Virus record (IMG/VR): IMGVR_UViG_3300021440_000013
Coordinates: 124,001-188,000 of that record
Strand: one strand, 5' to 3'
Length of the DNA: 64,000 nucleotides
Position 1 is the first letter of the stretch. Each line of letters begins with the position of its first letter. The notes under the pieces were generated by a model, which saw only the letters and a program-made list of their open reading frames with translations, did not search any database and had not been told where the DNA came from. Made by a program: the position numbers and the translations under genes. Below, in pieces: positions 1 through 64,000 of this stretch.

Positions 1-2022
1 TCTACAGACCGTCCCGTCTTTCACGTTAGAGAAATCATTCAGATGCGTAAGGACGAAGTGGTGTCCTTGCCACTTGTTCATTCTGTCGTCTTTGATGACG
101 GGGAAACACTCACGAACGTACTTCAAAATGAAACGATCTATTCCTGGTTGTTCTGGAAGATCTTCCGTGTGTATAAAAACACACGCATTTTACCGAAGCA
201 CCATGTCGCAAGTGTGCTTAAAGGCAATGCGCTTAACACGGACACGCACGCGAAACTTTGCAGTGCAATCCTTAAATCCATCGTAGCGGACGAGAACCTT
301 TTCTATCCGCAGCAAAAGGAGCCCGTCCTTAAACTGATCTATAAAACCATCAGTGACGCGATGAGTGAACTCTCGCTCTTAAGTGAAGCTAACGTCACAT
401 CGATCGATATCCTGGATTTCATCCAGGCGGCGCACCACCCGACCGTCACGCAGCTCAAGGATCAGGCACACCAGGATCATCGCGCGATCAAGTATGCATA
501 TGAGGAGACCGTCAAACTCATCCGCACGTCGAAGGATTTTGAGGAAAATGGTCTGGCTAAAGCCGTTAAAGCTGAAATGGTCAAGACCAATCAGGTTGTG
601 CAGTGCGTGGTCTTCCGGGGCTTTGGTAGTGATGTGGATGGTGCAATCTATTCTGAACCGGTCTGGGGGAACTATACCTTCGGGAATACGCGCTTTTATG
701 ACTTCGTAGTGGATTCTCGAACGGCTGCAAAGAGTCACTTCTATTCTGACACGGCGCTTAAAGACTCCGAATACATGGCGCGTAAGTTTAGGTTGTTTGC
801 CACGGTGCTTGAACGTATTAACTACACTGACTGCGGCTCAACCGACCACGTTCTATGGGAAGTCAAAGGAGAACAGCGCGATAGCTCTGGTACGGTGCTT
901 TATCCGGGTGATCTGCCTTTCCTGATTGGCAAGAACTACCTTGATGAATCAACCGGCGGCTATCTCTCAATCGAAGGAGATGAGCGGCACCTCATCGGAA
1001 AGAAGATCAAGTTCCGTTCACTACTTCACTGCAAAGAGCCGGATCCTAAAGCAGTGTGTCATATGTGCGCGGGTCGTCTCTCCGAGAACATCTCGCGCTT
1101 TGCCAACCTAGGCCATCTGGGTAGTGTAACGACCACCAAGGAGATTACCCAAAACCTTCTCTCGATCAAGCACGTCAACACCAGTAGCACGCTGATCAAG
1201 ATCTTGATGGGTGAACATGAACGCAAATACCTTAACACCGGCACCGCAGGCACCGCAATCTATCTGAATGAGCCTCTAAAGATGCTCAGGCCTAAGCTGG
1301 TGGTCTTGCGTGATGAGGCCACAGGCCTTATTGCGCTTAACAACGTGGAGGATCTAGAACAGATTACGCTCTCCCGTATCTCACAGGTGACGGTCGTTAA
1401 ACTTATCGTTGAGGCGCACGGCGTTATCCAGGACACGACACTCACGGTCGAGCAAAAGAGCAAACCGGCTATGATGTCGGGCGATCTGATCCGTTACTTG
1501 AAACTTAAGTCATGGACCATCGACGAGCAGAACAACTTCATGATCGATATGTCGGGTTGGGATTACCGTCTACCGGTCTTCGTTATGCAGAATAGGGAGG
1601 AGAGCTACGTTGACTTGGCCAATCAAGTCAACGTGATGGTCCAGTCTAGCCAGAAGAACCTGCAAAAGCGTCAAGCCAAAGCCGCCGCCACACTCCTCTT
1701 GCAAGAGCTCTTTGATCTAGTGAACTCGAAGCTGCGCGTTAATATCCTGTCTTTTGAAATCATCATCTATGCTTTGATGGTGGAGTCAAAGAGCAGCTAT
1801 GCGCTTGCACGCGGTGCCATGGACCCGGTGTTGGGTGTGTCAGAATTGTTGACAAAATACCGATCTCTTGGAGCAGCGATGGCTTTTGAAGACCAAGCTG
1901 AGACGATCACGGACCCGGCGAACTTCTACCAAGGACGCCGACCCGATAGTCCGCTCGATGTGTTCTTTGCACCCAACGAGGTTGTGAGGGCCTATCGAAA
2001 CAAACACTTTACGGTAAACTAA
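1..2022 (+). CDS. Non-virion RNA polymerase beta' subunit, C-terminal part (phiKZ gp74-like); 5'-truncated by window edge
   Basis: Frame is open from base 1. beta' Zn-site motifs DCGS...HCKEPDPKAVCHMCAG and TQNLLSIKH (trigger-loop region). Immediately upstream of an SF2 helicase, as in phiKZ-like phages. Confidence 0.8.
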   Translation, partial: STDRPVFHVREIIQMRKDEVVSLPLVHSVVFDDGETLTNVLQNETIYSWLFWKIFRVYKNTRILPKHHVASVLKGNALNTDTHAKLCSAILKSIVADENLFYPQQKEPVLKLIYKTISDAMSELSLLSEANVTSIDILDFIQAAHHPTVTQLKDQAHQDHRAIKYAYEETVKLIRTSKDFEENGLAKAVKAEMVKTNQVVQCVVFRGFGSDVDGAIYSEPVWGNYTFGNTRFYDFVVDSRTAAKSHFYSDTALKDSEYMARKFRLFATVLERINYTDCGSTDHVLWEVKGEQRDSSGTVLYPGDLPFLIGKNYLDESTGGYLSIEGDERHLIGKKIKFRSLLHCKEPDPKAVCHMCAGRLSENISRFANLGHLGSVTTTKEITQNLLSIKHVNTSSTLIKILMGEHERKYLNTGTAGTAIYLNEPLKMLRPKLVVLRDEATGLIALNNVEDLEQITLSRISQVTVVKLIVEAHGVIQDTTLTVEQKSKPAMMSGDLIRYLKLKSWTIDEQNNFMIDMSGWDYRLPVFVMQNREESYVDLANQVNVMVQSSQKNLQKRQAKAAATLLLQELFDLVNSKLRVNILSFEIIIYALMVESKSSYALARGAMDPVLGVSELLTKYRSLGAAMAFEDQAETITDPANFYQGRRPDSPLDVFFAPNEVVRAYRNKHFTVN

Positions 2023-2036
2023 CACTAACACATCCG

Positions 2037-2069
2037 TAGGTAGGTGGGGCTCAAAACCCCACCTACCTA
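2037..2069. terminator. Intergenic 13-bp hairpin (no U-tract)
   Basis: TAGGTAGGTGGGG-ctcaaaa-CCCCACCTACCTA. Confidence 0.55.
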
Positions 2070-2121
2070 GTCTAAATGAGCTGTGGGTGTGTTTAGTTTT
2101 TCTATCTGTTCGAGTATAAAG

Positions 2122-4434
2122 ATGCCTAAAACCACCATCCACGTCTATACCCATCACCTTGTCGTAAGGGATCCGTCTCAACGAATCCGAGATGCGCTTT
2201 ATGCGCTAGCGAATAAGTACACCCAGTTTTCAATGGAATGGGACCGCTATCTGAGGCAACAGGTCTGGCGTCCCGTAAAGACCTTTGGTGTCTATGTGAA
2301 CCCAGGCGACGAGTTTCGTTTCCATATTGGCCAGCTAGAACCCCTTTTTAGGGAGCTCAAGGGCTTTCACGTAGATCCGAGTGGGTATGACGTCGTCTAT
2401 CATCCTGAGCCCGCGTGTGCCGCTGTAGAGCTTCCTGTAAAGAAAGGTTGGGTACTTCGCCGCGAACAGATCGCTGCTAAAGAATTCATCGTGAACAACA
2501 CGGAACCCGGCCATAATCACCCGATCCTGATGATCCGCACCGGGGGTGGTAAAGCACAGCCGCTCGATGCGCTCATTAAAATACCCGGCGGCTGGACGAC
2601 GATGCGTGACATTCAACCCGGTACCGTGATCACCGCGTGGGACGGCACCCCTACTAAAGTCAATGGCGTGTTCCCCCAGGGTAACACACGTGTCTATAAA
2701 GTCAAGTTTGAAGATACGCGAGAAACCAAGAGCGATGAGCAACATCTTTGGAAGATCTATAGATCCGCGACGACTCAGGATTTTGAGGTCCTTGAGACCT
2801 ACAAAATCCTTGAACTCTTAAAAAGCGGCGAAGTCTATACGGACTTACCTCAGAGCGAAAAGGGCGGTGATGTAGAACTCACGATGGATCCGTTCGAATA
2901 CGGAAAACATCTTGCAGAGACACTTAACCAAGCCACATACTACGAGATCAAACCTTATCTAAACGCCTCACATCGTCAAAGGGTAAGTTTCTTGCGTGGT
3001 CTTATTCATAAAGGCAGCGTTTCACATCAGGACGGCGTAATCTACAAAGACATCAAGGAGGTTCGTCTTTTTAATATCGTTCGGTTAGTGGTGCGTTCAC
3101 TAGGCGGTAAGACAACCAGTGTGGAGATGGACGGGTTTTATTACACCGGCATCATCCTACCTAAGCCCTTCGAGGTGTTTTCCTTCCTACCACCAAAAAC
3201 CTACAGGCTGCGCTTAAAGTTAACGAAACTTGAATACGCAGGGATCGAACAGACGCAGTGTATCGCGATTGATCACCCGAGTCATCTTTATGTCACGGAT
3301 CAATTCATCGTCACGCACAACACCGTCACGGCGCTTGTAACGGCGTCCGAACTCGGTAAGCGCCTTGCGATCGTGGTCTTGGCGATGTATATCGACAAAT
3401 GGGTCGGTGACTTGAAAAACGTCTACGACATCGATGACTCTGAGATCGGGATCATCAAGGGCGGAAACATCCTTCAGCGCACCACCCTTTACCCAAACTC
3501 AGGTAAACAGATCCCCAAGGTGTTTGTGATTTCGATCCCAACGCTTAATGCGTGGTATCGGATCTATGAGGACGATCCAACGAACCCCATACTTGACGCG
3601 TATGAGTGTAAGCCCTATGAGCTCTTTGAACATCTAGGGATCGGTACGGTGATCTTTGACGAAGTTCACCAACACCCTCACCCCGTCTTCAAAGTCTACA
3701 CCTATCTTAATGTCCAAAAGACCATCAATCTTTCAGCCACACTGCTAACGAAGGAGCCAACACTTCGAAAAGTTCAGTCGATGATGTTTCCTTATTCGAT
3801 GCGTTTTGACAAAGTCGAAGCCCCGCAGTACATTGAATGTCAGGCGTGTTCATACCAGATCCACGGCTTTAACCACAGCGGGATTCAGTTCATGATGAAA
3901 GCTCGCCAGAGCTATTCGCATGTCGAGTTTGAAAAGAGCATCCTCAAGCACAAAAAGCTCAGACCGCAGTATCTTGAGATGATCCTCTCGCTTTTTGAAG
4001 AAGCTTATCTTGATGATTATCTACGCGGTGATAAAGCCCTCATCTTTGTCTCAACGATCAAGATGGCGCGGGTTCTTGAAGACTTGATGAGAAAGAAGTA
4101 CAAGAAATATAAAGTCATGACCTATGTGGAAGGCGAGCCACTTGAAAACGCAACCGAATCAGACATCTGTATTTCAACCATGATCTCGGCAGGCACAGCG
4201 ATCGATATCCCTAAGTTAAGAGTTTCGATCATGACGATCTCGGTCGATAGCCCCATCTCAAACGTACAGGCACTGGGTCGGCTCCGCCAGCTCAATGATC
4301 GTGATACCCGCTTTTATTACTTTTACTGCACCAACATCCCCAAGCAGGTGGATTATCATCGAAACAAACTCGAGCTCTTTAAAGACCGTGTAAAAAGCCA
4401 CAGCGTGCGTTTGTTTAGCACACTGTATGCATAA
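2122..4434 (+). CDS. SF2 (DExH) helicase, intein-containing (phiKZ gp75-like)
   Basis: Walker A RTGGGK|T is split by an intein. Other motifs: IFDEVH, LSATL, AGTAIDIP, QALGRLR. Start taken at ATG 2122 (MPKTT). Confidence 0.9.
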   Translation: MPKTTIHVYTHHLVVRDPSQRIRDALYALANKYTQFSMEWDRYLRQQVWRPVKTFGVYVNPGDEFRFHIGQLEPLFRELKGFHVDPSGYDVVYHPEPACAAVELPVKKGWVLRREQIAAKEFIVNNTEPGHNHPILMIRTGGGKAQPLDALIKIPGGWTTMRDIQPGTVITAWDGTPTKVNGVFPQGNTRVYKVKFEDTRETKSDEQHLWKIYRSATTQDFEVLETYKILELLKSGEVYTDLPQSEKGGDVELTMDPFEYGKHLAETLNQATYYEIKPYLNASHRQRVSFLRGLIHKGSVSHQDGVIYKDIKEVRLFNIVRLVVRSLGGKTTSVEMDGFYYTGIILPKPFEVFSFLPPKTYRLRLKLTKLEYAGIEQTQCIAIDHPSHLYVTDQFIVTHNTVTALVTASELGKRLAIVVLAMYIDKWVGDLKNVYDIDDSEIGIIKGGNILQRTTLYPNSGKQIPKVFVISIPTLNAWYRIYEDDPTNPILDAYECKPYELFEHLGIGTVIFDEVHQHPHPVFKVYTYLNVQKTINLSATLLTKEPTLRKVQSMMFPYSMRFDKVEAPQYIECQACSYQIHGFNHSGIQFMMKARQSYSHVEFEKSILKHKKLRPQYLEMILSLFEEAYLDDYLRGDKALIFVSTIKMARVLEDLMRKKYKKYKVMTYVEGEPLENATESDICISTMISAGTAIDIPKLRVSIMTISVDSPISNVQALGRLRQLNDRDTRFYYFYCTNIPKQVDYHRNKLELFKDRVKSHSVRLFSTLYA
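2554..3321 (+). mobile_element. Class 3 (WCT-motif) intein, 256 aa, with degenerate LAGLIDADG endonuclease remnant
   Basis: Begins AQPLDALIKIPGGW and ends HLYVTDQFIVTHN|T. Block B SDEQHLW, block F QTQCIAID. Removal restores GGGKT. Confidence 0.9.
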
Positions 4435-4442
4435 GCCCATTA

Positions 4443-4481
4443 AGAGGAGAGGGTTAAACCCTCTCCTCTATTTTTCTTTTT
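4443..4481 (+). terminator. Rho-independent terminator
   Basis: AGAGGAGAGGGT-taa-ACCCTCTCCTCT followed by T-rich tract. Confidence 0.8.
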
Positions 4482-4530
4482 AAGATCGAGTGACATAACA
4501 GACATCGCTCCGTCACGAAGAGGAATAGAC

Positions 4531-4866
4531 ATGGATCGCCTGCAACCAAATGTTTTATCGTACATACTCATGATGCTTTTTGCGTTTTCAGCACTGGCAC
4601 TCCTGTTAGTTAGTACCTACCTCAACCGCGCCATTCTCAACATGCGCGCTGTTTTTATCGTGGAGATTGGGTCGCTCTTTATTTTCTCGGAAGTGCTGGT
4701 GCTTTACATCTACGTCCTGGGTAAGACAATCGGATACTGGTTTTATAAACTAACATATACTGCCAACCAATCTATTGACACCGGGGCATTTCTAGCAGAC
4801 CTCATTGTGGTTTTCCTTGGGTTCTTGCTCTTTGCCATTTCTTATTTCTTCTTTATTAAGGCTTAG
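4531..4866 (+). CDS. Hypothetical membrane protein (~3 TM)
   Basis: SD GAGGA upstream; three long hydrophobic segments. Confidence 0.7.
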   Translation: MDRLQPNVLSYILMMLFAFSALALLLVSTYLNRAILNMRAVFIVEIGSLFIFSEVLVLYIYVLGKTIGYWFYKLTYTANQSIDTGAFLADLIVVFLGFLLFAISYFFFIKA

Positions 4867-4873
4867 TGTATTC

Positions 4874-5191
4874 ATGCTCTATAGGCTTAACCGTGACCAT
4901 ATCGACATTTTTCTGGGTCTGTATATAAGAGCCACGCTCTTGGTATTTGTTTTTCTACTCATTCTTCAGATCAGTCAGCTCGTGGAGAAGTTTTGGCAGA
5001 GTTTTTTCTTACTGCTTCTAACAGGCTCGCTGGTACTCCAACTGGGCTTTGTGGCGTATGTCGAAATCGGTATAAAGGCCCTCAGAAAGAAAAAGATTTC
5101 CTATCTGGAACTCTCTATCATGGCGGGTTTAACTGTAGTCATGCTTTTTTTAACGCTGCTTTTACTGTACTATAATCAAAAAAGGATTTAA
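4874..5191 (+). CDS. Hypothetical membrane protein (~3 TM)
   Basis: Hydrophobic segments; start at ATG 4874 just after the previous stop. Confidence 0.65.
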   Translation: MLYRLNRDHIDIFLGLYIRATLLVFVFLLILQISQLVEKFWQSFFLLLLTGSLVLQLGFVAYVEIGIKALRKKKISYLELSIMAGLTVVMLFLTLLLLYYNQKRI

Positions 5192-5197
5192 TGCATC

Positions 5198-6544
5198 ATG
5201 GCCATCGCTAAGAGAAAACCAGAGAGTCAGCCTCCCGCCAAACTTAATCTTGCTGAAGTCAAAGAAGAAACGTATCTTGGCATCGTTAACGACAACGATT
5301 CGATCGCCACGACGTCACTGCTGGCCTATATCGAGGGGATGCCGTGGTCCGTTCAGTATTACGCCCAGTTAATCGGCAAACACAACGATCTACGTGAACT
5401 CGATGCGCATCAAGACGCATCGTTTCAACAGTATCAAAAGATCAAAGATCTTGAACTCCGTGTTGATTCGGCTTTGCAAACAAGCTACGACAACACCAAC
5501 GCACTGACTTCGGTGACCGGTAGTGCTAACGTTACCAGCTTTATCCCCAACGTCAACGATTACTTTATCGCTGAAGCGGGTTCAGCCAACACGGCGCTAT
5601 TTCGCGTAACGAGCTCTGAGCGAAAAGTCTTTAATCGCCAAAGCGTCTATTTGATCAATTACACGCTGGTGCGTTACGTCACAAATGAAGACGACGCCTA
5701 CAAGAACCTTGAAGCCAAGACGGTTCGGACATATCATTTCAGTAAAGACCGTTTGGTTGATGGTCTTTCTCCGATCCTCAGGGAAGATCAACATGCCCTA
5801 GGTCGTGAAATCTCACTCCTATACAGAAGCCTGGTTAAGTATTACTTCAAGACCTTTTTTAATCGCTCCTATAAGACTTTGGTTATACCGAGTCAGTCGT
5901 ATTCGATCTATGATCCACTTTTGGTGGATTTTCTTAGACAGATCATGGATACGATGGATGCTGATGAAATACGCGATATCACTTACGCGCCGATCGACCA
6001 AGACCGTTTTATTAAAGACGGCTCTCTTTGGCGAGCCTTGCTTGAGCGCGATCACACCGCTTTGAGTTACGTGGCACATAAGGCAGTGGTGGTGAGTAAA
6101 GATTACTTTAATGGTTCAAGTTGGCTTAAGAGTGCCGCTTACTGGCCACTTGACTACTTTGTCTTTCCTCGCGCAAACGATCGAGCCAGGATCCCCGGAG
6201 ATCCAAATGCGCCCACCGCCAGCATGGTTGAGCTCGCTGGGGATAAAGTCTTCACTGATCTGAAAGAACTTACCCTCTCTCGGCCCGATGGTGCCATCGC
6301 CCTAATACACCCTGTTCTGGTCGATGATTACTACCTTCTTTCAAAGTGGTTTTATACCGAAGTGGGTCAGGCCTCCGCGCTTGAAATCTTGCTGCGTGAC
6401 TACCTTAAAGGAAGCACCTCCGATCTAGGCCTACTTCACCAGCTTGTAGTACGCTACCACACCTGGCCACTCCTTGAGCAATTTTATTATGGACCCCTTC
6501 TTTTTTTATTGATGAAGGATAGTGTGCGCGGGTTTTATCGATAG
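5198..6544 (+). CDS. Putative virion structural protein (phiKZ-like conserved)
   Basis: 448-aa ORF in a structural-gene context; family assignment is from recollection only. Confidence 0.55.
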   Translation: MAIAKRKPESQPPAKLNLAEVKEETYLGIVNDNDSIATTSLLAYIEGMPWSVQYYAQLIGKHNDLRELDAHQDASFQQYQKIKDLELRVDSALQTSYDNTNALTSVTGSANVTSFIPNVNDYFIAEAGSANTALFRVTSSERKVFNRQSVYLINYTLVRYVTNEDDAYKNLEAKTVRTYHFSKDRLVDGLSPILREDQHALGREISLLYRSLVKYYFKTFFNRSYKTLVIPSQSYSIYDPLLVDFLRQIMDTMDADEIRDITYAPIDQDRFIKDGSLWRALLERDHTALSYVAHKAVVVSKDYFNGSSWLKSAAYWPLDYFVFPRANDRARIPGDPNAPTASMVELAGDKVFTDLKELTLSRPDGAIALIHPVLVDDYYLLSKWFYTEVGQASALEILLRDYLKGSTSDLGLLHQLVVRYHTWPLLEQFYYGPLLFLLMKDSVRGFYR

Positions 6545-6552
6545 GTTATACT

Positions 6553-6585
6553 ACAGCCTGTGCCTTAGTAGCACAGGCTGTTTTT
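6553..6585 (+). terminator. Rho-independent terminator
   Basis: ACAGCCTGTGC...GCACAGGCTGT followed by TTTT. Confidence 0.75.
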
Positions 6586-6598
6586 ATTGGAGTTTACA

Positions 6599-7225
6599 AT
6601 GAAGCCTGCTGTTAATGATTTGTTTGACCGTTATTTTCTAGTTCAAATGAACTACCTAAACTCACGCTCAGTCGATCAGCTGCGTCGCTTTGGTCAACGT
6701 ATCTCGGGTGTCGCTGAAATCGATCGCACGCTGGATAGACAAGAGATTGTCACGGAACTCTCAGTTAATGCGATGTTTGAAAAGTTTCGTTCTGGTGTCA
6801 CCATTAAGCTCGTTCGGTATAGTGATGCCGCTGAAGTCTACCGGATCATTCACGCGCATTTGATTAAGTGGGCGGAGTATATCACATCAGGCATTAACGT
6901 TGGAAGTGCTCCATTAACAGACCTTGTAGAACTGGATCGTTTTGCTTCGGTCGTTTACGACAAAGCCGTCAACGTCTTTAGTGAACAGGAACGCACCAGC
7001 GCGCTGGCTGGAACCTTTAACCGTGTTCAAACTATCAACTTCAATAACATCTTGACGCGCGCACGTAAAACCGACTACCACACGGTCGAGACGACTCCAA
7101 ATGGTGTTGAAGTTATGCGCGTTAAAGAGCTCGAGGGACCTAAGCTCGTTGAACGCACCAGTTTCAAGGAGCTTTTCTCAAGCCGTATTAGCGACCTGAA
7201 GGGTTGGAGGGGTGATGATGAGTAA
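6599..7225 (+). CDS. Hypothetical phage protein
   Basis: SD GGAG then ATG 6599; long ORF. Confidence 0.7.
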   Translation: MKPAVNDLFDRYFLVQMNYLNSRSVDQLRRFGQRISGVAEIDRTLDRQEIVTELSVNAMFEKFRSGVTIKLVRYSDAAEVYRIIHAHLIKWAEYITSGINVGSAPLTDLVELDRFASVVYDKAVNVFSEQERTSALAGTFNRVQTINFNNILTRARKTDYHTVETTPNGVEVMRVKELEGPKLVERTSFKELFSSRISDLKGWRGDDE

Positions 7226-8633
7226 AGAAAACGGGAGTTTTGAATCAAGCCCTATGTGGGCTGATGTCAAAGACATCTTAGAGAAATCAGGCACCAAGAC
7301 CGTTTATGACTACAAGGGTGTTTTACACACCGAGAAAGAAGATCTCGCTGTCTGGGATATGAACTCCATCGAACTCTTACGGGATTACCTTAACGATATC
7401 GGTGAAGCGGCACGCGTGACCTTCAAAGTCGGTCTGGGTGATTACGTTAAGCGCATCTACCCCTATCGACACAACCTAGAGTTCTCGATCAAACGAACTC
7501 CGCTCAAAGAAGCGGGTTCGGGTAAAGAAAAGAATAAGAACGTCTTAACGACACGCTACAAGGCGATCTTCGATACATCGAAAAACCCTCAAGTCGGAGC
7601 CAGTGAGCTTGAAACACACGATCACCACTCTTTAAACACCGCCGATATCGCCGAAGTCTATCTTGAGCTTGTAGATCGCTCACTCGAACCCCTGCGAATA
7701 AAGACCGTCGGTGGCGTCTTTCAGAACGTTAAGATGGAAGATGCGATTCGTGCACTTCTTGGTGCAGAATCGGAAAAGGTCTTGGTCGACGGAAAACCCT
7801 CGATCGATGGCGTCGATTTGGTTCCTCCGGATAATAAAGAAATCGTCTCCCACATCGTCATCCCACATGGCACCAAGGTCGCGATGGTTCCGACGATCTT
7901 ACAAAATCAAGTCGGCGGTGTGTATAGCCGAGGTTTAGGGACGTATTTTCAAACCTATAATGGAAAGAAGCTGTGGTTTGTTTATCCGACGTATGACACC
8001 GAACGCTTCAATCAAAAGGGGCGGAAGATCGTTTTTTATGCAGTGCCCCAGGAGCGCTTTCCTCACCTAGATCGAACATGGCATCAAGATGGTGATTTGA
8101 TTAAAGTCTTAGTGACCGCGCAGCGTAAGTATTCCGATAGCGCGGAGCTTGCGATGATGAACGAAGGTTCAGGTTACCGCATGGCTGACGCAAAGGCGTT
8201 CATGAAAAAGCCCGTGGAGTTAACTGAGACAGGTCCACAAGCAAACCGAGCTAAGCTTAATCACGAAGTTGTAATTAAACAACGCGCCGATGGTCTTAAC
8301 TATGCACCAGTGAGTCAAGACGGTCCAAGCAGCAACGCCTTTTTACAACGTTCAAAGGTACTGGCACGAAGCTTAGCGCAGCTGGATTTTGTCTGGGAGA
8401 ACTCGGACCCTAACCTCATTTTCCCTGGCATGCCGTGTAAGTACAACTACCTCTCACAAGGTAAGGTCGTTTCTTTAAAAGGAACGATCCTTTTCGTGCA
8501 TAGTTTTTCAGCACGGGTTGAGAAATACGAAGCCAGCGCCTACCGAGTGATCACACGAATCACAATTGCTTGCGAAGCGCAAACTAAAGTGCCAGATCTA
8601 CCTAAACAAGGAGCAGTCGGTGAAAATCAGTAG
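7212..8633 (+). CDS. Putative baseplate/virion structural protein
   Basis: 473-aa ORF with SD GGAGG. C-terminal WENSDPNLIFPGMPC segment is reminiscent of baseplate-hub-type proteins (inference). Confidence 0.5.
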   Translation: MMMSKENGSFESSPMWADVKDILEKSGTKTVYDYKGVLHTEKEDLAVWDMNSIELLRDYLNDIGEAARVTFKVGLGDYVKRIYPYRHNLEFSIKRTPLKEAGSGKEKNKNVLTTRYKAIFDTSKNPQVGASELETHDHHSLNTADIAEVYLELVDRSLEPLRIKTVGGVFQNVKMEDAIRALLGAESEKVLVDGKPSIDGVDLVPPDNKEIVSHIVIPHGTKVAMVPTILQNQVGGVYSRGLGTYFQTYNGKKLWFVYPTYDTERFNQKGRKIVFYAVPQERFPHLDRTWHQDGDLIKVLVTAQRKYSDSAELAMMNEGSGYRMADAKAFMKKPVELTETGPQANRAKLNHEVVIKQRADGLNYAPVSQDGPSSNAFLQRSKVLARSLAQLDFVWENSDPNLIFPGMPCKYNYLSQGKVVSLKGTILFVHSFSARVEKYEASAYRVITRITIACEAQTKVPDLPKQGAVGENQ

Positions 8634-8946
8634 AATAAGAAAAGCGGTAGCGTGGGTACGGTCTTTTTTCACTCGAAAAATGGTGGTGACTGGACAAGGT
8701 TTTACCACCGACGACAAAAGTATCCCGACTGAGGTTAACCTTAGAGAGCTTAAAGCGCCCACTAAAACAAAGCGTGACAATACGGCGCATCTAATCCGAT
8801 ACCGTTTAAAAGATCTTGATAACTTCGTTATGGTGGGCCTAAAGAGAAAACAAGATCGAGTGGTCTATCAGCTATATCACCCCGAATTACAAAAGACGAT
8901 TTATTTAGATAAAGCGCTCTTTGATCTACTCTTTAAATCCCAGTAG
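8620..8946 (+). CDS. Hypothetical basic protein
   Basis: SD AAGGAG then GTG 8620. Confidence 0.6.
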   Translation: MKISRIRKAVAWVRSFFTRKMVVTGQGFTTDDKSIPTEVNLRELKAPTKTKRDNTAHLIRYRLKDLDNFVMVGLKRKQDRVVYQLYHPELQKTIYLDKALFDLLFKSQ

Positions 8947-8959
8947 GAGGTATTCCAGT

Positions 8960-10390
8960 ATGTATGAGCTTGAAGAAACACATGACTACGCGCCCGAGGG
9001 TACCGTCGACGGTATGGTGGTTGAAAATGAAAACGTTTTAATTTTGCAAGACAGGGATTTTGAAGACGCCGACATCGATAAACTCGGTGAGTATATCGAA
9101 GAGTCCTTTAAAGATCTCGACACCCTCACGAAACTCAACAGCGTTGTCAAGGAAGCGATCGCTGAGCCCGTTAAAGCCACTCAGTGGCTCCTTAATCACG
9201 CCCAGGAGACGCGTATCCAGATGGCTCGGCACTATGGTGGCTCGGTGGCCATGGAGTCGTTCTACACGCCTTCTACGGTTGTGTTTGCGCTAGAAGAGGA
9301 AGAGAAAAAAGAAGTCGGAATCATTGGTCGGATTGTTGACAGTATCGTCAGAGCCTTTAAGTGGCTCTGGAAGAAGATCACTGGCGTATTTTCCAGCAAA
9401 GACCCTGAGAAAGAAGAAGCCAAGCTCGATGAGGCCGTGGCAAGTTCCGAGAAAGCCGAAGAAGCCGGCGTAAAGCCCGCTGAGGTTGATCAGATCGCTG
9501 AGGCTTCGTCAGACAAGAAAGAGGTGGTCGCTGAGAATAAAGAGACGATGAAAAAGCGGGAACCTCAGATCAAAAAGTTCAGTGCGCTTCTTGGCAGAAT
9601 CGATCCGCCCATGTCAGCAGCTAAGCTCATCACCTACTACAAAAAGCTTCAGGACGAAACCCAGAAGCTCGAAGCGATGGTTACGGCAACCGTTAGCGCA
9701 TATAACCTCTTTGAGAAAACCGCCTCTCAGCTCACTAAAGAGAACCTCAAAGACGCTATACCGGTCTTTGTTAATACCATCCCCGAGATGCTCATGGCGG
9801 GTGCTTCACGCTTTGAAGGTATTAACGGAACCATCGCTTCGCCGTACTTTAACCACGTTGACGCAGAGTCAATCGCTAAAGCGTATCGGCTCGAGCAGCT
9901 CTCATGGGGCAAGGATCTTTGTGTCGCACAGGTCAGTAAGGACGGCGGAACCGTTGTGCTGATCTCCTATATGGCACTCAGCAAGTACGAACCTAAGGAT
10001 GTTTCTAAAGTCAACATCCTTTCTTCAACGGAACAAAAAGATCTGAGTGCTGCAATCAAGGCGTTTGGTAAAAAGATGGCGGCGCTTAACGAAACGATTG
10101 CTAAAGTCGCTGCTGTGGCTAAGGATCCCAATGGTCTTACAAGGATGGTGAAGGTTTTTGATACGCTTGAGGTGGGTGATGAAGCGCTAAGAAAACAGAT
10201 TAAAGAAGGTGTCTCTGGCGTGGCGTCTCGTCTACTTTCAATCGTGAAGACGCTGGCTAATGCAGGGAACGAACTTAACAGCGTGCATAAGCTGGGCTTA
10301 GAGTGGGTAAAGGAGTGTTCCAGCATCCTCAATGAACTTGCACGTAACGCTAACAAAGCGACAAAAGAAGCCGAGAAGGAGTCTGAGTGA
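8960..10390 (+). CDS. Internal head (inner-body-type) protein, paralog 1
   Basis: Acidic N-terminal propeptide with AME/ALE protease-type sites, then the IVRAFKWLWKKITGVF helix typical of phiKZ-like head protein families. SD AGGAGG. Confidence 0.7.
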   Translation: MYELEETHDYAPEGTVDGMVVENENVLILQDRDFEDADIDKLGEYIEESFKDLDTLTKLNSVVKEAIAEPVKATQWLLNHAQETRIQMARHYGGSVAMESFYTPSTVVFALEEEEKKEVGIIGRIVDSIVRAFKWLWKKITGVFSSKDPEKEEAKLDEAVASSEKAEEAGVKPAEVDQIAEASSDKKEVVAENKETMKKREPQIKKFSALLGRIDPPMSAAKLITYYKKLQDETQKLEAMVTATVSAYNLFEKTASQLTKENLKDAIPVFVNTIPEMLMAGASRFEGINGTIASPYFNHVDAESIAKAYRLEQLSWGKDLCVAQVSKDGGTVVLISYMALSKYEPKDVSKVNILSSTEQKDLSAAIKAFGKKMAALNETIAKVAAVAKDPNGLTRMVKVFDTLEVGDEALRKQIKEGVSGVASRLLSIVKTLANAGNELNSVHKLGLEWVKECSSILNELARNANKATKEAEKESE

Positions 10391-11757
10391 TGGGTATCCT
10401 AGCCTACGAAGATCTTGACGATCTTGATGAGTCCGGCGCTGAACCTCTTTCTAGTGACGCGCTTGAAATTGCAACCGAGTCGATCGATTACGCTGTTGAG
10501 CAACTATCAACGCTGTTTGATACGCGTAGCTTTATTCAAAACCGCGACACGATTTCAACCGAAGCATTTAAACTTCTTCGTATCGTCCATGAGTCGATCG
10601 CGAAAGATCAGCGGCTCATGGAGCTTGCGGTTAAAGAAAACGTTGTGTTTGAAAGCATCGACGAGACCCAGTTTAAACGCATCATGGCTGCCGAAGCGGA
10701 CGATGGTAAGAATCTGCTCGAAAGACTGATCGATACCGTCATCAAAGCCTTCGAGTGGCTCTGGGAGAAGATCAGCGGGATCTTTAAATCCCCTCCGGTT
10801 GAAATTGACGACACCCTTGAAGAAAAGATCGGTAAAGCGATCGATGCGGCAGGGGGTCTTAAAGAAGCCATCACCCTGACCGGTAAAGCGGCGCCCGCTG
10901 CATTTTCTTACATCGGCGAGACCGTTACCCTCTCGAATGTTCAAGAGGTGCTCAAGGCCCATAAGGAGCAGATAACCCAGCTTAGGAGTTTTACTGATAA
11001 ACTCCTAAGCTCGATCGATCCTTTTAACAGTGTAGTCGTGAAGCTCACACCAGACAGTGACGTGGCAGAAGTCAAAGCATCGCTTGATCAATTCGCGGCT
11101 GACTTCCCAAATCACTTTAAAGAATACATGAAGCTGCCGTTCACGGTCGAACTTGCCAAAGAATACGGCGTTAAGACTTCGGGTGAGATCGATCTGAATA
11201 AATCCTACGCTTACGGTCCGATCCTCACTAATACCGGACCTGGCATTTTTGCCTATGTCACGCAAAAGGGCAGTAAGGGCACGCCGATCTTTACAGCTTC
11301 TCTTTCTAAAAAGAAGCTGGAGACTTCGGAGAAGTTCAAGATCGAAATGGGTCAAGACGCAAACGCCATCAAGAGCTTTGCTAAAGATCTCGTGGAATAC
11401 TCCAAGAAACTTGGCGAAGAATGGTCCGACGTCTCCAGTAAAGAGAGTCGGATGAAATCGGTGATTAAGGACGCATCGGATGCGCTCACGAAAGTCAAGA
11501 AGACCGTTAGCGCCAAGGACTCTCCGGCCCTCACAGGTCTTTTGAAAGACATGGTTCAGCTTAGCAACGCGGTGGGTAAAGTTCCGGTGGGGCTTTTTGG
11601 TGCACTAAACGCACTTAAAGAATCCCTCTCTATTTTCGACAAACTGGTCCAGTCGACGATGAAAGTGATCTCTTCTAAGGCTAAGCCTGAAGAGGGTGAA
11701 AAACCTACTGAAGAAACCAAACCTGCCGAAGAAAAACCGGCCGAAGCCAAAACGTAA
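10387..11757 (+). CDS. Internal head protein, paralog 2
   Basis: Acidic N-terminus with ALE/ATE/STE/AAE sites. VIKAFEWLWEKISGIF helix matches paralog 1. Confidence 0.7.
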   Translation: MMGILAYEDLDDLDESGAEPLSSDALEIATESIDYAVEQLSTLFDTRSFIQNRDTISTEAFKLLRIVHESIAKDQRLMELAVKENVVFESIDETQFKRIMAAEADDGKNLLERLIDTVIKAFEWLWEKISGIFKSPPVEIDDTLEEKIGKAIDAAGGLKEAITLTGKAAPAAFSYIGETVTLSNVQEVLKAHKEQITQLRSFTDKLLSSIDPFNSVVVKLTPDSDVAEVKASLDQFAADFPNHFKEYMKLPFTVELAKEYGVKTSGEIDLNKSYAYGPILTNTGPGIFAYVTQKGSKGTPIFTASLSKKKLETSEKFKIEMGQDANAIKSFAKDLVEYSKKLGEEWSDVSSKESRMKSVIKDASDALTKVKKTVSAKDSPALTGLLKDMVQLSNAVGKVPVGLFGALNALKESLSIFDKLVQSTMKVISSKAKPEEGEKPTEETKPAEEKPAEAKT

Positions 11758-11769
11758 AGGAGGTGTGTT

Positions 11770-12405
11770 GTGGCGCTGATTACCGGGATACGAAAGAGTT
11801 GGTTTAATGGTCGTGACCCTATCGTGCATCGAACAGGCGTGGTTGTTTATACGTCAGATCAGCTCCACGATCTCGACCCTCGGCACATCTTGAGATCGAT
11901 TCAATATTTCTCTCCCTACGAACTGCCTGAAGAGACACATTATCGCTTAGTGCCGTTGATAGGGTTTGTGGATAAAGAAAAGAACCGGTTGATGCGCTTT
12001 TACCTAAAGGACGATCAGCGCTGGACGATCTTTCACCAAGTCGATGAGATGGTTCTTGATCAACTTCCGACTAACGAAGCTGAGAACCGGATTTGTCTCA
12101 CACAACAAATCCGGGCAAGCGTGGTTGAACGCTTTGGTGATTTGGATAAGGTGTTTAATCCACACGCCATGGCGCTGGCTTTATCGCTCAACCGCATCCA
12201 GTGCATGCTCGTTAACGAAGAGTATCCTGATACCGTCTTTTTGCCGTCATGGTTAATGGTGGATCGTAACTACGTCCTACCGGAACCCCCGGTTGAGCGT
12301 GTCGAGTGGCTTCAGCCTTTCGATGTTCAAAAAGAGATCATCATGGATCATCTTTCTTTTCATCCCCTGACCATCACCCATCTTTGCACTGAGTCAAAAA
12401 CTTAA
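11770..12405 (+). CDS. Hypothetical phage protein
   Basis: SD AGGAGG, GTG start, 211 aa. Confidence 0.65.
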   Translation: MALITGIRKSWFNGRDPIVHRTGVVVYTSDQLHDLDPRHILRSIQYFSPYELPEETHYRLVPLIGFVDKEKNRLMRFYLKDDQRWTIFHQVDEMVLDQLPTNEAENRICLTQQIRASVVERFGDLDKVFNPHAMALALSLNRIQCMLVNEEYPDTVFLPSWLMVDRNYVLPEPPVERVEWLQPFDVQKEIIMDHLSFHPLTITHLCTESKT

Positions 12406-12410
12406 AAATC

Positions 12411-12450
12411 AGGCAGAGAAGGCTTCACGGCCTTCTCTGTCTTTTTTATT
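12411..12450 (+). terminator. Rho-independent terminator
   Basis: AGGCAGAGAAGGC...GCCTTCTCTGTCT followed by T-tract. Confidence 0.8.
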
Positions 12451-12506
12451 TTGAAATCGAATGGATAGTTTAAGAATTCAAACAGGCTTTTTGAGGAGTT
12501 TATATC

Positions 12507-12953
12507 ATGCTAGGTTACGAAAGCGAACGCGAGTTCTTAAAAGGACTCGCTGTCTCCCATTTCAATGCTCAATATGCACGAAAGGTCGATAAGACCAAGT
12601 GCGCTATCCGCTCAATCCCGCCGACCTATAGCACCACCCACGGCTACGAGATCGAGACGGTTAAACAGACCGACTATGTGCGGATTCGGATGTATTTTAA
12701 CCTGTCTGGTTATACGCACTTTAACAAGATCCGTATCGAAGTTGATAACACCCACGTCGAAAGCGCACTGGGGGACGAAGTCTATGTCATGCTGGGTGAG
12801 GTAGATCCCGTTTGGGTAGAGGACGGGATTTATAAGTTTCGCTGGCTTCCAGAGGACACGTCGGTTTACGAATACTTGAGTTTCGTTGAAGATAACTCTG
12901 TGATCCAGTTTATGGAGGGAGATTATCTTCGCCTTATGGAGCAGGCCGGTTAA
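12507..12953 (+). CDS. Hypothetical (probable virion/tail) protein
   Basis: SD GAGGAG; first gene of the fibre cluster. Confidence 0.65.
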   Translation: MLGYESEREFLKGLAVSHFNAQYARKVDKTKCAIRSIPPTYSTTHGYEIETVKQTDYVRIRMYFNLSGYTHFNKIRIEVDNTHVESALGDEVYVMLGEVDPVWVEDGIYKFRWLPEDTSVYEYLSFVEDNSVIQFMEGDYLRLMEQAG

Positions 12954-12956
12954 GCT

Positions 12957-13493
12957 ATGTCTAAGCTTATTCCGTATATCTCTACGGCTGCCATCGCCTC
13001 TGGTGATCTTCTAGCCTGGTCACGCGACCCGTATTCTACAATGGGTGATCTTACGCTTGCGGCAATACGGTTCTTTACATCGAGTCCCTATGGACACGTC
13101 GGGATCGCTTGGCGCTGTCACGACGGAATCGATGATGAACTTTTTGTCATTGAGGCAACCATGCCAAAGATTCGCATGGCTAGAGTAACGACCGACCGCC
13201 CCTTCTACTGCCTTCCAATGGGGATCAATTGGACTGAGCGAAACAAAGCATTCCTGCTCAGTAAGCTTGACTACCCCTACGGTACGCTTGATGCGTTTAG
13301 AGCGGGTCTTGGGATCCGTGTTAACCACGATATGAAATGGCAGTGCGCAGAGCTTGCTCATGGGTTTTTTGAAGCCAGCGGAATCCTTCTTAAGCCGCAA
13401 TACACACCCGGTAAGTTGGTTGAGAATGCGTGTGGGTATGCTGGCAACGTCATGCATAAAGTCATTGGTCCTGGCCGAACTCTTGAGTGGTAA
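12957..13493 (+). CDS. Permuted papain-like NlpC/P60 protein (YiiX/YaeF, C92-like)
   Basis: Motif order GDLL, YGHVGI, VIEA, QCAEL (His before Cys indicates circular permutation). Confidence 0.8.
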   Translation: MSKLIPYISTAAIASGDLLAWSRDPYSTMGDLTLAAIRFFTSSPYGHVGIAWRCHDGIDDELFVIEATMPKIRMARVTTDRPFYCLPMGINWTERNKAFLLSKLDYPYGTLDAFRAGLGIRVNHDMKWQCAELAHGFFEASGILLKPQYTPGKLVENACGYAGNVMHKVIGPGRTLEW

Positions 13494-13750
13494 TTAAAGT
13501 ATAGATGTAGTGGAAGATCGACCAAAAATCGAAACTAGGCATTCTATCGAAAGTTAGACACGTGTAAGTTCACCCTATGGCAATAAGCCGCTTTACTTAC
13601 ATCGCATTGTTTAAACTAACGAGGATTGACCTACATGGTTGTAAGGTGGAGCCGTGTTCATAAAGTCCATCTAAAGATTCTTTTAATTAGGTGGTTGGGA
13701 AGCTCTTTTTTAGCCGCCTGTCGCTGTTTTCTCTCTCAAAGGAAGAACTC

Positions 13751-15034
13751 ATGAGTCTGCATATCGTTCGTGTATCCGCTCTGCCGGATCCCCTGGTTGC
13801 CAACACCATCTACCTGCTGGCCGTCTCTGCCACTGAAGTCCAGGTCGTTACCGTTGGTAACAACATCAACAACCCGCGCAAGACCCAGCTCTCGAGCGAA
13901 GTCGCGACCCTGATCAACAACTCGGCGGCCAGCCTGACCGCTGATTACGACGCCAAGATCGCTGCCGCCGTTACCGCTGCCGGTGGTGACGTTGACGGCG
14001 CTTTGGCCGAAGCCAAGGCTTACACCGATACGGGTCTGGCTGCTGAAGTGGCCCGTGTCGATGCGAAGATCGCCGCTGACGACGCCGCTGGTCTGGCTGC
14101 TGCTAAGGCCTACACCGACGCCGAACTCACCGACGAAGTCACTCGCGTCGATGCCAAGATCGGTGCTGATGTGGCCGCTGAAGCTGCTCGCGCTGATGCT
14201 GCCCTGGCTGCTGGCGACTCCGCCACCCTGGACGCTGCCAAGCTCTACACCGACAACGAAGTGGGCGATGAAGCCACTCGCGTTGATGCCAAGATTGCTG
14301 CTGATGTGGCTAGCGAAGCTGCGCGTGCTGATGCTGCCCTGGCTGCTGGCGACTCCGCTACCCTGGCGGCTGCCAAGGTGTATGCTGATGGCCTGAGTAC
14401 CTCCGAAGTGGCCCGCGTGGATGCCGCTATCGCTGCTGGCGATGCTGCTACCCTGGCGGCTGGTAAGGCCTACACCGACTCCAGCGTTGCTGCTGAAGTC
14501 ACCCGTGTGGACGCCAAAATCGCTGCTGACATCGCTACTTCCGATGCCGCTGGTCAAACCGCGCTGAACAACGCCATCGCTGGTGAAGTGACTCGCGTCG
14601 ACACCAAGATCGCTAACGACGTTGCTGCCAACTCGGCGGCTGACCGTGCCTACACCGACGCTGCTGTTGCCGGTGAAGTGACCCGTGTCGATGCCAAAAT
14701 TGCTGCCGACATCTCTGGCGCAATCGGTAACCTGGACCTCTCCAACAGCGCCCAACTGGCTGCCAACATCGCTGAACGCGATGCCCTGGTCCTGACCAAG
14801 AACAGCTTCGTGCTGGTTTCTGACGCCACGGGCGACGCCACCGTTACCGCCGGCGCTGCGCTGTACTTCTACAACACGGGCGACAGCTCCTTCCTGAAGA
14901 TCGCTGAATACGAGTCCCTGGACATCGTGATTCCGAACAAGGCGATCCTGGAACAGTTCTCCGACGTCGGCGGCCAGCTCGCCTACAAGGGCGCACTGGT
15001 GGGCACCGTCCAAGAAGGCACCCACACCTGGTAA
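13751..15034 (+). CDS. Ala/Asp-rich repetitive coiled-coil fibre protein
   Basis: Many EVxRVDAKIAAD and AKAYTD repeats; globular N- and C-termini; strongly C-ending codon bias; SD AAGGA then ATG 13751. Confidence 0.75.
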   Translation: MSLHIVRVSALPDPLVANTIYLLAVSATEVQVVTVGNNINNPRKTQLSSEVATLINNSAASLTADYDAKIAAAVTAAGGDVDGALAEAKAYTDTGLAAEVARVDAKIAADDAAGLAAAKAYTDAELTDEVTRVDAKIGADVAAEAARADAALAAGDSATLDAAKLYTDNEVGDEATRVDAKIAADVASEAARADAALAAGDSATLAAAKVYADGLSTSEVARVDAAIAAGDAATLAAGKAYTDSSVAAEVTRVDAKIAADIATSDAAGQTALNNAIAGEVTRVDTKIANDVAANSAADRAYTDAAVAGEVTRVDAKIAADISGAIGNLDLSNSAQLAANIAERDALVLTKNSFVLVSDATGDATVTAGAALYFYNTGDSSFLKIAEYESLDIVIPNKAILEQFSDVGGQLAYKGALVGTVQEGTHTW

Positions 15035-15082
15035 GCTTGACTCAGCCGGGTTGATCTTGACCTAGCTGTTTGGCTAAGTGTT

Positions 15083-15112
15083 TAAGGGAGGAGGCTTCGG
15101 CCTCCTCCCTTA
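15083..15112. terminator. Hairpin with cUUCGg tetraloop
   Basis: TAAGGGAGGAGGC-ttcg-GCCTCCTCCCTTA. Confidence 0.7.
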
Positions 15113-15197
15113 TTAGTGTTAGTCATAAAACCAAACAGCAAATCGTCTGACTAGAGGTACATGTACATCTTCCCTAACAACCAATACTTTTTATAGG

Positions 15198-15956
15198 TTG
15201 ATCATGCCTAACTTACTGACCCGAACCCCGCTCGCTGCGCCGCAAGAACTCGCTGAACTCTATGTCGTTTGGGATCGTAAAGATTACCGAATGACGCTTG
15301 CCACACTTCTTTCTTTGGTGACTAAAGAGAAGCTGGGTCTGGGGAATGTTGAGAACACAGCTGATGCTGACAAGGCTATTAGCACTGCAACGCAGGTCGA
15401 ACTGGCTAAAAAAGCAGATGCCATCAGCGTCCCGACCAAAGAAGCATTTGACGCCTTGGCGGGTCAGCTTCAAGACTTTGTGTCGATCGATACGCTTAAC
15501 ACCGCTGTCGATGCGATCGTTAATCGTCTAAACGACTACACCACCAAGGTAGAGACAAACCAGGCCGTCTCAGCAGCACTCTCTCCAATCACGCTTGCGC
15601 TCTCGAACATCCAAAGCTCGATCCAAGCTCAGGAACAAGCGATTCAGAGCCTTCAAACTGCACAAGCGAATAACATCACGCTCACGCAGCTTAATGAAGG
15701 CCTGAGTCATCAAGCCGATGCGTTTAATCAGGGTTTGAACACCCTGGCTCAAGCAACCAGTGCGCAGATTACCGCCATCGGAAACCAGCTCACTGCATTC
15801 CAAACGGTCTTGACGAGCTTTGAGCTTCTTCTGAACGATAAAGCCGACCGGGTGCATCGTCATGCCATCGACGATATCGATGGCTTACGCCAGTATATCG
15901 AAGAGATCGCACTTATGGTTGAGCCGGAAGTTACCGCTAACGGCCATGAGTGGTAA
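15198..15956 (+). CDS. Fibre-like coiled-coil protein
   Basis: LGLGNVENTADADKAISTATQ fibre motif; long coiled coil; HRH motif; ends GHEW. Confidence 0.65.
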   Translation: MIMPNLLTRTPLAAPQELAELYVVWDRKDYRMTLATLLSLVTKEKLGLGNVENTADADKAISTATQVELAKKADAISVPTKEAFDALAGQLQDFVSIDTLNTAVDAIVNRLNDYTTKVETNQAVSAALSPITLALSNIQSSIQAQEQAIQSLQTAQANNITLTQLNEGLSHQADAFNQGLNTLAQATSAQITAIGNQLTAFQTVLTSFELLLNDKADRVHRHAIDDIDGLRQYIEEIALMVEPEVTANGHEW

Positions 15957-15983
15957 GTGCGTACTTAATCTAAGGAGATAGAG

Positions 15984-16559
15984 ATGTCCGAGATTAAGCG
16001 CGTCACTACCCTACCCACTACACTGGGTATGGGCGATATATTGATCCTAAAGGAAAATGAGACCGTCTCCCTGGCTGTGGTGGATCAGAGTGCCACCAAG
16101 GCGTATCGTCTAGGCGAGCGGGTGTGTCTGAGTGGTCCTTCGTCGATCTTTCATAAACAGGAAGGGCTGTGGCTTATTCAGGGCTACACGGACCGGGAGA
16201 CCTACCAGTGTGCATCAAACGATGGCACAGTGTGGCAGGAGGGTGCGTATATCCACTTTGTGGTGAGTAACACGGCGCTATCGACCGCGTCTTTCACGGT
16301 CAATGAGCGCGTCTTTACGATCGCGCTCATGCCGGTTAGTGTTTCCCCACCCGTTATCGATGCCCCCACGGCCAACGCCATTAACGTAGCGGTGAGTGGG
16401 GCGCGAGTGATCGCCTCGGCCTTTACGCTAAACGACACTACGAGCGTGGATAGTCACGCCTCAACCGACTGGGAAGTGGCCACCGACAGTAACTTCACAA
16501 CGATCGTGGCTTCGAGCTATGCTGACAAGGACAACCTTGTTGCATGGACGATCCCTTAA
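15984..16559 (+). CDS. Fibre-associated protein with partial FN3/Ig-like module
   Basis: SD AAGGAG; HASTDWEVATDSNF module shared with the genes at 16579 and 18362. Confidence 0.65.
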   Translation: MSEIKRVTTLPTTLGMGDILILKENETVSLAVVDQSATKAYRLGERVCLSGPSSIFHKQEGLWLIQGYTDRETYQCASNDGTVWQEGAYIHFVVSNTALSTASFTVNERVFTIALMPVSVSPPVIDAPTANAINVAVSGARVIASAFTLNDTTSVDSHASTDWEVATDSNFTTIVASSYADKDNLVAWTIP

Positions 16560-16578
16560 CGTTTAAGGAGATAACGCC

Positions 16579-17163
16579 ATGGGCGCTGTACTCACAGCAG
16601 AGATTTTAACGAATGGTCAGTTAAAACTGACCACCACTAACCTCTTAGGCCAGACCGTTCAGTTGTCCTTAGGTGAAAAGATTAAGAGCGAAAACGCACT
16701 TAACTGGGAAGTGGTGGTGGGGCTTAATGCGATATTCAAGGTCACGAATCATCACTTTACCGATCTTTACACGGTCAGTACGACAAACGGTACGGTGAGT
16801 GTCACTGACGGGGTGATCACCTACATCCCGTCAACCATCGGTCAAGGCGGCTTTATCATTAACGGCCAGAAAGTTAATGTGACGGTCGTTCAGGATAAGG
16901 TTGGAAAACCCAACGTTATCTTGCCTAAGAACCAGAGCACGGGAGTGAGTCGTTACGTTGAGGCGGCTTCGAGTGATTTTAAGGTCCAGAACACCACGAT
17001 CACACACGCGTATTCACGTTGGCAGGTGGCCAGTGACGCAAGCTTCATACAGATCATTTATGACGGAGCCGATGTGTCTAACCTTACTCGACTTAAGCTG
17101 CCCAAGCTTAAAAATGGTCAAAAGTATTACGTACGTATTCAGCACTTTGGGAAAAAACCATAA
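16579..17163 (+). CDS. Fibre-associated protein with FN3/Ig-like module
   Basis: SD AAGGAG; HAYSRWQVASDASF...LKNGQKYYVRIQH. Confidence 0.65.
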   Translation: MGAVLTAEILTNGQLKLTTTNLLGQTVQLSLGEKIKSENALNWEVVVGLNAIFKVTNHHFTDLYTVSTTNGTVSVTDGVITYIPSTIGQGGFIINGQKVNVTVVQDKVGKPNVILPKNQSTGVSRYVEAASSDFKVQNTTITHAYSRWQVASDASFIQIIYDGADVSNLTRLKLPKLKNGQKYYVRIQHFGKKP

Positions 17164-17170
17164 GCGCTTG

Positions 17171-17205
17171 ACAAGGAGATGGGTGTTAAGCCCATCTCCT
17201 TGTTT
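17171..17205 (+). terminator. Hairpin terminator
   Basis: ACAAGGAGATGGG...CCCATCTCCTTGT-TT. Confidence 0.65.
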
Positions 17206-17254
17206 GGTGTGAATAGAAATCTCATGGACTACATTCTTTTAAGGAGAATCAACG

Positions 17255-18349
17255 ATGACTACGCTTCATCGCTATGCGCTTGATCCATCGGGGATGAACC
17301 CGAACAACTTTATCTCAGGTGAAGTACATCTGCTCTCGGCGCGCGCCATCCGGGTCGCTGTTCCAAAGTACGCCCCTTTCTTTTCTGACTCCGTTGTCGT
17401 CTATGACGGTGTCTCGATGCGTCGGCTCGATCGAAATGTCGATTACCGTATCCCGACGATTAGCCAAGAGCTTACTTTGCGCTATGGTCAAGAGATCGCT
17501 GAAAGCATCTTGATCGAAAATCAAGATATCTCAAATAGTGTCCGGATAAGCTACCAAGCACTGGGTGGAGACCATCAGAACAACATCGATAACATCGTTC
17601 AAATCTACGAAGCCTGGGTTAACGATAATCGTTCGGTCGACTGGAACAGTGGTGTTTTTGGTAAACCTAATACGTTTCCACCAGGACCCCACCCACACTA
17701 CCTAGCCGATGTCTTTGGGTTTGAACCGATCACCTTTGAGCTTGAACGGATTGCCCAGGCCATCGGTATGGCTAACGCCCAAGGCTATGAACTTCTCTAC
17801 CAAGGCTTAAAGAACCACACGGTCACTGAGGACGATGTCGCTAACGGCATCGTCAGTGATAAATATGTGAGCTTTGAGCGCCTACTTCAAGCGCTTCAAT
17901 GCTATAATTTCAATTCGATAAAACTCACACCTGAGCGTCAAACCATTTTTAATGGAAAGAGTTTTTGGGTAAAGGTCGAAGCCAGCAATGCGCCTCTCAG
18001 TGAGATCTACCACTGGAGTGTTGAACACATCGGCACAGAGAGTGCGGACTTTGTTGTTGGAAGTGGGATTGTGACGCTCACAAACGGCGTGGGTGAGTTT
18101 ATGGTGCAGGCGGCAAGCACCAGTCAGTCCGAAAAAGACGAGCTCTTTAGGCTCGTCTTAAAGCGCCGTAATCAAGACGGCGTGATCCTGATGAGAAGTT
18201 TCCCGCTAACGCTGGTTCAACATCGCAGCGCGCGACGAAACCGCATCATCGAGGGCCTGATTTATCCTAACACACGCTCGCCCCGTACGCGACAAAGCGC
18301 GCGCGTACTCGCCGCCAACCGCGGTTTGTGGCACCATACATTCAGCTAA
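17255..18349 (+). CDS. Virion structural (tail/baseplate-associated) protein
   Basis: N-terminal YALDPSGMNPNNFISGEVH...APFF...ISYQALGG domain recurrent in phiKZ-like tail proteins. Confidence 0.65.
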   Translation: MTTLHRYALDPSGMNPNNFISGEVHLLSARAIRVAVPKYAPFFSDSVVVYDGVSMRRLDRNVDYRIPTISQELTLRYGQEIAESILIENQDISNSVRISYQALGGDHQNNIDNIVQIYEAWVNDNRSVDWNSGVFGKPNTFPPGPHPHYLADVFGFEPITFELERIAQAIGMANAQGYELLYQGLKNHTVTEDDVANGIVSDKYVSFERLLQALQCYNFNSIKLTPERQTIFNGKSFWVKVEASNAPLSEIYHWSVEHIGTESADFVVGSGIVTLTNGVGEFMVQAASTSQSEKDELFRLVLKRRNQDGVILMRSFPLTLVQHRSARRNRIIEGLIYPNTRSPRTRQSARVLAANRGLWHHTFS

Positions 18350-18361
18350 GAGAGGTGTATC

Positions 18362-20272
18362 TTGACGCGTAGAAATAGTCTTATTAGCGATGGCCAAAGC
18401 ATCGTTGGGGGTGCACGCATCACCCAAGGTGGCACCGGCGCAAGTTCTTCTCAGGTGGCATTGAGTAACCTAGGAGGTGTGTCGGTCGATCTAATCGATC
18501 ACGCACTTGGACCCATTCCACTTGATGAACACGGATTACCTTCGCCCTCGATTTTTACAGGGATCTCAGTGATTGACACCGCCATTGACGGCGAGCGTTT
18601 TATCGGGATTCGTGAAACCAAAGAGTATTTCATTACGACTTTTGATGCGTTTTTAAAGTACGTCGTGGAAGCTATCGATGGTGAAGTCGAAATAGAGGGT
18701 CATGTCATCCGCTACACGGCACCCTATCGCACCGGAAGCTCAGGTTTCACAGTCAATGGGCGTCTAATCTCCATCGCTGTAACTGGCGTAACGGTCGGAG
18801 AGCCCAGCATCACTTCGCCGACTGAGAATGCCGATAACCGTCCTTTGAGCCTCAGTGTTTTGTCGAGTCCGTTTTCCTTTAAGGGAGAAACGGACTCTCA
18901 TAAATCAACCGACTGGGAAGTCTCACTTGACAGAGGTTTTGGAACACTCTCTGCCTCAAGTTACAACGACACGTTCCACTTAACGTTCTGGGAAATCATG
19001 GCTCTTAAAGAACTTACTACGCACTATGTGCGCTGTCGCTATCGCAGCCAGAGCGGCTCGGTGAGCGCGTGGTCAAACCCCAGGTCTTTTAAGACCGGGA
19101 ACGACGGTTTGATTAACAATGAAAACCAAGTGATCCCTAACCCAACGGGGCTGCCTAATCAGTTCTTTGGCTGGCATGCTGTCTATGATGGTACGGGTAA
19201 TACACTCTACATCACCAGCGACCGTAAACCACGAAACGGGCTTCAAAATGTAGGAGCGGTTTTTGTTTATAAGCGTGACTCGGCAGGTCTGTGGGCGTAT
19301 TTGACGGAGATCAACATCCCTTCTGCCGATTTAGCCGCTAACGCTTATTTTGGAAACTCGATCTCAGTGAGTGCCGATGGGGCTCATTTGGTTGTGGGCA
19401 CTTACTATGCTAGTGGTGCGGATGGGCGTGTGTACTATTTCACGCGCAGTGGCGACGTATGGACCCACCAGCAAACACTTTATCCTCCAGTTAGAAACAC
19501 TGACGAATATTTTAGTTATTACAAAATAACTCTAAGTTCGGATGGAAACGAACTTATCGTGGGTTCCATTTACTATGAAGATTCTGCGGTAGTCAATACC
19601 GGCTGTATCTATCAATATCTGAGAAGTGGGGCGACATGGGCGCTAAACGCCCAGATTAAAAACAACCACCCCAAGATGGAAAATAACGATAACCTTGGGC
19701 ACTATCAGGCTATGTCGACCGACCGCCAACATCTTTTGGTGGCGGCTATTTGTGGCAACTACAGCGGACAGACAAAAAGCGGGTATGTCAACTACTACAC
19801 TAAGAGCGGCAATAACTGGGTCTATCAAAGCAGGATTGAACGGAGTGACCTTCCATTAGCGGCGATGTTTGGACACACGTTATCGATGAGTGCCGATGGC
19901 ACTCGCGCGGTTATCTTTGCACCCTTAGTAAAAAAAGCGTATATTTATTTGCGCTCCGGTGTAACCTGGACGCTTGAAAAAGAACTGGTAGACACCAACA
20001 CTAAGGCCTTCATCTCGGGGCGTGTTAATATTTCTAGTGACGGATTGACGGCATATTTTTCGACGGCGTATTCGGATTACCCCGGTGTACTCTACATCTA
20101 CAGTAGAAGTTCTGGTTCGTGGGTGCTTACCAAGACTCTCACCCCAGTTAATTCTTTTAACGGCGATCTTTTTGGCCGAAGCACCATTGCCATTCATCCA
20201 TCTCTTCAGGAGATTGCGGTAGCCTCGCTTGGGGGAAGTGGAAACATCGGCTCCGTTTCAATCTTCTCTTAA
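18362..20272 (+). CDS. Putative receptor-binding protein: FN3 module plus FG-GAP-like beta-propeller
   Basis: About 6 repeats of FG-x-S-x-S-x-DG...G-x-VY-x-Y-x-RSG-x-x-W; HKSTDWEVSLD FN3-like module; TTG start after GAGAGG. Confidence 0.75.
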   Translation: MTRRNSLISDGQSIVGGARITQGGTGASSSQVALSNLGGVSVDLIDHALGPIPLDEHGLPSPSIFTGISVIDTAIDGERFIGIRETKEYFITTFDAFLKYVVEAIDGEVEIEGHVIRYTAPYRTGSSGFTVNGRLISIAVTGVTVGEPSITSPTENADNRPLSLSVLSSPFSFKGETDSHKSTDWEVSLDRGFGTLSASSYNDTFHLTFWEIMALKELTTHYVRCRYRSQSGSVSAWSNPRSFKTGNDGLINNENQVIPNPTGLPNQFFGWHAVYDGTGNTLYITSDRKPRNGLQNVGAVFVYKRDSAGLWAYLTEINIPSADLAANAYFGNSISVSADGAHLVVGTYYASGADGRVYYFTRSGDVWTHQQTLYPPVRNTDEYFSYYKITLSSDGNELIVGSIYYEDSAVVNTGCIYQYLRSGATWALNAQIKNNHPKMENNDNLGHYQAMSTDRQHLLVAAICGNYSGQTKSGYVNYYTKSGNNWVYQSRIERSDLPLAAMFGHTLSMSADGTRAVIFAPLVKKAYIYLRSGVTWTLEKELVDTNTKAFISGRVNISSDGLTAYFSTAYSDYPGVLYIYSRSSGSWVLTKTLTPVNSFNGDLFGRSTIAIHPSLQEIAVASLGGSGNIGSVSIFS

Positions 20273-20279
20273 AAAACAC

Positions 20280-20311
20280 CCACAGGAAGGGCCTTATAGC
20301 CCTTCCTGTGG
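20280..20311. terminator. Bidirectional hairpin between convergent genes
   Basis: CCACAGGAAGGGC...GCCCTTCCTGTGG. Confidence 0.7.
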
Positions 20312-20316
20312 TCTCT

Positions 20317-21156
20317 TTATCCTTCGCTTACATCCGTTGCCTTGAGACTGCCATCGACCGCTACATCGCCCTTCATGGTAATATTTCCCTCCATCGCCAT
20401 GTCACCTTGAAGCACCATACCCGAGCCCCCTGACATCGCCACTCCGCCCTTCGTTGTCAGAGGTGCGTTGATCGTCATCTCTGCTGAATTGATCTCAACC
20501 GACTCCGAAGCGTTTAATGTAAAACGCTTCGTATTGACAATGACTTCATTTTCAGTCGTAGCGGTGAGTTTGCCCGCTTTTGAATCCAGTTCGAGTGTAT
20601 TACCCAAACTATCCTTTACCACAAAGAGACCCGCGGTGGTATCGATATCGATGTCGTACTGGCACGCCTCACCGTTGTTATCCGACGTATGAAAAGCGAC
20701 CTTCTTATTTAACGTGTCAACCAAAGCGTAATAGGACGTCTCAGGCGTCGCTGGCGCCTGACCCGAAGGTTGATTGCTCCAAAGGTAGCGGACACGCTCC
20801 AAACGCCTTAGTTCCGGTTCACGAAAGATCGTCGTCCAATAATAGTCTTGCGTATCTGCGTAAGAGAAAACGATGATCGTCTCACCCGCGACCACGTCAG
20901 GTGCGGTATCGCGGTTACTGTGACCAAAGGGGATCCACTTCGCTTTGAGTGAAGAGACCTTTTTCATCGATGCGGTTTTCTTCACGCCGTTTTGATTAGC
21001 GGTCGTCGCTTTGACTTCTTTAGAAGCTGAGATGTCTCCTAGATCCATCGACATGGATTCAATCGGATCGACTTCGACCCAAGGGTCATCAGGGATCTTG
21101 TTTTTCGTTACGATACCGAGAGAGTAGAGCTTAAGACCTGACGTTTTATCACTCAT
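20317..21156 (-). CDS. Baseplate central spike-like protein (Gp5/GpV type)
   Basis: N-terminal OB-fold-like W-x-P...APDVVAGETIIVF; C-terminal beta-helix repeats GDMAMEGNITMKGDVAVDG. Confidence 0.65.
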   Translation of the reverse strand: MSDKTSGLKLYSLGIVTKNKIPDDPWVEVDPIESMSMDLGDISASKEVKATTANQNGVKKTASMKKVSSLKAKWIPFGHSNRDTAPDVVAGETIIVFSYADTQDYYWTTIFREPELRRLERVRYLWSNQPSGQAPATPETSYYALVDTLNKKVAFHTSDNNGEACQYDIDIDTTAGLFVVKDSLGNTLELDSKAGKLTATTENEVIVNTKRFTLNASESVEINSAEMTINAPLTTKGGVAMSGGSGMVLQGDMAMEGNITMKGDVAVDGSLKATDVSEG

Positions 21157-21178
21157 GTTTAGTTGCACCAAGAAAGTG

Positions 21179-21245
21179 GATGGGGTTCAATCGGAGATGG
21201 GGTTCAATCGGAGATGGGGTTCAATCGGAGATGGGGTTCAATGGA
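21179..21245. repeat. 17-bp tandem repeat GATGGGGTTCAATCGGA x4 (4th copy lacks one C)
   Basis: Copies start at 21179, 21196, 21213 and 21230; no spacers. Confidence 0.95.
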
Positions 21246-21317
21246 TGAGGAACTCTGCAAAGAAAAGAAACCGTAGGCACACCAATTGAGTAGACCACTC
21301 TTAACGTATACGTCAAA

Positions 21318-23816
21318 ATGAAGATCGTTAAACTCATCCTAGTTGGCTATCGTGGCTTTAGACTCCGTCAGATTAACCACTTTGAATATACTCCAGATAA
21401 AAAGACCCAGGTCATCCTTGGCACCAATGGTAGTGGTAAAAGTTCGCTTTTGAAGGAACTCTCTCCACTTCCAGCTAACTTTCAAGATTTTGAGAAACAT
21501 GGACGTAAAGAAATCACGATCAATCACGATGGAAAACAATACGTTCTCCAGAGTCTTTTTGACGAAGAGGGTAAGCGCTATCCGTTTTTCTTAAATGGAC
21601 GTAACCTGAATCCAGGCAATACACTTACCGTATATCGCGAGCTCGTTAAAGAACACTTTAACTATACCCCAGAGGTACAGCAGCTTTTGATCGGCTCTTT
21701 ACGTTTTCATGAAATGAGTGCGGTGGATCGACGTAATTGGTTCATGAAGATCAGTGATGTCGATTACACCTACGCTTACAAGTATTTTGGAAAGCTTAAA
21801 GACAAAGTGCGCGACCTTCAAGGTGCGCTCAAACATAACCAAGCCCGCCTCACCGAAGAGACCGAGAAGTGTCTAAGCCAAAAAGATGAAGCGGCACTGC
21901 GTATCAAGATTGAGAGCTACCACCACATCCTGAATGATCTTCTTTTGATTCGGATTCCAAGACTTTCTAATAAGGAAGAGGTCGAAACTAAGGTCCGTCA
22001 CACCGAAGAGCTCATCGTCAGTGATCTAAATGCTTTAGAATCGATTATAGCGTCTCCTGACGCATTAAAAAGCTTTACCCTCGCTGAGATACTAGAGAGC
22101 ACTTTTATTTCGTTACAGAACGAAATAAGCAGTCTGAAGAGCATTCTTGTTTATCGCTGTGAAGTGGTTGAAAAACATCAAACGGCGATCAGTCTCGCGA
22201 GGGCTTCAAGTCAGACCTCTAAAGAAGACGTAGAGCGAACCATCGCCTCACTCGACAAAGAAAAAATGGAGACACTTGAAAGAGTGCGTCTACCTTTATG
22301 CTTTGAAGACCCTGTTAACGCCGAGAAAAGCCTGAGTGCACTCTTTGATGATTTACGCGATATCTTCACGCAGCTCTCAGGATTGCCTAAAACACGCTAC
22401 GAGCGTGAGCATTTTCAAGAGCGTGTCAGTCAGCGCCCGGTCTTTACGCACCGACTCGATACGCTTAAGCGCACTGAGATTGCGTTATTTCAAGAAATCA
22501 AGCACCTCAAGGAACATCTGGCTAAGGGTGAGATTGACTGCCCGAAATGCCAGCATGTCTGGGTTCCTAACTTCGATCAGACGAAGCTTGATAAGTTTGT
22601 GATTCAAAGATCACACACGCTAGCAGAAATCGAGCGTCTAGAAAAAGAGTCGTCTCAAAACGAAGCCTCGATTCTTGAGCACCAAACCCATTTTGGTCTT
22701 CTAGATAGGCTCAATTACTACGTAAGGACTTTTCCAAGTCTGGGACCACTTTGGCTTCATGTTAAGCAGACCGACAAACTCTTTGCCGAGCCTGACAGCC
22801 TAAACCACGACTTACAGACGTTGCGCTCAGATCTTCAAGAGCATGTAAAAGCGATCCGTCTTGAAGAGCGCCTCATCGAACTCAGAAAAACCTATACATC
22901 CATTCTTAACGCCGGAGAGCTCGATCTTAATAAAATTGAAAAAGATCTCGTTGAAGAAAACGAAAAACTCCTCAAAGTACAAACCGAACTCCAGGCTAAA
23001 GAAGTGCAGCTGCGTGAGACCAAGGAGCTCATTGACTTACAGAGAAGTATCACAAACCTCTCAGGGCGGGTAAGAGGGAATCTGAAGTACCGAACCGAGG
23101 CGTATCAAAAACTCTTTGACACCGAACGGATGCGTCTACTTGACGAACTGATCTATCGCCTACGGGGTGAACTCAGTCACGCTGAGCGTGCGCTTTCACA
23201 GATCGATATTCAAAAGGGTTTGGTAACGGACCTAAAAAAGCAAGTCACAGCGATCGAAGATGATCTCTCAACACTTAAGCTTGCGATGCAGGTGCTCTCA
23301 CCCTCAGAAGGTTTGATTGCTAAGGGGATGATGGGCTTTATCAACCACTTTGTTAATCAGGTCAACCAGTTCATCGCTAAGTTCTGGCTTTATCCCTTGG
23401 AGATAAAGCCTCTTAAGGTGATCGATGACGACAACATCCTTGATCTGGATTACAAGTTCCCGGTGTGTGTCAACAACGACACACGGATGTCTAAAGATGT
23501 CGCTGAGACCAGCGCGGGCATGCGTGAAGTGATCGATCTGGCGTTTGTAGCGGTCAGCATGCAGTATCTTGGGCTTTCTCACTCACCGATCTTTTTAGAT
23601 GAGTTTGCTAAAACATTGGATCCAGCGCACCGGCAGATGGCCTATCAAGCCATTGATCATTTGATCGAATCCGACAACTATACTCAGGTGTTTTTGGTGA
23701 GTCACTACCAAGACGGATACACGGCGCTAGGAGAGTGCGATATCTCGGTACTCTGTGATAGTAATATCCAAATACCGAAGCATCTGGCGTATAACAAACA
23801 CATTAAGTTTAAGTGA
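21318..23816 (+). CDS. sbcC: SbcC/Rad50-like SMC ATPase
   Basis: Walker A GTNGSGKSS; coiled coil with CPKC zinc hook; signature TSAG; Walker B IFLDE; VSH. Confidence 0.9.
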   Translation: MKIVKLILVGYRGFRLRQINHFEYTPDKKTQVILGTNGSGKSSLLKELSPLPANFQDFEKHGRKEITINHDGKQYVLQSLFDEEGKRYPFFLNGRNLNPGNTLTVYRELVKEHFNYTPEVQQLLIGSLRFHEMSAVDRRNWFMKISDVDYTYAYKYFGKLKDKVRDLQGALKHNQARLTEETEKCLSQKDEAALRIKIESYHHILNDLLLIRIPRLSNKEEVETKVRHTEELIVSDLNALESIIASPDALKSFTLAEILESTFISLQNEISSLKSILVYRCEVVEKHQTAISLARASSQTSKEDVERTIASLDKEKMETLERVRLPLCFEDPVNAEKSLSALFDDLRDIFTQLSGLPKTRYEREHFQERVSQRPVFTHRLDTLKRTEIALFQEIKHLKEHLAKGEIDCPKCQHVWVPNFDQTKLDKFVIQRSHTLAEIERLEKESSQNEASILEHQTHFGLLDRLNYYVRTFPSLGPLWLHVKQTDKLFAEPDSLNHDLQTLRSDLQEHVKAIRLEERLIELRKTYTSILNAGELDLNKIEKDLVEENEKLLKVQTELQAKEVQLRETKELIDLQRSITNLSGRVRGNLKYRTEAYQKLFDTERMRLLDELIYRLRGELSHAERALSQIDIQKGLVTDLKKQVTAIEDDLSTLKLAMQVLSPSEGLIAKGMMGFINHFVNQVNQFIAKFWLYPLEIKPLKVIDDDNILDLDYKFPVCVNNDTRMSKDVAETSAGMREVIDLAFVAVSMQYLGLSHSPIFLDEFAKTLDPAHRQMAYQAIDHLIESDNYTQVFLVSHYQDGYTALGECDISVLCDSNIQIPKHLAYNKHIKFK

Positions 23817-23962
23817 GGTGTGGACGATGGATGAACCCGTCAGTGATTTCAACCCCTTGATGAAGAGAGCGCTTAGTTACCTTCTATAAACGACTTTACG
23901 GTTGAGATGTGGATCTATCAGGACAGTTCAGTTAAGGGTGGTGTAGTTAAAAAGTAGATAGA

Positions 23963-23994
23963 CTGCACGACGGGCTTTAAAGCCCGTCGTGCAG
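23963..23994. terminator. Bidirectional hairpin between convergent genes
   Basis: CTGCACGACGGGCTT...AAGCCCGTCGTGCAG. Confidence 0.7.
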
Positions 23995-23999
23995 ATGTG

Positions 24000-24611
24000 T
24001 TAAAGCGCGTGATTCTTAATGTAGTTTTCCAGCTGGGTGATGTGAGCCCGTAAAGCGGCCGCCTCTTCACGTAGTCGGTGGTTCTGTGCGTAAAGCGTGC
24101 CTTGTTCACTTACACGTAAGCTTCGGCGAAGCTGTGCGTCCTCATGCGCCTGGCTAGTAACCAAAACGGGCTTAGAAGTCTCTACCATCTTAACGACGAC
24201 ATCGACACCGAGCTGACCCTCGGCAAGTTCCTTCAGATCCTGCATGACCGCACTTAAATCCTGCGAAGACGGTAAGGCTGGCATCGCCAAACCCAGCATC
24301 ACTGAGCGGTACTTAACTCCGTTTGGCGAAGGATAGGACAGGATAAAGCGATACGGAACATAGAGCCAGTGACCCGATTTCGATTGAAGTGAAACCACGT
24401 AGGCGTCGGACGCAACGTCGTCTTGATAGACGTCACCAATCGCGTACTTATCGTAAATCGCGACTTTGACATCTTCGTTATTCGCCAAGTAATCACTGAT
24501 GCGCCGAACCGCTTTACACGTGTATTCGACCTTATCCATCACCAGCGCGTCAAATGGGCTCGCCAGCTCATAATAACCGGAGCTTCCCACAACCGGAAGA
24601 ACGTAGTTCAT
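24000..24611 (-). CDS. Hypothetical (probable virion) protein
   Basis: SD AGGAGG; 203 aa. Confidence 0.7.
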   Translation of the reverse strand: MNYVLPVVGSSGYYELASPFDALVMDKVEYTCKAVRRISDYLANNEDVKVAIYDKYAIGDVYQDDVASDAYVVSLQSKSGHWLYVPYRFILSYPSPNGVKYRSVMLGLAMPALPSSQDLSAVMQDLKELAEGQLGVDVVVKMVETSKPVLVTSQAHEDAQLRRSLRVSEQGTLYAQNHRLREEAAALRAHITQLENYIKNHAL

Positions 24612-24621
24612 AAAGCCCTCC

Positions 24622-25911
24622 TTAGGTGTTGGCCCGGACCGCGACGAGGTAGTTAACCTCGTTGATGATGCGCGTCACGTAAAGTAAACCATCGCGATAT
24701 ACCCGACGGATGGGGTTTTGGATAGAGCTGTATTCGGTGGCGGTTTCGGCGATCTGGATCAGCTCGACCATCTTAAGCACCCATTCGCGTGTCTGAACGC
24801 TCATGCGGTTAAAATCAACCGACGAAGTGGGCACCGGGATATAGTCGTGAAAGAGAGTTTTGATATCGGTCTTTCCTACCACGTTGGTGGTGCCATTGAG
24901 GACTACCGTCTGGATGGCTTTATAATCAAAAGGAAAGACTGACAGATTGGCACGGATCCACTCGCTTGACATACTGGGCCATTTAGCCAAAGCAAACTCA
25001 TAGGTTTCAGCCGGATCAACAATGCTGCTATAGATTCCAGCCAGCTCAGTGAGGTTCGTGATGGCGAGTTTATCCCAGCGCGGATAAAGCAAAAATTCAG
25101 TGCGTTTAAAAAGATCTGGGAAGATCATTTTCCATTCGTCGAGCGTATGGGTGCTGTTTTGGAGCACGTAAGAGACGACGGCATCTTTAATGGCGTCGAT
25201 ATTATCGCCATTCTTACCATAGATGAGCACGCCCCAGTTAACCTTAACCTTTTGGGCGGTGTTCTGTGGGTTGATATAGTCAAACGCGTAAACGCGCGTG
25301 TAGCTCTCCGGAAGACCGTTCTTAAAGTCTTGGATGTGACTCACGGTGTCGGTGATCGTGATCGCGGAGAGTTCAGTGGCCAGTGCCCCGTAGTGACCAA
25401 AGAATCGATCTAGGTTATCGATTGGGGGAACGGTGACGATCTCATATTCCGTATACTGGTTTTCAAAAGCCTCATTGCTGATCCAGACTCGTACCGAAAG
25501 ATCGATGTGCGTGACCGAGCGCCACTCAATCCACTCGGGCAGTGTGTGCTCCAAACCCACCTTGATGGTGCCAAACTGGAGTTGGCTGATCCGACCACCC
25601 ATCTCGGCAAGCACACTGTTATAAAGATCCGTGACGTCGAAGGGAAAGACGTGACTACTCATGTACCCTACGGCCTTATCCACCACGCTCGAGATCTCAT
25701 CGAGCTCAGACGCACCCAGGGTATAGTCCGTTTCACCGTCTTTGGTTACGAACGTGTGGACGATGTCGCCAGGATAACCCATGTATTGATACTCACCTTT
25801 TCTTTTGGAAAAGGTGAGTGCAAAGGGCGAGAGCTCAAAGAATTCGTTGACCTGACCCACCACGTTGTTGGTGTAGCTGGCTTTAGCTAAAAAAGCACGG
25901 ATCGTTTTCAT
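24622..25911 (-). CDS. Putative virion structural protein
   Basis: 429-aa ORF; position next to RNase H recalls phiKZ-like synteny. Confidence 0.6.
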   Translation of the reverse strand: MKTIRAFLAKASYTNNVVGQVNEFFELSPFALTFSKRKGEYQYMGYPGDIVHTFVTKDGETDYTLGASELDEISSVVDKAVGYMSSHVFPFDVTDLYNSVLAEMGGRISQLQFGTIKVGLEHTLPEWIEWRSVTHIDLSVRVWISNEAFENQYTEYEIVTVPPIDNLDRFFGHYGALATELSAITITDTVSHIQDFKNGLPESYTRVYAFDYINPQNTAQKVKVNWGVLIYGKNGDNIDAIKDAVVSYVLQNSTHTLDEWKMIFPDLFKRTEFLLYPRWDKLAITNLTELAGIYSSIVDPAETYEFALAKWPSMSSEWIRANLSVFPFDYKAIQTVVLNGTTNVVGKTDIKTLFHDYIPVPTSSVDFNRMSVQTREWVLKMVELIQIAETATEYSSIQNPIRRVYRDGLLYVTRIINEVNYLVAVRANT

Positions 25912-25935
25912 TATCGTCTTTCTTTAAAATGAGGG

Positions 25936-26217
25936 GTGTCGATGACACATATTGCAAAACTGATTTTCTATCTCCTGCGAGAACTCATCTTCGACACCAA
26001 GGATGAGTACAATTACAAGAGTCGAAAATTTAATACACGTAAGTTTCTGGTGCTGATCCTGTTTTGTCTATCGGTTAGCGTGAACGCTTGGATATTTTAC
26101 CGCTACCTGCTCTTAGCGACTGAGCACCTCACACTCAAGGCAACGTGTGATAAAATAATAGGCGTAAAAAACCCACCGAACGTCTCATCTGATAGAGCGA
26201 TAGATCAATCAAAATAA
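25936..26217 (+). CDS. Small single-TM membrane protein
   Basis: Basic stretch followed by FLVLILFCLSVSVNAWIFY. Confidence 0.6.
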   Translation: MSMTHIAKLIFYLLRELIFDTKDEYNYKSRKFNTRKFLVLILFCLSVSVNAWIFYRYLLLATEHLTLKATCDKIIGVKNPPNVSSDRAIDQSK

Positions 26218-26225
26218 AGGTGTGC

Positions 26226-27713
26226 ATGATGGGTGATAAAGCGGTTTACGATGGTGCGGTATTTTATACCGACGGTTCTGCACGACCTAATCCTGGCGCA
26301 TATGGTTCAGGGGTGCATGGTTATGTCTATCTCTACCCGACTGAGAAACAGAAAGCGACTAAAGTCGAAGCGTATTTTGCCACCGACAAAGGCTACATTC
26401 TTCAAAAGGATCTAGCGGCAAGTCAGGCTAAAGAAGTCCATGTACTCAAATACATGGACGGCTTTCGTTCGAACATCGTTGAGGGTACGAACAACGTCGG
26501 TGAGATCTGCGCTGCGATCATGGCGTTGAAAGATTTCAAAGAGATCACCGACACCCTACCCAGGATCTATATCGCAGGTGACAGCGAATATGTCGTCAAG
26601 GGTGCCGTAGAATGGATCCCAACCTGGATTCGAAACGGCTGGAAATCCTCCACGGGCGCGCCCGTTAAAAACCAACGTGAATGGATTTTGTTTCACGATG
26701 CGATCTGTGCTTTTAAAGAACACGGTGAGTTTAACATCGGCTGGGTGCGAGGGCATAACAACGAGCTGGGGAATGTGAAGGCGGATTACCTGGCTGGGAT
26801 TGCCACCAATCACTCACAGGCCGGTATCTCACACCTACACAAAGTGATCAGTGATGCGCAAGGCTATCATAAGAACACGGTGGATTTCGATCCTCTCTTT
26901 TCTTTAAAGCGTCTTTATTTCAACACCGAAAGAGAGCTCAATGTGCCCGGCCTGTATTATCAGACCGGCTACGCATCGAACGACTATATCACAGGAAAGC
27001 GAACCAGTGACGCATCGTTCTCAGTGATTCGGCTCTCGAGCCCCAGTCCCGTGTTAGAGGCAATCATCGACACTCAGTGCGGGGTAACCGGGGATCAAAA
27101 TACCGTTGTTTTTGCAAAGCTTGAACGTGTTCGCTCGGTTGATCTGTATCCATATCTAAAGGAGTTTGGAAAGTACGCGATCATAAAAGATCCGCGTAAC
27201 CACAGCGTAAACTTCCTGGACTTTAAACCGATCACACAAGAGGTGCGTCCGGGTGAACTGCAGCTCAGAACCATCGATGTTCTTTCACATCTAGAAGAAC
27301 TGCTTTTAGACTTCGAAACGAACTACCTGGAAACTCAGGAGCTGGCCAACAGCGCTCTTTATTCCATCTATGATGTCACCTCTCATTTTTATGATTTTTC
27401 TGAAAAGAAAAAAGGGGGTGTGATCACTTCGGTGATGACTTTGAAAAAGGAGTTTGGTGTTGGTGCCAAATCCACCAAAGTCGATGTGACGAAAACTGTC
27501 GATGGCGTATTGAAAACATGGACGCTGCCCCTTCTTTTCTCTGACGATATCCCAACCCGAAATGCATTTAAGTCAATCGAGACGTTTGAGCCCTCTGTCT
27601 ATGTTGTGACATGGCATGATGCGCCTACCGTCATCCGGTATGCCACGATCGTTAGGACCAACCAAGCGGTAAGTATCTGGTGTAACTATTTCGCTAACCA
27701 GGTCCTCTTTTAA
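26226..27713 (+). CDS. rnhA: Ribonuclease HI with long C-terminal extension (phiKZ gp155-like)
   Basis: FYTDGSARPNPG, NNVGEI, GDSEYV, W..NGWK, WVRGH...GN..AD. Confidence 0.9.
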   Translation: MMGDKAVYDGAVFYTDGSARPNPGAYGSGVHGYVYLYPTEKQKATKVEAYFATDKGYILQKDLAASQAKEVHVLKYMDGFRSNIVEGTNNVGEICAAIMALKDFKEITDTLPRIYIAGDSEYVVKGAVEWIPTWIRNGWKSSTGAPVKNQREWILFHDAICAFKEHGEFNIGWVRGHNNELGNVKADYLAGIATNHSQAGISHLHKVISDAQGYHKNTVDFDPLFSLKRLYFNTERELNVPGLYYQTGYASNDYITGKRTSDASFSVIRLSSPSPVLEAIIDTQCGVTGDQNTVVFAKLERVRSVDLYPYLKEFGKYAIIKDPRNHSVNFLDFKPITQEVRPGELQLRTIDVLSHLEELLLDFETNYLETQELANSALYSIYDVTSHFYDFSEKKKGGVITSVMTLKKEFGVGAKSTKVDVTKTVDGVLKTWTLPLLFSDDIPTRNAFKSIETFEPSVYVVTWHDAPTVIRYATIVRTNQAVSIWCNYFANQVLF

Positions 27714-27734
27714 TCAAAAAGGATAGATGAGCAC

Positions 27735-28196
27735 ATGGCTGAGTTTACTCACATCAGTGCGGCTGGATCGTTTCTAACACGCTTTCTAAGAAGAAAGCTC
27801 AATCAGATTGCGCCCAGGCGGATCAAAAGGCTCTTTTTCATCAGCTCTTTGATCTGTCTGGTGTTAAACAACCGCTCGCCTGACCTAGGTCTTCTAAAAA
27901 AGATCAACGATGTTTTAAACCTCTCATACACCAGCACCGGTATGCTCTTTCCGGTGTATATGGGTTTTACCCACTGGGATGACCTCGATTTTAACCGAAC
28001 ACCCATGATCGTGGATGGCGTTGAGTGCAAGGTCACTGATCTATTCTGGGCAAGTTCTGACCATGATTTATGGAGAGTTGCTTACTTTTATACAACGCAT
28101 GCACCTGACTGGCTTGTTTATGCAAGCCAGTCACTCATGACCACCGATGCGCACGATATGTTTAAACTCCTTAAAAAAGACCATTGTGCTCCATGA
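27735..28196 (+). CDS. Hypothetical protein
   Basis: 153-aa ORF in operon. Confidence 0.65.
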   Translation: MAEFTHISAAGSFLTRFLRRKLNQIAPRRIKRLFFISSLICLVLNNRSPDLGLLKKINDVLNLSYTSTGMLFPVYMGFTHWDDLDFNRTPMIVDGVECKVTDLFWASSDHDLWRVAYFYTTHAPDWLVYASQSLMTTDAHDMFKLLKKDHCAP

Positions 28197-28636
28197 TACA
28201 TTTTCTAAAAGGTGATATCTTCGACTCAGGTACCGACGCGATCGTTAATCCCGTTAACTGCGTCGGTGTGATGGGCGCTGGGTTAGCTGAGAAGTTTAAA
28301 ACCCGTTACCCGTACAATTACATCCATTATAAAGATGCGTGTAAAAACAGGGAGCTTAAGATCGGCACGGTCTTTACGGTTCTGGTTCCGGGTTCTGTTC
28401 CACGTTTCGTTGTGAACTTTCCGACCAAGGTACATTGGCGCGATGCAAGCTCCATGTACTACATCCAGAAGAGCTTGGCTGCGCTCGTGAAGGAGATCGA
28501 TAAATACCATTTCAAATCGATCGCGATGCCTAAAGTAGGCTGTGGTTTAGGTGGGCTCGATTGGAACGACGTTAAGCTTCTCATCATTGAGACGCTAGGA
28601 TCCTTGGAGCAGTGTGACGTTTTGGTTTATGAATAA
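28193..28636 (+). CDS. Stand-alone macrodomain (DarG/TARG1-like ADP-ribosyl hydrolase)
   Basis: KGDIF..DAIVNPVNCVGVMGAGLA, NFPTKVHWR, SIAMPKVGCGLGGLDW. Confidence 0.9.
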   Translation: MIHFLKGDIFDSGTDAIVNPVNCVGVMGAGLAEKFKTRYPYNYIHYKDACKNRELKIGTVFTVLVPGSVPRFVVNFPTKVHWRDASSMYYIQKSLAALVKEIDKYHFKSIAMPKVGCGLGGLDWNDVKLLIIETLGSLEQCDVLVYE

Positions 28637-28643
28637 ACACAGT

Positions 28644-28676
28644 TAGACAGAGAGGCCTACAAAGCCTCTCTGTCTA
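28644..28676. terminator. Bidirectional hairpin between convergent genes
   Basis: TAGACAGAGAGGC...GCCTCTCTGTCTA. Confidence 0.7.
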
Positions 28677-28686
28677 GTTTGATCAC

Positions 28687-29541
28687 TTATCCTTTAAAGA
28701 GTGCACCAAGCTGCTCAGCCATCGAATTGACCGAAGAGATCGCTGTCTCAACGTGATAGCCGTGGATTGACATCGATTCTACGAACTTAGCCACCTCGTA
28801 AGCGCCCTCGGAGATGTTTTTAGCCATCTGTGGTGAAGCAGCACCGATGTCTTCGGTTGCCATCCGGCTACGGATGAGCTCAAGCATACCCGTGGTTTTG
28901 TTCACCTCACTGACGATCTGAGTATAGTTCAGTTGACTGCGTAGCTGCACCAGTTTTTCAGTCAGTGCAAAGACACGCTCCATGTCACCAAAACGCTCAA
29001 TGACTTGACCCACTGGGCGACGTGAGAGAGAAGGGTTGCGTTCATCGAAAAACTTAGCCACATCTTTACGCCAGTCTTCCCGGTCTTTGCGGATCTTCTT
29101 ATAAAAGTCAGCGTGAGACTTCATCGATTGGCGAATATCGGCATTCGAGAGAAACATTGAAAGCTCAAGGTTATAGTTATCAAGGATGCTTTTTCCATCC
29201 TTGATTTCTTTTTCAGTGTGCTGCACCAAGAGCATCAGGTAGTTAATAAGTTTACCATTAAAGCCTTCCGGAACCTGTACAAGCGTTGCGTCGTAGGCAA
29301 GGTAATTGAAATCTTTGCTTTTATGCAAAACATCTTTAAACAAAGCTGAGGAGAGCTGGCTCTCAGCACCTTTTTCAGACAACTGAGTCAGGTTCGGCAA
29401 GAACGAGGAGATCACCTTGACGCTCTTGGGTACAATGCGTTTAAAAAGTCCAAGGACATCCGCCCCCACAGCCGACTCAACCACCATACGGTTCATAAGT
29501 GAGTCAAAACTCACATCGTCAACAGATTCTTGAATAAGCAT
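28687..29541 (-). CDS. Putative virion (head) protein
   Basis: Helical ORF; SD GAAGG then ATG 29541; divergent from uvsX as in phiKZ-like phages. Confidence 0.6.
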   Translation of the reverse strand: MLIQESVDDVSFDSLMNRMVVESAVGADVLGLFKRIVPKSVKVISSFLPNLTQLSEKGAESQLSSALFKDVLHKSKDFNYLAYDATLVQVPEGFNGKLINYLMLLVQHTEKEIKDGKSILDNYNLELSMFLSNADIRQSMKSHADFYKKIRKDREDWRKDVAKFFDERNPSLSRRPVGQVIERFGDMERVFALTEKLVQLRSQLNYTQIVSEVNKTTGMLELIRSRMATEDIGAASPQMAKNISEGAYEVAKFVESMSIHGYHVETAISSVNSMAEQLGALFKG

Positions 29542-29692
29542 AGCGTTTCCTTCATTAACTAAAACAGGGAGAGAGTCATTTTCGATCACAGGTTAGTAAA
29601 AACATCAACAGCGCTGTCATACTATGTCGAAGGCTTCGTGTTTATAAGTCTCAAATTTTAGCTGTATCTGACCTCTTTGGAGATCCTTCAAT

Positions 29693-31153
29693 ATGCGTCC
29701 TCAGTTCCGTCTTCCGCCCCCTGTGATGATGTCAATTAATACGGGTGCGCTTCTCGATATCCCAACAGGCAAGTTTATCAAAGGCACGCATGACCAGCGT
29801 GTGCTTTTAGCGGGCATTGGAAACATTACGGGTTTGGTTGGTCCGGGCAACTGCTTTAAGACGACGGTCATGCGGTATATGATCCTCTCGGCGCTGGCTA
29901 AACTCTACGGGACCGTGCCTGAGATCTTTTATAACTCCTACGACACTGAAGTTAATACCCAAGAAGAACGCGCCCGTCACCTCTCACACCAGATCCCAGG
30001 CTTTGAGAATATCAACCTTCATGACGAAGGGATCTGGCAGATGACTAACCGCGCTGTTTACTCTGGGAATGAATGGTTTACGGAACTTAAAAAATATCTC
30101 TCTGAAAAGGCTTCTGATAAAAAGGCAGCACGCTTTGAGACCGCTTATCTTGATAGAGATGGTGTCTCACCCTTAAAGGTGATGACACCCTCCTTCACTG
30201 ACATCGACTCATTGACGCACTTCATGACCTCTGATGTTGAGAAGATCTTGGATACCGTAGAACTGGGGGATTCTGCGGGCAACACGATGTATATGCGCCA
30301 AGGTCTTGCCAAAGCAAAGCTCCTGATGGAGATGCCTTCGGTTGCCGCATCGTCTCTGAATTACTTTTTGTTTACGGCACACATCGGCAAAGAGATTTCG
30401 ATGCCCTCGGCGCCCGGCACACCGCCTCCGCGTAAACAACTTCAACACATGACGGGTGGTGAAGTGATCAAGGGCGTCACCAATAACTTCTTTTACCTGC
30501 TTCACAACTGCTGGTTGATCAATAGCGCACGTCCGTACACTAACCAAACTACCAAAGCGCCCGAGTACCCCCGCTCACAGGGCGATGAGCGCGCAGGCGA
30601 TCTTGATCTCTTTATTGTCACGATGCGGCAACTTCGTGGTAAGAACGGTACCAGTGGGTTTAACATCGAACTGCTCGTCTCTCAAGCGGATGGTGTGCTC
30701 GCTTCGCTCTCTGAATTCCATTATGTGAAGAAGTCCAACCGCTTTGGCTTAGAAGGCAATGACCGCAGTTATTCGTTGGCACTCTACCCTGAAGTGGCGA
30801 TGAGTCGAACAACGGTTCGGCAAAAGCTTCGTGAGGACAAGAAGCTTGCGCGGGCCATGGAGATCACCAGCCAGCTTTGTCAGATGTATGAATATCAGCG
30901 TGATCTTCTGGATACGCTGATGGAACCTGAAGCGCTGCGTAAAGCACTCGAAGCGAAAGGTTACGACTGGGATTGGCTTTTCGAGAATACCCGAAGCTGG
31001 CATACACTTAACGACGAAGTCCATCCGCTTTACCCGCTCTCAACGCTTGATCTGTGCCGCATTGCCCGTGGTGAGTACCACCCATATTGGTTATGTGTTG
31101 ATAACAAAACCGTTAAACCCGAATACGCTAAGAAAAAACGTCAACTCACGTAA
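29693..31153 (+). CDS. uvsX: UvsX/RecA-like recombinase (phiKZ gp152-like)
   Basis: INTGALLDIPTG; P-loop GPGNCFKTT; YDTE; IDSLT; FTAHIG. Confidence 0.75.
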   Translation: MRPQFRLPPPVMMSINTGALLDIPTGKFIKGTHDQRVLLAGIGNITGLVGPGNCFKTTVMRYMILSALAKLYGTVPEIFYNSYDTEVNTQEERARHLSHQIPGFENINLHDEGIWQMTNRAVYSGNEWFTELKKYLSEKASDKKAARFETAYLDRDGVSPLKVMTPSFTDIDSLTHFMTSDVEKILDTVELGDSAGNTMYMRQGLAKAKLLMEMPSVAASSLNYFLFTAHIGKEISMPSAPGTPPPRKQLQHMTGGEVIKGVTNNFFYLLHNCWLINSARPYTNQTTKAPEYPRSQGDERAGDLDLFIVTMRQLRGKNGTSGFNIELLVSQADGVLASLSEFHYVKKSNRFGLEGNDRSYSLALYPEVAMSRTTVRQKLREDKKLARAMEITSQLCQMYEYQRDLLDTLMEPEALRKALEAKGYDWDWLFENTRSWHTLNDEVHPLYPLSTLDLCRIARGEYHPYWLCVDNKTVKPEYAKKKRQLT

Positions 31154-31164
31154 GGACATCAGTC

Positions 31165-31557
31165 ATGGAACCGAACATTCAGCAGGACGAAGCGTCCGAA
31201 AAGATCGTCGAACTCTTTAAAGGTCCGATGCGCTTTTATAACACGGATCGACAAAGTGACGAACTCGATCTCGTTAAAGAGGTGCGTCAACGTCTTCTTT
31301 CCCTGGGCCTTGAAGATAAGCTCCAAGAAGGTTTTGATACCAACCGCTTCATTTTGGAAGCGGTCGATAAAAACTCCCATGTGCAGCAGTTTTTGTTAAA
31401 CCGCTACCTCACCATTCAGTTTATGGCCTCTCAGGAAGACACTGCCGTTGAACGCTATGCGCTCATGAACGAAGTCAATCCCAGTGACTGGCTTACCGTT
31501 TTTGAACAACGTATCCTGCCGGCAGTGGTTAATCTTGATTTGCCAGTTAAGATCTGA
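31165..31557 (+). CDS. Hypothetical protein
   Basis: SD AAGGA; 130 aa. Confidence 0.7.
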   Translation: MEPNIQQDEASEKIVELFKGPMRFYNTDRQSDELDLVKEVRQRLLSLGLEDKLQEGFDTNRFILEAVDKNSHVQQFLLNRYLTIQFMASQEDTAVERYALMNEVNPSDWLTVFEQRILPAVVNLDLPVKI

Positions 31558-31565
31558 GAGACGCC

Positions 31566-32234
31566 ATGCCTAAAAACCGTCAGAAGGCCGAAGCCTTCAT
31601 CCTTAAGTGCTTAGAAGAAATCCTTCCCGGAAACAGTGACGTCGAGAATTACAAAAACTACTTTGCATCTTTGTCCGATAAGGCGTTTGACGCCTACATG
31701 GAAGGGCTTAAAAGTGGTGAAAAGTTCTTGACACTCACAGCGCCTAACTTTGGTAAGACCAATCTTTCTCTGGAGAGAAACTTTGCCATCGCCGATAAAC
31801 TAGGCCACAACTTCTTTCAACGCCTCTGGATTAAAGGTGAGGGTGAGGTGCCCACACACCTCACCCCGATCCCTTATTTGGTTGTACTGATGCCCTTTCG
31901 GGTGGCCTCACAAAGACTGGATAAGAAAAAATCGATCCCTAAGACTTCGCGTGTCATTAACGCCTTGACAGGTCAGGCAACCGGTGAATCCAAGGGCGCC
32001 AGTATCTCATACCCAGAAATCCGTGTATGTGCCGCTATGGGTTTAGAGTCAACCATGGTCGAGCTCATGAAGTATCGCGGCGGGGACGTACGAGGTAACG
32101 CAGCTTTTAACGCGTCGCTCATGCGTTCAGGTCGGGCCAACATGGACACCCTCAAACATTTTGCCAGTGGTGTCGAATCCACCTCGAGGCTCAAAACCTT
32201 TCTGACTGCGTGCCATTTATCCAACACCCTTTAA
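31566..32234 (+). CDS. Virion RNA polymerase beta subunit, C-terminal fragment (phiKZ gp149-like)
   Basis: beta C-terminal motifs NALTGQATGESKGASISYPE (cf. TQQPLGG..GQRFGEME), ELMKYRGGD, VESTSRL. Confidence 0.8.
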   Translation: MPKNRQKAEAFILKCLEEILPGNSDVENYKNYFASLSDKAFDAYMEGLKSGEKFLTLTAPNFGKTNLSLERNFAIADKLGHNFFQRLWIKGEGEVPTHLTPIPYLVVLMPFRVASQRLDKKKSIPKTSRVINALTGQATGESKGASISYPEIRVCAAMGLESTMVELMKYRGGDVRGNAAFNASLMRSGRANMDTLKHFASGVESTSRLKTFLTACHLSNTL

Positions 32235-32969
32235 ATGACCATGGCTGAATTTGAAACCGCCACGCTTTATGTCGAACTGGATGCGCTTTTTGATACGCGT
32301 ATGGTTGTCTTAAAGAGCTTTGGTTTAGACGCGATCGAAACGCATGTACCCCGTGGCTACTACACCCGCGTGATCGATAGCTTTGGGGACATCACGCTCG
32401 AAGCCTTTGAAGAACGCTACGCTAAACGAAACATCAACACCCTGCGTGAGGCGCTCATCACACCGGTGGCGGGCCATATCTACGACTTTGCCAGAAGGAC
32501 GTTGATCGCGTTGGTGTCGTCTCCATTTAGACGACAACCTAAAGTCTTCGTTAACACCTACCCCTACCAGCTTGACGAAGTCTCAGCAGCCTCTATTGTT
32601 GAGGGGTTAAAGATCGTGACGAAAAACACGATCGACATCGAAGTCGCGTATCTGCCACTTGAAAAGATCACTCCGCAGTATGTGAAGGACAACTACATCC
32701 AGATGGTGATGTATTCATACTGGGAGTGGTTAGAGACCCATGCCAAAAACAAAAACTGGGAGACCACACGCTGTCCAGAGATAACCCTCATTGGTCCCCG
32801 CGTGATAAGGTCAATGAGTGCGCTTCGAGACGCTAAGGTGCGCGATGTCTTTGGTGTGGTTGAAACATACAGCCGTGTATTTGTTAAACTTCAGTTGTAC
32901 CCGGTTAACTTTTTCAGTGCGGATGTCACACGCATCAAGGAGCGTTTAAAAGAAAAAAGTGCTACGTAG
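32235..32969 (+). CDS. Conserved jumbo-phage hypothetical protein
   Basis: LYVELDALFDTR N-terminus; 244 aa. Confidence 0.65.
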   Translation: MTMAEFETATLYVELDALFDTRMVVLKSFGLDAIETHVPRGYYTRVIDSFGDITLEAFEERYAKRNINTLREALITPVAGHIYDFARRTLIALVSSPFRRQPKVFVNTYPYQLDEVSAASIVEGLKIVTKNTIDIEVAYLPLEKITPQYVKDNYIQMVMYSYWEWLETHAKNKNWETTRCPEITLIGPRVIRSMSALRDAKVRDVFGVVETYSRVFVKLQLYPVNFFSADVTRIKERLKEKSAT

Positions 32970-33021
32970 ATCAATGATGACGACTGAGCCTTTGAGAGCT
33001 CAGTCGTCATCAGGTCGTTAT

Positions 33022-33435
33022 TCACGTTTGAGTAATATCCTCGATCGTCAAGGGAAGCATCCCCACGTCCATCTCACCCGGCACCACATTGCTCGGCTTA
33101 ATCGAACCAGGAAGCTGGCGCTTATCACTTGCAACAGGAACATGTTCCGCAGGGCGATAAGAAGCCAGCGCTTTACCGACCAGGGTGGTAAGGTTGGTGA
33201 GGCCCTGTTCGGTCTTAGAGGCGACCTTGATCTTAGCGCGCGTGAGCACTTCGCCGTCGAGATCTTTCATTAACGCCAGCGCTAACTTTTGATCCTCATT
33301 AGTAACGGGGGGTTTTCCGTCCTTGATAAGGCTGGTGAGCATCATGGTTCGGATTCGGCGATTGTTTAAAAGGATGCTGGTGTCTTCACTATTAAAGACA
33401 GTGTCCTCTTCAGCATTTAAGTTGGCGTGTCCCAT
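33022..33435 (-). CDS. Hypothetical protein
   Basis: 137-aa ORF filling the gap between + strand genes. Confidence 0.6.
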   Translation of the reverse strand: MGHANLNAEEDTVFNSEDTSILLNNRRIRTMMLTSLIKDGKPPVTNEDQKLALALMKDLDGEVLTRAKIKVASKTEQGLTNLTTLVGKALASYRPAEHVPVASDKRQLPGSIKPSNVVPGEMDVGMLPLTIEDITQT

Positions 33436-33468
33436 TTCCTATAGTCCTGTTTTAATGTTAGTCTTAAC

Positions 33469-33486
33469 CACATATATCTAACATGA
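33469..33486 (+). promoter_or_regulatory. Putative early (virion-RNAP) promoter
   Basis: CACATATATCTAACATGA, 13/18 identical to the motif at 63226; TATAT core resembles phiKZ early promoters. Confidence 0.4.
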
Positions 33487-33514
33487 GCCCTTATCTATAA
33501 GGAGAATAAAAAGC

Positions 33515-33976
33515 ATGTTTAAAGGACTCTTCGCACGACTTTTCTCTAAGGAGCCCGAGCTCAGTCCGATCGAAGAAAGTGTTGAACGCTTTAAAAAGTA
33601 TTACCATCTTGAGCGTTCGATCTATCGAGATATCCGTGAAATCCAAGTCCTCTATCCCAGTATTACGGACTACATCAAGGAGTTAGAAAAGCTCATCTAC
33701 GCATTCATTGAGCATAAACACTACACCGGACAGATCGGTGAAATCACCCTCATTAGACGCAGAAACTTTTACACTGACCAGAAAGGCTTCTTTGTTTCAC
33801 CGCAGGATTACCACCGACGCTTTATCGATCTTGCGATTGAGGTTTTAACGTACTACCATGCTGCCGAGAGCAGCGAGCATCAAGATGGACTCACGCAGTC
33901 CAATCTTTACCGTGCACTACCACTGATCAATAACCTGATCGTGCTCAGCCAGACACTTGAGGTCTTAGAAGCCTAA
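33515..33976 (+). CDS. Hypothetical protein
   Basis: SD AAGGAG; 153 aa. Confidence 0.7.
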   Translation: MFKGLFARLFSKEPELSPIEESVERFKKYYHLERSIYRDIREIQVLYPSITDYIKELEKLIYAFIEHKHYTGQIGEITLIRRRNFYTDQKGFFVSPQDYHRRFIDLAIEVLTYYHAAESSEHQDGLTQSNLYRALPLINNLIVLSQTLEVLEA

Positions 33977-34026
33977 TAGACCGTCCCCACTACCCCTCAA
34001 AGATCGACGCGAGGAGGATATACACC

Positions 34027-34722
34027 GTGCAACATCGCAAACATCGACTCATACCGTATGGGCAGCGAATCAAATCAGGTCCCGTAGGCAGTGTTTTATG
34101 CAATCTCTTTAGGGGACTTCTTGCAAGCGCAGGTGTCGATCAAGACAGCTATTCGCGTCTTGTCGAGCGTTCTGCCCAGCGTCCTATGAAGGGTGAGAGT
34201 CCCTCGAGTATCGTTGGGCTGGGAAAAGAACTGATGAGAGAGAGTATCACTTGGAAGACCTTTTTAAGAGGTCTGGAGTTCGTTAAGATTAAGAAGTTCG
34301 AATTCATTATCGCGCTTTACCTCGAAGATGGACGTGAACTTCACTTTGCTGAAGCCTATATGCTCAACCAGATCACTTCACAGGGCGTGATCTTGTCCAA
34401 TATCTTTAAAGCCTTAATTGGTTCAGGGGTGATGGATATTACCAAACACAGTGATCTGATGGCGCGCTATTTAGGGAACGCGTGTGCCAACATGGATCGC
34501 ACGAAGCGCTCAGCAGCTAGAGCAAGTCTCACCAAAGAACTTTTCAAACCCACGATGACGTGGAAGAGTTTTGTAAAGGGGATGGTTTATCTTTCCGCCG
34601 TGCGTGTTGAGATTACCTTAAAAGCCTACCCGCTCTTTGGTCGTCAAGCAGAAGTGCTTGGTGCTAGAGAGGTGATTAACCTGTCTGACTTTAAGGACGA
34701 TATCGATGAAGCCTCAGAATAA
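34027..34722 (+). CDS. Hypothetical protein with internal domain duplication
   Basis: SD GAGGAGG; two copies of G-x-(V/I)L-x-N(L/I)F...KEL...(I/M)TWK(T/S)F-x-x-G. Confidence 0.7.
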   Translation: MQHRKHRLIPYGQRIKSGPVGSVLCNLFRGLLASAGVDQDSYSRLVERSAQRPMKGESPSSIVGLGKELMRESITWKTFLRGLEFVKIKKFEFIIALYLEDGRELHFAEAYMLNQITSQGVILSNIFKALIGSGVMDITKHSDLMARYLGNACANMDRTKRSAARASLTKELFKPTMTWKSFVKGMVYLSAVRVEITLKAYPLFGRQAEVLGAREVINLSDFKDDIDEASE

Positions 34723-35188
34723 GGCGCTGCCTGCTGTGATCTACTCGGCTTTTATGGCCGAGTACGATACACTTTCAGATGAAAACAAAACACTCATTAA
34801 AAACTGGCTTACTGAGCTTAAGCTGGTAGGCATCTCGAACTATTTTACCAATGAGTGTCAGGCGATCTTGGTTAAGCAAATCGCCGAGAACCAGCTCCTC
34901 AGGACCTTTTTGTTAAACCACACCGAACGGGTGCACGTGCTCAGTCTTTTTGCTGAGGAGGTTGACCAAGACTGGTTTAACCAAGTTATGGAGACGGTCA
35001 CTAAGTTCCGTCTCCAACTTTCACTAAACTGCGTTTTGCCTGAAGCCGCCTCAGAGAGTCTTTACATACCCACGAGCGAGCTGAGGACGTTGATTAACAA
35101 TAATCCATGGATCCTGGATCTCTACCTCATGCTCATCACGGATGGGGTCTTCGATCACATGGAAGAAGTTCAAAACAAATCCGCTTAA
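34706..35188 (+). CDS. Hypothetical protein
   Basis: 160-aa ORF overlapping the previous stop. Confidence 0.65.
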   Translation: MKPQNKALPAVIYSAFMAEYDTLSDENKTLIKNWLTELKLVGISNYFTNECQAILVKQIAENQLLRTFLLNHTERVHVLSLFAEEVDQDWFNQVMETVTKFRLQLSLNCVLPEAASESLYIPTSELRTLINNNPWILDLYLMLITDGVFDHMEEVQNKSA

Positions 35189-35203
35189 TACGACGAGATA
35201 GAC

Positions 35204-36025
35204 ATGGAAAAAAAGAACCTGCGTGATCAACTGACCGAGATCAAAGCCCATACGTACCGTTTTCCAGCCAATCCCAATATGCGTAAAGAAGAAGGGGTTG
35301 ATCACATCAACCTCTACTGGAACAGTCAGCATGAGCTGGGCCGCTTTCTCTCTCTTTCGGAACAAGGTTATTTTAGCACCCCGGTGCTCGGTAGCTTTAA
35401 ATCGCTCTCAACAGTCATCCAGTTCTTAGGTGCCGAGAAACGCGACGACAGAATTCGTCGCCTTGGGGGCAATCAGCTTCGCAACTATGTGAAACATCAC
35501 TGCGGTGGTTTTAATCGTGCTCGTATTCCGAATGGGCGTGCGGTACTGATGCATACGGCGTATCTGCGTCTCATTCAGAATAAAAAGATGTTTAAGCTTT
35601 TCAAAGAATGCGAGCTGGCTTTCGATAGCTACCATGTCATTGAGAGCGGTCTTCGTATCCGAGAAGACGATGCGGTGTGGCTCTCCAAGGGCTATGAAGA
35701 AATCCGTCAGGCGGTTAAAGAAAACCGAGAGCCCGACTTTCAGTTTCTCTTCGACAAAGGTGAGCGTTCGGTTTATGAGAGCGTGGTTAAGCTACTCTCC
35801 GAGGGTAAGACCGAGGTTCGTATTCCTGATCTGGCGGAGTTCATCGCCACCTATCGTCCGCTTGAGATCGGCACGACGGCGTTTGATCCATCCATGGTGG
35901 GTAATATCGACATGCTCGAAGAACCTAATAATGTGGAGACTTCTCCCACCTCTTTCTCCCCCGATCGTGAAGAGGGTGTGTTAGCTAACACACCCGTGGG
36001 TGATACGCTCCAGCCTCTGGCATGA
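35204..36025 (+). CDS. Hypothetical protein (possibly degenerate NADAR-like)
   Basis: GVDHINLY...ELGRFLS...F....LGSFKS motif; functional label is tentative. Confidence 0.6.
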   Translation: MEKKNLRDQLTEIKAHTYRFPANPNMRKEEGVDHINLYWNSQHELGRFLSLSEQGYFSTPVLGSFKSLSTVIQFLGAEKRDDRIRRLGGNQLRNYVKHHCGGFNRARIPNGRAVLMHTAYLRLIQNKKMFKLFKECELAFDSYHVIESGLRIREDDAVWLSKGYEEIRQAVKENREPDFQFLFDKGERSVYESVVKLLSEGKTEVRIPDLAEFIATYRPLEIGTTAFDPSMVGNIDMLEEPNNVETSPTSFSPDREEGVLANTPVGDTLQPLA

Positions 36026-36062
36026 GTTTTCTCCTTGTGGTTAGTTAGGGTAATGCTGCGTT

Positions 36063-36098
36063 TAGCTAGGGGGTTACGGCCCCCTAGCTATCTTTTTT
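36063..36098 (+). terminator. Rho-independent terminator
   Basis: TAGCTAGGGGG...CCCCCTAGCTA followed by T-tract. Confidence 0.8.
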
Positions 36099-36149
36099 GT
36101 TTGTTGTTTAAAAATAAGGTGACAAGACTTTATACGGAGTTTATGCGCC

Positions 36150-37187
36150 ATGGCAACCGCTACGAAACGTTTTACCTCATACGACCGCGAAACCAACGTC
36201 TCAACCGCTGCGTTTGACTCCACGGTCGATGGTTCGATTTTCAATAGTCCTGAGAATGCGCTTAAAACTGCAAACAAAAACCTCGAGGATCTCATCGCCT
36301 CATCGATGAGTGAGATCGAAGATCAGAAGGCGGCCATGGAAGCGGCCTTCTCTGATGAAATCCGCAGCGTTAAGGATATCACCTCTCAGGTTTCTGATCT
36401 CAGTAAGTTACCCAAAGCGAAGCTCGATGAGTTCTTGGGGGGTTTAGCAGGAGGGAATGCTTTCTTGCAAAAATCCCTCAATGGACTTTTGCAAAAGTGT
36501 TCAACTAAAGGACTTAGCGCCGGACTTCCGGGCAAACCTTTTGATACGTCGATCAACTGTGGATCTGGGAAACTGGGTCTTGGCGCAACGGGTGGAACAA
36601 AAAGCTGTAACGCTGGCTCCTATAGCGATGTCCTAAATAAGCTCACCGGGGGTGAATATGTCTCGGGCTATAAGGACATCAATAGTGCGCTTCGGAATCT
36701 GATGTCTTTATCGGGCCTTGGCTACGATTTAGGCATGTGTGGTGTCTTTGGTGCTCTGGCAGGCAATCTACCGACTGACGCCCTTTCTAGGGCCTCTGCG
36801 GGGCTTTTAAGCTCACTGGGCGCAGCAGGAAACCTAAACGGCTTTCTTGACGTTGCAAAAAGCTCAGTGGGGCTCTCACCCCTGCTCGTTAACCCCGGTG
36901 TCCTGACGGGTTTCGTAGATAACTTTACCCTACCGGGTAATGTGGGCGCAAATAAGTTTCTAGAAACAGCGGAGCGCTCCTTAGGCGGTATGGAACTTCT
37001 CAACGAGTCATGGTTTAACAACCCAGAGAGTGGGGCACTCTCATGGGGCGTGATGAACGAGAAGTCCGAAGACCTCTACAGCTGTTTCGATACAAAACTC
37101 ACCGACAACAGTTTCTCGGAAGCGGATCTGGATATCGTCTTGGGTGACGATATGGATTTCATGATGGGGAGTTATTTGATGGCGTAA
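36150..37187 (+). CDS. Hypothetical Gly/Ser/Leu-rich (probable virion) protein
   Basis: 345 aa; SD GGAG. Confidence 0.65.
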   Translation: MATATKRFTSYDRETNVSTAAFDSTVDGSIFNSPENALKTANKNLEDLIASSMSEIEDQKAAMEAAFSDEIRSVKDITSQVSDLSKLPKAKLDEFLGGLAGGNAFLQKSLNGLLQKCSTKGLSAGLPGKPFDTSINCGSGKLGLGATGGTKSCNAGSYSDVLNKLTGGEYVSGYKDINSALRNLMSLSGLGYDLGMCGVFGALAGNLPTDALSRASAGLLSSLGAAGNLNGFLDVAKSSVGLSPLLVNPGVLTGFVDNFTLPGNVGANKFLETAERSLGGMELLNESWFNNPESGALSWGVMNEKSEDLYSCFDTKLTDNSFSEADLDIVLGDDMDFMMGSYLMA

Positions 37188-37191
37188 AAGA

Positions 37192-37223
37192 CCAAGAGGA
37201 GGGCCGTAAAGCCCTCCTCTTGG
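37192..37223. terminator. Bidirectional hairpin between convergent genes
   Basis: CCAAGAGGAGGGC...GCCCTCCTCTTGG. Confidence 0.7.
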
Positions 37224-37225
37224 AT

Positions 37226-39367
37226 TTATTGGCGTGTTCCGTCGATAACAGACGCACCTTTAACCAACGTGTTTGCAGCACCATAAAGCGCGCCTGACAA
37301 ACCAAATGTCAGGTCGTTAATAAAGCCGTCAGTAACGGCGTTTTTAAAGACCGCTGTGTGGTACGCAGGACTGGTGCTAAATTGTTTAAACTTCAGAATC
37401 TGTTTAGTCATCCGAAGCTGTGCCATCGGCAGCGGGTAGATTTGACTATAGATATCCATGCCAGCCAATACGTTTAAATAATCGGCTGCGATGTTATCGT
37501 CGTCCATCGTCATGTCTTTACTGAACATCCCACTGATCCCGCCGCTTGACATGGGCATGTGCATGATGGTTGAAAGATCCACGATGTTAATACTCACATC
37601 CAGCGCCAGTGCTTGACCTTGCGTATCGAACGCAAGGTTAGACGTTCCGCGTGTAATGCTGATGGATTCAATCATTGCAAGCTTTGACTGAAGACGACCA
37701 CGGTCAAAGATCTGGCAATAGAACGGTGACGTATAGGATTGCTTGCCGGTTGATCGAGGGATCGATCCCGCTAAAAGCATGTAAAAAGGAATCCAGATAT
37801 TAATCAACCGAGAGACAGGGTTGTTGTAAGGGCTGATCAACTGAATTTTGTAGCTCGCTCTTGGAAGCGACGCCGAAGAGCTTTGCCAGTGCTTAGGGAT
37901 GTCCATATAGCCGGAGCCACCCAGACCTGCCACAAGGCCCGAAAAGCCCAGCGTCACCCCATCGATGGCACCCGTGACAAGGTTGGCTGCCGCGCCGACC
38001 ATGTTTTGAATTGTCTCACCAAGCACATTGCCATCGGCAAGACTAAAGCGCGCTTCTTTAAACTGCGAAGAGATCCCGTTCAGTTTCTGAGAGATTTCAG
38101 ATTCACCCACAGTGTTACCGAAGGACTCACTCATCGAGCCCGTGTGATCGACCCGAAACACAGCAAACTGAGAGCCGTCACGAAATTCCGCGTCAGCGTA
38201 TTTCTTAAGGCTGTCCATGTAACTGCCTTCGGTTTTTTGTACACCGGGTTTCTCGGAAGTCAAATCGACACGAGGATCGAGCTCTTGTTTAACTTCGTCA
38301 GACTCTTTTCTAAAGTAATCTCCTACCGTCATCATTTCGTTTAAAAACGCCATGAGGGTTGGTTCGCCTCGATTGTCACTGACCCAGCTTGTGTGGGTGC
38401 CTTCGCCCGTGTTGTCACGGCGCAGATAGCCCTCGAAGTCCGTTGCGGTCCCGTTGTTTAAGTGGGAGAAATCACTCATAAAGAGTTCGTTGGCCATGCG
38501 TTGGGCTCTGTTAGCCAACGCATACACATCGAAATAACTGGCGCCTCGGAAGATATCCGGCATCAAGGCTGAGATCTCTTCTAACTGATCTTTATCGATC
38601 TGATAGGGTTGACCCAGTCTTTGTTGATCTTCGCTTGAGAGAAACTTCTTAAAGACCCCCGTGTTTACCGCGTGGTTATTAACCAGTAGGTTCACCATTG
38701 ACCAGTACATGTGCATCGCGGGTTTAAGCGTAAAGAATTTGCTGCTCTCACGCCCCATGAGCCATCCGATCGCTTTGCCGATCGCCACACCAACCGTGAC
38801 GACCGGGAACGCTACCAGCGCCAGAACACTGCCCGCGATCTTACCGGCCGTGAACCATGCGTCGGGTGCTCGGCCCGTTCTAGCCATGATGATCTGTTCG
38901 TGATCAAAGGCTTTAAATAAAAAAGAAAGCAGCGAGTTAAACTTAGGGACACCAAAGCGTAAAAAGATGCGCTGAGAAGGATCGTCGATTCCTTCACTAT
39001 AGGCCCGACCCATCCCATAGTTGCCTGAAACGTTTGTGAGTGAAACGGCATTTCTGGCTTCACGCATATTGTTACCCACGCGACGTCCGGGCACACGGAT
39101 GTCGCTGTAGCGTGTCCATTGAGGGCGTGGGTTGATTCCGATATTGCACCCTAGGCGACCATCGGTGAATTTAGAAGAAGCACTCGACCAATAGCGGTTC
39201 TTAATATCGCTACTGATGCCGAGCTCGCCATCTGGAACCATGAACGCAACTTTCAACCAGCTTTTATCGAGCGGTTCATTGTCATCGGTGGTGTGATCCG
39301 TTGGGGCGATGGGTCGTCCGTTATACTCCATGTAGCTGGGGTCGATCTTTGTGGTGAGGCTTGCCAT
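37226..39367 (-). CDS. Tail/baseplate structural protein (phiKZ gp182-like)
   Basis: Downstream of the giant tail hydrolase; IPKHWQSSSAS and YTSPFYC...MIESISITRG motifs; SD GGAG then ATG 39367. Confidence 0.65.
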   Translation of the reverse strand: MASLTTKIDPSYMEYNGRPIAPTDHTTDDNEPLDKSWLKVAFMVPDGELGISSDIKNRYWSSASSKFTDGRLGCNIGINPRPQWTRYSDIRVPGRRVGNNMREARNAVSLTNVSGNYGMGRAYSEGIDDPSQRIFLRFGVPKFNSLLSFLFKAFDHEQIIMARTGRAPDAWFTAGKIAGSVLALVAFPVVTVGVAIGKAIGWLMGRESSKFFTLKPAMHMYWSMVNLLVNNHAVNTGVFKKFLSSEDQQRLGQPYQIDKDQLEEISALMPDIFRGASYFDVYALANRAQRMANELFMSDFSHLNNGTATDFEGYLRRDNTGEGTHTSWVSDNRGEPTLMAFLNEMMTVGDYFRKESDEVKQELDPRVDLTSEKPGVQKTEGSYMDSLKKYADAEFRDGSQFAVFRVDHTGSMSESFGNTVGESEISQKLNGISSQFKEARFSLADGNVLGETIQNMVGAAANLVTGAIDGVTLGFSGLVAGLGGSGYMDIPKHWQSSSASLPRASYKIQLISPYNNPVSRLINIWIPFYMLLAGSIPRSTGKQSYTSPFYCQIFDRGRLQSKLAMIESISITRGTSNLAFDTQGQALALDVSINIVDLSTIMHMPMSSGGISGMFSKDMTMDDDNIAADYLNVLAGMDIYSQIYPLPMAQLRMTKQILKFKQFSTSPAYHTAVFKNAVTDGFINDLTFGLSGALYGAANTLVKGASVIDGTRQ

Positions 39368-39389
39368 TCTTTTCTCCAATCATTAAAAC

Positions 39390-39420
39390 CGTGAGGAGGG
39401 GTCTAAAACCCCTCCTCACG
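39390..39420. terminator. Intergenic hairpin
   Basis: CGTGAGGAGGGG...CCCCTCCTCACG. Confidence 0.6.
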
Positions 39421-39427
39421 TGCTCGT

Positions 39428-42400
39428 TTACATCGTTCTTCGCATATCAAGGGCGGATGAGCCAGACTTATCCTTGCGACCCAGGTTGATTCTGTCCTGT
39501 TCTTTCGGAGAAGCTTTTTCATCGCCTGCTTTAGCAGCCTTAGTGGTGGCACTTACAACCGTAGCCATCATCTCAGCCACCTTTTCAACCTTGACATTAC
39601 TCAGGATCTCACGCAGCACTACCAACGATTCTTGTTGGATACCAACAGATTTGTCTAGCGCTGTACTTAATGACCCAAATCCAGCGGCCATGCCTTCGCC
39701 CGACTCAGTGCGTCCGGTGCTAACGACCCCCGGTGTGCGGTTGTCTAAGAAAAGCCCAGAGCTAGAACTCTTAGGTTCTGGCGCCTTCTTTTGCCCCGCT
39801 GCGGGTCCGGCATTAGCAACCGCTGCTTTTTGAGCCGATACCTTTTCACCTGCCATCGGTGTACTGATCGGACTCTGAGCTGGATCGATATCAAGACCAG
39901 GTCCTTTACTTGGCGCCGCGGAGAGACCTAGCGAGCCAGTGGGTGCTTTGACACCGTAGCGGCTTGATTTCTCATTAAGCTTGGCGCTTAAGTTATCGTA
40001 GACCTGTTTAACGGTGAGGGGTTTACCATCTTTGTAAAAGATGTTTTGATTCTTCGAGGCCGGGCCTGGAAAACGATTCGCTGCAATCGCGTCAGGCGGC
40101 ATGGAAAGAAATGCTTTTGCGCCACTGGCCCCTAAGAAATGCGCCAGGTAAAGGTCAGTCAAATTTGGATTTGACTTGACCGGTGCGATGACTTTCTTAT
40201 TCTCCTTAATGTATTCAGCGGCCATCAAACTTGACGCTTCAACACTAAACGGAGACGCCGTCTTCTCTAAGCCATACTTAGAAGAATACTTAGAAACCAT
40301 CGAATCCCAGGTTGACCGAATGAACTGAAAGAGTCCCGCGGCGGAGCTTGTTGAAGCTTTGGCTTGGGGATTCATGTCTGATTCAACCGCAGCAAACGCC
40401 TGCATGAGAGCCGGGTCCTCACCTGCACGTTTGGCGTGCGATGCGATCTGGGCTTTGATGTCGCCACTTGCGCCATTTTCAGCGCTGGCGGTAGTTGCTT
40501 TCCCGCCGGTGGAGGCGGGTTTCTCTTCAGCGTCAGGTGGAGGAAGATCGTTGGTCGTTGAGTTAGCGGCAGCGGTATTTTGCGCCATTGACAGTTTAGC
40601 ATCTTTGGAAGGAGGCGTTCCTGCTTTGGCGTTTTGATCCGAGGCTTTCTTAACCGCAACGGCAGTATCGACCGTGTTGGTCGAAGTCGTTTCAGCTTTT
40701 ACCGCTTCGCTAAATTTAGGCGGAGGGAGCACCTGATCTTTTGCGGTTTGCTGTAGATTAGACGCTACGGGCGAGGGCGGGGCATTGAGTAGACCCAGTG
40801 CAACGTCTTTGTTACGCCGACCCTTTGCGCTGTTAGCCATGCTACCGTATCCGGCGCCACCACGCATGACACCCGCGCTGATCATGGCGTCTCGCAACTG
40901 ACCATTAGTTTTCGCTTCCGAAGGGTTCTTTTGGATCCCTGCGGGCTCTACGTGCCAAGGTTCTTGCCCCACGGGTCTGGTGAAACCATACTTCTTCATC
41001 AAGCCCAGTTTGTCAAGCTCGTCAGCGATCTTTGAATCGATGTCGAGCGCTAAACCAAACTCATGAAGCGAGTTGCCTGGCGCCGCAGCTCTATCGCCAT
41101 ACTTACGCTTCATCTCGACTTGTTCTTCGTAGGTGCGTACACCCGAAGTGACAAGGATGCTCTTGCCTGTATTCTTTCCATACTCCTCAGCCATCCCTAA
41201 GAAGAGCTTGAGCATGGTTGGATTAAGGCTATCGATGTTGATACCCTTTTTCTCAAACTTAACGAACTGGCGACCTGCTGTACCCTCCAAGGGTGCGCCT
41301 GGCGCCATCGCGACTTTACCCGCTCCGCCTACAAGACTCTTTTCTTCACTGCCTTGCTCGCGCGCTGTGGTGCTGGCTGGTGCCGCACCACCATCTTCAC
41401 TCTGGGTGGCCGTCTGTACCTGGGCTTTATTCTGCTCAGCGTTCTTACGGCGCTCCTCTTCGACCTTCGCTTTTTGAGCTTGGTCGATCTGACTCTCTTT
41501 TTCTTTGTCTTTAAAGACGCCGAAGGTGAGTTTGTCAAAGAGCGTTTTAGCAACCGATGTCGCGGTTGTTTCACCGAGCTTTGCAGGAGGCAGCGTTGCT
41601 TTGGTGTCTTTCGGTTTATCCGCTTTCGCCTTAGCGATCAACGCTTCGATGCTGTCCTTGACAAACTTGTTGTCCAAAGAGAGCTGGCTTAATGCTTTAA
41701 CCGGAGAGGTGTCTTCATCATAGGGGCCACTTTCAAAACCAACGAGTTCGAGATACTTGATCCGATCGTCCGGTTTAAACTTAGCCACCTCTTTGAGCTT
41801 GGCTTTGTTATTGACCGCATAGAGCGCGGTCATGTGTGTCAAGAAGAATGGCTTAAAGCGTTTATCGAACCAACGGCTAAACTTCTCGCCTTGCTCAGTA
41901 TCTTCCTTGTCAATCTTAAAGAGCTCAAGGAGTTCTTCAGATTTGACTTTCTTATCATTGATATAGGCTTTACCGTTATCGTAACCGACACGCCCATCTT
42001 CAAGATACGCTTCCAACATGAACGGGTAGTAGTTATACTGATCCACGCTCTGATTGTAACCAAAGCCATATTGGTTTAAGCGGATGCGTTCAAACTCATC
42101 CGCGTTGTTACGCGTCGCGTATTGGTAGAGTTTATAAAGTCCATAGCCGGCACCTGCTATCGCTGCCGCACCTAAAATCACTGGGCTGCTGATCACGGAA
42201 GCAACGGCCCCTATTGCACCACCGGCTACGTTTAACGCACCCATGGCAAGGCCAGGTAGGGCGCGTGTCAACGCAAAGCGCCCTAGTCCTAATGCACCCT
42301 TGCCGGCAAGCTTAGCGGCACCCCACGCGCCTTTACCAGCAAGCTTGGCTACGCCTCCCACTCCCTTAACCAGTGCACCTGGCGTCATCGCGAGAAGTTT

Positions 42401-45400
42401 ACCCGCTAAACCCATCACGCCGCCAAGACCTTTAGTGATCAAGGAGAAGAGTCCACCAAAGCCCGTCATCGCCATTTTGAGGCCATTTCCAAGCAAATCC
42501 ATCAGTCCTGTACCGCCCTTATAGCGTGCGGTCAGATCTGCTTGAGCGCCTTCTTTTTGGCGAGATGCTTTGAGTTCAGCTAACTTTTCTTCACGCTCTT
42601 CAATACTTCCGTCACGTGTACCACTTCCATCGGTGTCGTTCCAAGCACGCTTGGCCGAATCGATCTTTTGCTTAACACGTTTAAGAAGAGAAGGTTTCTT
42701 TTCAACTTGAGGTTGATTTTCGGGTGTGGCTGCCGCAGCACCTTTTTCTCCACCCTTTAAAAACCCGCCAATACTACTTGCAAGTCCACCCGCCATAGCG
42801 GCACCGGTCCCTAATAGACCGCGTGCCTTACCCTGCGCTAACTTAAAGCGACTTGGTTTGGCAGGACCCATCTGGTCTGGAAGTCTAGGCCCCACGAAAT
42901 CACCTGGACTCTGAGCCTTAGGGGTCGACCAACTCGGTTGCTTGAATCGATCCTTGGCAGCTTGAATCATCGCATCGATACGGTCCTGATACGTCTCGTT
43001 GGGTTGTAAGTCCGATATCCCTCTGTCAATCGCATCTTTTTGTCGAGCACCGGGATATATCGGTCCAACAAACTCATCTGGTCTCTGGGTCTTGGTAGCG
43101 GTGTGTTTTGTTTTTAGCGCGCTGTACTGGTATTTGGCTTTATTGAACAAGCCTTTCTTTTTGTCACCCGGCTGCATCGGACCCACAAAGTCTTCCGGTG
43201 TTCTACCCAAAAGCTTGTCTCCGAGTTCGCGTCCCTTGCCTTTTAGGTCAGTGAAGTTTTCTTTATTCTTAAAGAAATCCATTCCACGAGAGAGAAGTGA
43301 GCCTGAGCTTGTTCCGATTGCAGCAGTGCTGACTCCAGGCTGCATCGGACCCACAAAGTCCTTTGCGACCTCTTCACTGACAGCACCACCTTTACCAAAA
43401 CCAAAGAAACCCTTGATCTTGTTCTTGAGCTCTGCGGTCTTTTCTTTGATCTCAGCCGACTTGATGGCTACTTCGTCCTTAGCTTCCTTTAAAACCTCGT
43501 TCAGGTTCTTAGGCGCTTTGTCGACAGGACCGCCAGGCGGCGTTACCTTGAGCTTGGCAGATTCACGCTTCTTAATGCGTTTTAACACATTCACACGCTG
43601 GTTAAGCATGATGTCGCGGATATCGAGCAAGACCTCGTAAGTATCCTTGGCGTATTTATTTTCACCAAAGTTGATACCAAACTGACCCCAGTCGGTGGGT
43701 TGATCCCACCACTCTTTGATCTTTCCACCCATTGAGAGCGACTTATCGGTCAGGACATTAAATCCTTTTCTAGCTTTATCTCCTACCCACGCAGCCGCCT
43801 TGGTCGCTAGACGGATGACGTTGGTGACGTTTCCACGGATCTTATCACCATAGCGATCATAGAGACCCTTGGAGCGTTCTTCAAGACTCAGGATGATGTT
43901 ACCCACCGAGTCAACGATATCGCCCTTAGCCTTATTGAGCTTATCCATCGTGTCAAGCACTTCGCCCGTGACCGCGTCACGATAAAAACCCGCCTTGAGT
44001 TTAACGGCACGAATAACGGGTTCTACGCCATCAGGCAAGTACAGGTCTTTGGCTTCATTAAGCTTATCCCCAACCCAACCAAAGACTTTACTCACCTTGT
44101 CTTTGATGAACTTTAAACCATTGGGAAGTCCTTCGGTTAGAAAAGACTTCGCGCTATCGAAGACGGTGCTTGAAAAAGATGCTGCTTTTTCATAGAGCGT
44201 GCTAAACGCTTTACGCGTACCGCTCTCTTTATCGGTGAGTTGGTCTTTAAGAAAGTCTTTTGCTGAGGTGAAAAGACCCTTGGCTTTCTCGGTTTTCTCA
44301 CCCGGTGTAAAGAATTCTTTAAGCGCCTCGATTGTGCTTGAACCGGCTTTAAATCCTAGGTCCATCGTGCCGCGCATGATCGAAGTAATCATGCCGCGGA
44401 AAGTGCCATCGTGAACAAGTTGGTTTGGAATAAAGCCACCCGCACCCTGGCCACCGCTTTGCACAAGCTCACTGGCCAGCTTTTGCTGTTCGGTAAGCAG
44501 CTTTACCGTGTCAGCGGTATCTTTTTGGATCTTAGCGAGGAGCTCGTTGGTGAGCTCCTCTGCGCTCTTACCCTTGGTACGGTGACGTGAAGAGCTCTTG
44601 GGTGTGGTTTCCGGCGGTGCGGCGTCACGTTTAAAAAGACCTTCGACCTTCTCACCCAAATGTTGAATGGAAGCCATCAAGGCGCCATTCATACTTTGCA
44701 GATCGATCATCTTGCCCTTTGGTGCAACCTCTTCACCTAGGTTCTTACGCACCTCCTGAGCCATGGGTCCTGAGTGCTCTTGATCATCGCCCTTACCCGC
44801 CTGATAGTTCCAGTTAAAGAGCTTGGTCTTTTTAATACCTTCGTAGGCTTCCCTTGGATTAAAACGCTTAACCTTGTCAAAGAAACCCTCTTCTTTGTCG
44901 GGTTTAGACTTCTGTCCAAAGTAGCGTGCCGCCAAGTCTTTATAATCCTGACTCCCAGGCGCACCCTTAAAGCGATCACTGACCGCCTGGAGGAGTTCTT
45001 TTGGGTTAAGCTCTTTGATCGCTTCTTTAACGTTGATGTCCGAACGAATAAAGGCGCTGTCTTCCATGAACTTGGCGTAAGCTTCTTCATCGATGTCGTA
45101 CTTGCCGTCATCACGCTTTTTCGCTAAACCTTTCTTAGCGATTAGATCGCCATAGCCCGCCTTTTCAAACCCAGCGATGGTTTTATCAGACGAAGGTGTC
45201 CTCTTACGGATGTCCTTGATGGCTTTAGTCAGTGTGTTAGCATCGCGGTTTTTAGTATCGCTTTGCTCGCTTGAGCGAAGCTTATATTCAATTAAGTCTT
45301 GGAGTTCATCTGAGAGCTGTCCGAACGAAGGGGACGAGAGGATCGAATCAGGATCAAGTGGGTTATTACTATCCCGACTCAGCCTTGATAAGAATCGTTT

Positions 45401-47038
45401 AAGCTCGATGATTTGGTCTTCGTCGAGGTTTTCATTTTCGGTAAAGAGTTCGACGGCTTTTTCGACTATGTAGTTATAGCCGGATCTCTGGATATGGGAG
45501 GCAAGGTCTTTTTCAACCCGCGCCCCCATGTCCGTTTCACTGGTGAATTCCTTACGCTTAAAATCGTATACCTGCCGGTCGGCTTGATTTCGCCCGGTTC
45601 TTAACATGACGATTTCGCGGTGAATGTTCGCCAGGTGCCCAGGGATAATGTCGGTTAGACTGATGTGTGCTTTGGCATCAAAACCCATCGTAGGGTTATC
45701 GAGCTCATCGAGATTCGTCTCAGAACCAATACTTCGACCCGGATCCCTGTCCGTGAAGTTATCCATGAGCATGTCAAGGGCACGGAAGAACTTACCCTTA
45801 GCACCAACCTCGTTGGTTTTGTCAACCCAGTTTTGAGACTGCCTTAGTTTCTCGATAGCGCCTGCTGGGTTGTTAGCAATATTGGCAAGGCCGGCAAACT
45901 TCTCCTGGATGACCGAGTCATCACCACCGATCTGTTTGATCCGTTTAGCCATCACGTCGCGAAACCATTCCGCGATGTTGGCACCCGCCGTTGCGCCAAG
46001 CATCTCGGCTTTTGACATGGGTTCCATACCCATGTCAACCATCGATGCGTTCATTCCATCCAGCATCTCTTTAGCGTCAATGGCGCTGTCAAGCTGCATG
46101 TCGGCCGTATCGAGCGCCGAAGTAAAGCCAGAAACTGTCTGACGCGCAGTTTCTTTAAGGCGGTCCATACCTTTTTTCAGGAAGGACTTATCGCCATAGA
46201 GCGACTCAATAAACTTTTTCTTACTGACTTCTTTAAAGCGCTCGCTTTCGGTGATCTTTACGTACTCTGGCATCGCGGTGTTTTTAACCACCGCTTCCAG
46301 TTGCGTTTGGAAAACTTTGAAACTGGCCTGAGCTTTTGAGAAGTGTTCTTTTTGTGCAAGCAGCGAACGAATCTGAAGTTCAAGCGACTTGCGTTGAAAG
46401 CGCTGGTTGGTGTTAACCGTATATTGCGTCTGAATGGAGAGGCTACGCTCCATCGAGCGTTGCAGATCGAAGTTGGCATTAAAGCGCTTAGCACCGATGC
46501 GGTCTCGAATCAGGTCTTTGGCGTTATCGAGCTTACCTTGTTCTTGCTGCTGCTCAAAGACCCCTGCAAGCGACATCGCTACCGCTTGTTCTTCTTGGTT
46601 AGGGACTGTGTTCTGCTCACCACCGATGTCTATGCCACCCCAGCGTGCGATTTTCTCAGTCAGGCTTTTAAGGCGCTTAGCACTCTCTGGAACAAGCTGG
46701 TTAATCTTGGCGGTAACACGCCCGACACGGGGCTTTATTTCTCTTACCGTCTCATCGTATAGTTCGTACATCCCGGTGGTGAGCTCACCGGTTGCATCTG
46801 CCACTTCCCCGTAGCTATCAGGGAGCGTTTTGCGAAGGGTGTCCTTTACAAACTCTGGGCTAACCACCGCGTCTTTAACGCCAGACACGGTACCCATAAA
46901 GACGTTGCCAATGACACCACGCGCTTTTTTCTTACCCGTGGCTTCCTGATTAAGCTCGCCATCAATTTCATTCTCGAAGTCGAAATTAAAATCTGTATCA
47001 AACTCCGGAATATCCGAAACCAGCTCCTTCTTGGCCAT
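39428..47038 (-). CDS. Giant tail-associated peptidoglycan hydrolase / tape-measure-like protein (phiKZ gp181-like) with S74-like, M15-peptidase and SLT domains
   Basis: SLT: AAVES..NP...SSAAGLFQF...W, YLAHFLG. M15: TSGVRT..EQ...APGNSLHEFGLALDI...EPWHVE. S74-like: SDINVKE...GPMAQEV. SD GGAGG then ATG 47038. Confidence 0.85.
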   Translation of the reverse strand: MAKKELVSDIPEFDTDFNFDFENEIDGELNQEATGKKKARGVIGNVFMGTVSGVKDAVVSPEFVKDTLRKTLPDSYGEVADATGELTTGMYELYDETVREIKPRVGRVTAKINQLVPESAKRLKSLTEKIARWGGIDIGGEQNTVPNQEEQAVAMSLAGVFEQQQEQGKLDNAKDLIRDRIGAKRFNANFDLQRSMERSLSIQTQYTVNTNQRFQRKSLELQIRSLLAQKEHFSKAQASFKVFQTQLEAVVKNTAMPEYVKITESERFKEVSKKKFIESLYGDKSFLKKGMDRLKETARQTVSGFTSALDTADMQLDSAIDAKEMLDGMNASMVDMGMEPMSKAEMLGATAGANIAEWFRDVMAKRIKQIGGDDSVIQEKFAGLANIANNPAGAIEKLRQSQNWVDKTNEVGAKGKFFRALDMLMDNFTDRDPGRSIGSETNLDELDNPTMGFDAKAHISLTDIIPGHLANIHREIVMLRTGRNQADRQVYDFKRKEFTSETDMGARVEKDLASHIQRSGYNYIVEKAVELFTENENLDEDQIIELKRFLSRLSRDSNNPLDPDSILSSPSFGQLSDELQDLIEYKLRSSEQSDTKNRDANTLTKAIKDIRKRTPSSDKTIAGFEKAGYGDLIAKKGLAKKRDDGKYDIDEEAYAKFMEDSAFIRSDINVKEAIKELNPKELLQAVSDRFKGAPGSQDYKDLAARYFGQKSKPDKEEGFFDKVKRFNPREAYEGIKKTKLFNWNYQAGKGDDQEHSGPMAQEVRKNLGEEVAPKGKMIDLQSMNGALMASIQHLGEKVEGLFKRDAAPPETTPKSSSRHRTKGKSAEELTNELLAKIQKDTADTVKLLTEQQKLASELVQSGGQGAGGFIPNQLVHDGTFRGMITSIMRGTMDLGFKAGSSTIEALKEFFTPGEKTEKAKGLFTSAKDFLKDQLTDKESGTRKAFSTLYEKAASFSSTVFDSAKSFLTEGLPNGLKFIKDKVSKVFGWVGDKLNEAKDLYLPDGVEPVIRAVKLKAGFYRDAVTGEVLDTMDKLNKAKGDIVDSVGNIILSLEERSKGLYDRYGDKIRGNVTNVIRLATKAAAWVGDKARKGFNVLTDKSLSMGGKIKEWWDQPTDWGQFGINFGENKYAKDTYEVLLDIRDIMLNQRVNVLKRIKKRESAKLKVTPPGGPVDKAPKNLNEVLKEAKDEVAIKSAEIKEKTAELKNKIKGFFGFGKGGAVSEEVAKDFVGPMQPGVSTAAIGTSSGSLLSRGMDFFKNKENFTDLKGKGRELGDKLLGRTPEDFVGPMQPGDKKKGLFNKAKYQYSALKTKHTATKTQRPDEFVGPIYPGARQKDAIDRGISDLQPNETYQDRIDAMIQAAKDRFKQPSWSTPKAQSPGDFVGPRLPDQMGPAKPSRFKLAQGKARGLLGTGAAMAGGLASSIGGFLKGGEKGAAAATPENQPQVEKKPSLLKRVKQKIDSAKRAWNDTDGSGTRDGSIEEREEKLAELKASRQKEGAQADLTARYKGGTGLMDLLGNGLKMAMTGFGGLFSLITKGLGGVMGLAGKLLAMTPGALVKGVGGVAKLAGKGAWGAAKLAGKGALGLGRFALTRALPGLAMGALNVAGGAIGAVASVISSPVILGAAAIAGAGYGLYKLYQYATRNNADEFERIRLNQYGFGYNQSVDQYNYYPFMLEAYLEDGRVGYDNGKAYINDKKVKSEELLELFKIDKEDTEQGEKFSRWFDKRFKPFFLTHMTALYAVNNKAKLKEVAKFKPDDRIKYLELVGFESGPYDEDTSPVKALSQLSLDNKFVKDSIEALIAKAKADKPKDTKATLPPAKLGETTATSVAKTLFDKLTFGVFKDKEKESQIDQAQKAKVEEERRKNAEQNKAQVQTATQSEDGGAAPASTTAREQGSEEKSLVGGAGKVAMAPGAPLEGTAGRQFVKFEKKGINIDSLNPTMLKLFLGMAEEYGKNTGKSILVTSGVRTYEEQVEMKRKYGDRAAAPGNSLHEFGLALDIDSKIADELDKLGLMKKYGFTRPVGQEPWHVEPAGIQKNPSEAKTNGQLRDAMISAGVMRGGAGYGSMANSAKGRRNKDVALGLLNAPPSPVASNLQQTAKDQVLPPPKFSEAVKAETTSTNTVDTAVAVKKASDQNAKAGTPPSKDAKLSMAQNTAAANSTTNDLPPPDAEEKPASTGGKATTASAENGASGDIKAQIASHAKRAGEDPALMQAFAAVESDMNPQAKASTSSAAGLFQFIRSTWDSMVSKYSSKYGLEKTASPFSVEASSLMAAEYIKENKKVIAPVKSNPNLTDLYLAHFLGASGAKAFLSMPPDAIAANRFPGPASKNQNIFYKDGKPLTVKQVYDNLSAKLNEKSSRYGVKAPTGSLGLSAAPSKGPGLDIDPAQSPISTPMAGEKVSAQKAAVANAGPAAGQKKAPEPKSSSSGLFLDNRTPGVVSTGRTESGEGMAAGFGSLSTALDKSVGIQQESLVVLREILSNVKVEKVAEMMATVVSATTKAAKAGDEKASPKEQDRINLGRKDKSGSSALDMRRTM

Positions 47039-47089
47039 TTTTAGATAGCCTCCCATAATGTAAAGTTTAGCATCCAAAGGATCTTCGCT

Positions 47090-49116
47090 ATGAACCTTTT
47101 AGATACGGTCCCATTTAACCTGAGTCTTCTAATTCTCACGCCCGAGAATACACGTGGACTTGGGCAAGTCAAAGTGCTCGATGTTTTCTCAGCGGCCAGT
47201 AAGAACTTTCACAGTGACGGTCTTTTTAGTATCGAGACCTTTGGTAAGGTAGGGGGTGAACGCCGTAGCCGCCTCTATGGTTACATTAACCTTAATGTGC
47301 CAATCTTTCACCCTGTGCTCTATAAGAGCTTGATTGGGCTAAAGGAGCTCTACGCGCAGATCATGGCGGGTTCTGCCTACGCCAAATTTGATCCAGTAAC
47401 AAAAGACTTTGAAGCAGCCTCAATCACCGACGGTGAAACAGGCTACGCGTTCTTTGTCAGGCATTTCCAAGCGCTTCAGTTTGAGGAGCGTAAAAGTACG
47501 TCGCGTGAGTTCGCGATCAAGCTCATTAATAAATACCGCGATAAGGCTTTTATTGATAAACTCATTGTGCTTCCTGCTGGATTACGTGACTACACGATCC
47601 AGCCCAACGGTAAGCCTGAGGAAGATGAGATCAATACCCTGTATCGCAAGGTGCTCTCCAATGCTACGGTCATTGGGACTCAGTCAAAGAGCGATCTGAC
47701 CCATATTGACTCAACCCGTTATGGGCTTCAGAATGCGGTACAGGAGGTCTTTAGTTACATCGTGAACTTGCTTGAGGGGAAGGGTAAGTTGATCCAAGGC
47801 TGGTGGACTAACCGAAACGTTCACAACAGCACACGCAATGTGATCACAGCGATCGTCCCCAAGTCTAATGAACTGGGGGACGAACACACCATTTCCCCAA
47901 ACCACACCGTCGTGGGGATCTATCAGCAGATTCGTGCGATTTTTCCGATCTCGATCAATCTGATCCGTGAGATGGCGGGTATGGTTTTTTCAGGTCCTAA
48001 TAACCCAGCGCGGCTAATCGATCCAAAAACACTTCTAGGTGAGACGGTCTCGATTGATCCGGTTCATTTTGATGAGTGGATGACCCAGGAAGGGATCGAG
48101 TCCATTTTAAACCGTTTTGAGATCGAGGCGCTTCGACACGACGAAGTTAAGGTGGGTGGACATTACTTCGCTCTGCTTTACAATGACGGTAAACGCGTCA
48201 AACTCTTTCACGGCTTGCAAGAGCTGCCAGATGGGTTTGACAAGGCATTCGTTAAACCGGTTAGCTATGCAGAGCTGTTCTACTTAGCGGTCTATAAACG
48301 TGTCAGGGAGATCCCTGCGTTTGTGACACGTTACCCCGTGATCGGCTATGGTGGTATCTACCCAAGCTTCGTCTATATGAAAACGACCACGCACAGTCAA
48401 TCTTTGCGTGTTTTAGATGACGCGTGGCAAGAAAGTGGCGATGTCGCTAATGAGTTCCCAATTCGCGGTGTACCTTTCGTTAATTCACTGAGTGTCTCCG
48501 GAGCCCACTTAGGCCGGCTCGGGGCTGATTGACAACGAGTGTAATAATTGATGCTAGAGTTTAGCATCTCGTTGTTTGTCCGATTTTGTAGAAATGCAAA
48601 ATTGATCCTCCTTTAACTGCTGGAACCCACTAAAGCTGTGTCACCACATGCGTCACGAAAGTAGACGTAGACGGTTTAAAAACGACATGGATGATCCGAT
48701 TGACTCGGTGAAATGGGGAACCGTGGAGTGAAACACTCCCTTTAGCAGCCAAGCTCCTAAGGCGTAAGCTATGGAGAAGGTTCAACGATCAGCCCTTAAG
48801 CAAGGGGTAGGCTCAAGCGAGCCGAAACGGGGAGCACCTGACCGGTTGATGCCGAAGGTGAAGATATGATCTGTTCTGCATGCAAAACATGCAGCGTATG
48901 CGGGTAATGCTGCGGGGAGAAGGGTAGCGTCTTTTCTTGAACAACAAGTTCGACGGGGATGTCATGTCGTTTGTACCGGTGATGACCGATGAGTCTATCG
49001 CAGAAGTTACGAAACTCTTGGCCAGTCGCGACTACTATGTGGGTGTCGATGGCAAGATGGTATTTAGCTCTTCTAACGATGTCTCTGAGTTGGTTTTCTC
49101 AGAGATGACCAGTTAA
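47090..49116 (+). CDS. Virion RNA polymerase beta' subunit (phiKZ gp180-like); spliced join(47090..48529,48949..49116), 535 aa
   Basis: DGLFSIETFG, LPAGLR, LEGKGKLIQ, TRYP motifs. Catalytic LGAD|FDGD is restored by removing the intron. Exon 2 = FDGDVMSFVPVMTDESIAEV...EMTS*. Confidence 0.9.
48530..48948 (+). ncRNA. Group I self-splicing intron (419 nt, no homing endonuclease ORF)
   Basis: 5' exon ends in U and intron ends in G. P AACTGCTGGAAC (48615), Q TAGCAGCCAAG (48743), R GTTCAACGATCA (48780), S AAGATATGATCT (48861). P2 with GAAA loop, P9 hairpin, P9.0 TGTTC/GAACA. Confidence 0.92.
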
Positions 49117-49131
49117 GGAAAAGTGGTTAAA

Positions 49132-49662
49132 ATGAACCCAGTTGTTTTAAAGAACACACTTTGGAATGCGCTGGCAAAGTTTCTTCTTAGAAAGAAACTT
49201 GCCGCCATCACCAGTAATCGAGGTATTGAACTTGATCGTGACGAGAAGATCGTCATTCGGTCGTTTGAAGGCACCGCTATTAAAGGTCCTGATAAAGGGT
49301 TTTTTAACAAGTTGATCTGGACCTTCTTTTTAAATGAACTTGACGGAGTCATTGGGGATGCTCGGTGGAACCCTGAGCGTAAAGACACACTTCTGATCCG
49401 TCTTAAATGGTGGTTTAGAAATCCGTGCCATAACTTCACGTGGCATGTAATCGGATTTGCCCAGAAGCTGAGCACTCGGGTCGACTTCCAAGCCGAAGAC
49501 GGACCTGGGTGGAATTACGCGATGACCCTCATCAAAGGTCTGGATGATAAGTTTACACTCTACCCCTACTTTCTTTATCTTTCTTCTAAGATAAAGTTTT
49601 ACATCGGGTGGCGTGGCCGTGGAACCTTCGGAATTAAGTTCAACATTAAGACAGGTGAGTAA
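49132..49662 (+). CDS. Hypothetical Trp/aromatic-rich phage protein
   Basis: WWFRNPCHNF and FYIGWR motifs; lies between two RNAP subunit genes. Confidence 0.7.
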   Translation: MNPVVLKNTLWNALAKFLLRKKLAAITSNRGIELDRDEKIVIRSFEGTAIKGPDKGFFNKLIWTFFLNELDGVIGDARWNPERKDTLLIRLKWWFRNPCHNFTWHVIGFAQKLSTRVDFQAEDGPGWNYAMTLIKGLDDKFTLYPYFLYLSSKIKFYIGWRGRGTFGIKFNIKTGE

Positions 49663-49665
49663 ATT

Positions 49666-52600
49666 ATGAAACCTATTTTTAAGGTACTTTATCGGGCAGA
49701 GGGTATTCGCTACAGCGATCGGCTTTTGAACCTCCCGCAGTATAAGCTGACGCAGTTTCCACGAGGGTCTCTTTTTCACAGCGTCGATTACACGCATCTA
49801 CACCCAGACGTAGAGGCTGCTCAGCCCTATTTCACGGGTTATAGCAAGAAGATCTTGGTTGATCATCTTACGCACTATGAGGCTCTTAAAGGCCCCGCTC
49901 GCCAAATCACCTTCAACATCAATCAAGCCACACGGACGTGGCGTCAAAGCCACCGTGCTCTCTGGAGTGAGCTTGAAGCGCCGTATCGTACAGAGCAAAA
50001 TCCTGACGCACTCATTGTCGTAAACTACGGTTATCTGGACAAAGCCCACATTTACCAAAAGGTGCAGTTGGCAGAATATTACCGCTGGTACAATCTCTTT
50101 GATACGCTTTACCGAAAAGTCAACGAGATCGCCGCCGTAAGTGATCGTCATCAGTTCTTGTTTTATCCTTTGCCAAAACTATTACAAGGCCGGGCAATCC
50201 TTCAGAAGTTTGAAAAAGAAGGCGAAGGCTCAATTCGAACGGTGTCGTTCTTTGGCCAAGGTGGAGATGCCAGTTATCTCTTTTTGGACCTTTGGAAATG
50301 GTTAGGTGTTAAGCACCGCGCTAATAGCCTTTTATCACATATCTATCCGAAACATTACGCCAAAGTCAACTTGATCTTCCAGGGTAGTTCAGGTAATCAA
50401 GTTTGGATTAACTTGGGGTATCTGAACAGTTGGATCAAGGGTCAAGAAAACGCAACCGAATTTAACAGTGTCACGCAGTTTGATGCGGAGTTGATCCAAA
50501 AACTCTACCTTCGAATGGCGATGAGTTTGAACTCGGTGGTGACTGAGCCTGAAGTGCTGCCCGATGAAGCGGTTGAAATCAACCAAAGTGTCCCTGTGCC
50601 GAAGGTTTCTGAAGAACCTTCGGCAGGTAGCGTTGACGAAACCAGTCTTGACACCGAGAGCGCGGCGCTTCCCAGTGACGAAGAAGAGAACCCCAACGCA
50701 GGACAATCACTCCTTCGAGTCAACCTTAAAGCAGGCGCTAAAACCGAGGTGGCGGCGCTGGATAAAAAGAGCGATGAGCTTCCCGTTGAGGACCTCACCA
50801 AACTCATGCTCGATGAGCTTGAAAAAGACATGGAGGCACTGGATCGCATCAGTCTTGTTCACCTTAAGAATAGTGGTGAAAAAATGGATGCGACAGGCGG
50901 TCCGGCGGTTGAAATCACGCTGGATAGCCGTAGTGTAAGAGAAGAAGTTTATAAGACACTGAGCGCTGAAGAAGCGCTTAAGAGCCGTATCCGTGAAGAC
51001 GCTGAGGCGAATCTCATTACCGCTTCGGATTACCGTAAGTATGAAGAGGCGATCAAAGCGTACCAAGAAAGCCCTGATCCTTACGGTGGAAAAGAGCCGC
51101 GCATTAAAGCGATGGTGATTAAACCCGAAGAACTCATCATCACTCCCGAAGAAAGTAAGATCGTCTTGACGAGCGCAACGCCTGACACCACAATGGGTGA
51201 AAGCACGCTGAAGACGTTCGATAAGAAATACATTCGAACGGTTCACCGTAAGGACATCTTACAAGCGATCGACGCGATCCAAGGAACCGGTGTGGTGATC
51301 CGTAACCACGAGGTGGAAATCCGGCATAGCGTCCTAGGTGTGTATGAGCACCACCGACTTGAAATCAAACCGATCGATGGTGCGCCGTCCACGCTTCAGT
51401 TTACGCTTCCTGTGGTCGAGGAGGACGGCACCTTTACAGCAGGAGGAAACAAATACCTTCTGCGTCGTCAACGGGTCGACAACGTTATTCGTAAGATCGC
51501 GCCTCAGATCGTCTCGCTCTCGACCTATTACGGTAAGACGTTTATTCAAACGTCGCCTAAGATGTCAAGCAGCAGTCTAGTCTGGCTCTTTAGACAGATT
51601 AACCTACAGGCGCTCTCGGGTGAAGGCCTTATCAGAGACGTTAACCCAGGCAATGCGTTTGATAACGATTACACCGCACCGTACATCTATAACGCACTTG
51701 CCAGTGAGTTTGAATCGATGAGCGTCGGAGACATTAAGCTCATCTTCGATCACAAAGCCGCAAGGAAGCTTCTTAACGAAGGCCAAGGGTATCCGCGATC
51801 TTTGTTTGCAGATGGGGCTGTGTTTTGCGGTGTGGACAGCAAGGGGAATTATATCCGGGTTGACCGCGATAATCACTTTCAGCGCTTTAGTGACAAAGGG
51901 GTGGAGGAGCTCGGTGATTTTGCCAGCTTGGCTAAGCTGGATGTCGAAAAAGCACCGATCGATTTTGCTGAGATGCGGGTGTTTTCCAAGTATGTGCCTG
52001 TGGGGCTCATCCTTGGCTACTATGTGGGCTTTAAACGCCTTATCGCGCTTCTGGACGAGCCGTACCGTGTGGTTGAGGGGCGTAAGAATAAAGGCTTGGC
52101 GCCTAACGAATACGCGGTAAGTTTCCAGGATGTGAGCTACATCTTTAAAACGACAGACCGCGTTAGCACACTGATCCTCTCAGGCTTTATGGAGTATGAA
52201 AAGATCATCAAGATGTTTGAGGCTAAGGAGTTTGACCATAAAGAAGTCTATCTCAACGTCTTAATGGCGAAGAAGATGAGTGCCATCTATGTGCGTGAGC
52301 TCGACATGATGGAGTCGGCCTTTATTGATCCGATTAGTCGTGAGATCTTGGCTGAGATGAAAGAGCCGACCAGCTTTATTCCGCTGCTGGTAAGAGCCGT
52401 AGAACTCCTCACTACGTTTGAACACCCTGCATCGCAAGACCGCTCTGCTATGCGTGACCGGGGCTATGAGCGTTTTGCAGGCACGATCTACAAAGAACTG
52501 ACCCAGGCGGTTCGGCAGTTTAGGAATAAGAATCTCGTAGGGCGCTCTAAGGTCGATATGAGTCCGTTCCAGATCTGGAACGCCTTAATGAAGGACAATT

Positions 52601-54027
52601 CCTTAAAGATCGTTGAGGACACCAACCCGATCCAGAGTTTAAAAGAACAGGAGGTCATCACCTTTACCGGCACAGGAGGTCGTAATAAAGACACGATGAC
52701 CAAAGAGACGCGCGCGTATCACCCGAACGATGTGGGTATTCTGTCTGAGTCGACTGTCGACAGCACCTCTGTGGGGACCATCGCGTACCTCTCTGCAAAC
52801 CCGAACATCAAAAATGTTCGGGGTATCGCAAAAGATGAGAAGGTCTTTAACCCGACGACGATCCTCTCAACCAGCGCACTTTTATCACCCGCCGCAATGA
52901 ACGACAATCCCAAGCGTGTTATGTTTATCACCACGCAGCATTCGCATACGATCGGCTCAAGTGGCTATAAGCAACCTCGACTCCGAACAGGGTATGAGTT
53001 TGTGATTGGGAAACGGACTCCGAAGCTCTTCTCTAGCGCGGCTGAAGAAGACGGTGTTGTGCTGAGTATTGCGGAAAAAGGCATGGTGGTGCGTTATGCC
53101 TCAGGTAAAGAAGTAGGTCTTGAATTAGGTCGACTTCACGGTAAAGCAGAAGGAACGGTGTACCCTCATGATCTCGTCACCTCTTTAGCAGTCGGTGCTA
53201 AGTTTAAAGCAGGCGATATTCTTAGCTATAACACCAAGTTCTTTGAGCCTGATTTTATAAACCCCAAAGAAGTGGTGCTAAAAGTGAACGATGTCGTCAG
53301 AACCGCGTTCATGGAAAACAACTTAACACATGAAGACTCGTGCTCGATTTCTCAGAGCCTGGGTAAGCGTTTTGAAACCGAGGTGATGAAGGTTAAGTCA
53401 TACGTGGTGAAGTTCCAACAAAACCTTCTCGAAGTCATTAAGCTGGGTGCTCGGGTAGACCCAAAGACCGTCTTGATGATCATTGAGGATGAGATCACCG
53501 CGAACACCGGTGCGTTTAGCGAAGACAGCTTAGCGACACTTAAACGCCTTTCAAATGCTGCGCCTAAGGCTGGCGTGATGGGTATCGTTGAAAAGATCGA
53601 AGTGTTCTATCATGGCGACAAACGTGACATGACGGCGTCGATCAAAAAGCTCGCCGATAAATCCGATCAAGACATGGCTCAAGCGGCTAAGAGTGTCGGT
53701 AAGCCCGTTGTTTCGGGGCGTGTTACCGACGAATATCGCGTGGCGGGTTCTCCGCTTGAACTCGATTACGCTGAAGTGAAAATCTACATCTCCGTTAAAG
53801 CGGGTACGGGCGTAGGTGATAAAGCGGTCTTTGGTCATCAGATGAAGTCGACGATCGCCGAAGTGATGGCCGAACCGATCCATACCGAAGCGGGTGAGAT
53901 CGTAGAGGCGACGTTTGGTTACCGCTCTGTGGCTAACCGCGGTGTTCTCTCTCCTTCAATCATTGGCACCACCATCACGCTTCTGGATGTGGTGGGTAAG
54001 AAAGCGGTTGAGCTTTACGAAGCATAA
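49666..54027 (+). CDS. Virion RNA polymerase beta subunit, large fragment (phiKZ gp178-like)
   Basis: 1453 aa; TFTGTGGR, LSESTVDS..VG, HEDS, GVGDK...HQMKST beta motifs. Confidence 0.9.
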   Translation: MKPIFKVLYRAEGIRYSDRLLNLPQYKLTQFPRGSLFHSVDYTHLHPDVEAAQPYFTGYSKKILVDHLTHYEALKGPARQITFNINQATRTWRQSHRALWSELEAPYRTEQNPDALIVVNYGYLDKAHIYQKVQLAEYYRWYNLFDTLYRKVNEIAAVSDRHQFLFYPLPKLLQGRAILQKFEKEGEGSIRTVSFFGQGGDASYLFLDLWKWLGVKHRANSLLSHIYPKHYAKVNLIFQGSSGNQVWINLGYLNSWIKGQENATEFNSVTQFDAELIQKLYLRMAMSLNSVVTEPEVLPDEAVEINQSVPVPKVSEEPSAGSVDETSLDTESAALPSDEEENPNAGQSLLRVNLKAGAKTEVAALDKKSDELPVEDLTKLMLDELEKDMEALDRISLVHLKNSGEKMDATGGPAVEITLDSRSVREEVYKTLSAEEALKSRIREDAEANLITASDYRKYEEAIKAYQESPDPYGGKEPRIKAMVIKPEELIITPEESKIVLTSATPDTTMGESTLKTFDKKYIRTVHRKDILQAIDAIQGTGVVIRNHEVEIRHSVLGVYEHHRLEIKPIDGAPSTLQFTLPVVEEDGTFTAGGNKYLLRRQRVDNVIRKIAPQIVSLSTYYGKTFIQTSPKMSSSSLVWLFRQINLQALSGEGLIRDVNPGNAFDNDYTAPYIYNALASEFESMSVGDIKLIFDHKAARKLLNEGQGYPRSLFADGAVFCGVDSKGNYIRVDRDNHFQRFSDKGVEELGDFASLAKLDVEKAPIDFAEMRVFSKYVPVGLILGYYVGFKRLIALLDEPYRVVEGRKNKGLAPNEYAVSFQDVSYIFKTTDRVSTLILSGFMEYEKIIKMFEAKEFDHKEVYLNVLMAKKMSAIYVRELDMMESAFIDPISREILAEMKEPTSFIPLLVRAVELLTTFEHPASQDRSAMRDRGYERFAGTIYKELTQAVRQFRNKNLVGRSKVDMSPFQIWNALMKDNSLKIVEDTNPIQSLKEQEVITFTGTGGRNKDTMTKETRAYHPNDVGILSESTVDSTSVGTIAYLSANPNIKNVRGIAKDEKVFNPTTILSTSALLSPAAMNDNPKRVMFITTQHSHTIGSSGYKQPRLRTGYEFVIGKRTPKLFSSAAEEDGVVLSIAEKGMVVRYASGKEVGLELGRLHGKAEGTVYPHDLVTSLAVGAKFKAGDILSYNTKFFEPDFINPKEVVLKVNDVVRTAFMENNLTHEDSCSISQSLGKRFETEVMKVKSYVVKFQQNLLEVIKLGARVDPKTVLMIIEDEITANTGAFSEDSLATLKRLSNAAPKAGVMGIVEKIEVFYHGDKRDMTASIKKLADKSDQDMAQAAKSVGKPVVSGRVTDEYRVAGSPLELDYAEVKIYISVKAGTGVGDKAVFGHQMKSTIAEVMAEPIHTEAGEIVEATFGYRSVANRGVLSPSIIGTTITLLDVVGKKAVELYEA

Positions 54028-54031
54028 AACC

Positions 54032-54065
54032 TAGACTAGGATGGGCCTAAACCCATCCTAGTCTA
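54032..54065. terminator. Intergenic 14-bp hairpin (no U-tract)
   Basis: TAGACTAGGATGGG...CCCATCCTAGTCTA. Confidence 0.55.
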
Positions 54066-54148
54066 AATCTGATGAAGACTGCGCTTATCTATTTAAGAAA
54101 GGCGTACTTGAACCCTGTTTTATTTCTTTAAAATGGAGAGATGCTAAA

Positions 54149-54349
54149 ATGGCAACTGTTAATGAGAAAACGCATGAGACGGCCTTGATCCTGGCCAACG
54201 TCGGTGCTGTCGCAACTGGTATCGTTAAAAAGATCAGCGGCAACGATATCAGCACTGCGGTAAATGGCTCGCCGGTGACGGCCGAACTGATCCAGAACCT
54301 GGTTTATCGCCGTGTGGCTATCGCGGCTGAAAAAGAACTCAACGCCTAA
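54149..54349 (+). CDS. Small hypothetical protein
   Basis: SD GGAG; 66 aa; followed by the SD of the next gene. Confidence 0.65.
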   Translation: MATVNEKTHETALILANVGAVATGIVKKISGNDISTAVNGSPVTAELIQNLVYRRVAIAAEKELNA

Positions 54350-54367
54350 AAGAAGGAGCATCAAGAC

Positions 54368-55870
54368 ATGATTAAACGCGAAGTTTATCTGGGCGCAGTT
54401 CCTGTTGCCAACGAACTTAAAGAAAAGAACATCCACGTGATCGCGGTCGATGGCTCGCCTTTGGCTGAGCTGCTCGATCTGTCAACGAGCATCGTTTCTG
54501 TTCAAACGACGGATTTGCCGCGGGTGCTAGCCAATCCGAGTACCCGTAGTGACAATCAAATCTTCAGCGACGAGCAGCGGGCAGGTGAAGTTGAATCGGT
54601 CACGGCTAACTTCGATGGCCAAAGCCAACACTCTTTGAAAGTGGCGGCGCTGGTTGACGACATTGCGCCGTATGTCACGAGCCATATTTCTTTGGCACGT
54701 AACACGGTGGTGCCGATCATCACGGATCTCTCTAACAAACTTCAAAAGTTTATCGAGACGGCTCGTCCGATCGATCCGTCCAGTCTTTTCAAGATCAATA
54801 AACGCAGCCTGCCAGCTATTTTGCAAGACGAGTCCTTCATGGGTGAAGGACTTGAAAACTACGCCTCGAGTCAACATGGCTGGGTGAACTTTAACCTGCG
54901 TTTGGAGGTTGTTGAGGATGAGAACTTCTATCTCTCTTTGATGAACCTCTCGAACGATCGGCTTAACACGCTCTTGGGCGACTGGATCCGTACGCTCGAT
55001 AAAGACTTTTTGAAAAACGTCTTCTCGGTTAACTTCGGTAACAACGCCATCACTGCTGGGTCAATCGTTCAATACGCGCTGGGTGAGCCGGGCGCTACGC
55101 TTGATGCGTATAACGCTGTGGATATCGCTTTGGCTGTTTACATCATGGGTAACCGCATGATGGTCGATGTCCAGCCGACGCAAGGCGTGCCTTTGACGAA
55201 GTATAAGAGTGAACTACGCGGCGTCATTGATTACGCCGGTACGATCATTCATAAAGCGATGCGTACGATCAAGCGTCAGTTTGAATCGAACGTGATGGTC
55301 TCTCGACTCGTGATGAGTGAGCGCTCGGTGACGGTTAACGCCGCGCTCTATACGTCGTGGTTAGAAAGTGGTGGGTGCCCAGAAGCGATTCTCGGGATGG
55401 TGGCTTCGGGTCAAGTCCAGTACGAAGTCTCTGCGATCGAAGAGAAAAAAGAAGAGCTGTGTCGCTACTGGGAGAATTACGTGATGCTCTCCCAGACCAA
55501 TATTCGTGAAGAACTGCGTAAGCGTTTTGCCGCTTACGCAGAGAGCGAAGTGCTTCAGGGTCTCAGTGAACTCACCGAGGTGGAAAAAGAATACGTCTCC
55601 ACGCACTCAAGCCATATGGCCAAGGTCGCTGAAAACGTCAAAGCGGAACTGGCGCACTTTAGCCATCGTTTGATGGACGATGTGCCGCATTTGGCGCTAC
55701 ATCTGATCGCACGGGCACGCTTTTACTTCACCTCGAGCTATCTGATCCTTAACGAAATGGTCGAGGTCTCCAAAGCCAACCCGGACATTGAGCCGCGTGA
55801 AGCGGCATTGTTGGCGGTGATCGCCTATATCACCGAATACATGACGACGCAGGTGCGTTTCGTTCGGTAA
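54368..55870 (+). CDS. Hypothetical head-assembly-region protein (phiKZ gp177-like position)
   Basis: SD AAGGAG; 500 aa; synteny between RNAP beta and protease. Confidence 0.65.
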   Translation: MIKREVYLGAVPVANELKEKNIHVIAVDGSPLAELLDLSTSIVSVQTTDLPRVLANPSTRSDNQIFSDEQRAGEVESVTANFDGQSQHSLKVAALVDDIAPYVTSHISLARNTVVPIITDLSNKLQKFIETARPIDPSSLFKINKRSLPAILQDESFMGEGLENYASSQHGWVNFNLRLEVVEDENFYLSLMNLSNDRLNTLLGDWIRTLDKDFLKNVFSVNFGNNAITAGSIVQYALGEPGATLDAYNAVDIALAVYIMGNRMMVDVQPTQGVPLTKYKSELRGVIDYAGTIIHKAMRTIKRQFESNVMVSRLVMSERSVTVNAALYTSWLESGGCPEAILGMVASGQVQYEVSAIEEKKEELCRYWENYVMLSQTNIREELRKRFAAYAESEVLQGLSELTEVEKEYVSTHSSHMAKVAENVKAELAHFSHRLMDDVPHLALHLIARARFYFTSSYLILNEMVEVSKANPDIEPREAALLAVIAYITEYMTTQVRFVR

Positions 55871-56586
55871 TGAAACTCATCCGTAACGCCGGGAAGGTTC
55901 TTAACGCACTAACGGATCTTCCCGGTAAACCCGTTATCGCCAAGGAGGCGATCACGATCCAGCTTCCAGTGCGCTTTAAAGAAGTGGATCTCTGTAAGAT
56001 AGGTGAGCAGACCTATGCTTATGGGCTATTTGTGATGATCCTTGACTCTGGGGATTACGCGCTCATGAACGTGAACGCGTATCTTGAGCTAGGTCCGTCA
56101 CACGTCGAAATCTCAAAAGTCGATGAGACGGAGTATTACAACTTTCGTTTTGAGGCAGGCGATGTGCTCTTTAGGACTAAGGAGCTCGTGTGCCGGGCTA
56201 ACCTGATCTATAAGGCTATCGAGGAGTTTGTCTTCAAAGGTAAGGCGCCGTGGTACGTTGAATATGAAGACATGGGTAAGATCTTCGATACCGCCAAGCA
56301 TCACGCGAAAACCACCGCAAACATCATGCCAACGGTCGTGGAGTTTATGGCGGCTTATATTGCGCGAAAGAAAGACGATCGAGTGAAGTTTATTCGAGAA
56401 GGCGCAGAGAGCTACGATGATTTTACACGCAAATATCTTGAATGGGTGCCTATGCGTAGCGTCTATTGGTCAGCACCTGGCACCGTTAATAAACTAGCAG
56501 GCGCCTACTTCTCAGACGGTGTCGTGAGTGCGTTGGTTAATCCAAGCACTAAGACCGAGAATATCGAGGGTATCTTGAGGGCTTAA
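55870..56586 (+). CDS. Conserved hypothetical protein (phiKZ gp176-like position)
   Basis: Translationally coupled (TAATG); KLAGAYFSDG...IEGILRA C-terminus. Confidence 0.65.
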   Translation: MKLIRNAGKVLNALTDLPGKPVIAKEAITIQLPVRFKEVDLCKIGEQTYAYGLFVMILDSGDYALMNVNAYLELGPSHVEISKVDETEYYNFRFEAGDVLFRTKELVCRANLIYKAIEEFVFKGKAPWYVEYEDMGKIFDTAKHHAKTTANIMPTVVEFMAAYIARKKDDRVKFIREGAESYDDFTRKYLEWVPMRSVYWSAPGTVNKLAGAYFSDGVVSALVNPSTKTENIEGILRA

Positions 56587-57354
56587 ATGATGAACGGAAA
56601 AGTTTACTTCACGGCAACGAAGTTGTCGATCTTTAAAAAGGAAGGTAAGTTACTTCCTGATGAAAACGGCTACTACGAACTGGTGGTAGGTGGGCTTAAT
56701 ACCTACAACAACACTGGGGCGTGGTATTACACCATCGAGGGCGTGCGGGAACTCTTTGGTCCAGGCAGCATCTTGCACCGACGTATCGCCAATGGTTGTC
56801 TTAGGGCGGAAGTGAATCACCCTAAGCAAAAGCCAGGTGAGTCCGCCGAAGCATTCTTTAATCGGATGCTTGACATCGATCTCAATAACACCTGCGCTCA
56901 CTTTAAGGAAATCTGGCTTGATGAGGAGTTCGGTAAGAAGAACCCTCAGTACAAGAACCCGAACCTGGTGGCGATCATGGCGAAGGTGAAGCCAGCGGGC
57001 CCCAAGGGCCAGATGCTTCAAGAATCGCTTGATAACCCCAGTGAGAATGTCTGCTTCAGTATCCGTGCTCTGGCTGATGAGGGCTATGTTGGTGGTAAGC
57101 GTCTGAGGGTATTAAAGGAAGTCGTCACCATCGATTACGTCAATGAAGGTGGAATCGTGGTCGCCTCCAAGTGGGATTCTCCCGCCATGGAAAGCATCGA
57201 TGACAGCGCACTTCTTGAGATCACACTTAAGACCATTGAGAAAGCTAAGGTAGGTGAATCATGTCTTGCTACCGAGGCTTCTCGTGAACTCGTTGAGTAT
57301 GTAGAAAAGAAGTATTTCAAAGCGACAAAACCCGCGGTCTGGGCAAACTGGTGA
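56587..57354 (+). CDS. Prohead (head maturation) protease (phiKZ gp175-like)
   Basis: His RAEVNHP, Ser CFSIRA, Asp TIDYV; C-terminal self-cleavage-type sites AME and ATE. Confidence 0.85.
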   Translation: MMNGKVYFTATKLSIFKKEGKLLPDENGYYELVVGGLNTYNNTGAWYYTIEGVRELFGPGSILHRRIANGCLRAEVNHPKQKPGESAEAFFNRMLDIDLNNTCAHFKEIWLDEEFGKKNPQYKNPNLVAIMAKVKPAGPKGQMLQESLDNPSENVCFSIRALADEGYVGGKRLRVLKEVVTIDYVNEGGIVVASKWDSPAMESIDDSALLEITLKTIEKAKVGESCLATEASRELVEYVEKKYFKATKPAVWANW

Positions 57355-57387
57355 TGATGTGGAGTGACCTAACGTCACTCCACATCA
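57355..57387. terminator. Intergenic hairpin
   Basis: TGATGTGGAGTGAC...GTCACTCCACATCA, T-rich stretch nearby. Confidence 0.6.
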
Positions 57388-57420
57388 CGCTGCTCTTTTT
57401 AACTTTACCGGGATAACCCT

Positions 57421-57822
57421 ATGAGTGCGCTCACGATTGTTCGTGTTAATGCGCTTCCGCTCCAAACGGAAGCGAACACGCTCTATCTCGTAAAGAAAAC
57501 GGATACCTTATTCGATCTTTACGTCACAAGTTCTGACGGACTCTCTGTTCGTCACGTTGCAACCCAAGAAGACGTTCTTACCCAAAGCGTTCTCTTTTCT
57601 CAAACGCCACCTGCTCTTCCACAGGCTTCCCGTTTGTGGTGGAACACGGTCGAAGGTGTTCTTTACATTCAGTACGATGATGGCGATAGCGTAAACTGGG
57701 TTGAAGCTAATCCTGCTCCTCTTTACCCGGAATTTGGTGGTACGGGCTCATCGAACACGATGGCGCGTGCTGATCACAACCACGACGAGACGTATGTCAC
57801 GATCGGCATCCATCAGTGGTGA
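57421..57822 (+). CDS. Small fibre-related protein
   Basis: N-terminus matches the 13751 protein; LWWNT..G.LY..YDDGDS..WV and ARADHNH fibre motifs; ends GIHQW. Confidence 0.65.
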   Translation: MSALTIVRVNALPLQTEANTLYLVKKTDTLFDLYVTSSDGLSVRHVATQEDVLTQSVLFSQTPPALPQASRLWWNTVEGVLYIQYDDGDSVNWVEANPAPLYPEFGGTGSSNTMARADHNHDETYVTIGIHQW

Positions 57823-57828
57823 TCAAAG

Positions 57829-58950
57829 ATGCTTAAATTTCCAGTTTCCCCCATTGAAGGTCAGATCTACACGTACGACAATGTGCGTAAGTACATTTAT
57901 TCGGCAGGGCGTTGGAAGGTCTACTCTAACAACTACGTCTTGGCGGTGGAAAACGTTAACTTTGCCAATGAGCCCTATGTAGACGCTAAGGTGGGTGCCG
58001 AAGCACAGCGGGCTAACCAAGCCATTGCTGAAGGCGATACGGCAACGCTAACCAGTGCCAAAGCCTATGCCGACACTAAGATTGTCAACGACCCGAGTGT
58101 TTATGAGGCGTTGATTTCTCAAGGTGACGCTGCTACACTGGCGAGCGCTAATGCTCACTCAGATACGCAAGCGGCCAATGCACTTCAAGCGGCCCAAACC
58201 TACTCGGATGCCCTGGTTGCGGGTCAAGACATCAAGAAATCGGTCACGGTTGCAACGACGCAGAACATCGCTTTGTCTGGTGTGCAAACGATCGACGGCT
58301 ACGCGTTGTCTGTCGGCAACACGGTCTTGGTTAAAGACCAGGCCAACGGCGCACAAAACGGCATTTATGTCGTGGCTGCCGGTGCGTGGGCGCGCAGAAA
58401 TGATGCCGACACCTCTGACAAAGTCACCACGGGTCTTACTGTCACCTCTGAGCAAGGCAGCAGCAATCATGACACCACCTGGGTCCTCACGACCAAGGAT
58501 GTCGTGCTTGGCACTTCACCCCTCTCCTTTACGATCTTTGGCTCGTCGGTCTCGGTTGACAACATCACTTTGCGTAAAACCGACAACGTTGTGTCGGTGA
58601 GTCCTTCGGTTACACCGTACGACATCGGTGCGTATGTGAATGGTAAGCCTAACGCGGCGGATGTCATCACGCGCATCATTTGTGTTCGGCCCTTCAATCT
58701 TCCGGCTAACCTAACGGGTAGTCACGCCAACGCAAGTACCCCGCCCAGTTTTCCCGCTGTCTTTACCATCAAGAAAAACGGAGTTTCGATCGGGTCGTTC
58801 CAGTTTGCGGCAGGCGCCGGTAGCGCTTCATTTACTTTTGCTGCCCCGGTTTTCTTTGCCACAAACGATCTGATCACCGTCCACTCTCCTGACACACAAG
58901 ACGCTACCCTTGCGGATATCGCCTTTACGTTCATGGGGAATCTTCAGTAA
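57829..58950 (+). CDS. Fibre/tail protein
   Basis: FPVSP..GQIY N-terminus; GDTATLTSAKAYAD coiled coil; VATTQNIALSGVQTIDG...VLVKDQ...QNGIY domain; C-terminal beta-sandwich. Confidence 0.75.
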   Translation: MLKFPVSPIEGQIYTYDNVRKYIYSAGRWKVYSNNYVLAVENVNFANEPYVDAKVGAEAQRANQAIAEGDTATLTSAKAYADTKIVNDPSVYEALISQGDAATLASANAHSDTQAANALQAAQTYSDALVAGQDIKKSVTVATTQNIALSGVQTIDGYALSVGNTVLVKDQANGAQNGIYVVAAGAWARRNDADTSDKVTTGLTVTSEQGSSNHDTTWVLTTKDVVLGTSPLSFTIFGSSVSVDNITLRKTDNVVSVSPSVTPYDIGAYVNGKPNAADVITRIICVRPFNLPANLTGSHANASTPPSFPAVFTIKKNGVSIGSFQFAAGAGSASFTFAAPVFFATNDLITVHSPDTQDATLADIAFTFMGNLQ

Positions 58951-58959
58951 GGGGGAGGT

Positions 58960-59376
58960 ATGCTCTTTGGAAACTCAAAGCTCGCCAATAGTCTTCTAAA
59001 CGCCATCTTAACGGAAGGTGCTTTGTCGACGATGGGTCAGTGCTCCATCTTGGTGTATAAAAACACCATCCCGACTGATCAAGCAGCACTTAGTTTCGAT
59101 CCAGCAACACGAAGCGCCGATCTCCTGGGCACGTTTACGAACTCTACGTTCAGTGTTACGGGTAACGCCATCTCACTTAAACAGCCGCCCAGCGCCATCA
59201 CGACGCCTGTGGCCGGCACGGTGACATGGGCGTATATCAAAGGTGCTAATAGCGTTGGCTTTATTGTGGATGTGGGGTTGGCTGGAAGCTACTCGCCGCT
59301 TATCTTAGACAAGCTTGTTTGTACTGCGGGTGGATCTCTAACCGTGGTTGAAGCGGGCATGAGTCTTGTGTTCTAA
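58960..59376 (+). CDS. Small virion protein, paralog type A1
   Basis: PTD...AGTVTW...IVDV. Confidence 0.7.
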   Translation: MLFGNSKLANSLLNAILTEGALSTMGQCSILVYKNTIPTDQAALSFDPATRSADLLGTFTNSTFSVTGNAISLKQPPSAITTPVAGTVTWAYIKGANSVGFIVDVGLAGSYSPLILDKLVCTAGGSLTVVEAGMSLVF

Positions 59377-59390
59377 GAAGGAGATGTGCT

Positions 59391-59843
59391 ATGTCAGTGA
59401 TAAAGATAACGGGGTTGTCTAGCGCACTTTTGAATAGTGCGCTCAGACAAAGTCTGGGGATAAACGTGAACGGCTATGCTGCGTTTACGGGCATCTACCA
59501 AGGCAGCCCGCCCAACATTGTCGATGTGGTTAACAACGTCACCACCTTTAGGGCGAGTGACCTACTCTGGTCTTCTGAGGGCAGCGCTAACACTGTTCTG
59601 CCGCTTGGCTACCAGTTGAATGGTGATGGTTTTTTTTACCCGAAGAAACCCGGTATCGCCGGATGGTTTCTTTGTGCGGGGATTGATAAAGCGACGCGCA
59701 ACATCATGTCGTTTATCACTGGGCGTGTTTCTGAAAGCGGTGGTGATGGGGATCTTATACTTTCGAGCACAACACTCGAAAGTAATAATAAGTATCGTAT
59801 CCATCAACTCAAACTCAATATCCCGTACTCCTTTACCTACTAG
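59391..59843 (+). CDS. Small virion protein, paralog type B1
   Basis: IYQGSPP...FRASDLL...GIAGWF...GGDGDL...YR. Confidence 0.7.
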   Translation: MSVIKITGLSSALLNSALRQSLGINVNGYAAFTGIYQGSPPNIVDVVNNVTTFRASDLLWSSEGSANTVLPLGYQLNGDGFFYPKKPGIAGWFLCAGIDKATRNIMSFITGRVSESGGDGDLILSSTTLESNNKYRIHQLKLNIPYSFTY

Positions 59844-59855
59844 GGGGTGTTTTTA

Positions 59856-60317
59856 ATGGCAGTGATTTCAAAATCGCTAACCGCCGCGTACCTCATATCG
59901 CTTAGAAATAAGCTTTTGTTTCCGGTTAATGCGGCGGGTATTAAGCTGTGTATTGGGGAGATGCCGACAGACGCTGAGATTGAAACCCTCACTCAGTCAA
60001 GTAGCCGCATCACCGACAATGTCGCAGTGACGATCAACACCACGGGCCTCACCTCGAAGTTAAAGGATACGGCGTGGCCGCCCACTTACGCTTCGGACAC
60101 ACTTCCAAGTAACCCCAAGGCGTTGTCTACCAAAGTTGGAAAAATTGGATGGTGTGTTTTTTACCACACCAACCCCAGCGTGGTAGTTATCGGTGACGTC
60201 ACGTTAACGAACGGCACCGGACTTGTTAGTGTCGATGCGCTTGACGTGGTTGTAGGCACGCCTGTTACTCTTACCAACATCGCCATTCAGGTTAAGAGGT
60301 GGAACAGTGAAGCTTAA
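59856..60317 (+). CDS. Small virion protein, paralog type A2
   Basis: LCIGEMPTDAE...DVTLTNGTG...VGTPVTLTN. Confidence 0.7.
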   Translation: MAVISKSLTAAYLISLRNKLLFPVNAAGIKLCIGEMPTDAEIETLTQSSSRITDNVAVTINTTGLTSKLKDTAWPPTYASDTLPSNPKALSTKVGKIGWCVFYHTNPSVVVIGDVTLTNGTGLVSVDALDVVVGTPVTLTNIAIQVKRWNSEA

Positions 60318-60903
60318 ATATAATACCGCAGCTTTTACGGATTTACTCACCTATGCAACTGAAGGGGGTGAGGTCAGTGTGGCGGGAGTTCCTGCGAAAT
60401 ATTTCTGTGGACTTAACGGAGGTTTCTATATCGGAACCAACGGCACGGCTGTGGGTTTTGTTAAATCACTTATCGGAACCGGATGGGGTTGGATAACCTC
60501 GGTACGGGGTCTTTGGATCTATAAAGGTGTCCCACCCACGCTCGGTGAACTTGAAACGTACATCGCAGCGGCGCCAGTGAAAGTGACAGCGACGGACATC
60601 TTCCGGTATAGCGACCTTCTTATCAAATACACACCCCTTACGCAGTCTGTTACAAACACGTCGCTGATTCATAGTTTTAGTCCAAGCACAGCGACAGCAT
60701 CAGGCCAAGCATCGTGGTTTATTATCGGTGTCTATGCTGATAATTCGAGCGGTGTTGCTCTTCCCTCATATCTGATCATGGGTACCATAACGGAAAGTGC
60801 GGGGGGTGGCGACATTGAACTGGCTGATTTAAATATCGTCTCCGGCACGCAGTACCGCCTTCCTCCCTACGAACTTAAATTCCCTTCTAAACTCTCAAGC
60901 TAA
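60307..60903 (+). CDS. Small virion protein, paralog type B2
   Basis: RGLWIYKGVPPT...FRYSDLL...ASWFIIG...GGGDI...YRLP. Confidence 0.7.
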   Translation: MKLKYNTAAFTDLLTYATEGGEVSVAGVPAKYFCGLNGGFYIGTNGTAVGFVKSLIGTGWGWITSVRGLWIYKGVPPTLGELETYIAAAPVKVTATDIFRYSDLLIKYTPLTQSVTNTSLIHSFSPSTATASGQASWFIIGVYADNSSGVALPSYLIMGTITESAGGGDIELADLNIVSGTQYRLPPYELKFPSKLSS

Positions 60904-60918
60904 CAAAGGAAGTAAAAA

Positions 60919-61362
60919 ATGATCACCTCTAAAGGCATGGCCTGCTCGCTGCTTCAGTCGTACCTGATGTCTCTTCGCACCGTTCAAAGTGCATCAGGGC
61001 TTCTTTTGTGTGTCGGAACGCCTCCGACTGACGCCGAAGTCGATACGCTGACCGCTGCTTCCACGATCGTCACGAGTAATCTGGCATGCACGTTCGATAT
61101 GACCGGGTTTACCTATGCGCTTAACAACACTACGGAGTTTCCGCCACGTTATGTGCTCTCGGGCTATCCCTACACCAACACAAAAACTTCCGCCAAAGCC
61201 GGCACGATCACCTGGGGTGTCCTCTCAAATGCGGCATGGGGTATTGCAGTGATTGACGTCACGCCTACTAATGGCGGCGGCATCGTCGAAATCAACACTC
61301 CGACTGTCATCGTAGGTACGCCGGTCACGCTCACCAACTGGTCGGTTAAGATCGATCGTTAA
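60919..61362 (+). CDS. Small virion protein, paralog type A3
   Basis: LCVGTPPTDAE...AGTITW...DVTPTNGGG...VGTPVTLTN. Confidence 0.7.
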   Translation: MITSKGMACSLLQSYLMSLRTVQSASGLLLCVGTPPTDAEVDTLTAASTIVTSNLACTFDMTGFTYALNNTTEFPPRYVLSGYPYTNTKTSAKAGTITWGVLSNAAWGIAVIDVTPTNGGGIVEINTPTVIVGTPVTLTNWSVKIDR

Positions 61363-61381
61363 TCTTTTTAAGGAGAAATAT

Positions 61382-61912
61382 ATGTCTGCTCGTTTTCCTC
61401 TTGCTACGTTGAACTACCTGCTCCGTACTGCGGGCGCTCCTTCTTCCACGATGGGGGGTCTTGCAGCGCCGTCTAAGGGCGTCAATAGCGACATCATCCG
61501 GATTTATAATGCGGCAGTCCCGGTGCGTGGTCTCTTTATCTTCAAAGGCGTTCCGCCCACTAAAACGGAGCTTGATGCTATCGACAACACCGTCTATACG
61601 ACGGTTGCCACTTCGTTCCGTTACGCTGACCTGCTGCTTCAGTTTGCACCAAGTGTTGCACCCCAGTACGTTGAGGATAAAGCGCTCTTTTCGATGCCGC
61701 CGGCTACGCCGATTCGCTCGGGTACGGCCTCGTGGTTTATCTTCGGTGCCTTTAATAACAGTGGCGTCACGGAAACCCACTCATACATCATGGGTACTGT
61801 GGCAATGGACGGAAGTGGCGATCTGAACATCCTTGACACCAATATCGATTCGACGAAGCTGTATCGATTCCCTCAGTTTGCGTTCCAGGCTCCGAAGAAG
61901 TTTGTCTTTTAA
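61382..61912 (+). CDS. Small virion protein, paralog type B3
   Basis: RGLFIFKGVPPT...FRYADLL...ASWFIFG...GSGDL...YRFP. Confidence 0.7.
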   Translation: MSARFPLATLNYLLRTAGAPSSTMGGLAAPSKGVNSDIIRIYNAAVPVRGLFIFKGVPPTKTELDAIDNTVYTTVATSFRYADLLLQFAPSVAPQYVEDKALFSMPPATPIRSGTASWFIFGAFNNSGVTETHSYIMGTVAMDGSGDLNILDTNIDSTKLYRFPQFAFQAPKKFVF

Positions 61913-61935
61913 CCTAAACCACTGAGGTGATCTGT

Positions 61936-63147
61936 ATGCCACTCATCACAGTGGTGCCACAGAGTCGATATAAAACAATCGACTTAATAAACCAGGGTGA
62001 GATAACACTCACCCCTTCGTTTACTAACTACCGCTATACCAACCTGTTTCCTGTGTCGCTCTCCAAAGACGCAGTGGTAAACTATCTGGCGTTAAATAGC
62101 CAAGACACACTGGTTAAAAACGTCAGTATGGGTTCGGGCAGCAGTTATAGCCTAGGTAGTGATATTGCCACGCTTTCGAGCTTAGCAACACTACGTAATG
62201 GTGATGTCTTTACCCAGTCGAGTGAGATCGTTCTCAATAAACCCAGTGCGCTGATGGGAAATGCCGATGTGTTTAGTTTTACAAACGACATCGTTCTCAA
62301 TAAATCAAACGCAATCATGGGGGGTGGAGGTGTTTTTAATCTTACCAGCGACATAACGCCAGGATCTCCATTTGTGGTCTCAGGGGGTGCGGGAGAGTAC
62401 AGTCTTTCGTCACCTGGGATAGCGGTTGCGCCTGCGGTCTTGATGGACGATGCACCCACGTCGTATCCGGCTGATCGAGACACCACTGATCCGTATCTTT
62501 ACACCAACAACGTTCTTTTGACTGACTTTGAAGGTGCGAACGGAAGCACAAGTCTCACTGATGCGTATGGAAAGTTATTTTCCAATAGGACTGGCTTTAG
62601 CCTAAGCACAACCAAATCAAAGTTTGGCTCGAGTAGTGGGTACTTTAACGGCGCCACCTATCTTGAAACTCCGCAATCAGCACAAGACTATGCTTTTGGA
62701 GTCGGGGATTTTACCATCGAGTTCTGGTTTAACACCCCGGCATTACCTGCGTCTGTAGCATGCTTAGTCGATGCGCGAGACGACAGAACCGGAACGAACG
62801 GCTTTTTTGCATACTACCAGTCTAATGGTGTATTCGGTGTATCAGTCGATGGTGGCGCTACTGTTTATCCCACCGCTATTATTACGGCTAATAAATGGTA
62901 CCACCTCGCGGTGGTGAGAAACGGAGGGGTTTTACACACATATATTAACGGCAATTCGATTGGGTCTATTGAGTATAAATCCAACATGACAGCGCGATCG
63001 ATGGTGTTTGGAACAGTAATGACCATCAAGACCGGAGGGAGCGGCTGGGAGTTCTACGGCTACATGGATGCACTGCGTGTTACCAAGGGCGTTGCGCGCT
63101 ATGTTCATGCGTTCACGCCACCGACGGTTCCATATCCACTTCCTTAA
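61936..63147 (+). CDS. LamG/concanavalin-A-like lectin domain tail protein
   Basis: SKFGSSSGYFNG, GDFTIEFWF, WYHLAVVRNGG...YING, GYMDALRVTKGVARY; short internal repeats (IVLNK..A.MG). Confidence 0.85.
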   Translation: MPLITVVPQSRYKTIDLINQGEITLTPSFTNYRYTNLFPVSLSKDAVVNYLALNSQDTLVKNVSMGSGSSYSLGSDIATLSSLATLRNGDVFTQSSEIVLNKPSALMGNADVFSFTNDIVLNKSNAIMGGGGVFNLTSDITPGSPFVVSGGAGEYSLSSPGIAVAPAVLMDDAPTSYPADRDTTDPYLYTNNVLLTDFEGANGSTSLTDAYGKLFSNRTGFSLSTTKSKFGSSSGYFNGATYLETPQSAQDYAFGVGDFTIEFWFNTPALPASVACLVDARDDRTGTNGFFAYYQSNGVFGVSVDGGATVYPTAIITANKWYHLAVVRNGGVLHTYINGNSIGSIEYKSNMTARSMVFGTVMTIKTGGSGWEFYGYMDALRVTKGVARYVHAFTPPTVPYPLP

Positions 63148-63169
63148 TTTGTAATTGCACTTATCATCA

Positions 63170-63201
63170 CAGACAGGAGGGCCGCAAAGCCCTCCTGTCT
63201 G
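63170..63201. terminator. Intergenic hairpin
   Basis: CAGACAGGAGGGC...GCCCTCCTGTCTG, T-rich stretch nearby. Confidence 0.65.
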
Positions 63202-63225
63202 ACTGTGTTTTTAAAACACTTCAGT

Positions 63226-63243
63226 CATATATATTCTACTTGA
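63226..63243 (+). promoter_or_regulatory. Putative early promoter
   Basis: CATATATATTCTACTTGA upstream of small genes; matches the motif at 33469. Confidence 0.45.
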
Positions 63244-63292
63244 CTACATAACGCAAGTAGATTTCTTACTCTGATCTAAGGAGACATGGATC

Positions 63293-63490
63293 ATGCGGCC
63301 TATTGTGTTTGTGGAAGTCTTTAGTGAATGCATTGATCTATTCACTGAGGATGAGGTTGTTGAGCTTCAGCGTTTTGTCGCTGAAGCTCGTGACATCCGC
63401 GTCGTGATGACGCTAAAGGCGTTGGTGACAACCCACCGTCTTGGTGTTGAGAAGGCCATCGCTGGCCTTAAAGAAACTGTCTGTATCTAA
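63293..63490 (+). CDS. Small hypothetical protein
   Basis: SD AAGGAG; 65 aa. Confidence 0.6.
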   Translation: MRPIVFVEVFSECIDLFTEDEVVELQRFVAEARDIRVVMTLKALVTTHRLGVEKAIAGLKETVCI

Positions 63491-63501
63491 AAGAAAAGAC
63501 C

Positions 63502-63744
63502 ATGGACGATTTCATTACCTTTATCTACGTTACGAGCATGCTCGTAACAGCTGTTCTCACCACTCTTGGCACCACCGAGGGAGAACTTAAAATAAAGAAA
63601 AAATACCCGGATATTAAAGATAAGGCGGTAACGCGCCTTGTCATTCTGTCAAACGCAGTTACGGTGTTCATGCCGGTTTTTAACACCGGCATGGTGTTCT
63701 TTGCTGCCTGGCTTGTCCTTAAGAAAGTAAAAGAAAGGAGTTAA
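63502..63744 (+). CDS. Small 2-TM membrane protein
   Basis: Two hydrophobic segments. Confidence 0.6.
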   Translation: MDDFITFIYVTSMLVTAVLTTLGTTEGELKIKKKYPDIKDKAVTRLVILSNAVTVFMPVFNTGMVFFAAWLVLKKVKERS

Positions 63745-63746
63745 CC

Positions 63747-64000
63747 GTGTCGTACGTCGCAGTAAAAAGTCTTTAAATGTGTTTTCTGCGGCGTAGAAGA
63801 GGCGGAGCAGATCGACCAGTGAAGCTCGATCTGGGATCAGTTGGTCCACGAGACACCTGACATGGCAGTGCTCGAAGAAAACGGCACTAATCTCTGGAGG
63901 CTCGGTAAGGTGTGTGACGCCTGCTGTGAGCGAGGCAAGCCGTACAAAAAAGACGAAATCGCTGAAAGCTTTTTCGATCAACTCATCAACAAAGACTTTT
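63747..64000 (+). pseudogene. Disrupted CxxC...CxxC zinc-binding protein gene (runs off window)
   Basis: SD AAGGAG then GTG; frameshift in A5 run (63764-63768); in-frame TGA at 63820. Reconstructed MSYVAVKVFKCVFCG...KVCDACC. Confidence 0.45.

What the first reader, a model, noticed from the sequence alone, without database searches (positions are those of the whole stretch)
2554..3321. Non-canonical Ala-start class 3 intein in the helicase P-loop
Seen: the insertion lies between K and T of GGGKT. It starts with Ala rather than Cys/Ser and has Trp in block B (HLW), Cys in block F (QCI), Thr in block G (VTHN) and a +1 Thr. Established: this WCT triplet defines class 3 inteins, which splice through a block-F Cys branched intermediate. 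The central region keeps only eroded LAGLIDADG motifs (DPFEYGKHLAE; RVSFLRGLIHKGS; RSLGG) without the catalytic acidic residues. Inference: the intein splices but cannot home, and could act as a redox- or stress-sensitive switch on helicase activity.
Basis: partly seen in the sequence, partly recalled or inferred. Interest (0 to 1): 0.6.

Follow-up and report, generated by a model that had tools for sequence, protein, structure and literature searches.

The report
Class 3 intein in phage helicase
A jumbo phage's helicase gene is interrupted inside its ATP-binding loop by a self-splicing protein element of the known "class 3" kind whose homing nuclease has decayed; it is a real but ordinary member of a large, so far little-described phage intein family.

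Summary
Window 2554-3321 encodes a 256-aa intein between Lys and Thr of the Walker A motif (TGGGK|T) of an SF2 helicase (2122-4434) in a phiKZ/EL-like jumbo phage. It carries every class 3 sequence signature: Ala1, DxxH-L-W in block B, Cys at F:4, Thr-His-Asn in block G, and Thr+1. Its closest solved relative is the class 3 M. smegmatis DnaB-1 intein, which sits at the same P-loop position. In 118 homologous inteins, residue 1 varies freely while His, Trp, Cys, Thr, His and Asn are invariant. At least 64 intein-less orthologues read GK|T without a break.

Alignment with relatives that keep an intact LAGLIDADG nuclease shows that this copy has lost about 70 residues (the first half-domain) and the second catalytic Asp. 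"Splices but cannot home" is therefore well supported by comparison, though not by experiment.

The redox/stress-switch idea is not supported. This is the only one of the 118 inteins with a single Cys, so the intra-intein disulfide trap known from DnaB-1 cannot form.

Verdict: a new member of a known kind. As a side result, the family shows a very active gain/decay/loss cycle across jumbo-phage helicases.

The parts
2122..4434 (+). Helicase precursor gene (770 codons plus stop): an SF2 helicase interrupted by the intein. It lies just downstream of an RNA polymerase beta-subunit gene, as in Pseudomonas phage EL.
   Evidence: ORF and translation. phrog_16 'DNA helicase' E 3.5e-32; weak ResIII and Helicase_C hits. 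An identical 770-aa protein is on record from a 216,876-bp contig. Synteny with EL gp039/gp040.
2122..2553 (+). N-extein (144 aa), ending in the first part of Walker A, ...MIRTGGGK.
   Evidence: It is 87% identical to P0003.
2554..3321 (+). Class 3 intein, 256 aa (Ala1 to Asn256).
2554..2595 (+). Block A region (residues 1-14). Residue 1 is Ala and is not a nucleophile.
   Evidence: It aligns with residues 3-16 of 6bs8. Position 1 across 118 homologues: A54, L22, S15, E8, F6, G5 and others.
2734..2751 (+). Block B core: D61-E-Q-H64-L-W66. This is the DxxH motif, with His at B:10 and Trp at B:12.
   Evidence: H64, L65 and W66 are invariant in 118 of 118. The same DxxH-x-W arrangement occurs in Msm DnaB-1: D62, H65, W67 (PMC6195587).
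2761..3228 (+). Central insert (residues 70-225): a decayed LAGLIDADG homing-endonuclease remnant that still folds. It consists of one LAGLIDADG helix plus one alpha/beta half-domain.
   Evidence: Alignment with intact relatives. No Pfam LAGLIDADG hit. High pLDDT and secondary structure. Superposes on PI-SceI over 252 residues. It is the fastest-evolving part: 42% identity to P0003 against 87% for the exteins.
2887..2922 (+). Remnant of LAGLIDADG motif 1 (residues 112-123), with Glu122 in the catalytic Asp column. About 70 residues, the first half-domain, are missing directly after it.
2974..3024 (+). Remnant of LAGLIDADG motif 2 (residues 141-157). The catalytic Asp column holds Gly154.
3088..3108 (+). 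Conserved VRSLGG helix end of the retained half-domain.
   Evidence: R181, S182, G184 and G185 are invariant or nearly so in alignment A1.
3250..3294 (+). Block F, with Cys236 (codon 3259-3261) at F:4. This is the predicted initiating nucleophile and the first branch point.
   Evidence: C236 and I237 are invariant in 118 of 118. It aligns with Cys118 of Msm DnaB-1.
3304..3324 (+). Block G: F-I-V-T254-H255-N256, followed by Thr+1 (3322-3324).
   Evidence: T, H and N are invariant in 118 of 118. The +1 residue is Thr in all but one homologue, which has Ser.
3322..4431 (+). C-extein (370 aa), starting with the Walker A Thr. It carries the DEVH box and the C-terminal helicase domain.
   Evidence: Intein-less orthologues of 505-540 aa share up to 54% identity.
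4443..4469 (+). Terminator-like hairpin (12 pairs) followed by a T-run, just after the helicase stop codon.

Best explanation
The insert is a splicing-competent class 3 intein with a dead homing endonuclease. It sits between Lys and Thr of the Walker A motif of a jumbo-phage SF2 helicase.

The precursor (770 aa) cannot form a P-loop. Splicing is expected to run in four steps:
1. The thiol of Cys236 (block F:4), helped by His64, Thr254 and Trp66, attacks the Lys(-1)-Ala1 peptide bond and carries the N-extein as a thioester (the block F branched intermediate).
2. The N-extein is passed to the hydroxyl of Thr+1 (the block G branched intermediate).
3. Asn256 cyclises, helped by His255, and frees the 256-aa intein.
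4. An O-to-N shift makes the Lys-Thr bond, giving a 514-aa helicase with an intact TGGGKT loop.

The central LAGLIDADG domain has lost its first half-domain and its second catalytic Asp. The element can therefore no longer cut an empty allele and is inherited vertically. It is kept only because imprecise loss would destroy the P-loop. Splicing is most likely constitutive.

Shown here: the sequence signature, the fold, the exact junction, the comparative conservation, and the decay of the nuclease. Inferred: that splicing occurs, the order of the steps, and the absence of nuclease activity.
For: - Boundaries and residues are established.
- Intein-less orthologues are contiguous at GK|T with the same flanks.
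- The best solved relatives are class 3 DnaB-1 inteins: E 1.3e-7; Z 20.2, rmsd 1.5 A, 30% identity over 123 of 125 residues.
- Msm DnaB-1 is inserted at the equivalent GVGK|S (PMC5222942).
- Across 118 homologous inteins, His64, Leu65, Trp66, Cys236, Thr254, His255 and Asn256 are invariant, while residue 1 takes at least 10 different residues. The closest relative has Asp1.
- Exteins are 87% identical to P0003 with dN about 0.08 and saturated synonymous sites. The helicase is therefore under purifying selection although its P-loop is split, which requires splicing.
- The nuclease has decayed. The same truncated architecture is shared with P0003 and P0004 (256, 256 and 255 aa), and the four-member clade is all degenerate. 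The non-homing state is therefore old, yet the splicing residues are kept.
- The GC content of the insert matches that of its surroundings.
Against: - There is no biochemical evidence for splicing or for the block F intermediate in this or any member of this jumbo-phage clade.
- Engineering the WCT triplet alone into a class 1 intein does not give splicing (PMC7664689), so the signature is necessary rather than sufficient.
- Glu122 sits at the first catalytic column, so a residual metal site cannot be excluded from sequence alone.
- dS is saturated, so no proper dN/dS could be obtained.
- Membership of the monophyletic class 3 clade was not tested against the full published intein set.
Confidence: 0.8

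Rival explanations
1. The anatomy is the same, but the intein works as a conditional switch. Oxidants, reactive chlorine or zinc reversibly block Cys236. This would hold the helicase inactive until conditions in the infected cell are favourable, as shown for M. smegmatis DnaB-1.
For: The closest characterised relative is reversibly inhibited by H2O2 through its catalytic Cys (PMC6195587). Zinc and chlorine-species papers on the same intein were listed but not read. The insertion in the P-loop makes the precursor an obvious off state. Any thiol nucleophile is in principle oxidisable.
Against: The known mechanism needs a second Cys inside the intein (Cys48-Cys118). This intein has one Cys only and is the sole such case among 118 relatives. 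The column aligned to Cys48 is Val47. The family's common Cys60 is Ser here. The nearest extein Cys residues are 45 residues upstream of the N-terminal junction and 96 residues downstream of the C-terminal junction. Nothing in the comparison suggests selection for a sensor.
Confidence: 0.1
2. The intein is dead. It no longer splices, and the gene is a decaying helicase pseudogene or is complemented by another helicase. The precedent is the Arthrobacter Arth_1007 class 3 intein pseudogene.
For: A precedent exists for an inactive class 3-like intein (PMC3196547). The nuclease part has clearly decayed. No experiment shows splicing.
Against: Arth_1007 lacked Cys F:4 and His B:10 and had only 66 extein residues. 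Here every catalytic residue is intact. The reading frame is open over 770 codons. The exteins are the most conserved part (87% against 42-68% for intein parts; dN 0.08) across a divergence with saturated synonymous sites. The model is confident throughout.
Confidence: 0.04
3. The intein splices by another route: class 2-like direct attack of Thr+1 on the N-terminal junction, or a class 1 route using another start. Cys236 would then be only structural.
For: Ala1 is also typical of class 2 inteins. 15 of 118 relatives have Ser1, which could in principle act as a class 1 nucleophile.
Against: According to a 2011 paper, class 2 inteins had been found only in KlbA and lack the WCT triplet (PMC3196547). 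Here W, C and T are invariant in all 118, including the Ser1 copies. [quoted passage not shown] A hydroxyl attacking an amide directly is chemically the least likely route.
Confidence: 0.03
4. The retained, well-folded half-LAGLIDADG remnant has been put to a new use. Candidates are DNA binding, help in folding or splicing (maturase-like), or homing together with a nuclease supplied in trans.
For: The remnant is predicted to fold with high confidence. Its non-synonymous divergence (pN 0.39) is below the saturated synonymous level (pS 0.83), so it is not drifting freely. The VRSLGG element is conserved.
Against: It is the fastest-evolving part of the gene. Relatives have remnants of all sizes down to 216-aa inteins, so no particular remnant is required. 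Some constraint is expected simply because a misfolding insert would stop the two Hint halves from meeting.
Confidence: 0.03

Closest known systems
Mycobacterium smegmatis DnaB-1 (DnaBi1) class 3 mini-intein (PDB 6bs8), and the M. chimaera DnaB-1 intein (6rix/6riy)
   Same: Ala1, DxxH-x-W in block B, Cys at F:4 and Thr-His-Asn in block G. The insertion is directly after the Walker A Lys of a helicase, with a hydroxyl +1 residue. The Hint core superposes at 1.5 A with 30% identity.
   Different: The host protein is an SF2 helicase of a jumbo phage, not a bacterial RecA-fold DnaB. The intein is 256 aa with a folded nuclease remnant, instead of 139 aa with a disordered linker. The +1 residue is Thr rather than Ser. 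There is no second Cys, so the Cys48-Cys118 redox trap is absent.
Mycobacteriophage class 3 inteins (Bethlehem DnaB, Catera gp206, TerL1-c/-e) and the Deinococcus radiodurans Snf2 intein
   Same: They are class 3 signature inteins with a phage or helicase setting. The literature proposes a phage origin for the class (PMC3196547, PMC5050341). tblastn with this intein hits cluster-C1 mycobacteriophage genes and terminases at E about 1e-6 to 1e-7.
   Different: Sequence identity is low (22-31%). The hosts and host genes differ. I could not read the two primary papers (PMC3133030, PMC2923505 are not held), so insertion sites were not compared.
Unannotated inteins in helicases of isolated jumbo phages, e.g. 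Pseudomonas phage EL gp040 ('DNA helicase', 760 aa)
   Same: The gene is the same, as are the neighbourhood (RNAP beta gene upstream), the GK|T site and the signature (Met1, HLW, QCI, VTHN|T). The EL intein is 248 aa with a decayed nuclease.
   Different: Only 33% identity. EL keeps a second Cys. The public records call these genes helicase, DarB-like antirestriction, 'RAD2/SF2 helicase 1 and 2', or DOD homing endonuclease, not intein.
PI-SceI (VMA1 intein), the model intein with a LAGLIDADG endonuclease
   Same: Overall two-part architecture. It is the best full-length structural match: Z 20.9, 252 residues aligned.
   Different: PI-SceI is a class 1 intein (Cys1) with a complete, active two-domain nuclease and an extra DNA-recognition region. 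Here half of the nuclease is missing.

Membership tests
Intein (Hint-fold protein-splicing element) | Hint fold with splicing blocks A, B, F and G | tested here: met
   phmmer hits to intein structures. AF2 pLDDT 96.2. Foldseek and VIA place inteins at the top of the list, Z about 20. Pfam intein models nearly miss it: Hom_end_hint E 0.15, and PF14890 finds nothing in the genome.
Intein (Hint-fold protein-splicing element) | In-frame insertion in a conserved host protein, with orthologues lacking it that are contiguous at the junction | tested here: met
   At least 64 intein-less orthologues. P0086 and P0123 read TGGGK-TVTAL... exactly as the two flanks do here.
Class 3 intein | No Ser/Thr/Cys nucleophile required at residue 1 | tested here: met
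   Residue 1 is Ala (GCA, 2554-2556). Across 118 homologues: A, L, S, E, F, G, D, P, M, V.
Class 3 intein | Trp at block B position 12, two residues after His B:10 | tested here: met
   H64-L65-W66, invariant in 118 of 118. Aligns with H65/W67 of 6bs8.
Class 3 intein | Cys at block F position 4 | tested here: met
   C236, invariant in 118 of 118. Aligns with Cys118 of 6bs8.
Class 3 intein | Thr at block G position 5, followed by His-Asn | tested here: met
   T254-H255-N256, invariant in 118 of 118.
Class 3 intein | Ser or Thr (rarely Cys) at +1 | tested here: met
   Thr+1 (3322-3324). 117 of 118 homologues have Thr and one has Ser. Criterion from PMC5222942.
Class 3 intein | Splicing through a block F Cys branched thioester intermediate; Cys F:4 essential | not testable with these tools
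   This needs expression and mutagenesis (C236A, N256A, T+1A) with thiol-lability tests.
Class 3 intein | Belongs to the single (monophyletic) class 3 clade | tested here: inconclusive
   The nearest solved sequences and structures are class 3, ahead of the class 1 gp41-1 intein. No tree was made against the published intein set, which is not on hand.
LAGLIDADG (DOD) homing endonuclease | Two LAGLIDADG helices, each ending in a catalytic Asp/Glu, each followed by an alpha/beta DNA-binding half-domain | tested here: not met
   No Pfam PF14528/PF05204 hit. About 70 residues are deleted after motif 1, and motif 2 has Gly154 in the Asp column. 50 of 118 relatives keep LGDG...DTDG.
Redox-trapped conditional intein (Msm DnaBi1 type) | A second Cys inside the intein able to bond with the catalytic Cys | tested here: not met
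   The intein has a single Cys. It has Val at the Cys48-aligned column and Ser60/Asp61 where relatives often have Cys.
SF2 helicase (host protein) | Walker A GxGK[ST] restored after splicing, DExH box, C-terminal helicase domain | tested here: met
   The flanks give TGGGK + T. A DEVH box is in the C-extein. phrog_16 E 3.5e-32; ResIII and Helicase_C score just under the Pfam cut-offs. The joined extein sequence was not built or searched; the two exteins were searched apart by reference.

The most novel reading that the evidence does not exclude
The decayed intein is not merely tolerated. It may be kept as a post-translational timer or gate on the phage helicase, responding for example to thiol oxidation, zinc or the compartment in which the precursor folds. 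The folded half-nuclease remnant would serve as a regulatory or DNA-binding module. More broadly, this clade (at least 118 protein clusters, with intact nucleases in about 40%) may be a main natural reservoir of class 3 inteins, which would fit the proposed phage origin of the class.
Probability: 0.08. Interest if true: 0.55.

Novelty: new member of a known kind. Interest (0 to 1): 0.3.

Why it matters
For this window the finding corrects the gene model. The 770-aa "helicase" is a precursor of a 514-aa enzyme plus a 256-aa intein. Pfam's intein models miss the intein, and public phage records label its relatives inconsistently.

More generally, the family offers more than a hundred natural class 3 inteins. 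They have every residue-1 variant, +1 Thr, and nucleases at all stages of decay, which is useful raw material for understanding and engineering the less-studied class 3 mechanism. This copy is a natural single-Cys version.

The intermixing of intact, decayed and empty alleles among almost identical helicases is a clean natural example of the homing cycle in virulent jumbo phages. None of this changes current concepts.

Tried and rejected
- A near-identical DNA search of the phage collection found nothing, so the phage itself is not among the isolates.
- Pfam is almost blind to this intein. Hom_end_hint scores E 0.15 and no LAGLIDADG family matches. PF14890 found nothing in the whole 216,876-bp genome, not even this intein. 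Pfam's silence is therefore not evidence.
- dN/dS between the window and its closest relative (L002) could not be used because synonymous sites are saturated. Only dN and identities per region are reported.
- Composition gave no sign of recent acquisition.
- No second intein of this kind occurs in the genome, and there are no tRNAs in the window.
- The two primary class 3 papers (PMC3133030, PMC2923505) are not held. The criteria were taken from later open papers by the same authors.
- Literature searches for a description of this jumbo-phage helicase intein found none in the held library. That is no proof that none exists.
- The joined (spliced) extein sequence was deliberately not assembled or searched. 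The N- and C-exteins were handled apart by reference.
- Reads tools, the complex predictor and the large representative search were not needed.
Full report
**1. What is there**

The + strand ORF 2083/2122-4434 encodes a 770-aa protein starting at ATG 2122. An identical protein is on record from a 216,876-bp contig. The window is bases 124,001-188,000 of that virus record, which has direct terminal repeats.

Neighbouring genes include three split RNA polymerase beta-type subunits (phrog_3015, 2986, 3148), a virion protein and an SbcC-like nuclease. The nearest isolates by protein are jumbo phages: Xanthomonas LucasX and RTH11, Erwinia Rebecca, Serratia 2050HW and Pseudomonas EL. The host genome is therefore a phiKZ/EL-like jumbo phage.

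The protein matches phrog_16 'DNA helicase' (E 3.5e-32) over its whole length. It scores just below threshold for ResIII and Helicase_C.

**2. The insert**

The helicase match is broken after ...MIRTGGGK and resumes at TVTALVTA.... The 256 residues between (window 2554-3321) do not match helicase profiles. They match the intein-bearing parts of profiles for unrelated proteins: helicase loader, primase and three terminase families.

Sequence and structure evidence:
- phmmer against all PDB chains ranks the class 3 M. smegmatis DnaB-1 intein first (6bs8, E 1.3e-7), then the M. chimaera DnaB-1 intein. Both ends align: the start of the intein through block B, and block F through the terminal THN.
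- An AlphaFold2 model built on 60 homologues has mean pLDDT 96.2.
- Foldseek puts PI-SceI first (E 1.4e-10, TM 0.71 on the query) and the class 3 DnaB inteins at TM 0.80-0.83 on the target.
- The second-look aligner gives PI-SceI Z 20.9 over 252 residues. It gives 6bs8 Z 20.2, rmsd 1.5 A, over 123 of 125 residues at 30% identity.

**3. Junction**

A search with the C-extein alone, by reference, found 75 relatives, nearly all of 505-540 aa. In 64 of them a contiguous GxGK[ST] is found. P0086 reads ...TGGGKTVTALVTA and P0123 ...TGGGKTVTALAAA, the two flanks of the window joined without a gap. The intein boundaries are thus fixed to the residue: Lys(-1) | Ala1 ... Asn256 | Thr+1. I did not build or search the joined extein sequence; the exteins were treated apart.

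**4. Class**

The published criteria for class 3 are as follows (PMC3196547; PMC5222942; PMC5050341):
- no need for Ser/Thr/Cys at residue 1
- Trp at B:12
- Cys at F:4
- Thr at G:5
- usually Ser or Thr at +1

The window has Ala1, D61-x-x-H64-L-W66, C236, T254-H255-N256 and Thr+1. The DxxH variant of block B is the one described for Msm DnaB-1.

The comparative test is stronger than the single sequence. The word search with the whole protein returned 118 intein-bearing homologues. In their alignment H64, L65, W66, C236, I237, T254, H255 and N256 are invariant. Residue 1 is A (54), L (22), S (15), E (8), F (6), G (5) or D, P, M, V. The nearest relative (75% identical overall) starts with Asp.

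A position that takes acidic, aliphatic, aromatic and Gly/Pro residues cannot be the nucleophile. An invariant Cys at F:4 with invariant Trp and Thr is what the class 3 mechanism predicts. Msm DnaB-1 sits at the equivalent site (…GVGK | S…). The Lys|Thr P-loop position is called the classic intein site.

**5. Does it splice?**

This is not shown; it is inferred. Against the closest relative (L002) the identities per region are:

| Region | Identity |
|---|---|
| Exteins | 87% |
| Two Hint parts | 65-68% |
| Central insert | 42% |

The corresponding dN values are 0.08-0.09, 0.25 and 0.55, with synonymous sites saturated.

A helicase whose Walker A loop is split by 256 residues would not be held under such constraint unless the loop is restored. 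The Arthrobacter class 3-like pseudogene had lost Cys F:4 and His B:10. Nothing of that kind is seen here.

**6. The nuclease**

About half of the relatives have inteins of about 343-356 aa with Pfam LAGLIDADG_3 hits. Aligning them with the window's intein shows three things:
- Motif 1 (…DPYxLGxxLGDG) corresponds to residues 112-123 here, with Glu122 in the Asp column.
- The next ~70 residues, the first alpha/beta half-domain, are absent.
- Motif 2 (…LLQGLLDTDGTV) corresponds to residues 141-157, with Gly154 in the Asp column.

Shorter deletions follow in the last hairpin and linker. The model shows one LAGLIDADG helix packed on a single alpha-beta-beta-alpha-beta-beta unit. Of the 118 inteins, 50 are long with both acidic residues, and about 60 are shortened with degraded motifs.

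The one slip is that an acidic residue does stand at the first catalytic column. It is Thr and Gln in the two nearest relatives, so it is not conserved.

**7. History**

A FastTree tree of C-exteins (182 rows, intein columns excluded by construction) needs at least 34 changes of intein presence/absence, 23 of them forced by well-supported branches. Several sets of almost identical helicases carry a long intein, a decayed one or none:
- P0016 / P0014-15 / P0123
- P0019 / P0018 / P0126
- P0032 / P0035 / P0141-144
- P0083 / P0065
- P0021 / P0137

This is the invasion-decay-loss cycle expected for homing elements, running fast in these phages.

The window's copy lies in a supported clade of four (with P0003, P0004 and P0022) that are all decayed. 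It shares its 255-256-aa architecture with two of them, so here the non-homing state is old.

Caveats: this is a quick tree method, the sampling is by 90% clusters, and recombination within the gene is possible.

**8. The switch idea**

In Msm DnaB-1, H2O2 traps the catalytic Cys118 in a disulfide with Cys48 inside the intein. The window's intein has one Cys only. It is the only one of the 118 with a single Cys; the others have 2-8. The column aligned with Cys48 is Val47. Position 60, Cys in 85 of 118 relatives, is Ser, and position 61, Cys in 36, is Asp. The nearest extein cysteines are 45 residues before and 96 after the junctions.

An intein-internal redox trap is therefore excluded. Only the generic vulnerability of a thiol nucleophile remains. 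I rate a regulatory role at about 0.1.

**9. Known or new**

Class 3 inteins, their link with phages and helicases, the P-loop site and decayed nucleases are all established. The same intein is present, unannotated, in the helicase of Pseudomonas phage EL. EL gp040 has Met1, HLW, QCI and VTHN|T, with the RNAP beta gene upstream as here. It is also present in many other isolated jumbo phages, whose records call the gene by various names. I found no paper in the held library that describes this clade.

Verdict: a real feature, a new member of a known kind, of modest interest. The family-level picture is the more useful by-product.

Noticed in passing
Related proteins P0002-P0194; window gene 2122-4434: Nearly identical jumbo-phage helicases carry an intact-nuclease intein, a decayed intein or no intein at the same GK|T site. 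At least 23 well-supported gains or losses occur on the C-extein tree, which indicates a very active homing cycle in virulent jumbo phages.
   Followed up: partly
Intein residues 60-61 (window 2731-2736) against the alignment of 118 inteins: 85 of 118 relatives have Cys at position 60 and 36 have Cys at 61 (the block B 'T' position of TxxH), next to the active site. The window's copy has Ser and Asp, and is the only single-Cys member. Whether those extra cysteines form a redox or metal site in the relatives is open.
   Followed up: partly
L003 (Pseudomonas phage EL, NC_007623.1, 47888-50170): EL gp040, annotated only as 'DNA helicase', contains a 248-aa class 3-signature intein at the same site. 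Other records split or mislabel the gene ('RAD2/SF2 helicase 1' and '2', 'DarB-like antirestriction', 'DOD-type homing endonuclease', 'terminase large subunit').
   Followed up: partly
window 2036-2069 (+), between the RNAP beta gene stop (2022) and the helicase start (2122): There is a perfect 13-bp G+C-rich inverted repeat with a 7-nt loop and no T-run. It could be an RNA hairpin or processing or regulatory site. It was not picked up by the terminator scan.
   Followed up: no
window 4443-4469 (+): A strong terminator-like hairpin (12 pairs plus a T-run) lies nine bases after the helicase stop codon.
   Followed up: no
window 39428-47077 (-): A very long ORF of 2549 aa lies on the minus strand. 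It was not examined.
   Followed up: no
Stx2a-converting phages and others: The N-terminal Hint part of this intein also matches 'replication protein' regions of 49 Stx2a-converting phage records (about 42% identity over 67 aa). It also matches PhoH, primase-helicase and exonuclease genes of diverse phages. Related inteins are thus spread over many ATPase genes.
   Followed up: no

What the first reader, a model, noticed from the sequence alone, without database searches (positions are those of the whole stretch)
13751..57822. Shared terminal tags on fibre proteins from two distant clusters (C-terminal H-x-W-stop; N-terminal RVxxLP motif)
Seen: three otherwise different proteins end in VQEGTHTW* (13751-15034), VTANGHEW* (15198-15956) and VTIGIHQW* (57421-57822). 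Three begin with the same motif: MSLHIVRVSALP..LVANTIYLL (13751), MSALTIVRVNALP..TEANTLYLV (57421), and more weakly MSEIKRVTTLP..LGMGDILIL (15984). Inference: these could be head-to-tail docking modules (an N-terminal socket binding a C-terminal HxW peptide) that let fibre subunits polymerise or branch into long filaments, or a common virion-attachment tag. Either would link the 13-16 kb and 57-63 kb clusters into one assembly system.
Basis: partly seen in the sequence, partly recalled or inferred. Interest (0 to 1): 0.6.

Follow-up and report, generated by a model that had tools for sequence, protein, structure and literature searches.

The report
Trp-ended tails and shared fibre heads
Tail-fibre proteins of this jumbo phage carry two widespread, undescribed end modules, a 48-residue N-terminal domain and a short tail ending in an invariant tryptophan, and across many phages a tail-bearing gene sits directly before a head-bearing gene, which suggests a plug-and-socket joint between fibre parts.

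Summary
Only three of about 228 proteins in the 216.9-kb phiKZ-like genome end in H-x-W (0.06 expected), and all three are fibre-module proteins.

The His is not conserved, but the terminal Trp is. It is invariant in all 42 relatives of the first protein, all 15 of the second and all 5 of the third. The general motif is x-[EDNQ]-W-COOH, and W-x5-W-COOH in most other phages.

The N-terminal motif is a true 48-residue beta domain. It matches 1549 protein clusters, almost always at residues 1-50, on fibres 45-1755 aa long. It has no Pfam family and no solved homologue. It is present in 13751, 57421 and, by profile-profile comparison, 15984, but not in 15198.

In 64 IMG/VR loci, 81 of 85 distinct N-domain genes lie directly after a gene whose product ends in Trp. 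Those upstream partners fall in at least 10 unrelated families.

Fused single-chain versions lack both the Trp and the second N-domain at the junction. My best reading (about 0.45) is a directional plug-and-socket relay between fibre parts. The main rival (0.3) is an anchor domain plus a trimer cap. No structure prediction supports either. Long filaments are not supported.

The parts
13751..15034 (+). Fibre protein P0001 (427 aa). It belongs to the phrog_7946-like family and carries a long Ala-rich repeat rod inserted after the N-domain.
   Evidence: phrog_7946 E 1.7e-20 over residues 302-398. Forty-two short relatives all end in W. The orthologue in L014 is only 161 aa and has no rod.
13751..13894 (+). 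N-terminal domain of P0001 (residues 1-48).
   Evidence: Domain profile E 2.4e-18. Alignment A2 has an invariant Pro and Tyr. The AF2 model of the short relative shows four strands at pLDDT above 90.
14012..14710 (+). Ala-rich repeat rod: about 7 repeats of 30-45 aa, including a 135-bp tandem DNA repeat at 14099-14377.
   Evidence: The rod is absent from the 161-209 aa relatives.
14729..14926 (+). Alpha/beta middle domain of P0001, a possible trimerisation unit.
   Evidence: Matches the phrog_7946 core. Weak fold resemblance, Z about 5, to collagen XV/XVIII trimerisation domains and tailspike neck domains.
15008..15031 (+). C-terminal tail of P0001 (last 8 residues, ends in Trp; stop codon 15032-15034).
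   Evidence: The terminal W is invariant in 35 aligned relatives. This stretch has low confidence in the monomer model.
15204..15956 (+). Fibre protein P0002 (250 aa from the ATG at 15204). It has its own N-terminus, a coiled coil, an HRH motif at 15855-15863 and a Trp tail at 15930-15953.
   Evidence: All 15 orthologues end in W, with or without His. The N-terminus is not the N-domain (hhalign probability 1%). Tail-fibre PHROG and PTR hits.
15984..16559 (+). P0004 (191 aa). It has a divergent N-domain at 15990-16097 and no Trp tail. It lies directly downstream of the Trp-ended P0002.
   Evidence: hhalign probability 96.4%, E 1e-9 against the domain profile. Orthologues in L018 and L021 hit the profile directly. 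The order P0002 orthologue then P0004 orthologue is conserved in L014, L018 and L021.
57421..57822 (+). P0003 (133 aa). N-domain at 57421-57564, a fibre-head middle domain at 57586-57711, an HNH motif at 57775-57783 and a Trp tail at 57796-57819.
   Evidence: Domain profile E 5e-22. Orthologues keep D-H-x-H and the final W but not the His at position -3. In the AF2 model residues 1-97 are confident and 102-133 are below pLDDT 50. The model resembles the N-terminal parts of viral fibre proteins.
57829..58950 (+). 373-aa fibre protein directly downstream of P0003. The pair is conserved in the relative.
   Evidence: Tail-fibre PHROGs. The L003 gene pair 5995-6405 and 6420-6836 matches. Its N-terminus is not the N-domain.
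12957..13493 (+). 178-aa protein ending in LEW, directly upstream of P0001. It may be only a lineage-specific coincidence.
   Evidence: Its orthologues in L003 and L021 do not end in W.
56587..57354 (+). Head maturation protease ending in W, directly upstream of P0003.
   Evidence: phrog_3014. The orthologue in the relative also ends in W but is not followed by an N-domain gene.

Best explanation
The proteins are components of the tail-fibre apparatus of a divergent phiKZ-like jumbo phage. They are built from exchangeable modules, two of which sit at the chain ends.

1. A 48-residue four-stranded N-terminal domain, followed by a helix.
2. A short tail, unstructured in the monomer, whose last residue is always Trp.

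I propose that the tail of one fibre component inserts into the (probably trimeric) N-terminal domain of the next component. This would give a directional relay: a tail-only base piece, then a head-plus-tail adaptor, then a head-only distal fibre or receptor binder.

In the window the conserved pair is 15204-15956 (tail) followed by 15984-16559 (head). 13751-15034 and 57421-57822 carry both modules and would act as adaptors.

Shown: the modules, their conservation, the gene-order rule and the fused variants. Inferred: the physical contact, the trimeric state and the position in the virion.
For: - The terminal W is invariant in three otherwise different families: 42/42, 15/15 and 5/5 found relatives, plus the orthologues in L003.
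- Over 107 W-ended relatives, position -2 is E, D, N or Q in 92, and His at -3 occurs in only 10.
- The N-domain profile finds 1549 clusters at E<=1e-3, almost all at residues 1-50. They sit on proteins carrying collagen, PTR, FG-GAP and tail-fibre modules.
- In 64 IMG/VR loci, 81 of 85 distinct N-domain genes have a W-ended ORF stopping within -120 to +45 nt of their start.
- Of the 65 upstream partners that lack the domain, 61 end in W, and they fall in at least 10 BLAST-unrelated clusters.
- The background rate of W-ended genes elsewhere in the same loci is about 1%.
- The same pattern appears in Pseudomonas phages Ostro and JBD68, Microcystis phage Ma-LMM01 and five Logan/ENA contigs.
- Single-chain versions (P0194, P0196, P0097) have neither the W nor a second N-domain at the junction, as expected if the pair replaces a peptide bond.
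- Tails placed before the two N-domain classes differ. Position -2 is Asn in 33/35 before one class and in 0/42 before the other. Adaptors carry a class-1 head with a class-2 tail.
- The tails are disordered in monomer models.
Against: - No interaction has been predicted or measured.
- The gene-order evidence comes mostly from one N-domain subfamily in related prophages, so the number of independent events is far below 81. The tail-class correlation is confounded by family.
- In this phage's own lineage the rule is patchy. The genes upstream of the 13751 and 57421 orthologues do not end in W in L003, L014, L018 or L021.
- The Trp tails of 13751 and 57421 are followed by genes without the N-domain.
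- N-domain proteins with no W-ended neighbour exist: P0174 in L020, the 720-aa protein in L021, and G000 82665-83489.
- The paralogous N-domains within this genome are only about 31% identical.
- Fold matches for the N-domain are insignificant, with Z at most 4.1.
Confidence: 0.45

Rival explanations
1. The two modules are independent. The N-domain is a generic start or anchor of trimeric fibres that binds the baseplate or another virion protein. The Trp tail is a minimal C-terminal cap or registration element of the protein's own trimer (six Trp in W-x5-W tails), comparable to a foldon. Adjacency would then only reflect conserved fibre gene cassettes.
For: - The tail occurs on proteins without the N-domain (15204-15956 and the small upstream proteins), and the N-domain occurs without the tail.
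- The W disappears when more chain follows, as expected of a terminal cap.
- The tail sits after trimer-type elements: a collagen-like stretch in the Ostro 63-aa protein, coiled coils, HxH motifs and a beta hairpin.
- The middle domain weakly resembles trimerisation domains.
- Low monomer confidence fits a segment that folds only in the oligomer.
- The rule is patchy in the jumbo-phage lineage.
Against: - It does not explain why about 95% of sampled N-domain genes are directly preceded by a W-ended gene from at least 10 unrelated families.
- It does not explain why the last, head-only protein of a chain lacks the tail.
- It does not explain why fused versions lose the tail and the second head together.
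Confidence: 0.3
2. The Trp tail is a short recognition tag for a third partner shared by fibre components, such as an assembly chaperone, a baseplate socket or a host surface glycan. The N-domain would serve another purpose.
For: - An invariant residue at the exact C-terminus of unrelated proteins behaves like a short linear motif.
- W-ended proteins cluster in fibre modules.
- The head protease of this phage and of its relative also ends in W without an N-domain neighbour.
Against: - No candidate partner is conserved across the very different phages that carry the tail (jumbo myophage-like genomes, 40-50 kb prophages, Ma-LMM01).
- Receptor-binding tips are normally variable, not invariant.
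- The only element found to co-occur consistently is the N-domain of the next gene.
Confidence: 0.15
3. The shared endings are coincidence or a by-product of DNA signals at gene boundaries, such as a ribosome-binding site or a recombination linker.
For: The stop of a tail gene is often only 4-30 nt from the next start.
Against: - 0.056 H-x-W endings are expected against 3 seen.
- Trp has a single codon and is invariant while the flanking codons vary.
- In the window the gaps are 170 nt (15034 to 15204) and 27 nt, which is too variable for a fixed signal.
- Conservation lies at the protein level.
Confidence: 0.02

Closest known systems
Phage JBD30 baseplate: the hub protein C-terminus docks in the trimeric N-terminal 'thigh' domain of the receptor-binding protein gp54 (PMC11445458)
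   Same: A C-terminal end of one tail protein is inserted into the centre of a trimeric N-terminal domain built from a helix bundle with peripheral beta sheets. The model here has a beta domain followed by a helix.
   Different: There is no sequence relation. The fold match is insignificant (8rk3 chain a, Z 3.4). The JBD30 joint is one fixed hub-to-binder contact, whereas here the modules recur on successive small proteins.
T4 long tail fibre joints (gp34-gp35-gp36-gp37) and the head-to-tail garland of gp12 (textbook knowledge)
   Same: Different fibre proteins, encoded by neighbouring genes, are joined end to end non-covalently.
   Different: The T4 joints have no shared terminal tag. None of the proteins here matches T4 fibre families.
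Shared N-terminal anchor domains of multiple tailspikes (CBA120 TSP1-4, G7C gp63.1/gp66, Klebsiella phage K64-1; from my own knowledge)
   Same: A conserved N-terminal module carries variable distal parts and allows branching or exchange of receptor binders.
   Different: Those anchors bind each other through folded domains, not through a C-terminal Trp peptide. The N-domains within this genome are only about 31% identical.
phrog_7946 (PHROG family of unknown function)
   Same: 13751-15034 matches its core (E 1.7e-20). The short relatives match it from end to end.
   Different: The window protein has a rod of about 240 aa inserted. 57421 and 15204 are not members. The family has no assigned function or structure.
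Terminal trimerisation units: T4 fibritin foldon and the collagen XV/XVIII trimerisation domain
   Same: Small elements at the end of a fibrous trimer. The middle domain aligns with the collagen XVIII and XV domains at Z 5.3 and 4.9. A beta hairpin precedes the tail.
   Different: The scores are below significance. The 8-residue tail itself is much shorter than a foldon.
HxH metal sites of trimeric phage fibres (T4 gp37 and gp12; from my own knowledge)
   Same: HRH in 15204-15956. D-H-x-H is invariant in the 57421 family. HxH occurs in most short relatives.
   Different: 13751-15034 and its closest relatives lack HxH yet keep the Trp, so the two features are separable. Metal binding was not tested.

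Membership tests
   57421 at E 5e-22 and 13751 at E 2e-18. 15984 through its orthologue profile, hhalign probability 96.4%. Not met by 15204 (probability 1%) or by 57829 (0.2%).
phrog_7946-like family | Alpha/beta middle domain matching the PHROG profile | tested here: met
   13751-15034 residues 302-398 match profile positions 35-132 at E 1.7e-20. 15204 and 57421 give no hit.
phrog_7946-like family | Protein ends in Trp | tested here: met
   All 42 relatives found end in W. It is an invariant column in alignment A1.
Plug-and-socket relay (proposed here) | A W-ended gene lies directly upstream of an N-domain gene | tested here: met
   Met in the window for 15204 to 15984, 12957 to 13751 and 56587 to 57421. 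Only the first pair is conserved in relatives. The general rule holds in 81 of 85 cases.
Plug-and-socket relay (proposed here) | Physical contact between the tail and the N-domain | tested here: inconclusive
   One prediction job gave no verdict, which counts neither for nor against. Trimer-level modelling could not be run.
JBD30-type C-terminus-in-trimer docking | N-terminal domain with the fold of the gp54 thigh domain | tested here: inconclusive
   VIA-align Z 3.4 to 8rk3 chain a, within the noise range.
Mtd_N (PF18454) | Pfam profile match | tested here: not met
   No Pfam hit on any of the four proteins. The only leads are an Atlas feature score of 0.89 and Z 2.7 to 1yu0.
HxH metal-binding fibre segment | Conserved His-x-His on the trimer axis binding a metal ion | not testable with these tools
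   The motif is present in 15204-15956 and 57421-57822 and absent from 13751-15034. Metal binding needs a structure or an experiment.
Foldon / multiplexin trimerisation domains | Significant fold match | tested here: inconclusive
   Z 5.3 and 4.9 over 51-53 residues, below the tool's stated noise level of 7-8.

The most novel reading that the evidence does not exclude
The Trp tail (W-x5-W-COOH, or x-[EDNQ]-W-COOH) and the 48-residue N-terminal domain form a general, portable plug-and-socket connector. Very different phages, from 40-kb prophages to jumbo phages, would use it to string fibre parts together and to swap receptor binders. Tail and socket classes would set the order of assembly and prevent self-polymerisation.
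Probability: 0.4. Interest if true: 0.75.

Novelty: new variant of a known kind. Interest (0 to 1): 0.6.

Why it matters
Phage host range is set by fibres whose distal parts are exchanged between phages, and how the parts are joined is known for only a few model phages.

A short terminal tag and a small socket domain recur on more than a thousand protein clusters. If they do pair, they would give three things:
- a rule for annotating fibre modules that are now labelled 'hypothetical';
- a way to predict which proteins sit next to each other in a virion;
- a compact handle for attaching foreign receptor binders in phage and tailocin engineering.

Even if the docking idea fails, two results stand. 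The N-domain is a large family that Pfam and the PDB do not cover. The invariant C-terminal Trp is a clean feature that can be tested by mutation.

Tried and rejected
- Complex prediction of the P0001 tail (residues 388-427) with the P0003 N-domain returned 'no answer' (score 0.01, partner poorly folded). It is not evidence either way.
- PDB sequence searches with P0001, P0003 and the Ostro homologue found nothing relevant.
- Foldseek against the PDB gave no match at E<=0.001. VIA-align gave only Z<=5.3.
- DNA-level search of the phage collection found only a 170-bp patch, at 70% identity, in Pseudomonas prophage-like phages.
- H-x-W as the motif is rejected because the His is variable.
- The N-termini of 15204 and 57829 as cryptic N-domains are rejected by hhalign.
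- The full N-domain alignment was too diverse for a collection scan. Scans for the jumbo-phage type of N-domain and for the P0003 type gave only 2 and 1 loci. The gene-order statistics therefore rest on one subfamily.
- I considered that the tail reflects a ribosome-binding site or a recombination linker, and rejected it because the spacing varies and conservation is at the protein level.
- I considered that the phiKZ-type head protease trims the tail after Glu, and set it aside because the tail also occurs in small siphophage-like genomes.
- F-type pyocin fibre papers were read for a precedent and none applied.
- Literature searches for a terminal Trp in phage fibres found nothing.


Full report
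**Context.** The window is bases 124001-188000 of a single 216,876-bp contig with 48.6% G+C.
- It encodes split RNA polymerase beta subunits, a phiKZ-type head protease and virion proteins typical of phiKZ-like jumbo phages.
- The nearest cultured phages share only about 41% identity in an RNA polymerase piece, so this is a divergent, uncultured lineage.
- The genes at 13.7-20.3 kb and 57.4-63.1 kb carry tail-fibre, minor-tail, FG-GAP and lectin-type matches.

**The observation.**
- Among 228 crude genes of the whole genome they are the only three ending H-x-W, against 0.056 expected. Only seven products end in W at all.
- A profile of the N-terminal motif hits 57421 and 13751 strongly and 15984 weakly.
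- 15198-15956 has a different N-terminus and probably starts at 15204.

**What is conserved.**
- Orthologues of 57421 (50-75% identical) end in HQW, HQW, VDW and AEW, and the copy in the 210-kb relative ends in MEW.
- All 15 orthologues of 15204-15956 end in W, preceded by HE, ND, SD, HF, NY or NF.
- A search with the C-terminal 128 residues of 13751-15034 found 42 proteins of 72-209 aa. Every one ends in W, and the final W is an invariant alignment column.
- Over 107 W-ended relatives, position -2 is E, D, N or Q in 92, and His at -3 occurs in 10.
- The conserved feature is therefore the C-terminal Trp preceded by a polar or acidic residue. His is only one of several residues allowed at -3.

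**Architecture.**
- 13751-15034 is a member of the family PHROGs calls phrog_7946, of unknown function. It carries about 240 residues of Ala-rich repeats inserted after the N-domain. A jumbo-phage relative has the same gene at 161 aa without the rod.
- The AF2 model of such a short member (pLDDT 87) shows a four-stranded N-domain (1-46), a helix (48-60), an alpha/beta domain (61-126), a hairpin (137-146) and a low-confidence last dozen residues.
- The alpha/beta domain resembles collagen XV/XVIII trimerisation domains and tailspike neck domains only weakly, at Z about 5.
- 57421-57822 models as the N-domain plus a second small domain common at the start of cyanophage and other fibres. Its last 32 residues, including the invariant D-H-x-H and the W, are disordered in the monomer.
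- No solved structure matches by sequence or convincingly by fold.

**The N-domain is a large family.**
- An exhaustive profile search found 1549 cluster representatives at E<=1e-3 and 100 at E<=1e-10. Nearly all matches lie at residues 1-50, on proteins of 45-1755 aa.
- The long ones continue into collagen repeats, PTR repeats, FG-GAP propellers and tail-fibre PHROG modules.
- Pfam has no model for it.
- Of the top 145 hits, 56 end in W. This includes 14 of the 96 that lack the phrog_7946 middle domain, among them proteins of 329-505 aa with quite different middles.
- The N-domains of 13751 and 57421 are only 31% identical to each other, while each is 60-75% identical to its own orthologues. 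They are therefore old paralogues, not copies kept identical to share one docking site.

**The gene-order rule.** Inspecting neighbours gave an unexpected regularity.
- In Pseudomonas phages Ostro and JBD68 a 63-aa protein ending in W precedes the 186-aa head-plus-tail protein. That protein precedes a 93-aa head-only protein.
- Ma-LMM01 and five metagenomic contigs show the same order. Two collagen-type head-only fibres are preceded by small W-ended proteins.
- The upstream partners share nothing detectable except the last eight residues, usually W-x5-W.
- A scan of IMG/VR with one N-domain subfamily gave 64 loci. In 81 of 85 distinct N-domain genes the ORF that stops within -120 to +45 nt of the start ends in W.
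- Of the 65 upstream partners without an N-domain, 61 end in W, and they form at least 10 BLAST-unrelated clusters.
- Elsewhere in these loci about 1% of genes end in W.
- Tails that precede the two N-domain classes differ. Position -2 is Asn in 33 of 35 before one class and in none of 42 before the other. The adaptors carry a class-1 head and a class-2 tail. This last correlation is confounded by family membership.

**Fused variants.**
- P0194 (820 aa) runs from the N-domain through the phrog_7946 module directly into PTR repeats. It then continues into a domain like 16579-17163 and an FG-GAP propeller like 18362-20272.
- At the junction there is neither a Trp nor a second N-domain.
- P0196 has the same kind of internal junction and ends its chain with a Trp tail.
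- So tail plus next head behaves like the non-covalent equivalent of a peptide bond.

**Interpretation.**
- The most economical reading is that the Trp tail of one component plugs into the N-domain of the next, giving a short directional chain of different proteins.
- A solved precedent for this kind of joint exists in JBD30. There the hub protein's C-terminus sits in the centre of the trimeric N-terminal domain of the receptor-binding protein (PMC11445458).
In the 210-kb relative the orthologues of 57421, 57829, 13751 and 15204 are contiguous.

**Limits.**
- Contact is inferred from genome context only, and the single complex job gave no verdict.
- The statistics come mainly from related prophages of one subfamily. 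Scans for the jumbo-phage type returned too few loci.
- In the jumbo-phage lineage only the pair 15204 to 15984 is kept in L014, L018 and L021.
- The W-ended genes upstream of 13751 and 57421 in this genome are not W-ended neighbours in relatives. The protease keeps its terminal W in the relative without an N-domain neighbour.
- The tails of 13751 and 57421 are followed by genes without the N-domain.
- A fourth N-domain protein at G000 82665-83489 has no W-ended neighbour.
- The main rival, an anchor domain plus a self-capping Trp tail, explains several of these exceptions and cannot be excluded.

**Verdict.**
- The modules themselves are undescribed in Pfam, PHROG annotation and the PDB.
- I class the finding as a new variant of a known kind, namely non-covalent joints between phage fibre parts.

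Noticed in passing
G000 80509-86198 (outside the window, about 38-43 kb upstream of it): A fourth N-domain protein (82665-83489, 274 aa, no Trp tail) sits in a non-structural region. It lies between two paralogous ORFs of about 390 aa (80509-81690 and 85047-86198) whose C-terminal Cys pairs look like IS605-type TnpB/OrfB. The family assignment was not tested.
   Followed up: partly
window 56587-57354; L090 1498-2250 (minus strand): The head maturation protease ends in W here and in the 210-kb relative (which ends H-S-W). In the relative no N-domain gene follows it. Whether the protease's terminal Trp has a role is open.
   Followed up: partly
window 16579-17163 and 18362-20272; protein P0194: An 820-aa metagenomic protein fuses, in one chain, modules that this phage encodes as separate neighbouring genes: the N-domain family core, PTR repeats, a domain like 16579-17163 and an FG-GAP propeller like 18362-20272.
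   Followed up: partly
window 58960-61912: Six consecutive small genes (138-198 aa) look like two alternating paralogue types. They give only weak matches to a virion structural PHROG (phrog_3758). A 406-aa lectin-type (Laminin_G_3) protein follows at 61927-63147.
   Followed up: no
window 13736-15025 (minus strand): A 429-aa antisense ORF mirrors the Ala-rich repeat region of 13751-15034. It is most likely a shadow frame of the repeats and not a gene.
   Followed up: no
L002 3390-3632 (Microcystis phage Ma-LMM01, downstream of gp040): An unannotated ORF of about 80 aa carries a partial N-domain directly after the W-ended gp040. gp039 also ends in W.
   Followed up: partly
window 39428-47077 (minus strand): A very large ORF of 2549 aa, which I did not examine.
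   Followed up: no
L003 2929-5877: The relative has a 982-aa protein and a 138-aa head-only N-domain protein (2027-2443) in the fibre cluster. Both are missing from the corresponding place in the window, so the fibre set differs between the two phages.
   Followed up: no

What the first reader, a model, noticed from the sequence alone, without database searches (positions are those of the whole stretch)
44640..45043. Internal peptidase S74-like autocleavage domain buried in the giant tail hydrolase
Seen: about 670 residues into the ~2,540-aa protein lies FIR-SDINVKEAIKEL...KLFNWNY...SGPMAQEV...IDLQSMNGALMASIQHLGEKVE. Established: this matches the intramolecular chaperone/autoprocessing (S74) signature SDxxxK..I...Y.Y...G..AQEV...L...I..L, whose Ser-Lys dyad cleaves immediately before the Ser upon trimerisation. 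In phages the domain is normally C-terminal on tailspikes and fibres. Here it is internal, carries a ~45-aa insertion that includes a partial duplication (KELNPKELLQAV vs KRFNPREAYEGI), and is followed by ~1,700 more residues including both muralytic domains. Inference: the protein may be a self-processing polyprotein that releases an N-terminal ~670-aa piece from the hydrolase-bearing part once trimerised, conceptually like MYRF.
Basis: partly seen in the sequence, partly recalled or inferred. Interest (0 to 1): 0.78.

Follow-up and report, generated by a model that had tools for sequence, protein, structure and literature searches.

The report
Self-cleaving S74 domain inside giant tail protein
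A 2,536-residue tail protein of an uncultured phiKZ-like jumbo phage carries, about a quarter of the way along, a real and strongly conserved copy of the self-cutting "chaperone" domain that normally sits at the very end of phage tail fibres, so the protein probably cuts itself in two once it has formed a trimer.

Summary
Residues 666-805 of the giant protein (window 44624-45043, minus strand) are a Peptidase_S74 / intramolecular-chaperone (ICA) domain.

- Pfam scores it above its cut-off.
- A family profile finds the solved S74 domains, including MYRF and GA-1.
- A confident AlphaFold model has the four solved ICA structures as its four best fold matches among 48,161 PDB chains.
- Ser666 and Lys671 lie in an SDxxxK motif that is present in 135 of 136 giant relatives. 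These relatives were picked with a profile that does not include the motif.
- The normal spacing from Ser to the G-x-x-AQ core is 42 residues. Here it is 91, because of a 49-residue, poorly modelled insertion flanked by two copies of the first helix.

The gene is the positional orthologue of phiKZ gp181 and SPN3US gp239, a tail lysin and likely tape measure. Five cultured orthologues lack the domain, so it marks a large uncultured clade.

The most likely mechanism is trimer-dependent self-cleavage between Arg665 and Ser666. This would give a 74.7 kDa N-terminal piece and a 200.6 kDa piece that carries both wall-degrading domains. Cleavage itself is inferred, not shown. I found no published description of this arrangement.

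The parts
39428..47038 (-). Giant gene, 2,536 aa plus stop. Positional orthologue of phiKZ gp181 / SPN3US gp239 (tail lysin, likely tape measure).
   Evidence: ORF and start codon with GGGAGG upstream. PHROG 3201, E 7e-188. Homology to the PA7 and SPN3US orthologues. Conserved flanking genes.
45044..47038 (-). N-terminal module, aa 1-665: the presumed 'client', released as a 74.7 kDa fragment. Residues 1-47 are disordered, about 42-350 form long helices, and 360-665 form a confident helical globular domain.
   Evidence: AlphaFold model with alignment A2. Aligns with PA7 residues 42-667. Fragment mass. No fold match beyond coiled coils.
45041..45046 (-). Predicted scissile bond Arg665 | Ser666. 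Ser666 is the predicted nucleophile.
   Evidence: The profile alignment places Ser666 on residue 1 of the cleaved GA-1 domain (3gud) and on the mutated catalytic position of MYRF (7dc3). Invariant in relatives.
45026..45028 (-). Lys671, predicted general base of the Ser-Lys dyad.
   Evidence: SDxxxK is present in 135 of 136 giants chosen with a core-only profile. It is equivalent to K592 of MYRF and K916 of endoNF (PMC8326128).
44624..45043 (-). Complete S74 / ICA domain, aa 666-805, including the insertion.
   Evidence: Pfam PF13884. PDB profile hits 8jov, 7dc3, 3gud, 6f45. Model pLDDT 83.8. Top four fold matches are all ICA structures. BFVD hits are named S74 proteins.
44978..45019 (-). First copy of the helix, aa 674-687, directly after the SDxxxKxxI strand.
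   Evidence: Scores 13.2 bits against the canonical-helix matrix, second best in the protein. Modelled as a helix with pLDDT about 90.
44873..44977 (-). Variable linker of the insertion, aa 688-722.
   Evidence: Length varies from 0 to about 80 aa among relatives. pLDDT 63-76.
44831..44872 (-). Second copy of the helix, aa 723-736, in the canonical register before the beta-hairpin.
   Evidence: Scores 18.3 bits, the best 14-mer in the protein. The Pfam alignment starts here, at profile position 12-13.
44624..44830 (-). Conserved core, aa 737-805: hairpin with Trp743/Tyr745, the GPMAQEV helix and the C-terminal long helix.
   Evidence: W743, Y745, G757, M759, A760 and Q761 are invariant or at least 90% conserved. 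Y615/Y617 of MYRF line the cleavage site. Helix 780-805 in the model.
42869..43360 (-). Four [D/E]FVGPxxP motifs, aa 1227-1390. Role unknown.
   Evidence: Four copies against 0.09 expected by shuffling; absent from that region in the closest relatives.
42125..42463 (-). Gly/Ala-rich hydrophobic region, aa 1526-1638, possibly membrane-inserting.
   Evidence: Kyte-Doolittle 19-residue windows up to 2.03; 41% Gly+Ala.
40925..41236 (-). M15 / VanY-like peptidase region, aa 1935-2038.
   Evidence: PHROG 13118 endolysin, E 6.7e-14. Pfam VanY scores 17.1 bits, below its cut-off of 25. NCBIfam match is weak.
39977..40441 (-). SLT lytic transglycosylase domain, aa 2200-2354.
   Evidence: Pfam SLT 34.3 bits. 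phiKZ gp144 endolysin structures 3bkh and 9xps, E 1.7e-30.
47090..48532 (+). Divergently transcribed virion RNA polymerase beta-subunit gene, used as a synteny anchor.
   Evidence: PHROG 2986, E 1.6e-161. 50% identical to the equivalent neighbour in S74-bearing relatives and 40% to PA7.
37226..39379 (-). Downstream 717-aa gp182-like structural gene, used as a synteny anchor.
   Evidence: PHROG 3181, E 1.1e-166. 49-53% identical to the neighbour in relatives L009 and L010, 35% to PA7.

Best explanation
Residues 666-805 are a functional S74 / intramolecular-chaperone auto-processing domain. It sits at the junction between the conserved N-terminal module (aa 1-665) and the rest of a gp181-type giant tail protein. 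When three copies of the protein come together, the three ICA domains form their trimer, helped by the long C-terminal helix 780-805. This positions Ser666 next to Lys671 in a pocket lined by Trp743 and Tyr745. The chain is then cut between Arg665 and Ser666. The products are a trimeric 74.7 kDa N-terminal fragment and a trimeric 200.6 kDa fragment that begins with SDINVK. The larger fragment keeps the ICA domain and carries the hydrophobic Gly/Ala-rich segment, the M15-like peptidase and the SLT transglycosylase. The domain would therefore work both as a trimerisation and quality-control device and as a built-in protease that turns one gene product into two virion proteins in a fixed 1:1 ratio. 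The 49-residue insertion is a tolerated, lineage-specific loop created by duplication of the first helix. Shown here: domain identity, fold, conservation of the catalytic residues, internal position, and orthology to gp181/gp239. Inferred: trimerisation, the cut itself, its timing, and the fate of the two fragments.
For: - Pfam PF13884 scores above its gathering cut-off (25.3 and 33.2 bits against 22). All 125 aligned relatives also match it.
- The family profile finds solved S74 domains: 8jov 4.5e-6, MYRF 7dc3 3.3e-5, GA-1 3gud 1.1e-3. Ser666 aligns to the known cleavage serine.
- The AlphaFold model has pLDDT 83.8.
- A Foldseek-independent search of 48,161 PDB chains ranks 7dc3, 3gw6, 4uw8 and 3gud first to fourth (Z 6.3-5.1). 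The next hit scores 3.5.
- BFVD top hits are named S74/ICA proteins.
- In a non-circular test, 135 of 136 giants found with a core-only profile have SDxxxK upstream. The one exception is an N-truncated fragment.
- W743 and Y745 are at least 90% conserved. They correspond to MYRF Y615/Y617, whose mutation blocks cleavage.
- The motif is kept whether the spacer is canonical or up to about 80 aa longer.
- PA7 gp181 aligns up to residue 638 and again from 968, so the domain sits at a module boundary.
- Orthologues are tail proteins regarded as tape measures. Tape measures are trimeric in well-studied phages (my own knowledge), which suits a trimer-dependent protease.
Against: - No experimental or proteomic data exist for any S74-bearing member, and no cultured phage with it was found.
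- Foldseek against the PDB found nothing, and the fold Z-scores are only middling.
- The insertion lies between the catalytic strand and the core and could slow or prevent cleavage.
- Cultured orthologues work without the domain, so cleavage is not essential to the gp181 function as such.
- Known ICA clients are triple beta-helices, whereas the segment upstream here is modelled as helical.
- No natural variant was found with the two halves encoded as separate genes.
Confidence: 0.6

Rival explanations
1. The domain folds and trimerises but no longer cuts. It serves only as a trimerisation and folding nucleus inside an uncleaved 275 kDa protein.
For: The 49-aa insertion separates the catalytic strand from the core. 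Orthologues without any S74 domain function as single chains. The upstream client is helical, unlike classical clients.
Against: Ser, Asp and Lys of SDxxxK are kept in 135 of 136 giants across sequences only 22-40% identical. The aromatic pair near the scissile bond is kept too. A purely structural role would not need these residues. Relatives with the canonical 42-residue spacing keep the same motif.
Confidence: 0.2
2. The domain is catalytically competent but cleavage is gated. The insertion loop, or packing inside the tail, holds it off until a later step such as tail completion or ejection into the periplasm. This would resemble the way partner proteins and the juxtamembrane region delay MYRF cleavage.
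For: The insertion is variable, poorly ordered and placed next to the catalytic strand. Insertion-bearing proteins form a well-supported clade of 46 representatives, so the loop has been kept for a long time. Regulated MYRF cleavage is documented (title and abstract of PMC12803276).
Against: The insertion is not conserved in sequence or length, and about half of the giants lack it. That argues against a specific regulatory element. No partner protein is known.
Confidence: 0.12
3. The resemblance to S74 is a chance match in a low-complexity, charged region.
For: The whole-protein Pfam score is only 3 bits above the cut-off. A single-sequence search of the PDB found nothing relevant. Foldseek against the PDB was negative.
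Against: The domain-only Pfam E-value is 6.6e-8, and 125 of 125 relatives match. The profile hits four solved S74 proteins. The four top fold matches are all ICA domains. phmmer finds 439 relatives.
Confidence: 0.01

Closest known systems
C-terminal intramolecular chaperone domains (Peptidase S74) of phage tailspikes and fibres: K1F endosialidase (3GW6), GA-1 neck appendage (3GUD), T5 L-shaped fibre pb1 (4UW8)
   Same: The SDxxxK Ser-Lys motif, the aromatic hairpin, the G-x-x-AQ helix and the C-terminal helix. Pfam membership and fold.
   Different: There the domain ends the protein and is discarded after cleavage. Here about 1,730 residues follow it, including two wall-degrading domains, so it would stay on the larger product. 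This copy has a 49-aa insertion with a duplicated helix. The upstream client is modelled as helical, not as a triple beta-helix.
MYRF ICA domain (7DC3), eukaryotic membrane-tethered transcription factor
   Same: An internal position. The N-terminal part would be released as a trimer while the ICA stays with the C-terminal part, which contains a hydrophobic segment. It is the best structural match (Z 6.3) and the second-best profile match.
   Different: No NDT80-type DNA-binding domain or other MYRF region was detected. The hydrophobic region lies about 720 residues after the ICA rather than directly after it. This is a virion protein. It works like MYRF but is not a member of that family.
phiKZ gp181 / SPN3US gp239 family (giant tail-associated lysin, likely tape measure)
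   Same: The same position between the vRNAP beta gene and the gp182-like gene. Homologous N-terminal module, hydrophobic region and SLT domain. gp239 was assigned to the tail by virion mass spectrometry, and orf181 is essential.
   Different: The cultured members examined (PA7, RSF1, Eowyn, pVa-21, SPN3US) have no S74 domain. No giant with one was found in 50,697 phage records.
Small (about 250-470 aa) virion proteins of roughly 60-kb phages with a C-terminal S74 domain (e.g. Achromobacter phage CF418P1, Erwinia phage Pavtok, Ochrobactrum phage POI1126)
   Same: The closest S74 sequences outside the giants, with the canonical 42-residue spacing.
   Different: The arrangement is the classical C-terminal one. 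The rest of the protein is unrelated to the gp181 N-terminal module.
Proteolytic processing of tape measure proteins (lambda gpH to H*, T5 pb2); from my own knowledge, not tested here
   Same: A tape-measure-type protein is matured by cleavage during tail assembly.
   Different: Those cuts are near the C-terminus, and none is attributed to a built-in S74 domain.

Membership tests
[quoted passage not shown] | Match to the curated family profile (Pfam PF13884) above its gathering score | tested here: met
   25.3 bits on the whole protein and 33.2 bits on the excised domain, against a cut-off of 22. 28.5 bits in the six-frame genome scan.
[quoted passage not shown] | Catalytic Ser-Lys dyad in an S-x4-K (SDxxxK) motif at the N-terminal edge of the domain | tested here: met
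   Ser666 and Lys671. The motif is present in 135 of 136 giants selected without using it. It aligns to the cleavage serine of 3gud and 7dc3.
[quoted passage not shown] | Aromatic residues of the hairpin that line the cleavage site (Y615/Y617 in MYRF) | tested here: met
   W743 and Y745 are at least 90% conserved. They align with the MYRF Y-x-Y. Their role in MYRF is described in PMC8326128.
[quoted passage not shown] | Fold shared with solved ICA domains | tested here: met
   VIA-align over 48,161 chains ranks 7dc3, 3gw6, 4uw8 and 3gud first to fourth, Z 6.3-5.1, with the next hit at 3.5. BFVD hits are S74 proteins. Foldseek against the PDB found none, so support is moderate.
[quoted passage not shown] | Homotrimer formation | not testable with these tools
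   Only monomer prediction was available.
[quoted passage not shown] | Autocatalytic cleavage immediately before the serine | not testable with these tools
   Needs protein chemistry or virion mass spectrometry. No cultured S74-bearing relative was found.
Classical phage arrangement of S74 (C-terminal, released and discarded chaperone) | The domain ends the polypeptide | tested here: not met
   1,731 residues follow residue 805. The same internal position, about residue 650-850, is seen in more than 130 giants.
phiKZ gp181 / SPN3US gp239 orthologous group | Conserved genomic position and homologous N-terminal module plus C-terminal SLT domain | tested here: met
   Flanking vRNAP beta and gp182-like genes. 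BLASTP to PA7 (E 1e-21 and 1e-28) and to SPN3US gp239. PHROG 3201, E 7e-188.
Tail tape measure proteins | Match to a tape-measure profile, or length proportional to tail length | tested here: inconclusive
   No Pfam tape-measure family matched, and the Atlas lead was weak (0.79). Long helices and a Gly/Ala-rich hydrophobic segment are consistent with the role. The assignment rests on the literature for orthologues. Tail length is unknown.
MYRF family | NDT80-type DNA-binding domain upstream of the ICA domain | tested here: not met
   No such Pfam match. The N-terminal module has no fold match beyond coiled coils.

The most novel reading that the evidence does not exclude
The gp181-type giants of this uncultured clade are self-splitting tail/ejection polyproteins. 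The ICA domain senses trimer formation and then divides one chain into two separately acting virion proteins. Their layout (client, ICA domain, then a hydrophobic segment further downstream) would be the viral prototype from which the MYRF type of membrane-tethered, self-releasing factor was derived.
Probability: 0.08. Interest if true: 0.85.

Novelty: new variant of a known kind. Interest (0 to 1): 0.62.

Why it matters
S74/ICA domains are known in phages as disposable C-terminal folding caps of fibres and spikes. The one well-studied internal case is eukaryotic MYRF.

This work shows an internal ICA domain with an intact catalytic apparatus in more than 130 sequence clusters of 2,000-3,600-residue tail proteins. 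If it cuts, it would be a built-in, assembly-dependent protease in a tape-measure-type protein. It would also be a way to make two tail or ejection proteins in a fixed ratio from one gene.

The result gives a concrete, cheaply testable prediction: a neo-N-terminus SDINVK and fragments of 74.7 and 200.6 kDa. It divides the gp181 family into S74-bearing and S74-free branches for comparative work on how jumbo-phage tails are built and emptied. It also provides a viral counterpart to the MYRF layout.

Tried and rejected
- **Single-sequence search of the PDB with the segment:** only chance hits. A family profile was needed.
- **Foldseek of the domain model against the PDB:** no S74 hit. The Foldseek-independent search and BFVD did find them.
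- **Megablast and tblastn against 50,697 phage records:** no near relative, and no giant carrying the domain.
- **P0086 as phiKZ gp181:** I first suspected this because both are 2,237 aa. It has no match in the phage collection and comes from a metagenome contig, so I rejected the idea.
- **Natural 'split-gene' variants ending at the S74 domain:** the shorter hits are contig-truncated fragments or unrelated proteins.
- **Unbiased survey of IMG/VR with an N-module alignment:** the alignment was too diverse for the tool.
- **ESM Atlas and fold searches of the N-terminal module:** only coiled-coil-like matches and one weak tape-measure lead.
- **Tree of the N-terminal module:** it clusters the insertion-bearing proteins. 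It does not place the S74-free proteins cleanly (long branches), so gain versus loss is undecided.
- **Literature searches for S74 in gp181, tape measure proteins or Chimalliviridae:** no report found.
- **A second giant ORF in the genome as an alternative tape measure:** rejected, because it is a beta-propeller-like repeat protein.
Full report
**Where it is**

The window is bases 124001-188000 of a 216,876-bp IMG/VR virus record with 127-bp terminal repeats. The record comes from JGI metagenome 3300022744.

The finding lies in a minus-strand ORF at 39428-47077. The likely start is the ATG at 47038, eight bases after a GGGAGG. This gives 2,536 aa, identical to database protein P0001.

The end coordinate, 44640, falls at residue 800. 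All quoted motifs are present.

**What kind of phage and gene**

The neighbouring genes are:
- two virion RNA polymerase beta-subunit genes (47090-48532 and 49666-54027);
- a head maturation protease (56587-57354);
- a 717-aa structural gene immediately downstream of the giant gene.

This is the phiKZ-type arrangement. The same order is seen in Pseudomonas phage PA7 (a Phikzvirus) and in Salmonella phage SPN3US around gp239. The flanking proteins are homologous.

The giant protein aligns with PA7 gp181 over residues 34-638, again from about residue 968, over the hydrophobic region, and over the SLT domain. It aligns similarly with SPN3US gp239. It is therefore the positional orthologue of gp181/gp239.

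For these orthologues the literature gives the following:
- gp181 is a structural peptidoglycan hydrolase (Briers et al. 2008, as summarised in PMC5380687).
- gp239 is tail-associated by mass spectrometry of tailless particles and is called the tape measure (PMC10052503).

**Is it an S74 domain?**

Yes. Five lines of evidence agree.
- Pfam PF13884 scores 25.3 bits on the whole protein and 33.2 bits (E 6.6e-8) on residues 641-827. The gathering score is 22.
- A phmmer search of 1.84 billion representative proteins with residues 647-822 gave 439 hits.
- I aligned 125 of these hits (A1), and every one matches PF13884.
- The A1 profile finds solved S74 proteins by sequence:
  - a tail fibre, 8jov (4.5e-6);
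  - the MYRF ICA domain, 7dc3 (3.3e-5);
  - the GA-1 neck appendage chaperone, 3gud (1.1e-3);
  - more weakly, the S16 long tail fibre, 6f45.
- In these alignments Ser666 falls on residue 1 of the cleaved GA-1 domain and on the mutated catalytic position of MYRF.

**The fold**

An AlphaFold model of residues 641-827 has mean pLDDT 83.8 and pTM 0.68.

Foldseek against the PDB found nothing. That is not surprising for a monomer model of an intertwined trimer that also carries an extra loop. A search that does not depend on Foldseek covered 48,161 PDB chains. Its first four hits were:

| Rank | Entry | Protein | Z |
|---|---|---|---|
| 1 | 7dc3 | MYRF ICA | 6.3 |
| 2 | 3gw6 | endosialidase chaperone | 5.9 |
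| 3 | 4uw8 | T5 L-shaped fibre | 5.4 |
| 4 | 3gud | GA-1 | 5.1 |
| 5 | next hit | unrelated | 3.5 |

Foldseek against predicted viral structures returned mostly proteins named Peptidase S74, intramolecular chaperone, or tail fibre.

**Is the catalytic machinery kept?**

To avoid circularity I built a profile of the core only, from the hairpin to the C-terminal helix, without the SDxxxK strand. I then looked upstream of each hit.

Of 136 proteins longer than 1,400 aa with a core hit, 135 have SDxxxK within 130 residues upstream. The exception is an N-terminally truncated fragment. By my own estimate from typical residue frequencies, about 3% would be expected by chance.

Trp743 and Tyr745 are at least 90% conserved. 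They align with MYRF Tyr615 and Tyr617, which line the cutting site and whose double mutation abolishes correct cleavage (PMC8326128).

The sequences concerned are only 22-73% identical over the first 800 residues. This is purifying selection on residues that matter for catalysis and not only for folding.

**The insertion and the duplication**

In the small C-terminal S74 proteins and in about half of the giants, the serine lies exactly 42 residues before the G-x-x-AQ motif. In the window protein the distance is 91, and in its relatives it ranges from 58 to 121.

The extra 49 residues lie after the SDxxxKxxI strand. I built a scoring matrix for the canonical first helix from 59 canonical sequences. 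Its two best matches in the entire protein are:
- residues 723-736 (18.3 bits), in the canonical register;
- residues 674-687 (13.2 bits), right after the strand.

The background is -23 ± 7.6, and the best unrelated match scores 10.0.

The stretch between the copies varies in length and sequence and is modelled with low confidence (pLDDT 63-76).

In a tree of the N-terminal module, the window protein lies in a well-supported group of 46 representatives, all with an insertion.

**Distribution**

The domain sits at about residue 650-850 in more than 130 representative clusters of proteins of 2,000-3,600 aa. Two distant members, P0086 and P0095, have the same flanking genes as the window.

Five cultured orthologues lack the domain: PA7, RSF1, Eowyn, pVa-21 and SPN3US. 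tblastn of the domain region from two different giants against 50,697 phage records found only small proteins of about 60-kb phages, in which the domain is C-terminal.

The internal S74 domain therefore marks a large, so far uncultured branch of the gp181 family. I cannot say whether it was gained once or lost repeatedly.

**The rest of the protein**

- A model of residues 1-814 shows a disordered N-terminus and long helices between about 42 and 350, including one of 80 residues. Residues 360-665 form a confident helical globular domain that runs straight into the ICA domain. It has no informative fold match.
- Four [D/E]FVGPxxP motifs lie at residues 1227-1390.
- A Gly/Ala-rich hydrophobic region spans residues 1526-1638.
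- An M15/VanY-like region follows.
- An SLT domain resembles the phiKZ endolysin gp144.

**Mechanism**

From what is established for S74 domains, trimerisation activates a Ser-Lys dyad that cuts just before the serine (PMC8326128; Bd3182 S782A in PMC10769870).

The most likely course here is that three chains associate, the ICA domains trimerise, and each chain is cut between Arg665 and Ser666. This yields 74.7 and 200.6 kDa products.

In contrast with tail fibres, the ICA domain would remain on the larger, functional product, as it does in MYRF. I put the probability that cleavage occurs at about 0.6. The main alternative is a non-cutting trimerisation module (about 0.2). A gated cut is a further possibility (about 0.12).

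One open difficulty concerns space. The trimeric beta-helix tip of a related S74 fibre is about 40 Å across (PMC10769870), so an ICA trimer is likely of similar width. Together with a 300-residue globular domain per chain, it may not fit inside a tail tube. These parts may instead sit at one end of the tail. Uncoupling them from the part that is expelled could then be the purpose of the cut. This last idea is speculation.

**Novelty**

I found no paper describing an S74 domain in gp181, in a tape measure protein or in chimalliviruses. A jumbo-phage survey mentions S74 only for fibre and spike assembly (PMC7824862).

This is a new variant of a known kind: a familiar domain and chemistry, in a new position and in a new type of host protein.

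Noticed in passing
window 42869-43360 (minus strand; aa 1227-1390 of the giant protein): Four copies of a short motif [D/E]FVGPxxP, about 40-57 residues apart; 0.09 copies are expected by shuffling. The closest relatives (65-75% identical in the N-terminal part) have none in this region. The same motif occurs inside the S74 insertion of 6 of 69 insertion-bearing relatives. It looks like a mobile short linear motif of unknown role.
   Followed up: partly
genome G000:C1:59870-67393 (+), outside the window: A second giant ORF of 2,507 aa, made of repeats that look like FG-GAP / beta-propeller blades. It is unrelated to the gp181-like protein and may be a fibre or adhesin.
   Followed up: partly
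window about 43850-44150 (aa about 968-1057 of the giant protein) and L003 (PA7 gp181 aa 916-1117): The stretch after the S74 domain aligns with two adjacent parts of PA7 gp181. PA7 therefore carries a tandem repeat of a roughly 100-residue module (LKAGxY...TG...) that is present once in this stretch of the window protein.
   Followed up: no
L007 (Klebsiella phage Eowyn, NC_070650.1 200328-200537, minus strand): Eowyn has an S74 match in a different 1,211-aa open frame, probably a fibre, while its gp181 orthologue has none.
   Followed up: no
window 13691-15034 (+) and 13736-15025 (-): Two long ORFs of 447 and 429 aa overlap almost completely on opposite strands. At most one is likely to be a gene.
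   Followed up: no
window 57829-58950 (+): A 373-aa protein just after the head protease matches many PHROGs annotated variously as tail fibre, head decoration or virion structural protein. This suggests a widely shared Ig-like or decoration module.
   Followed up: no
L002 (Achromobacter phage CF418P1, OQ817832.1 8822-16876): In this 58-kb phage, the small protein with the C-terminal S74 domain lies two genes upstream of a 2,684-aa ORF annotated 'putative portal'. That is far too long for a portal and is probably a giant internal or ejection protein. I compared only the first 1,396 residues of that ORF with the window protein and found no similarity.
   Followed up: partly
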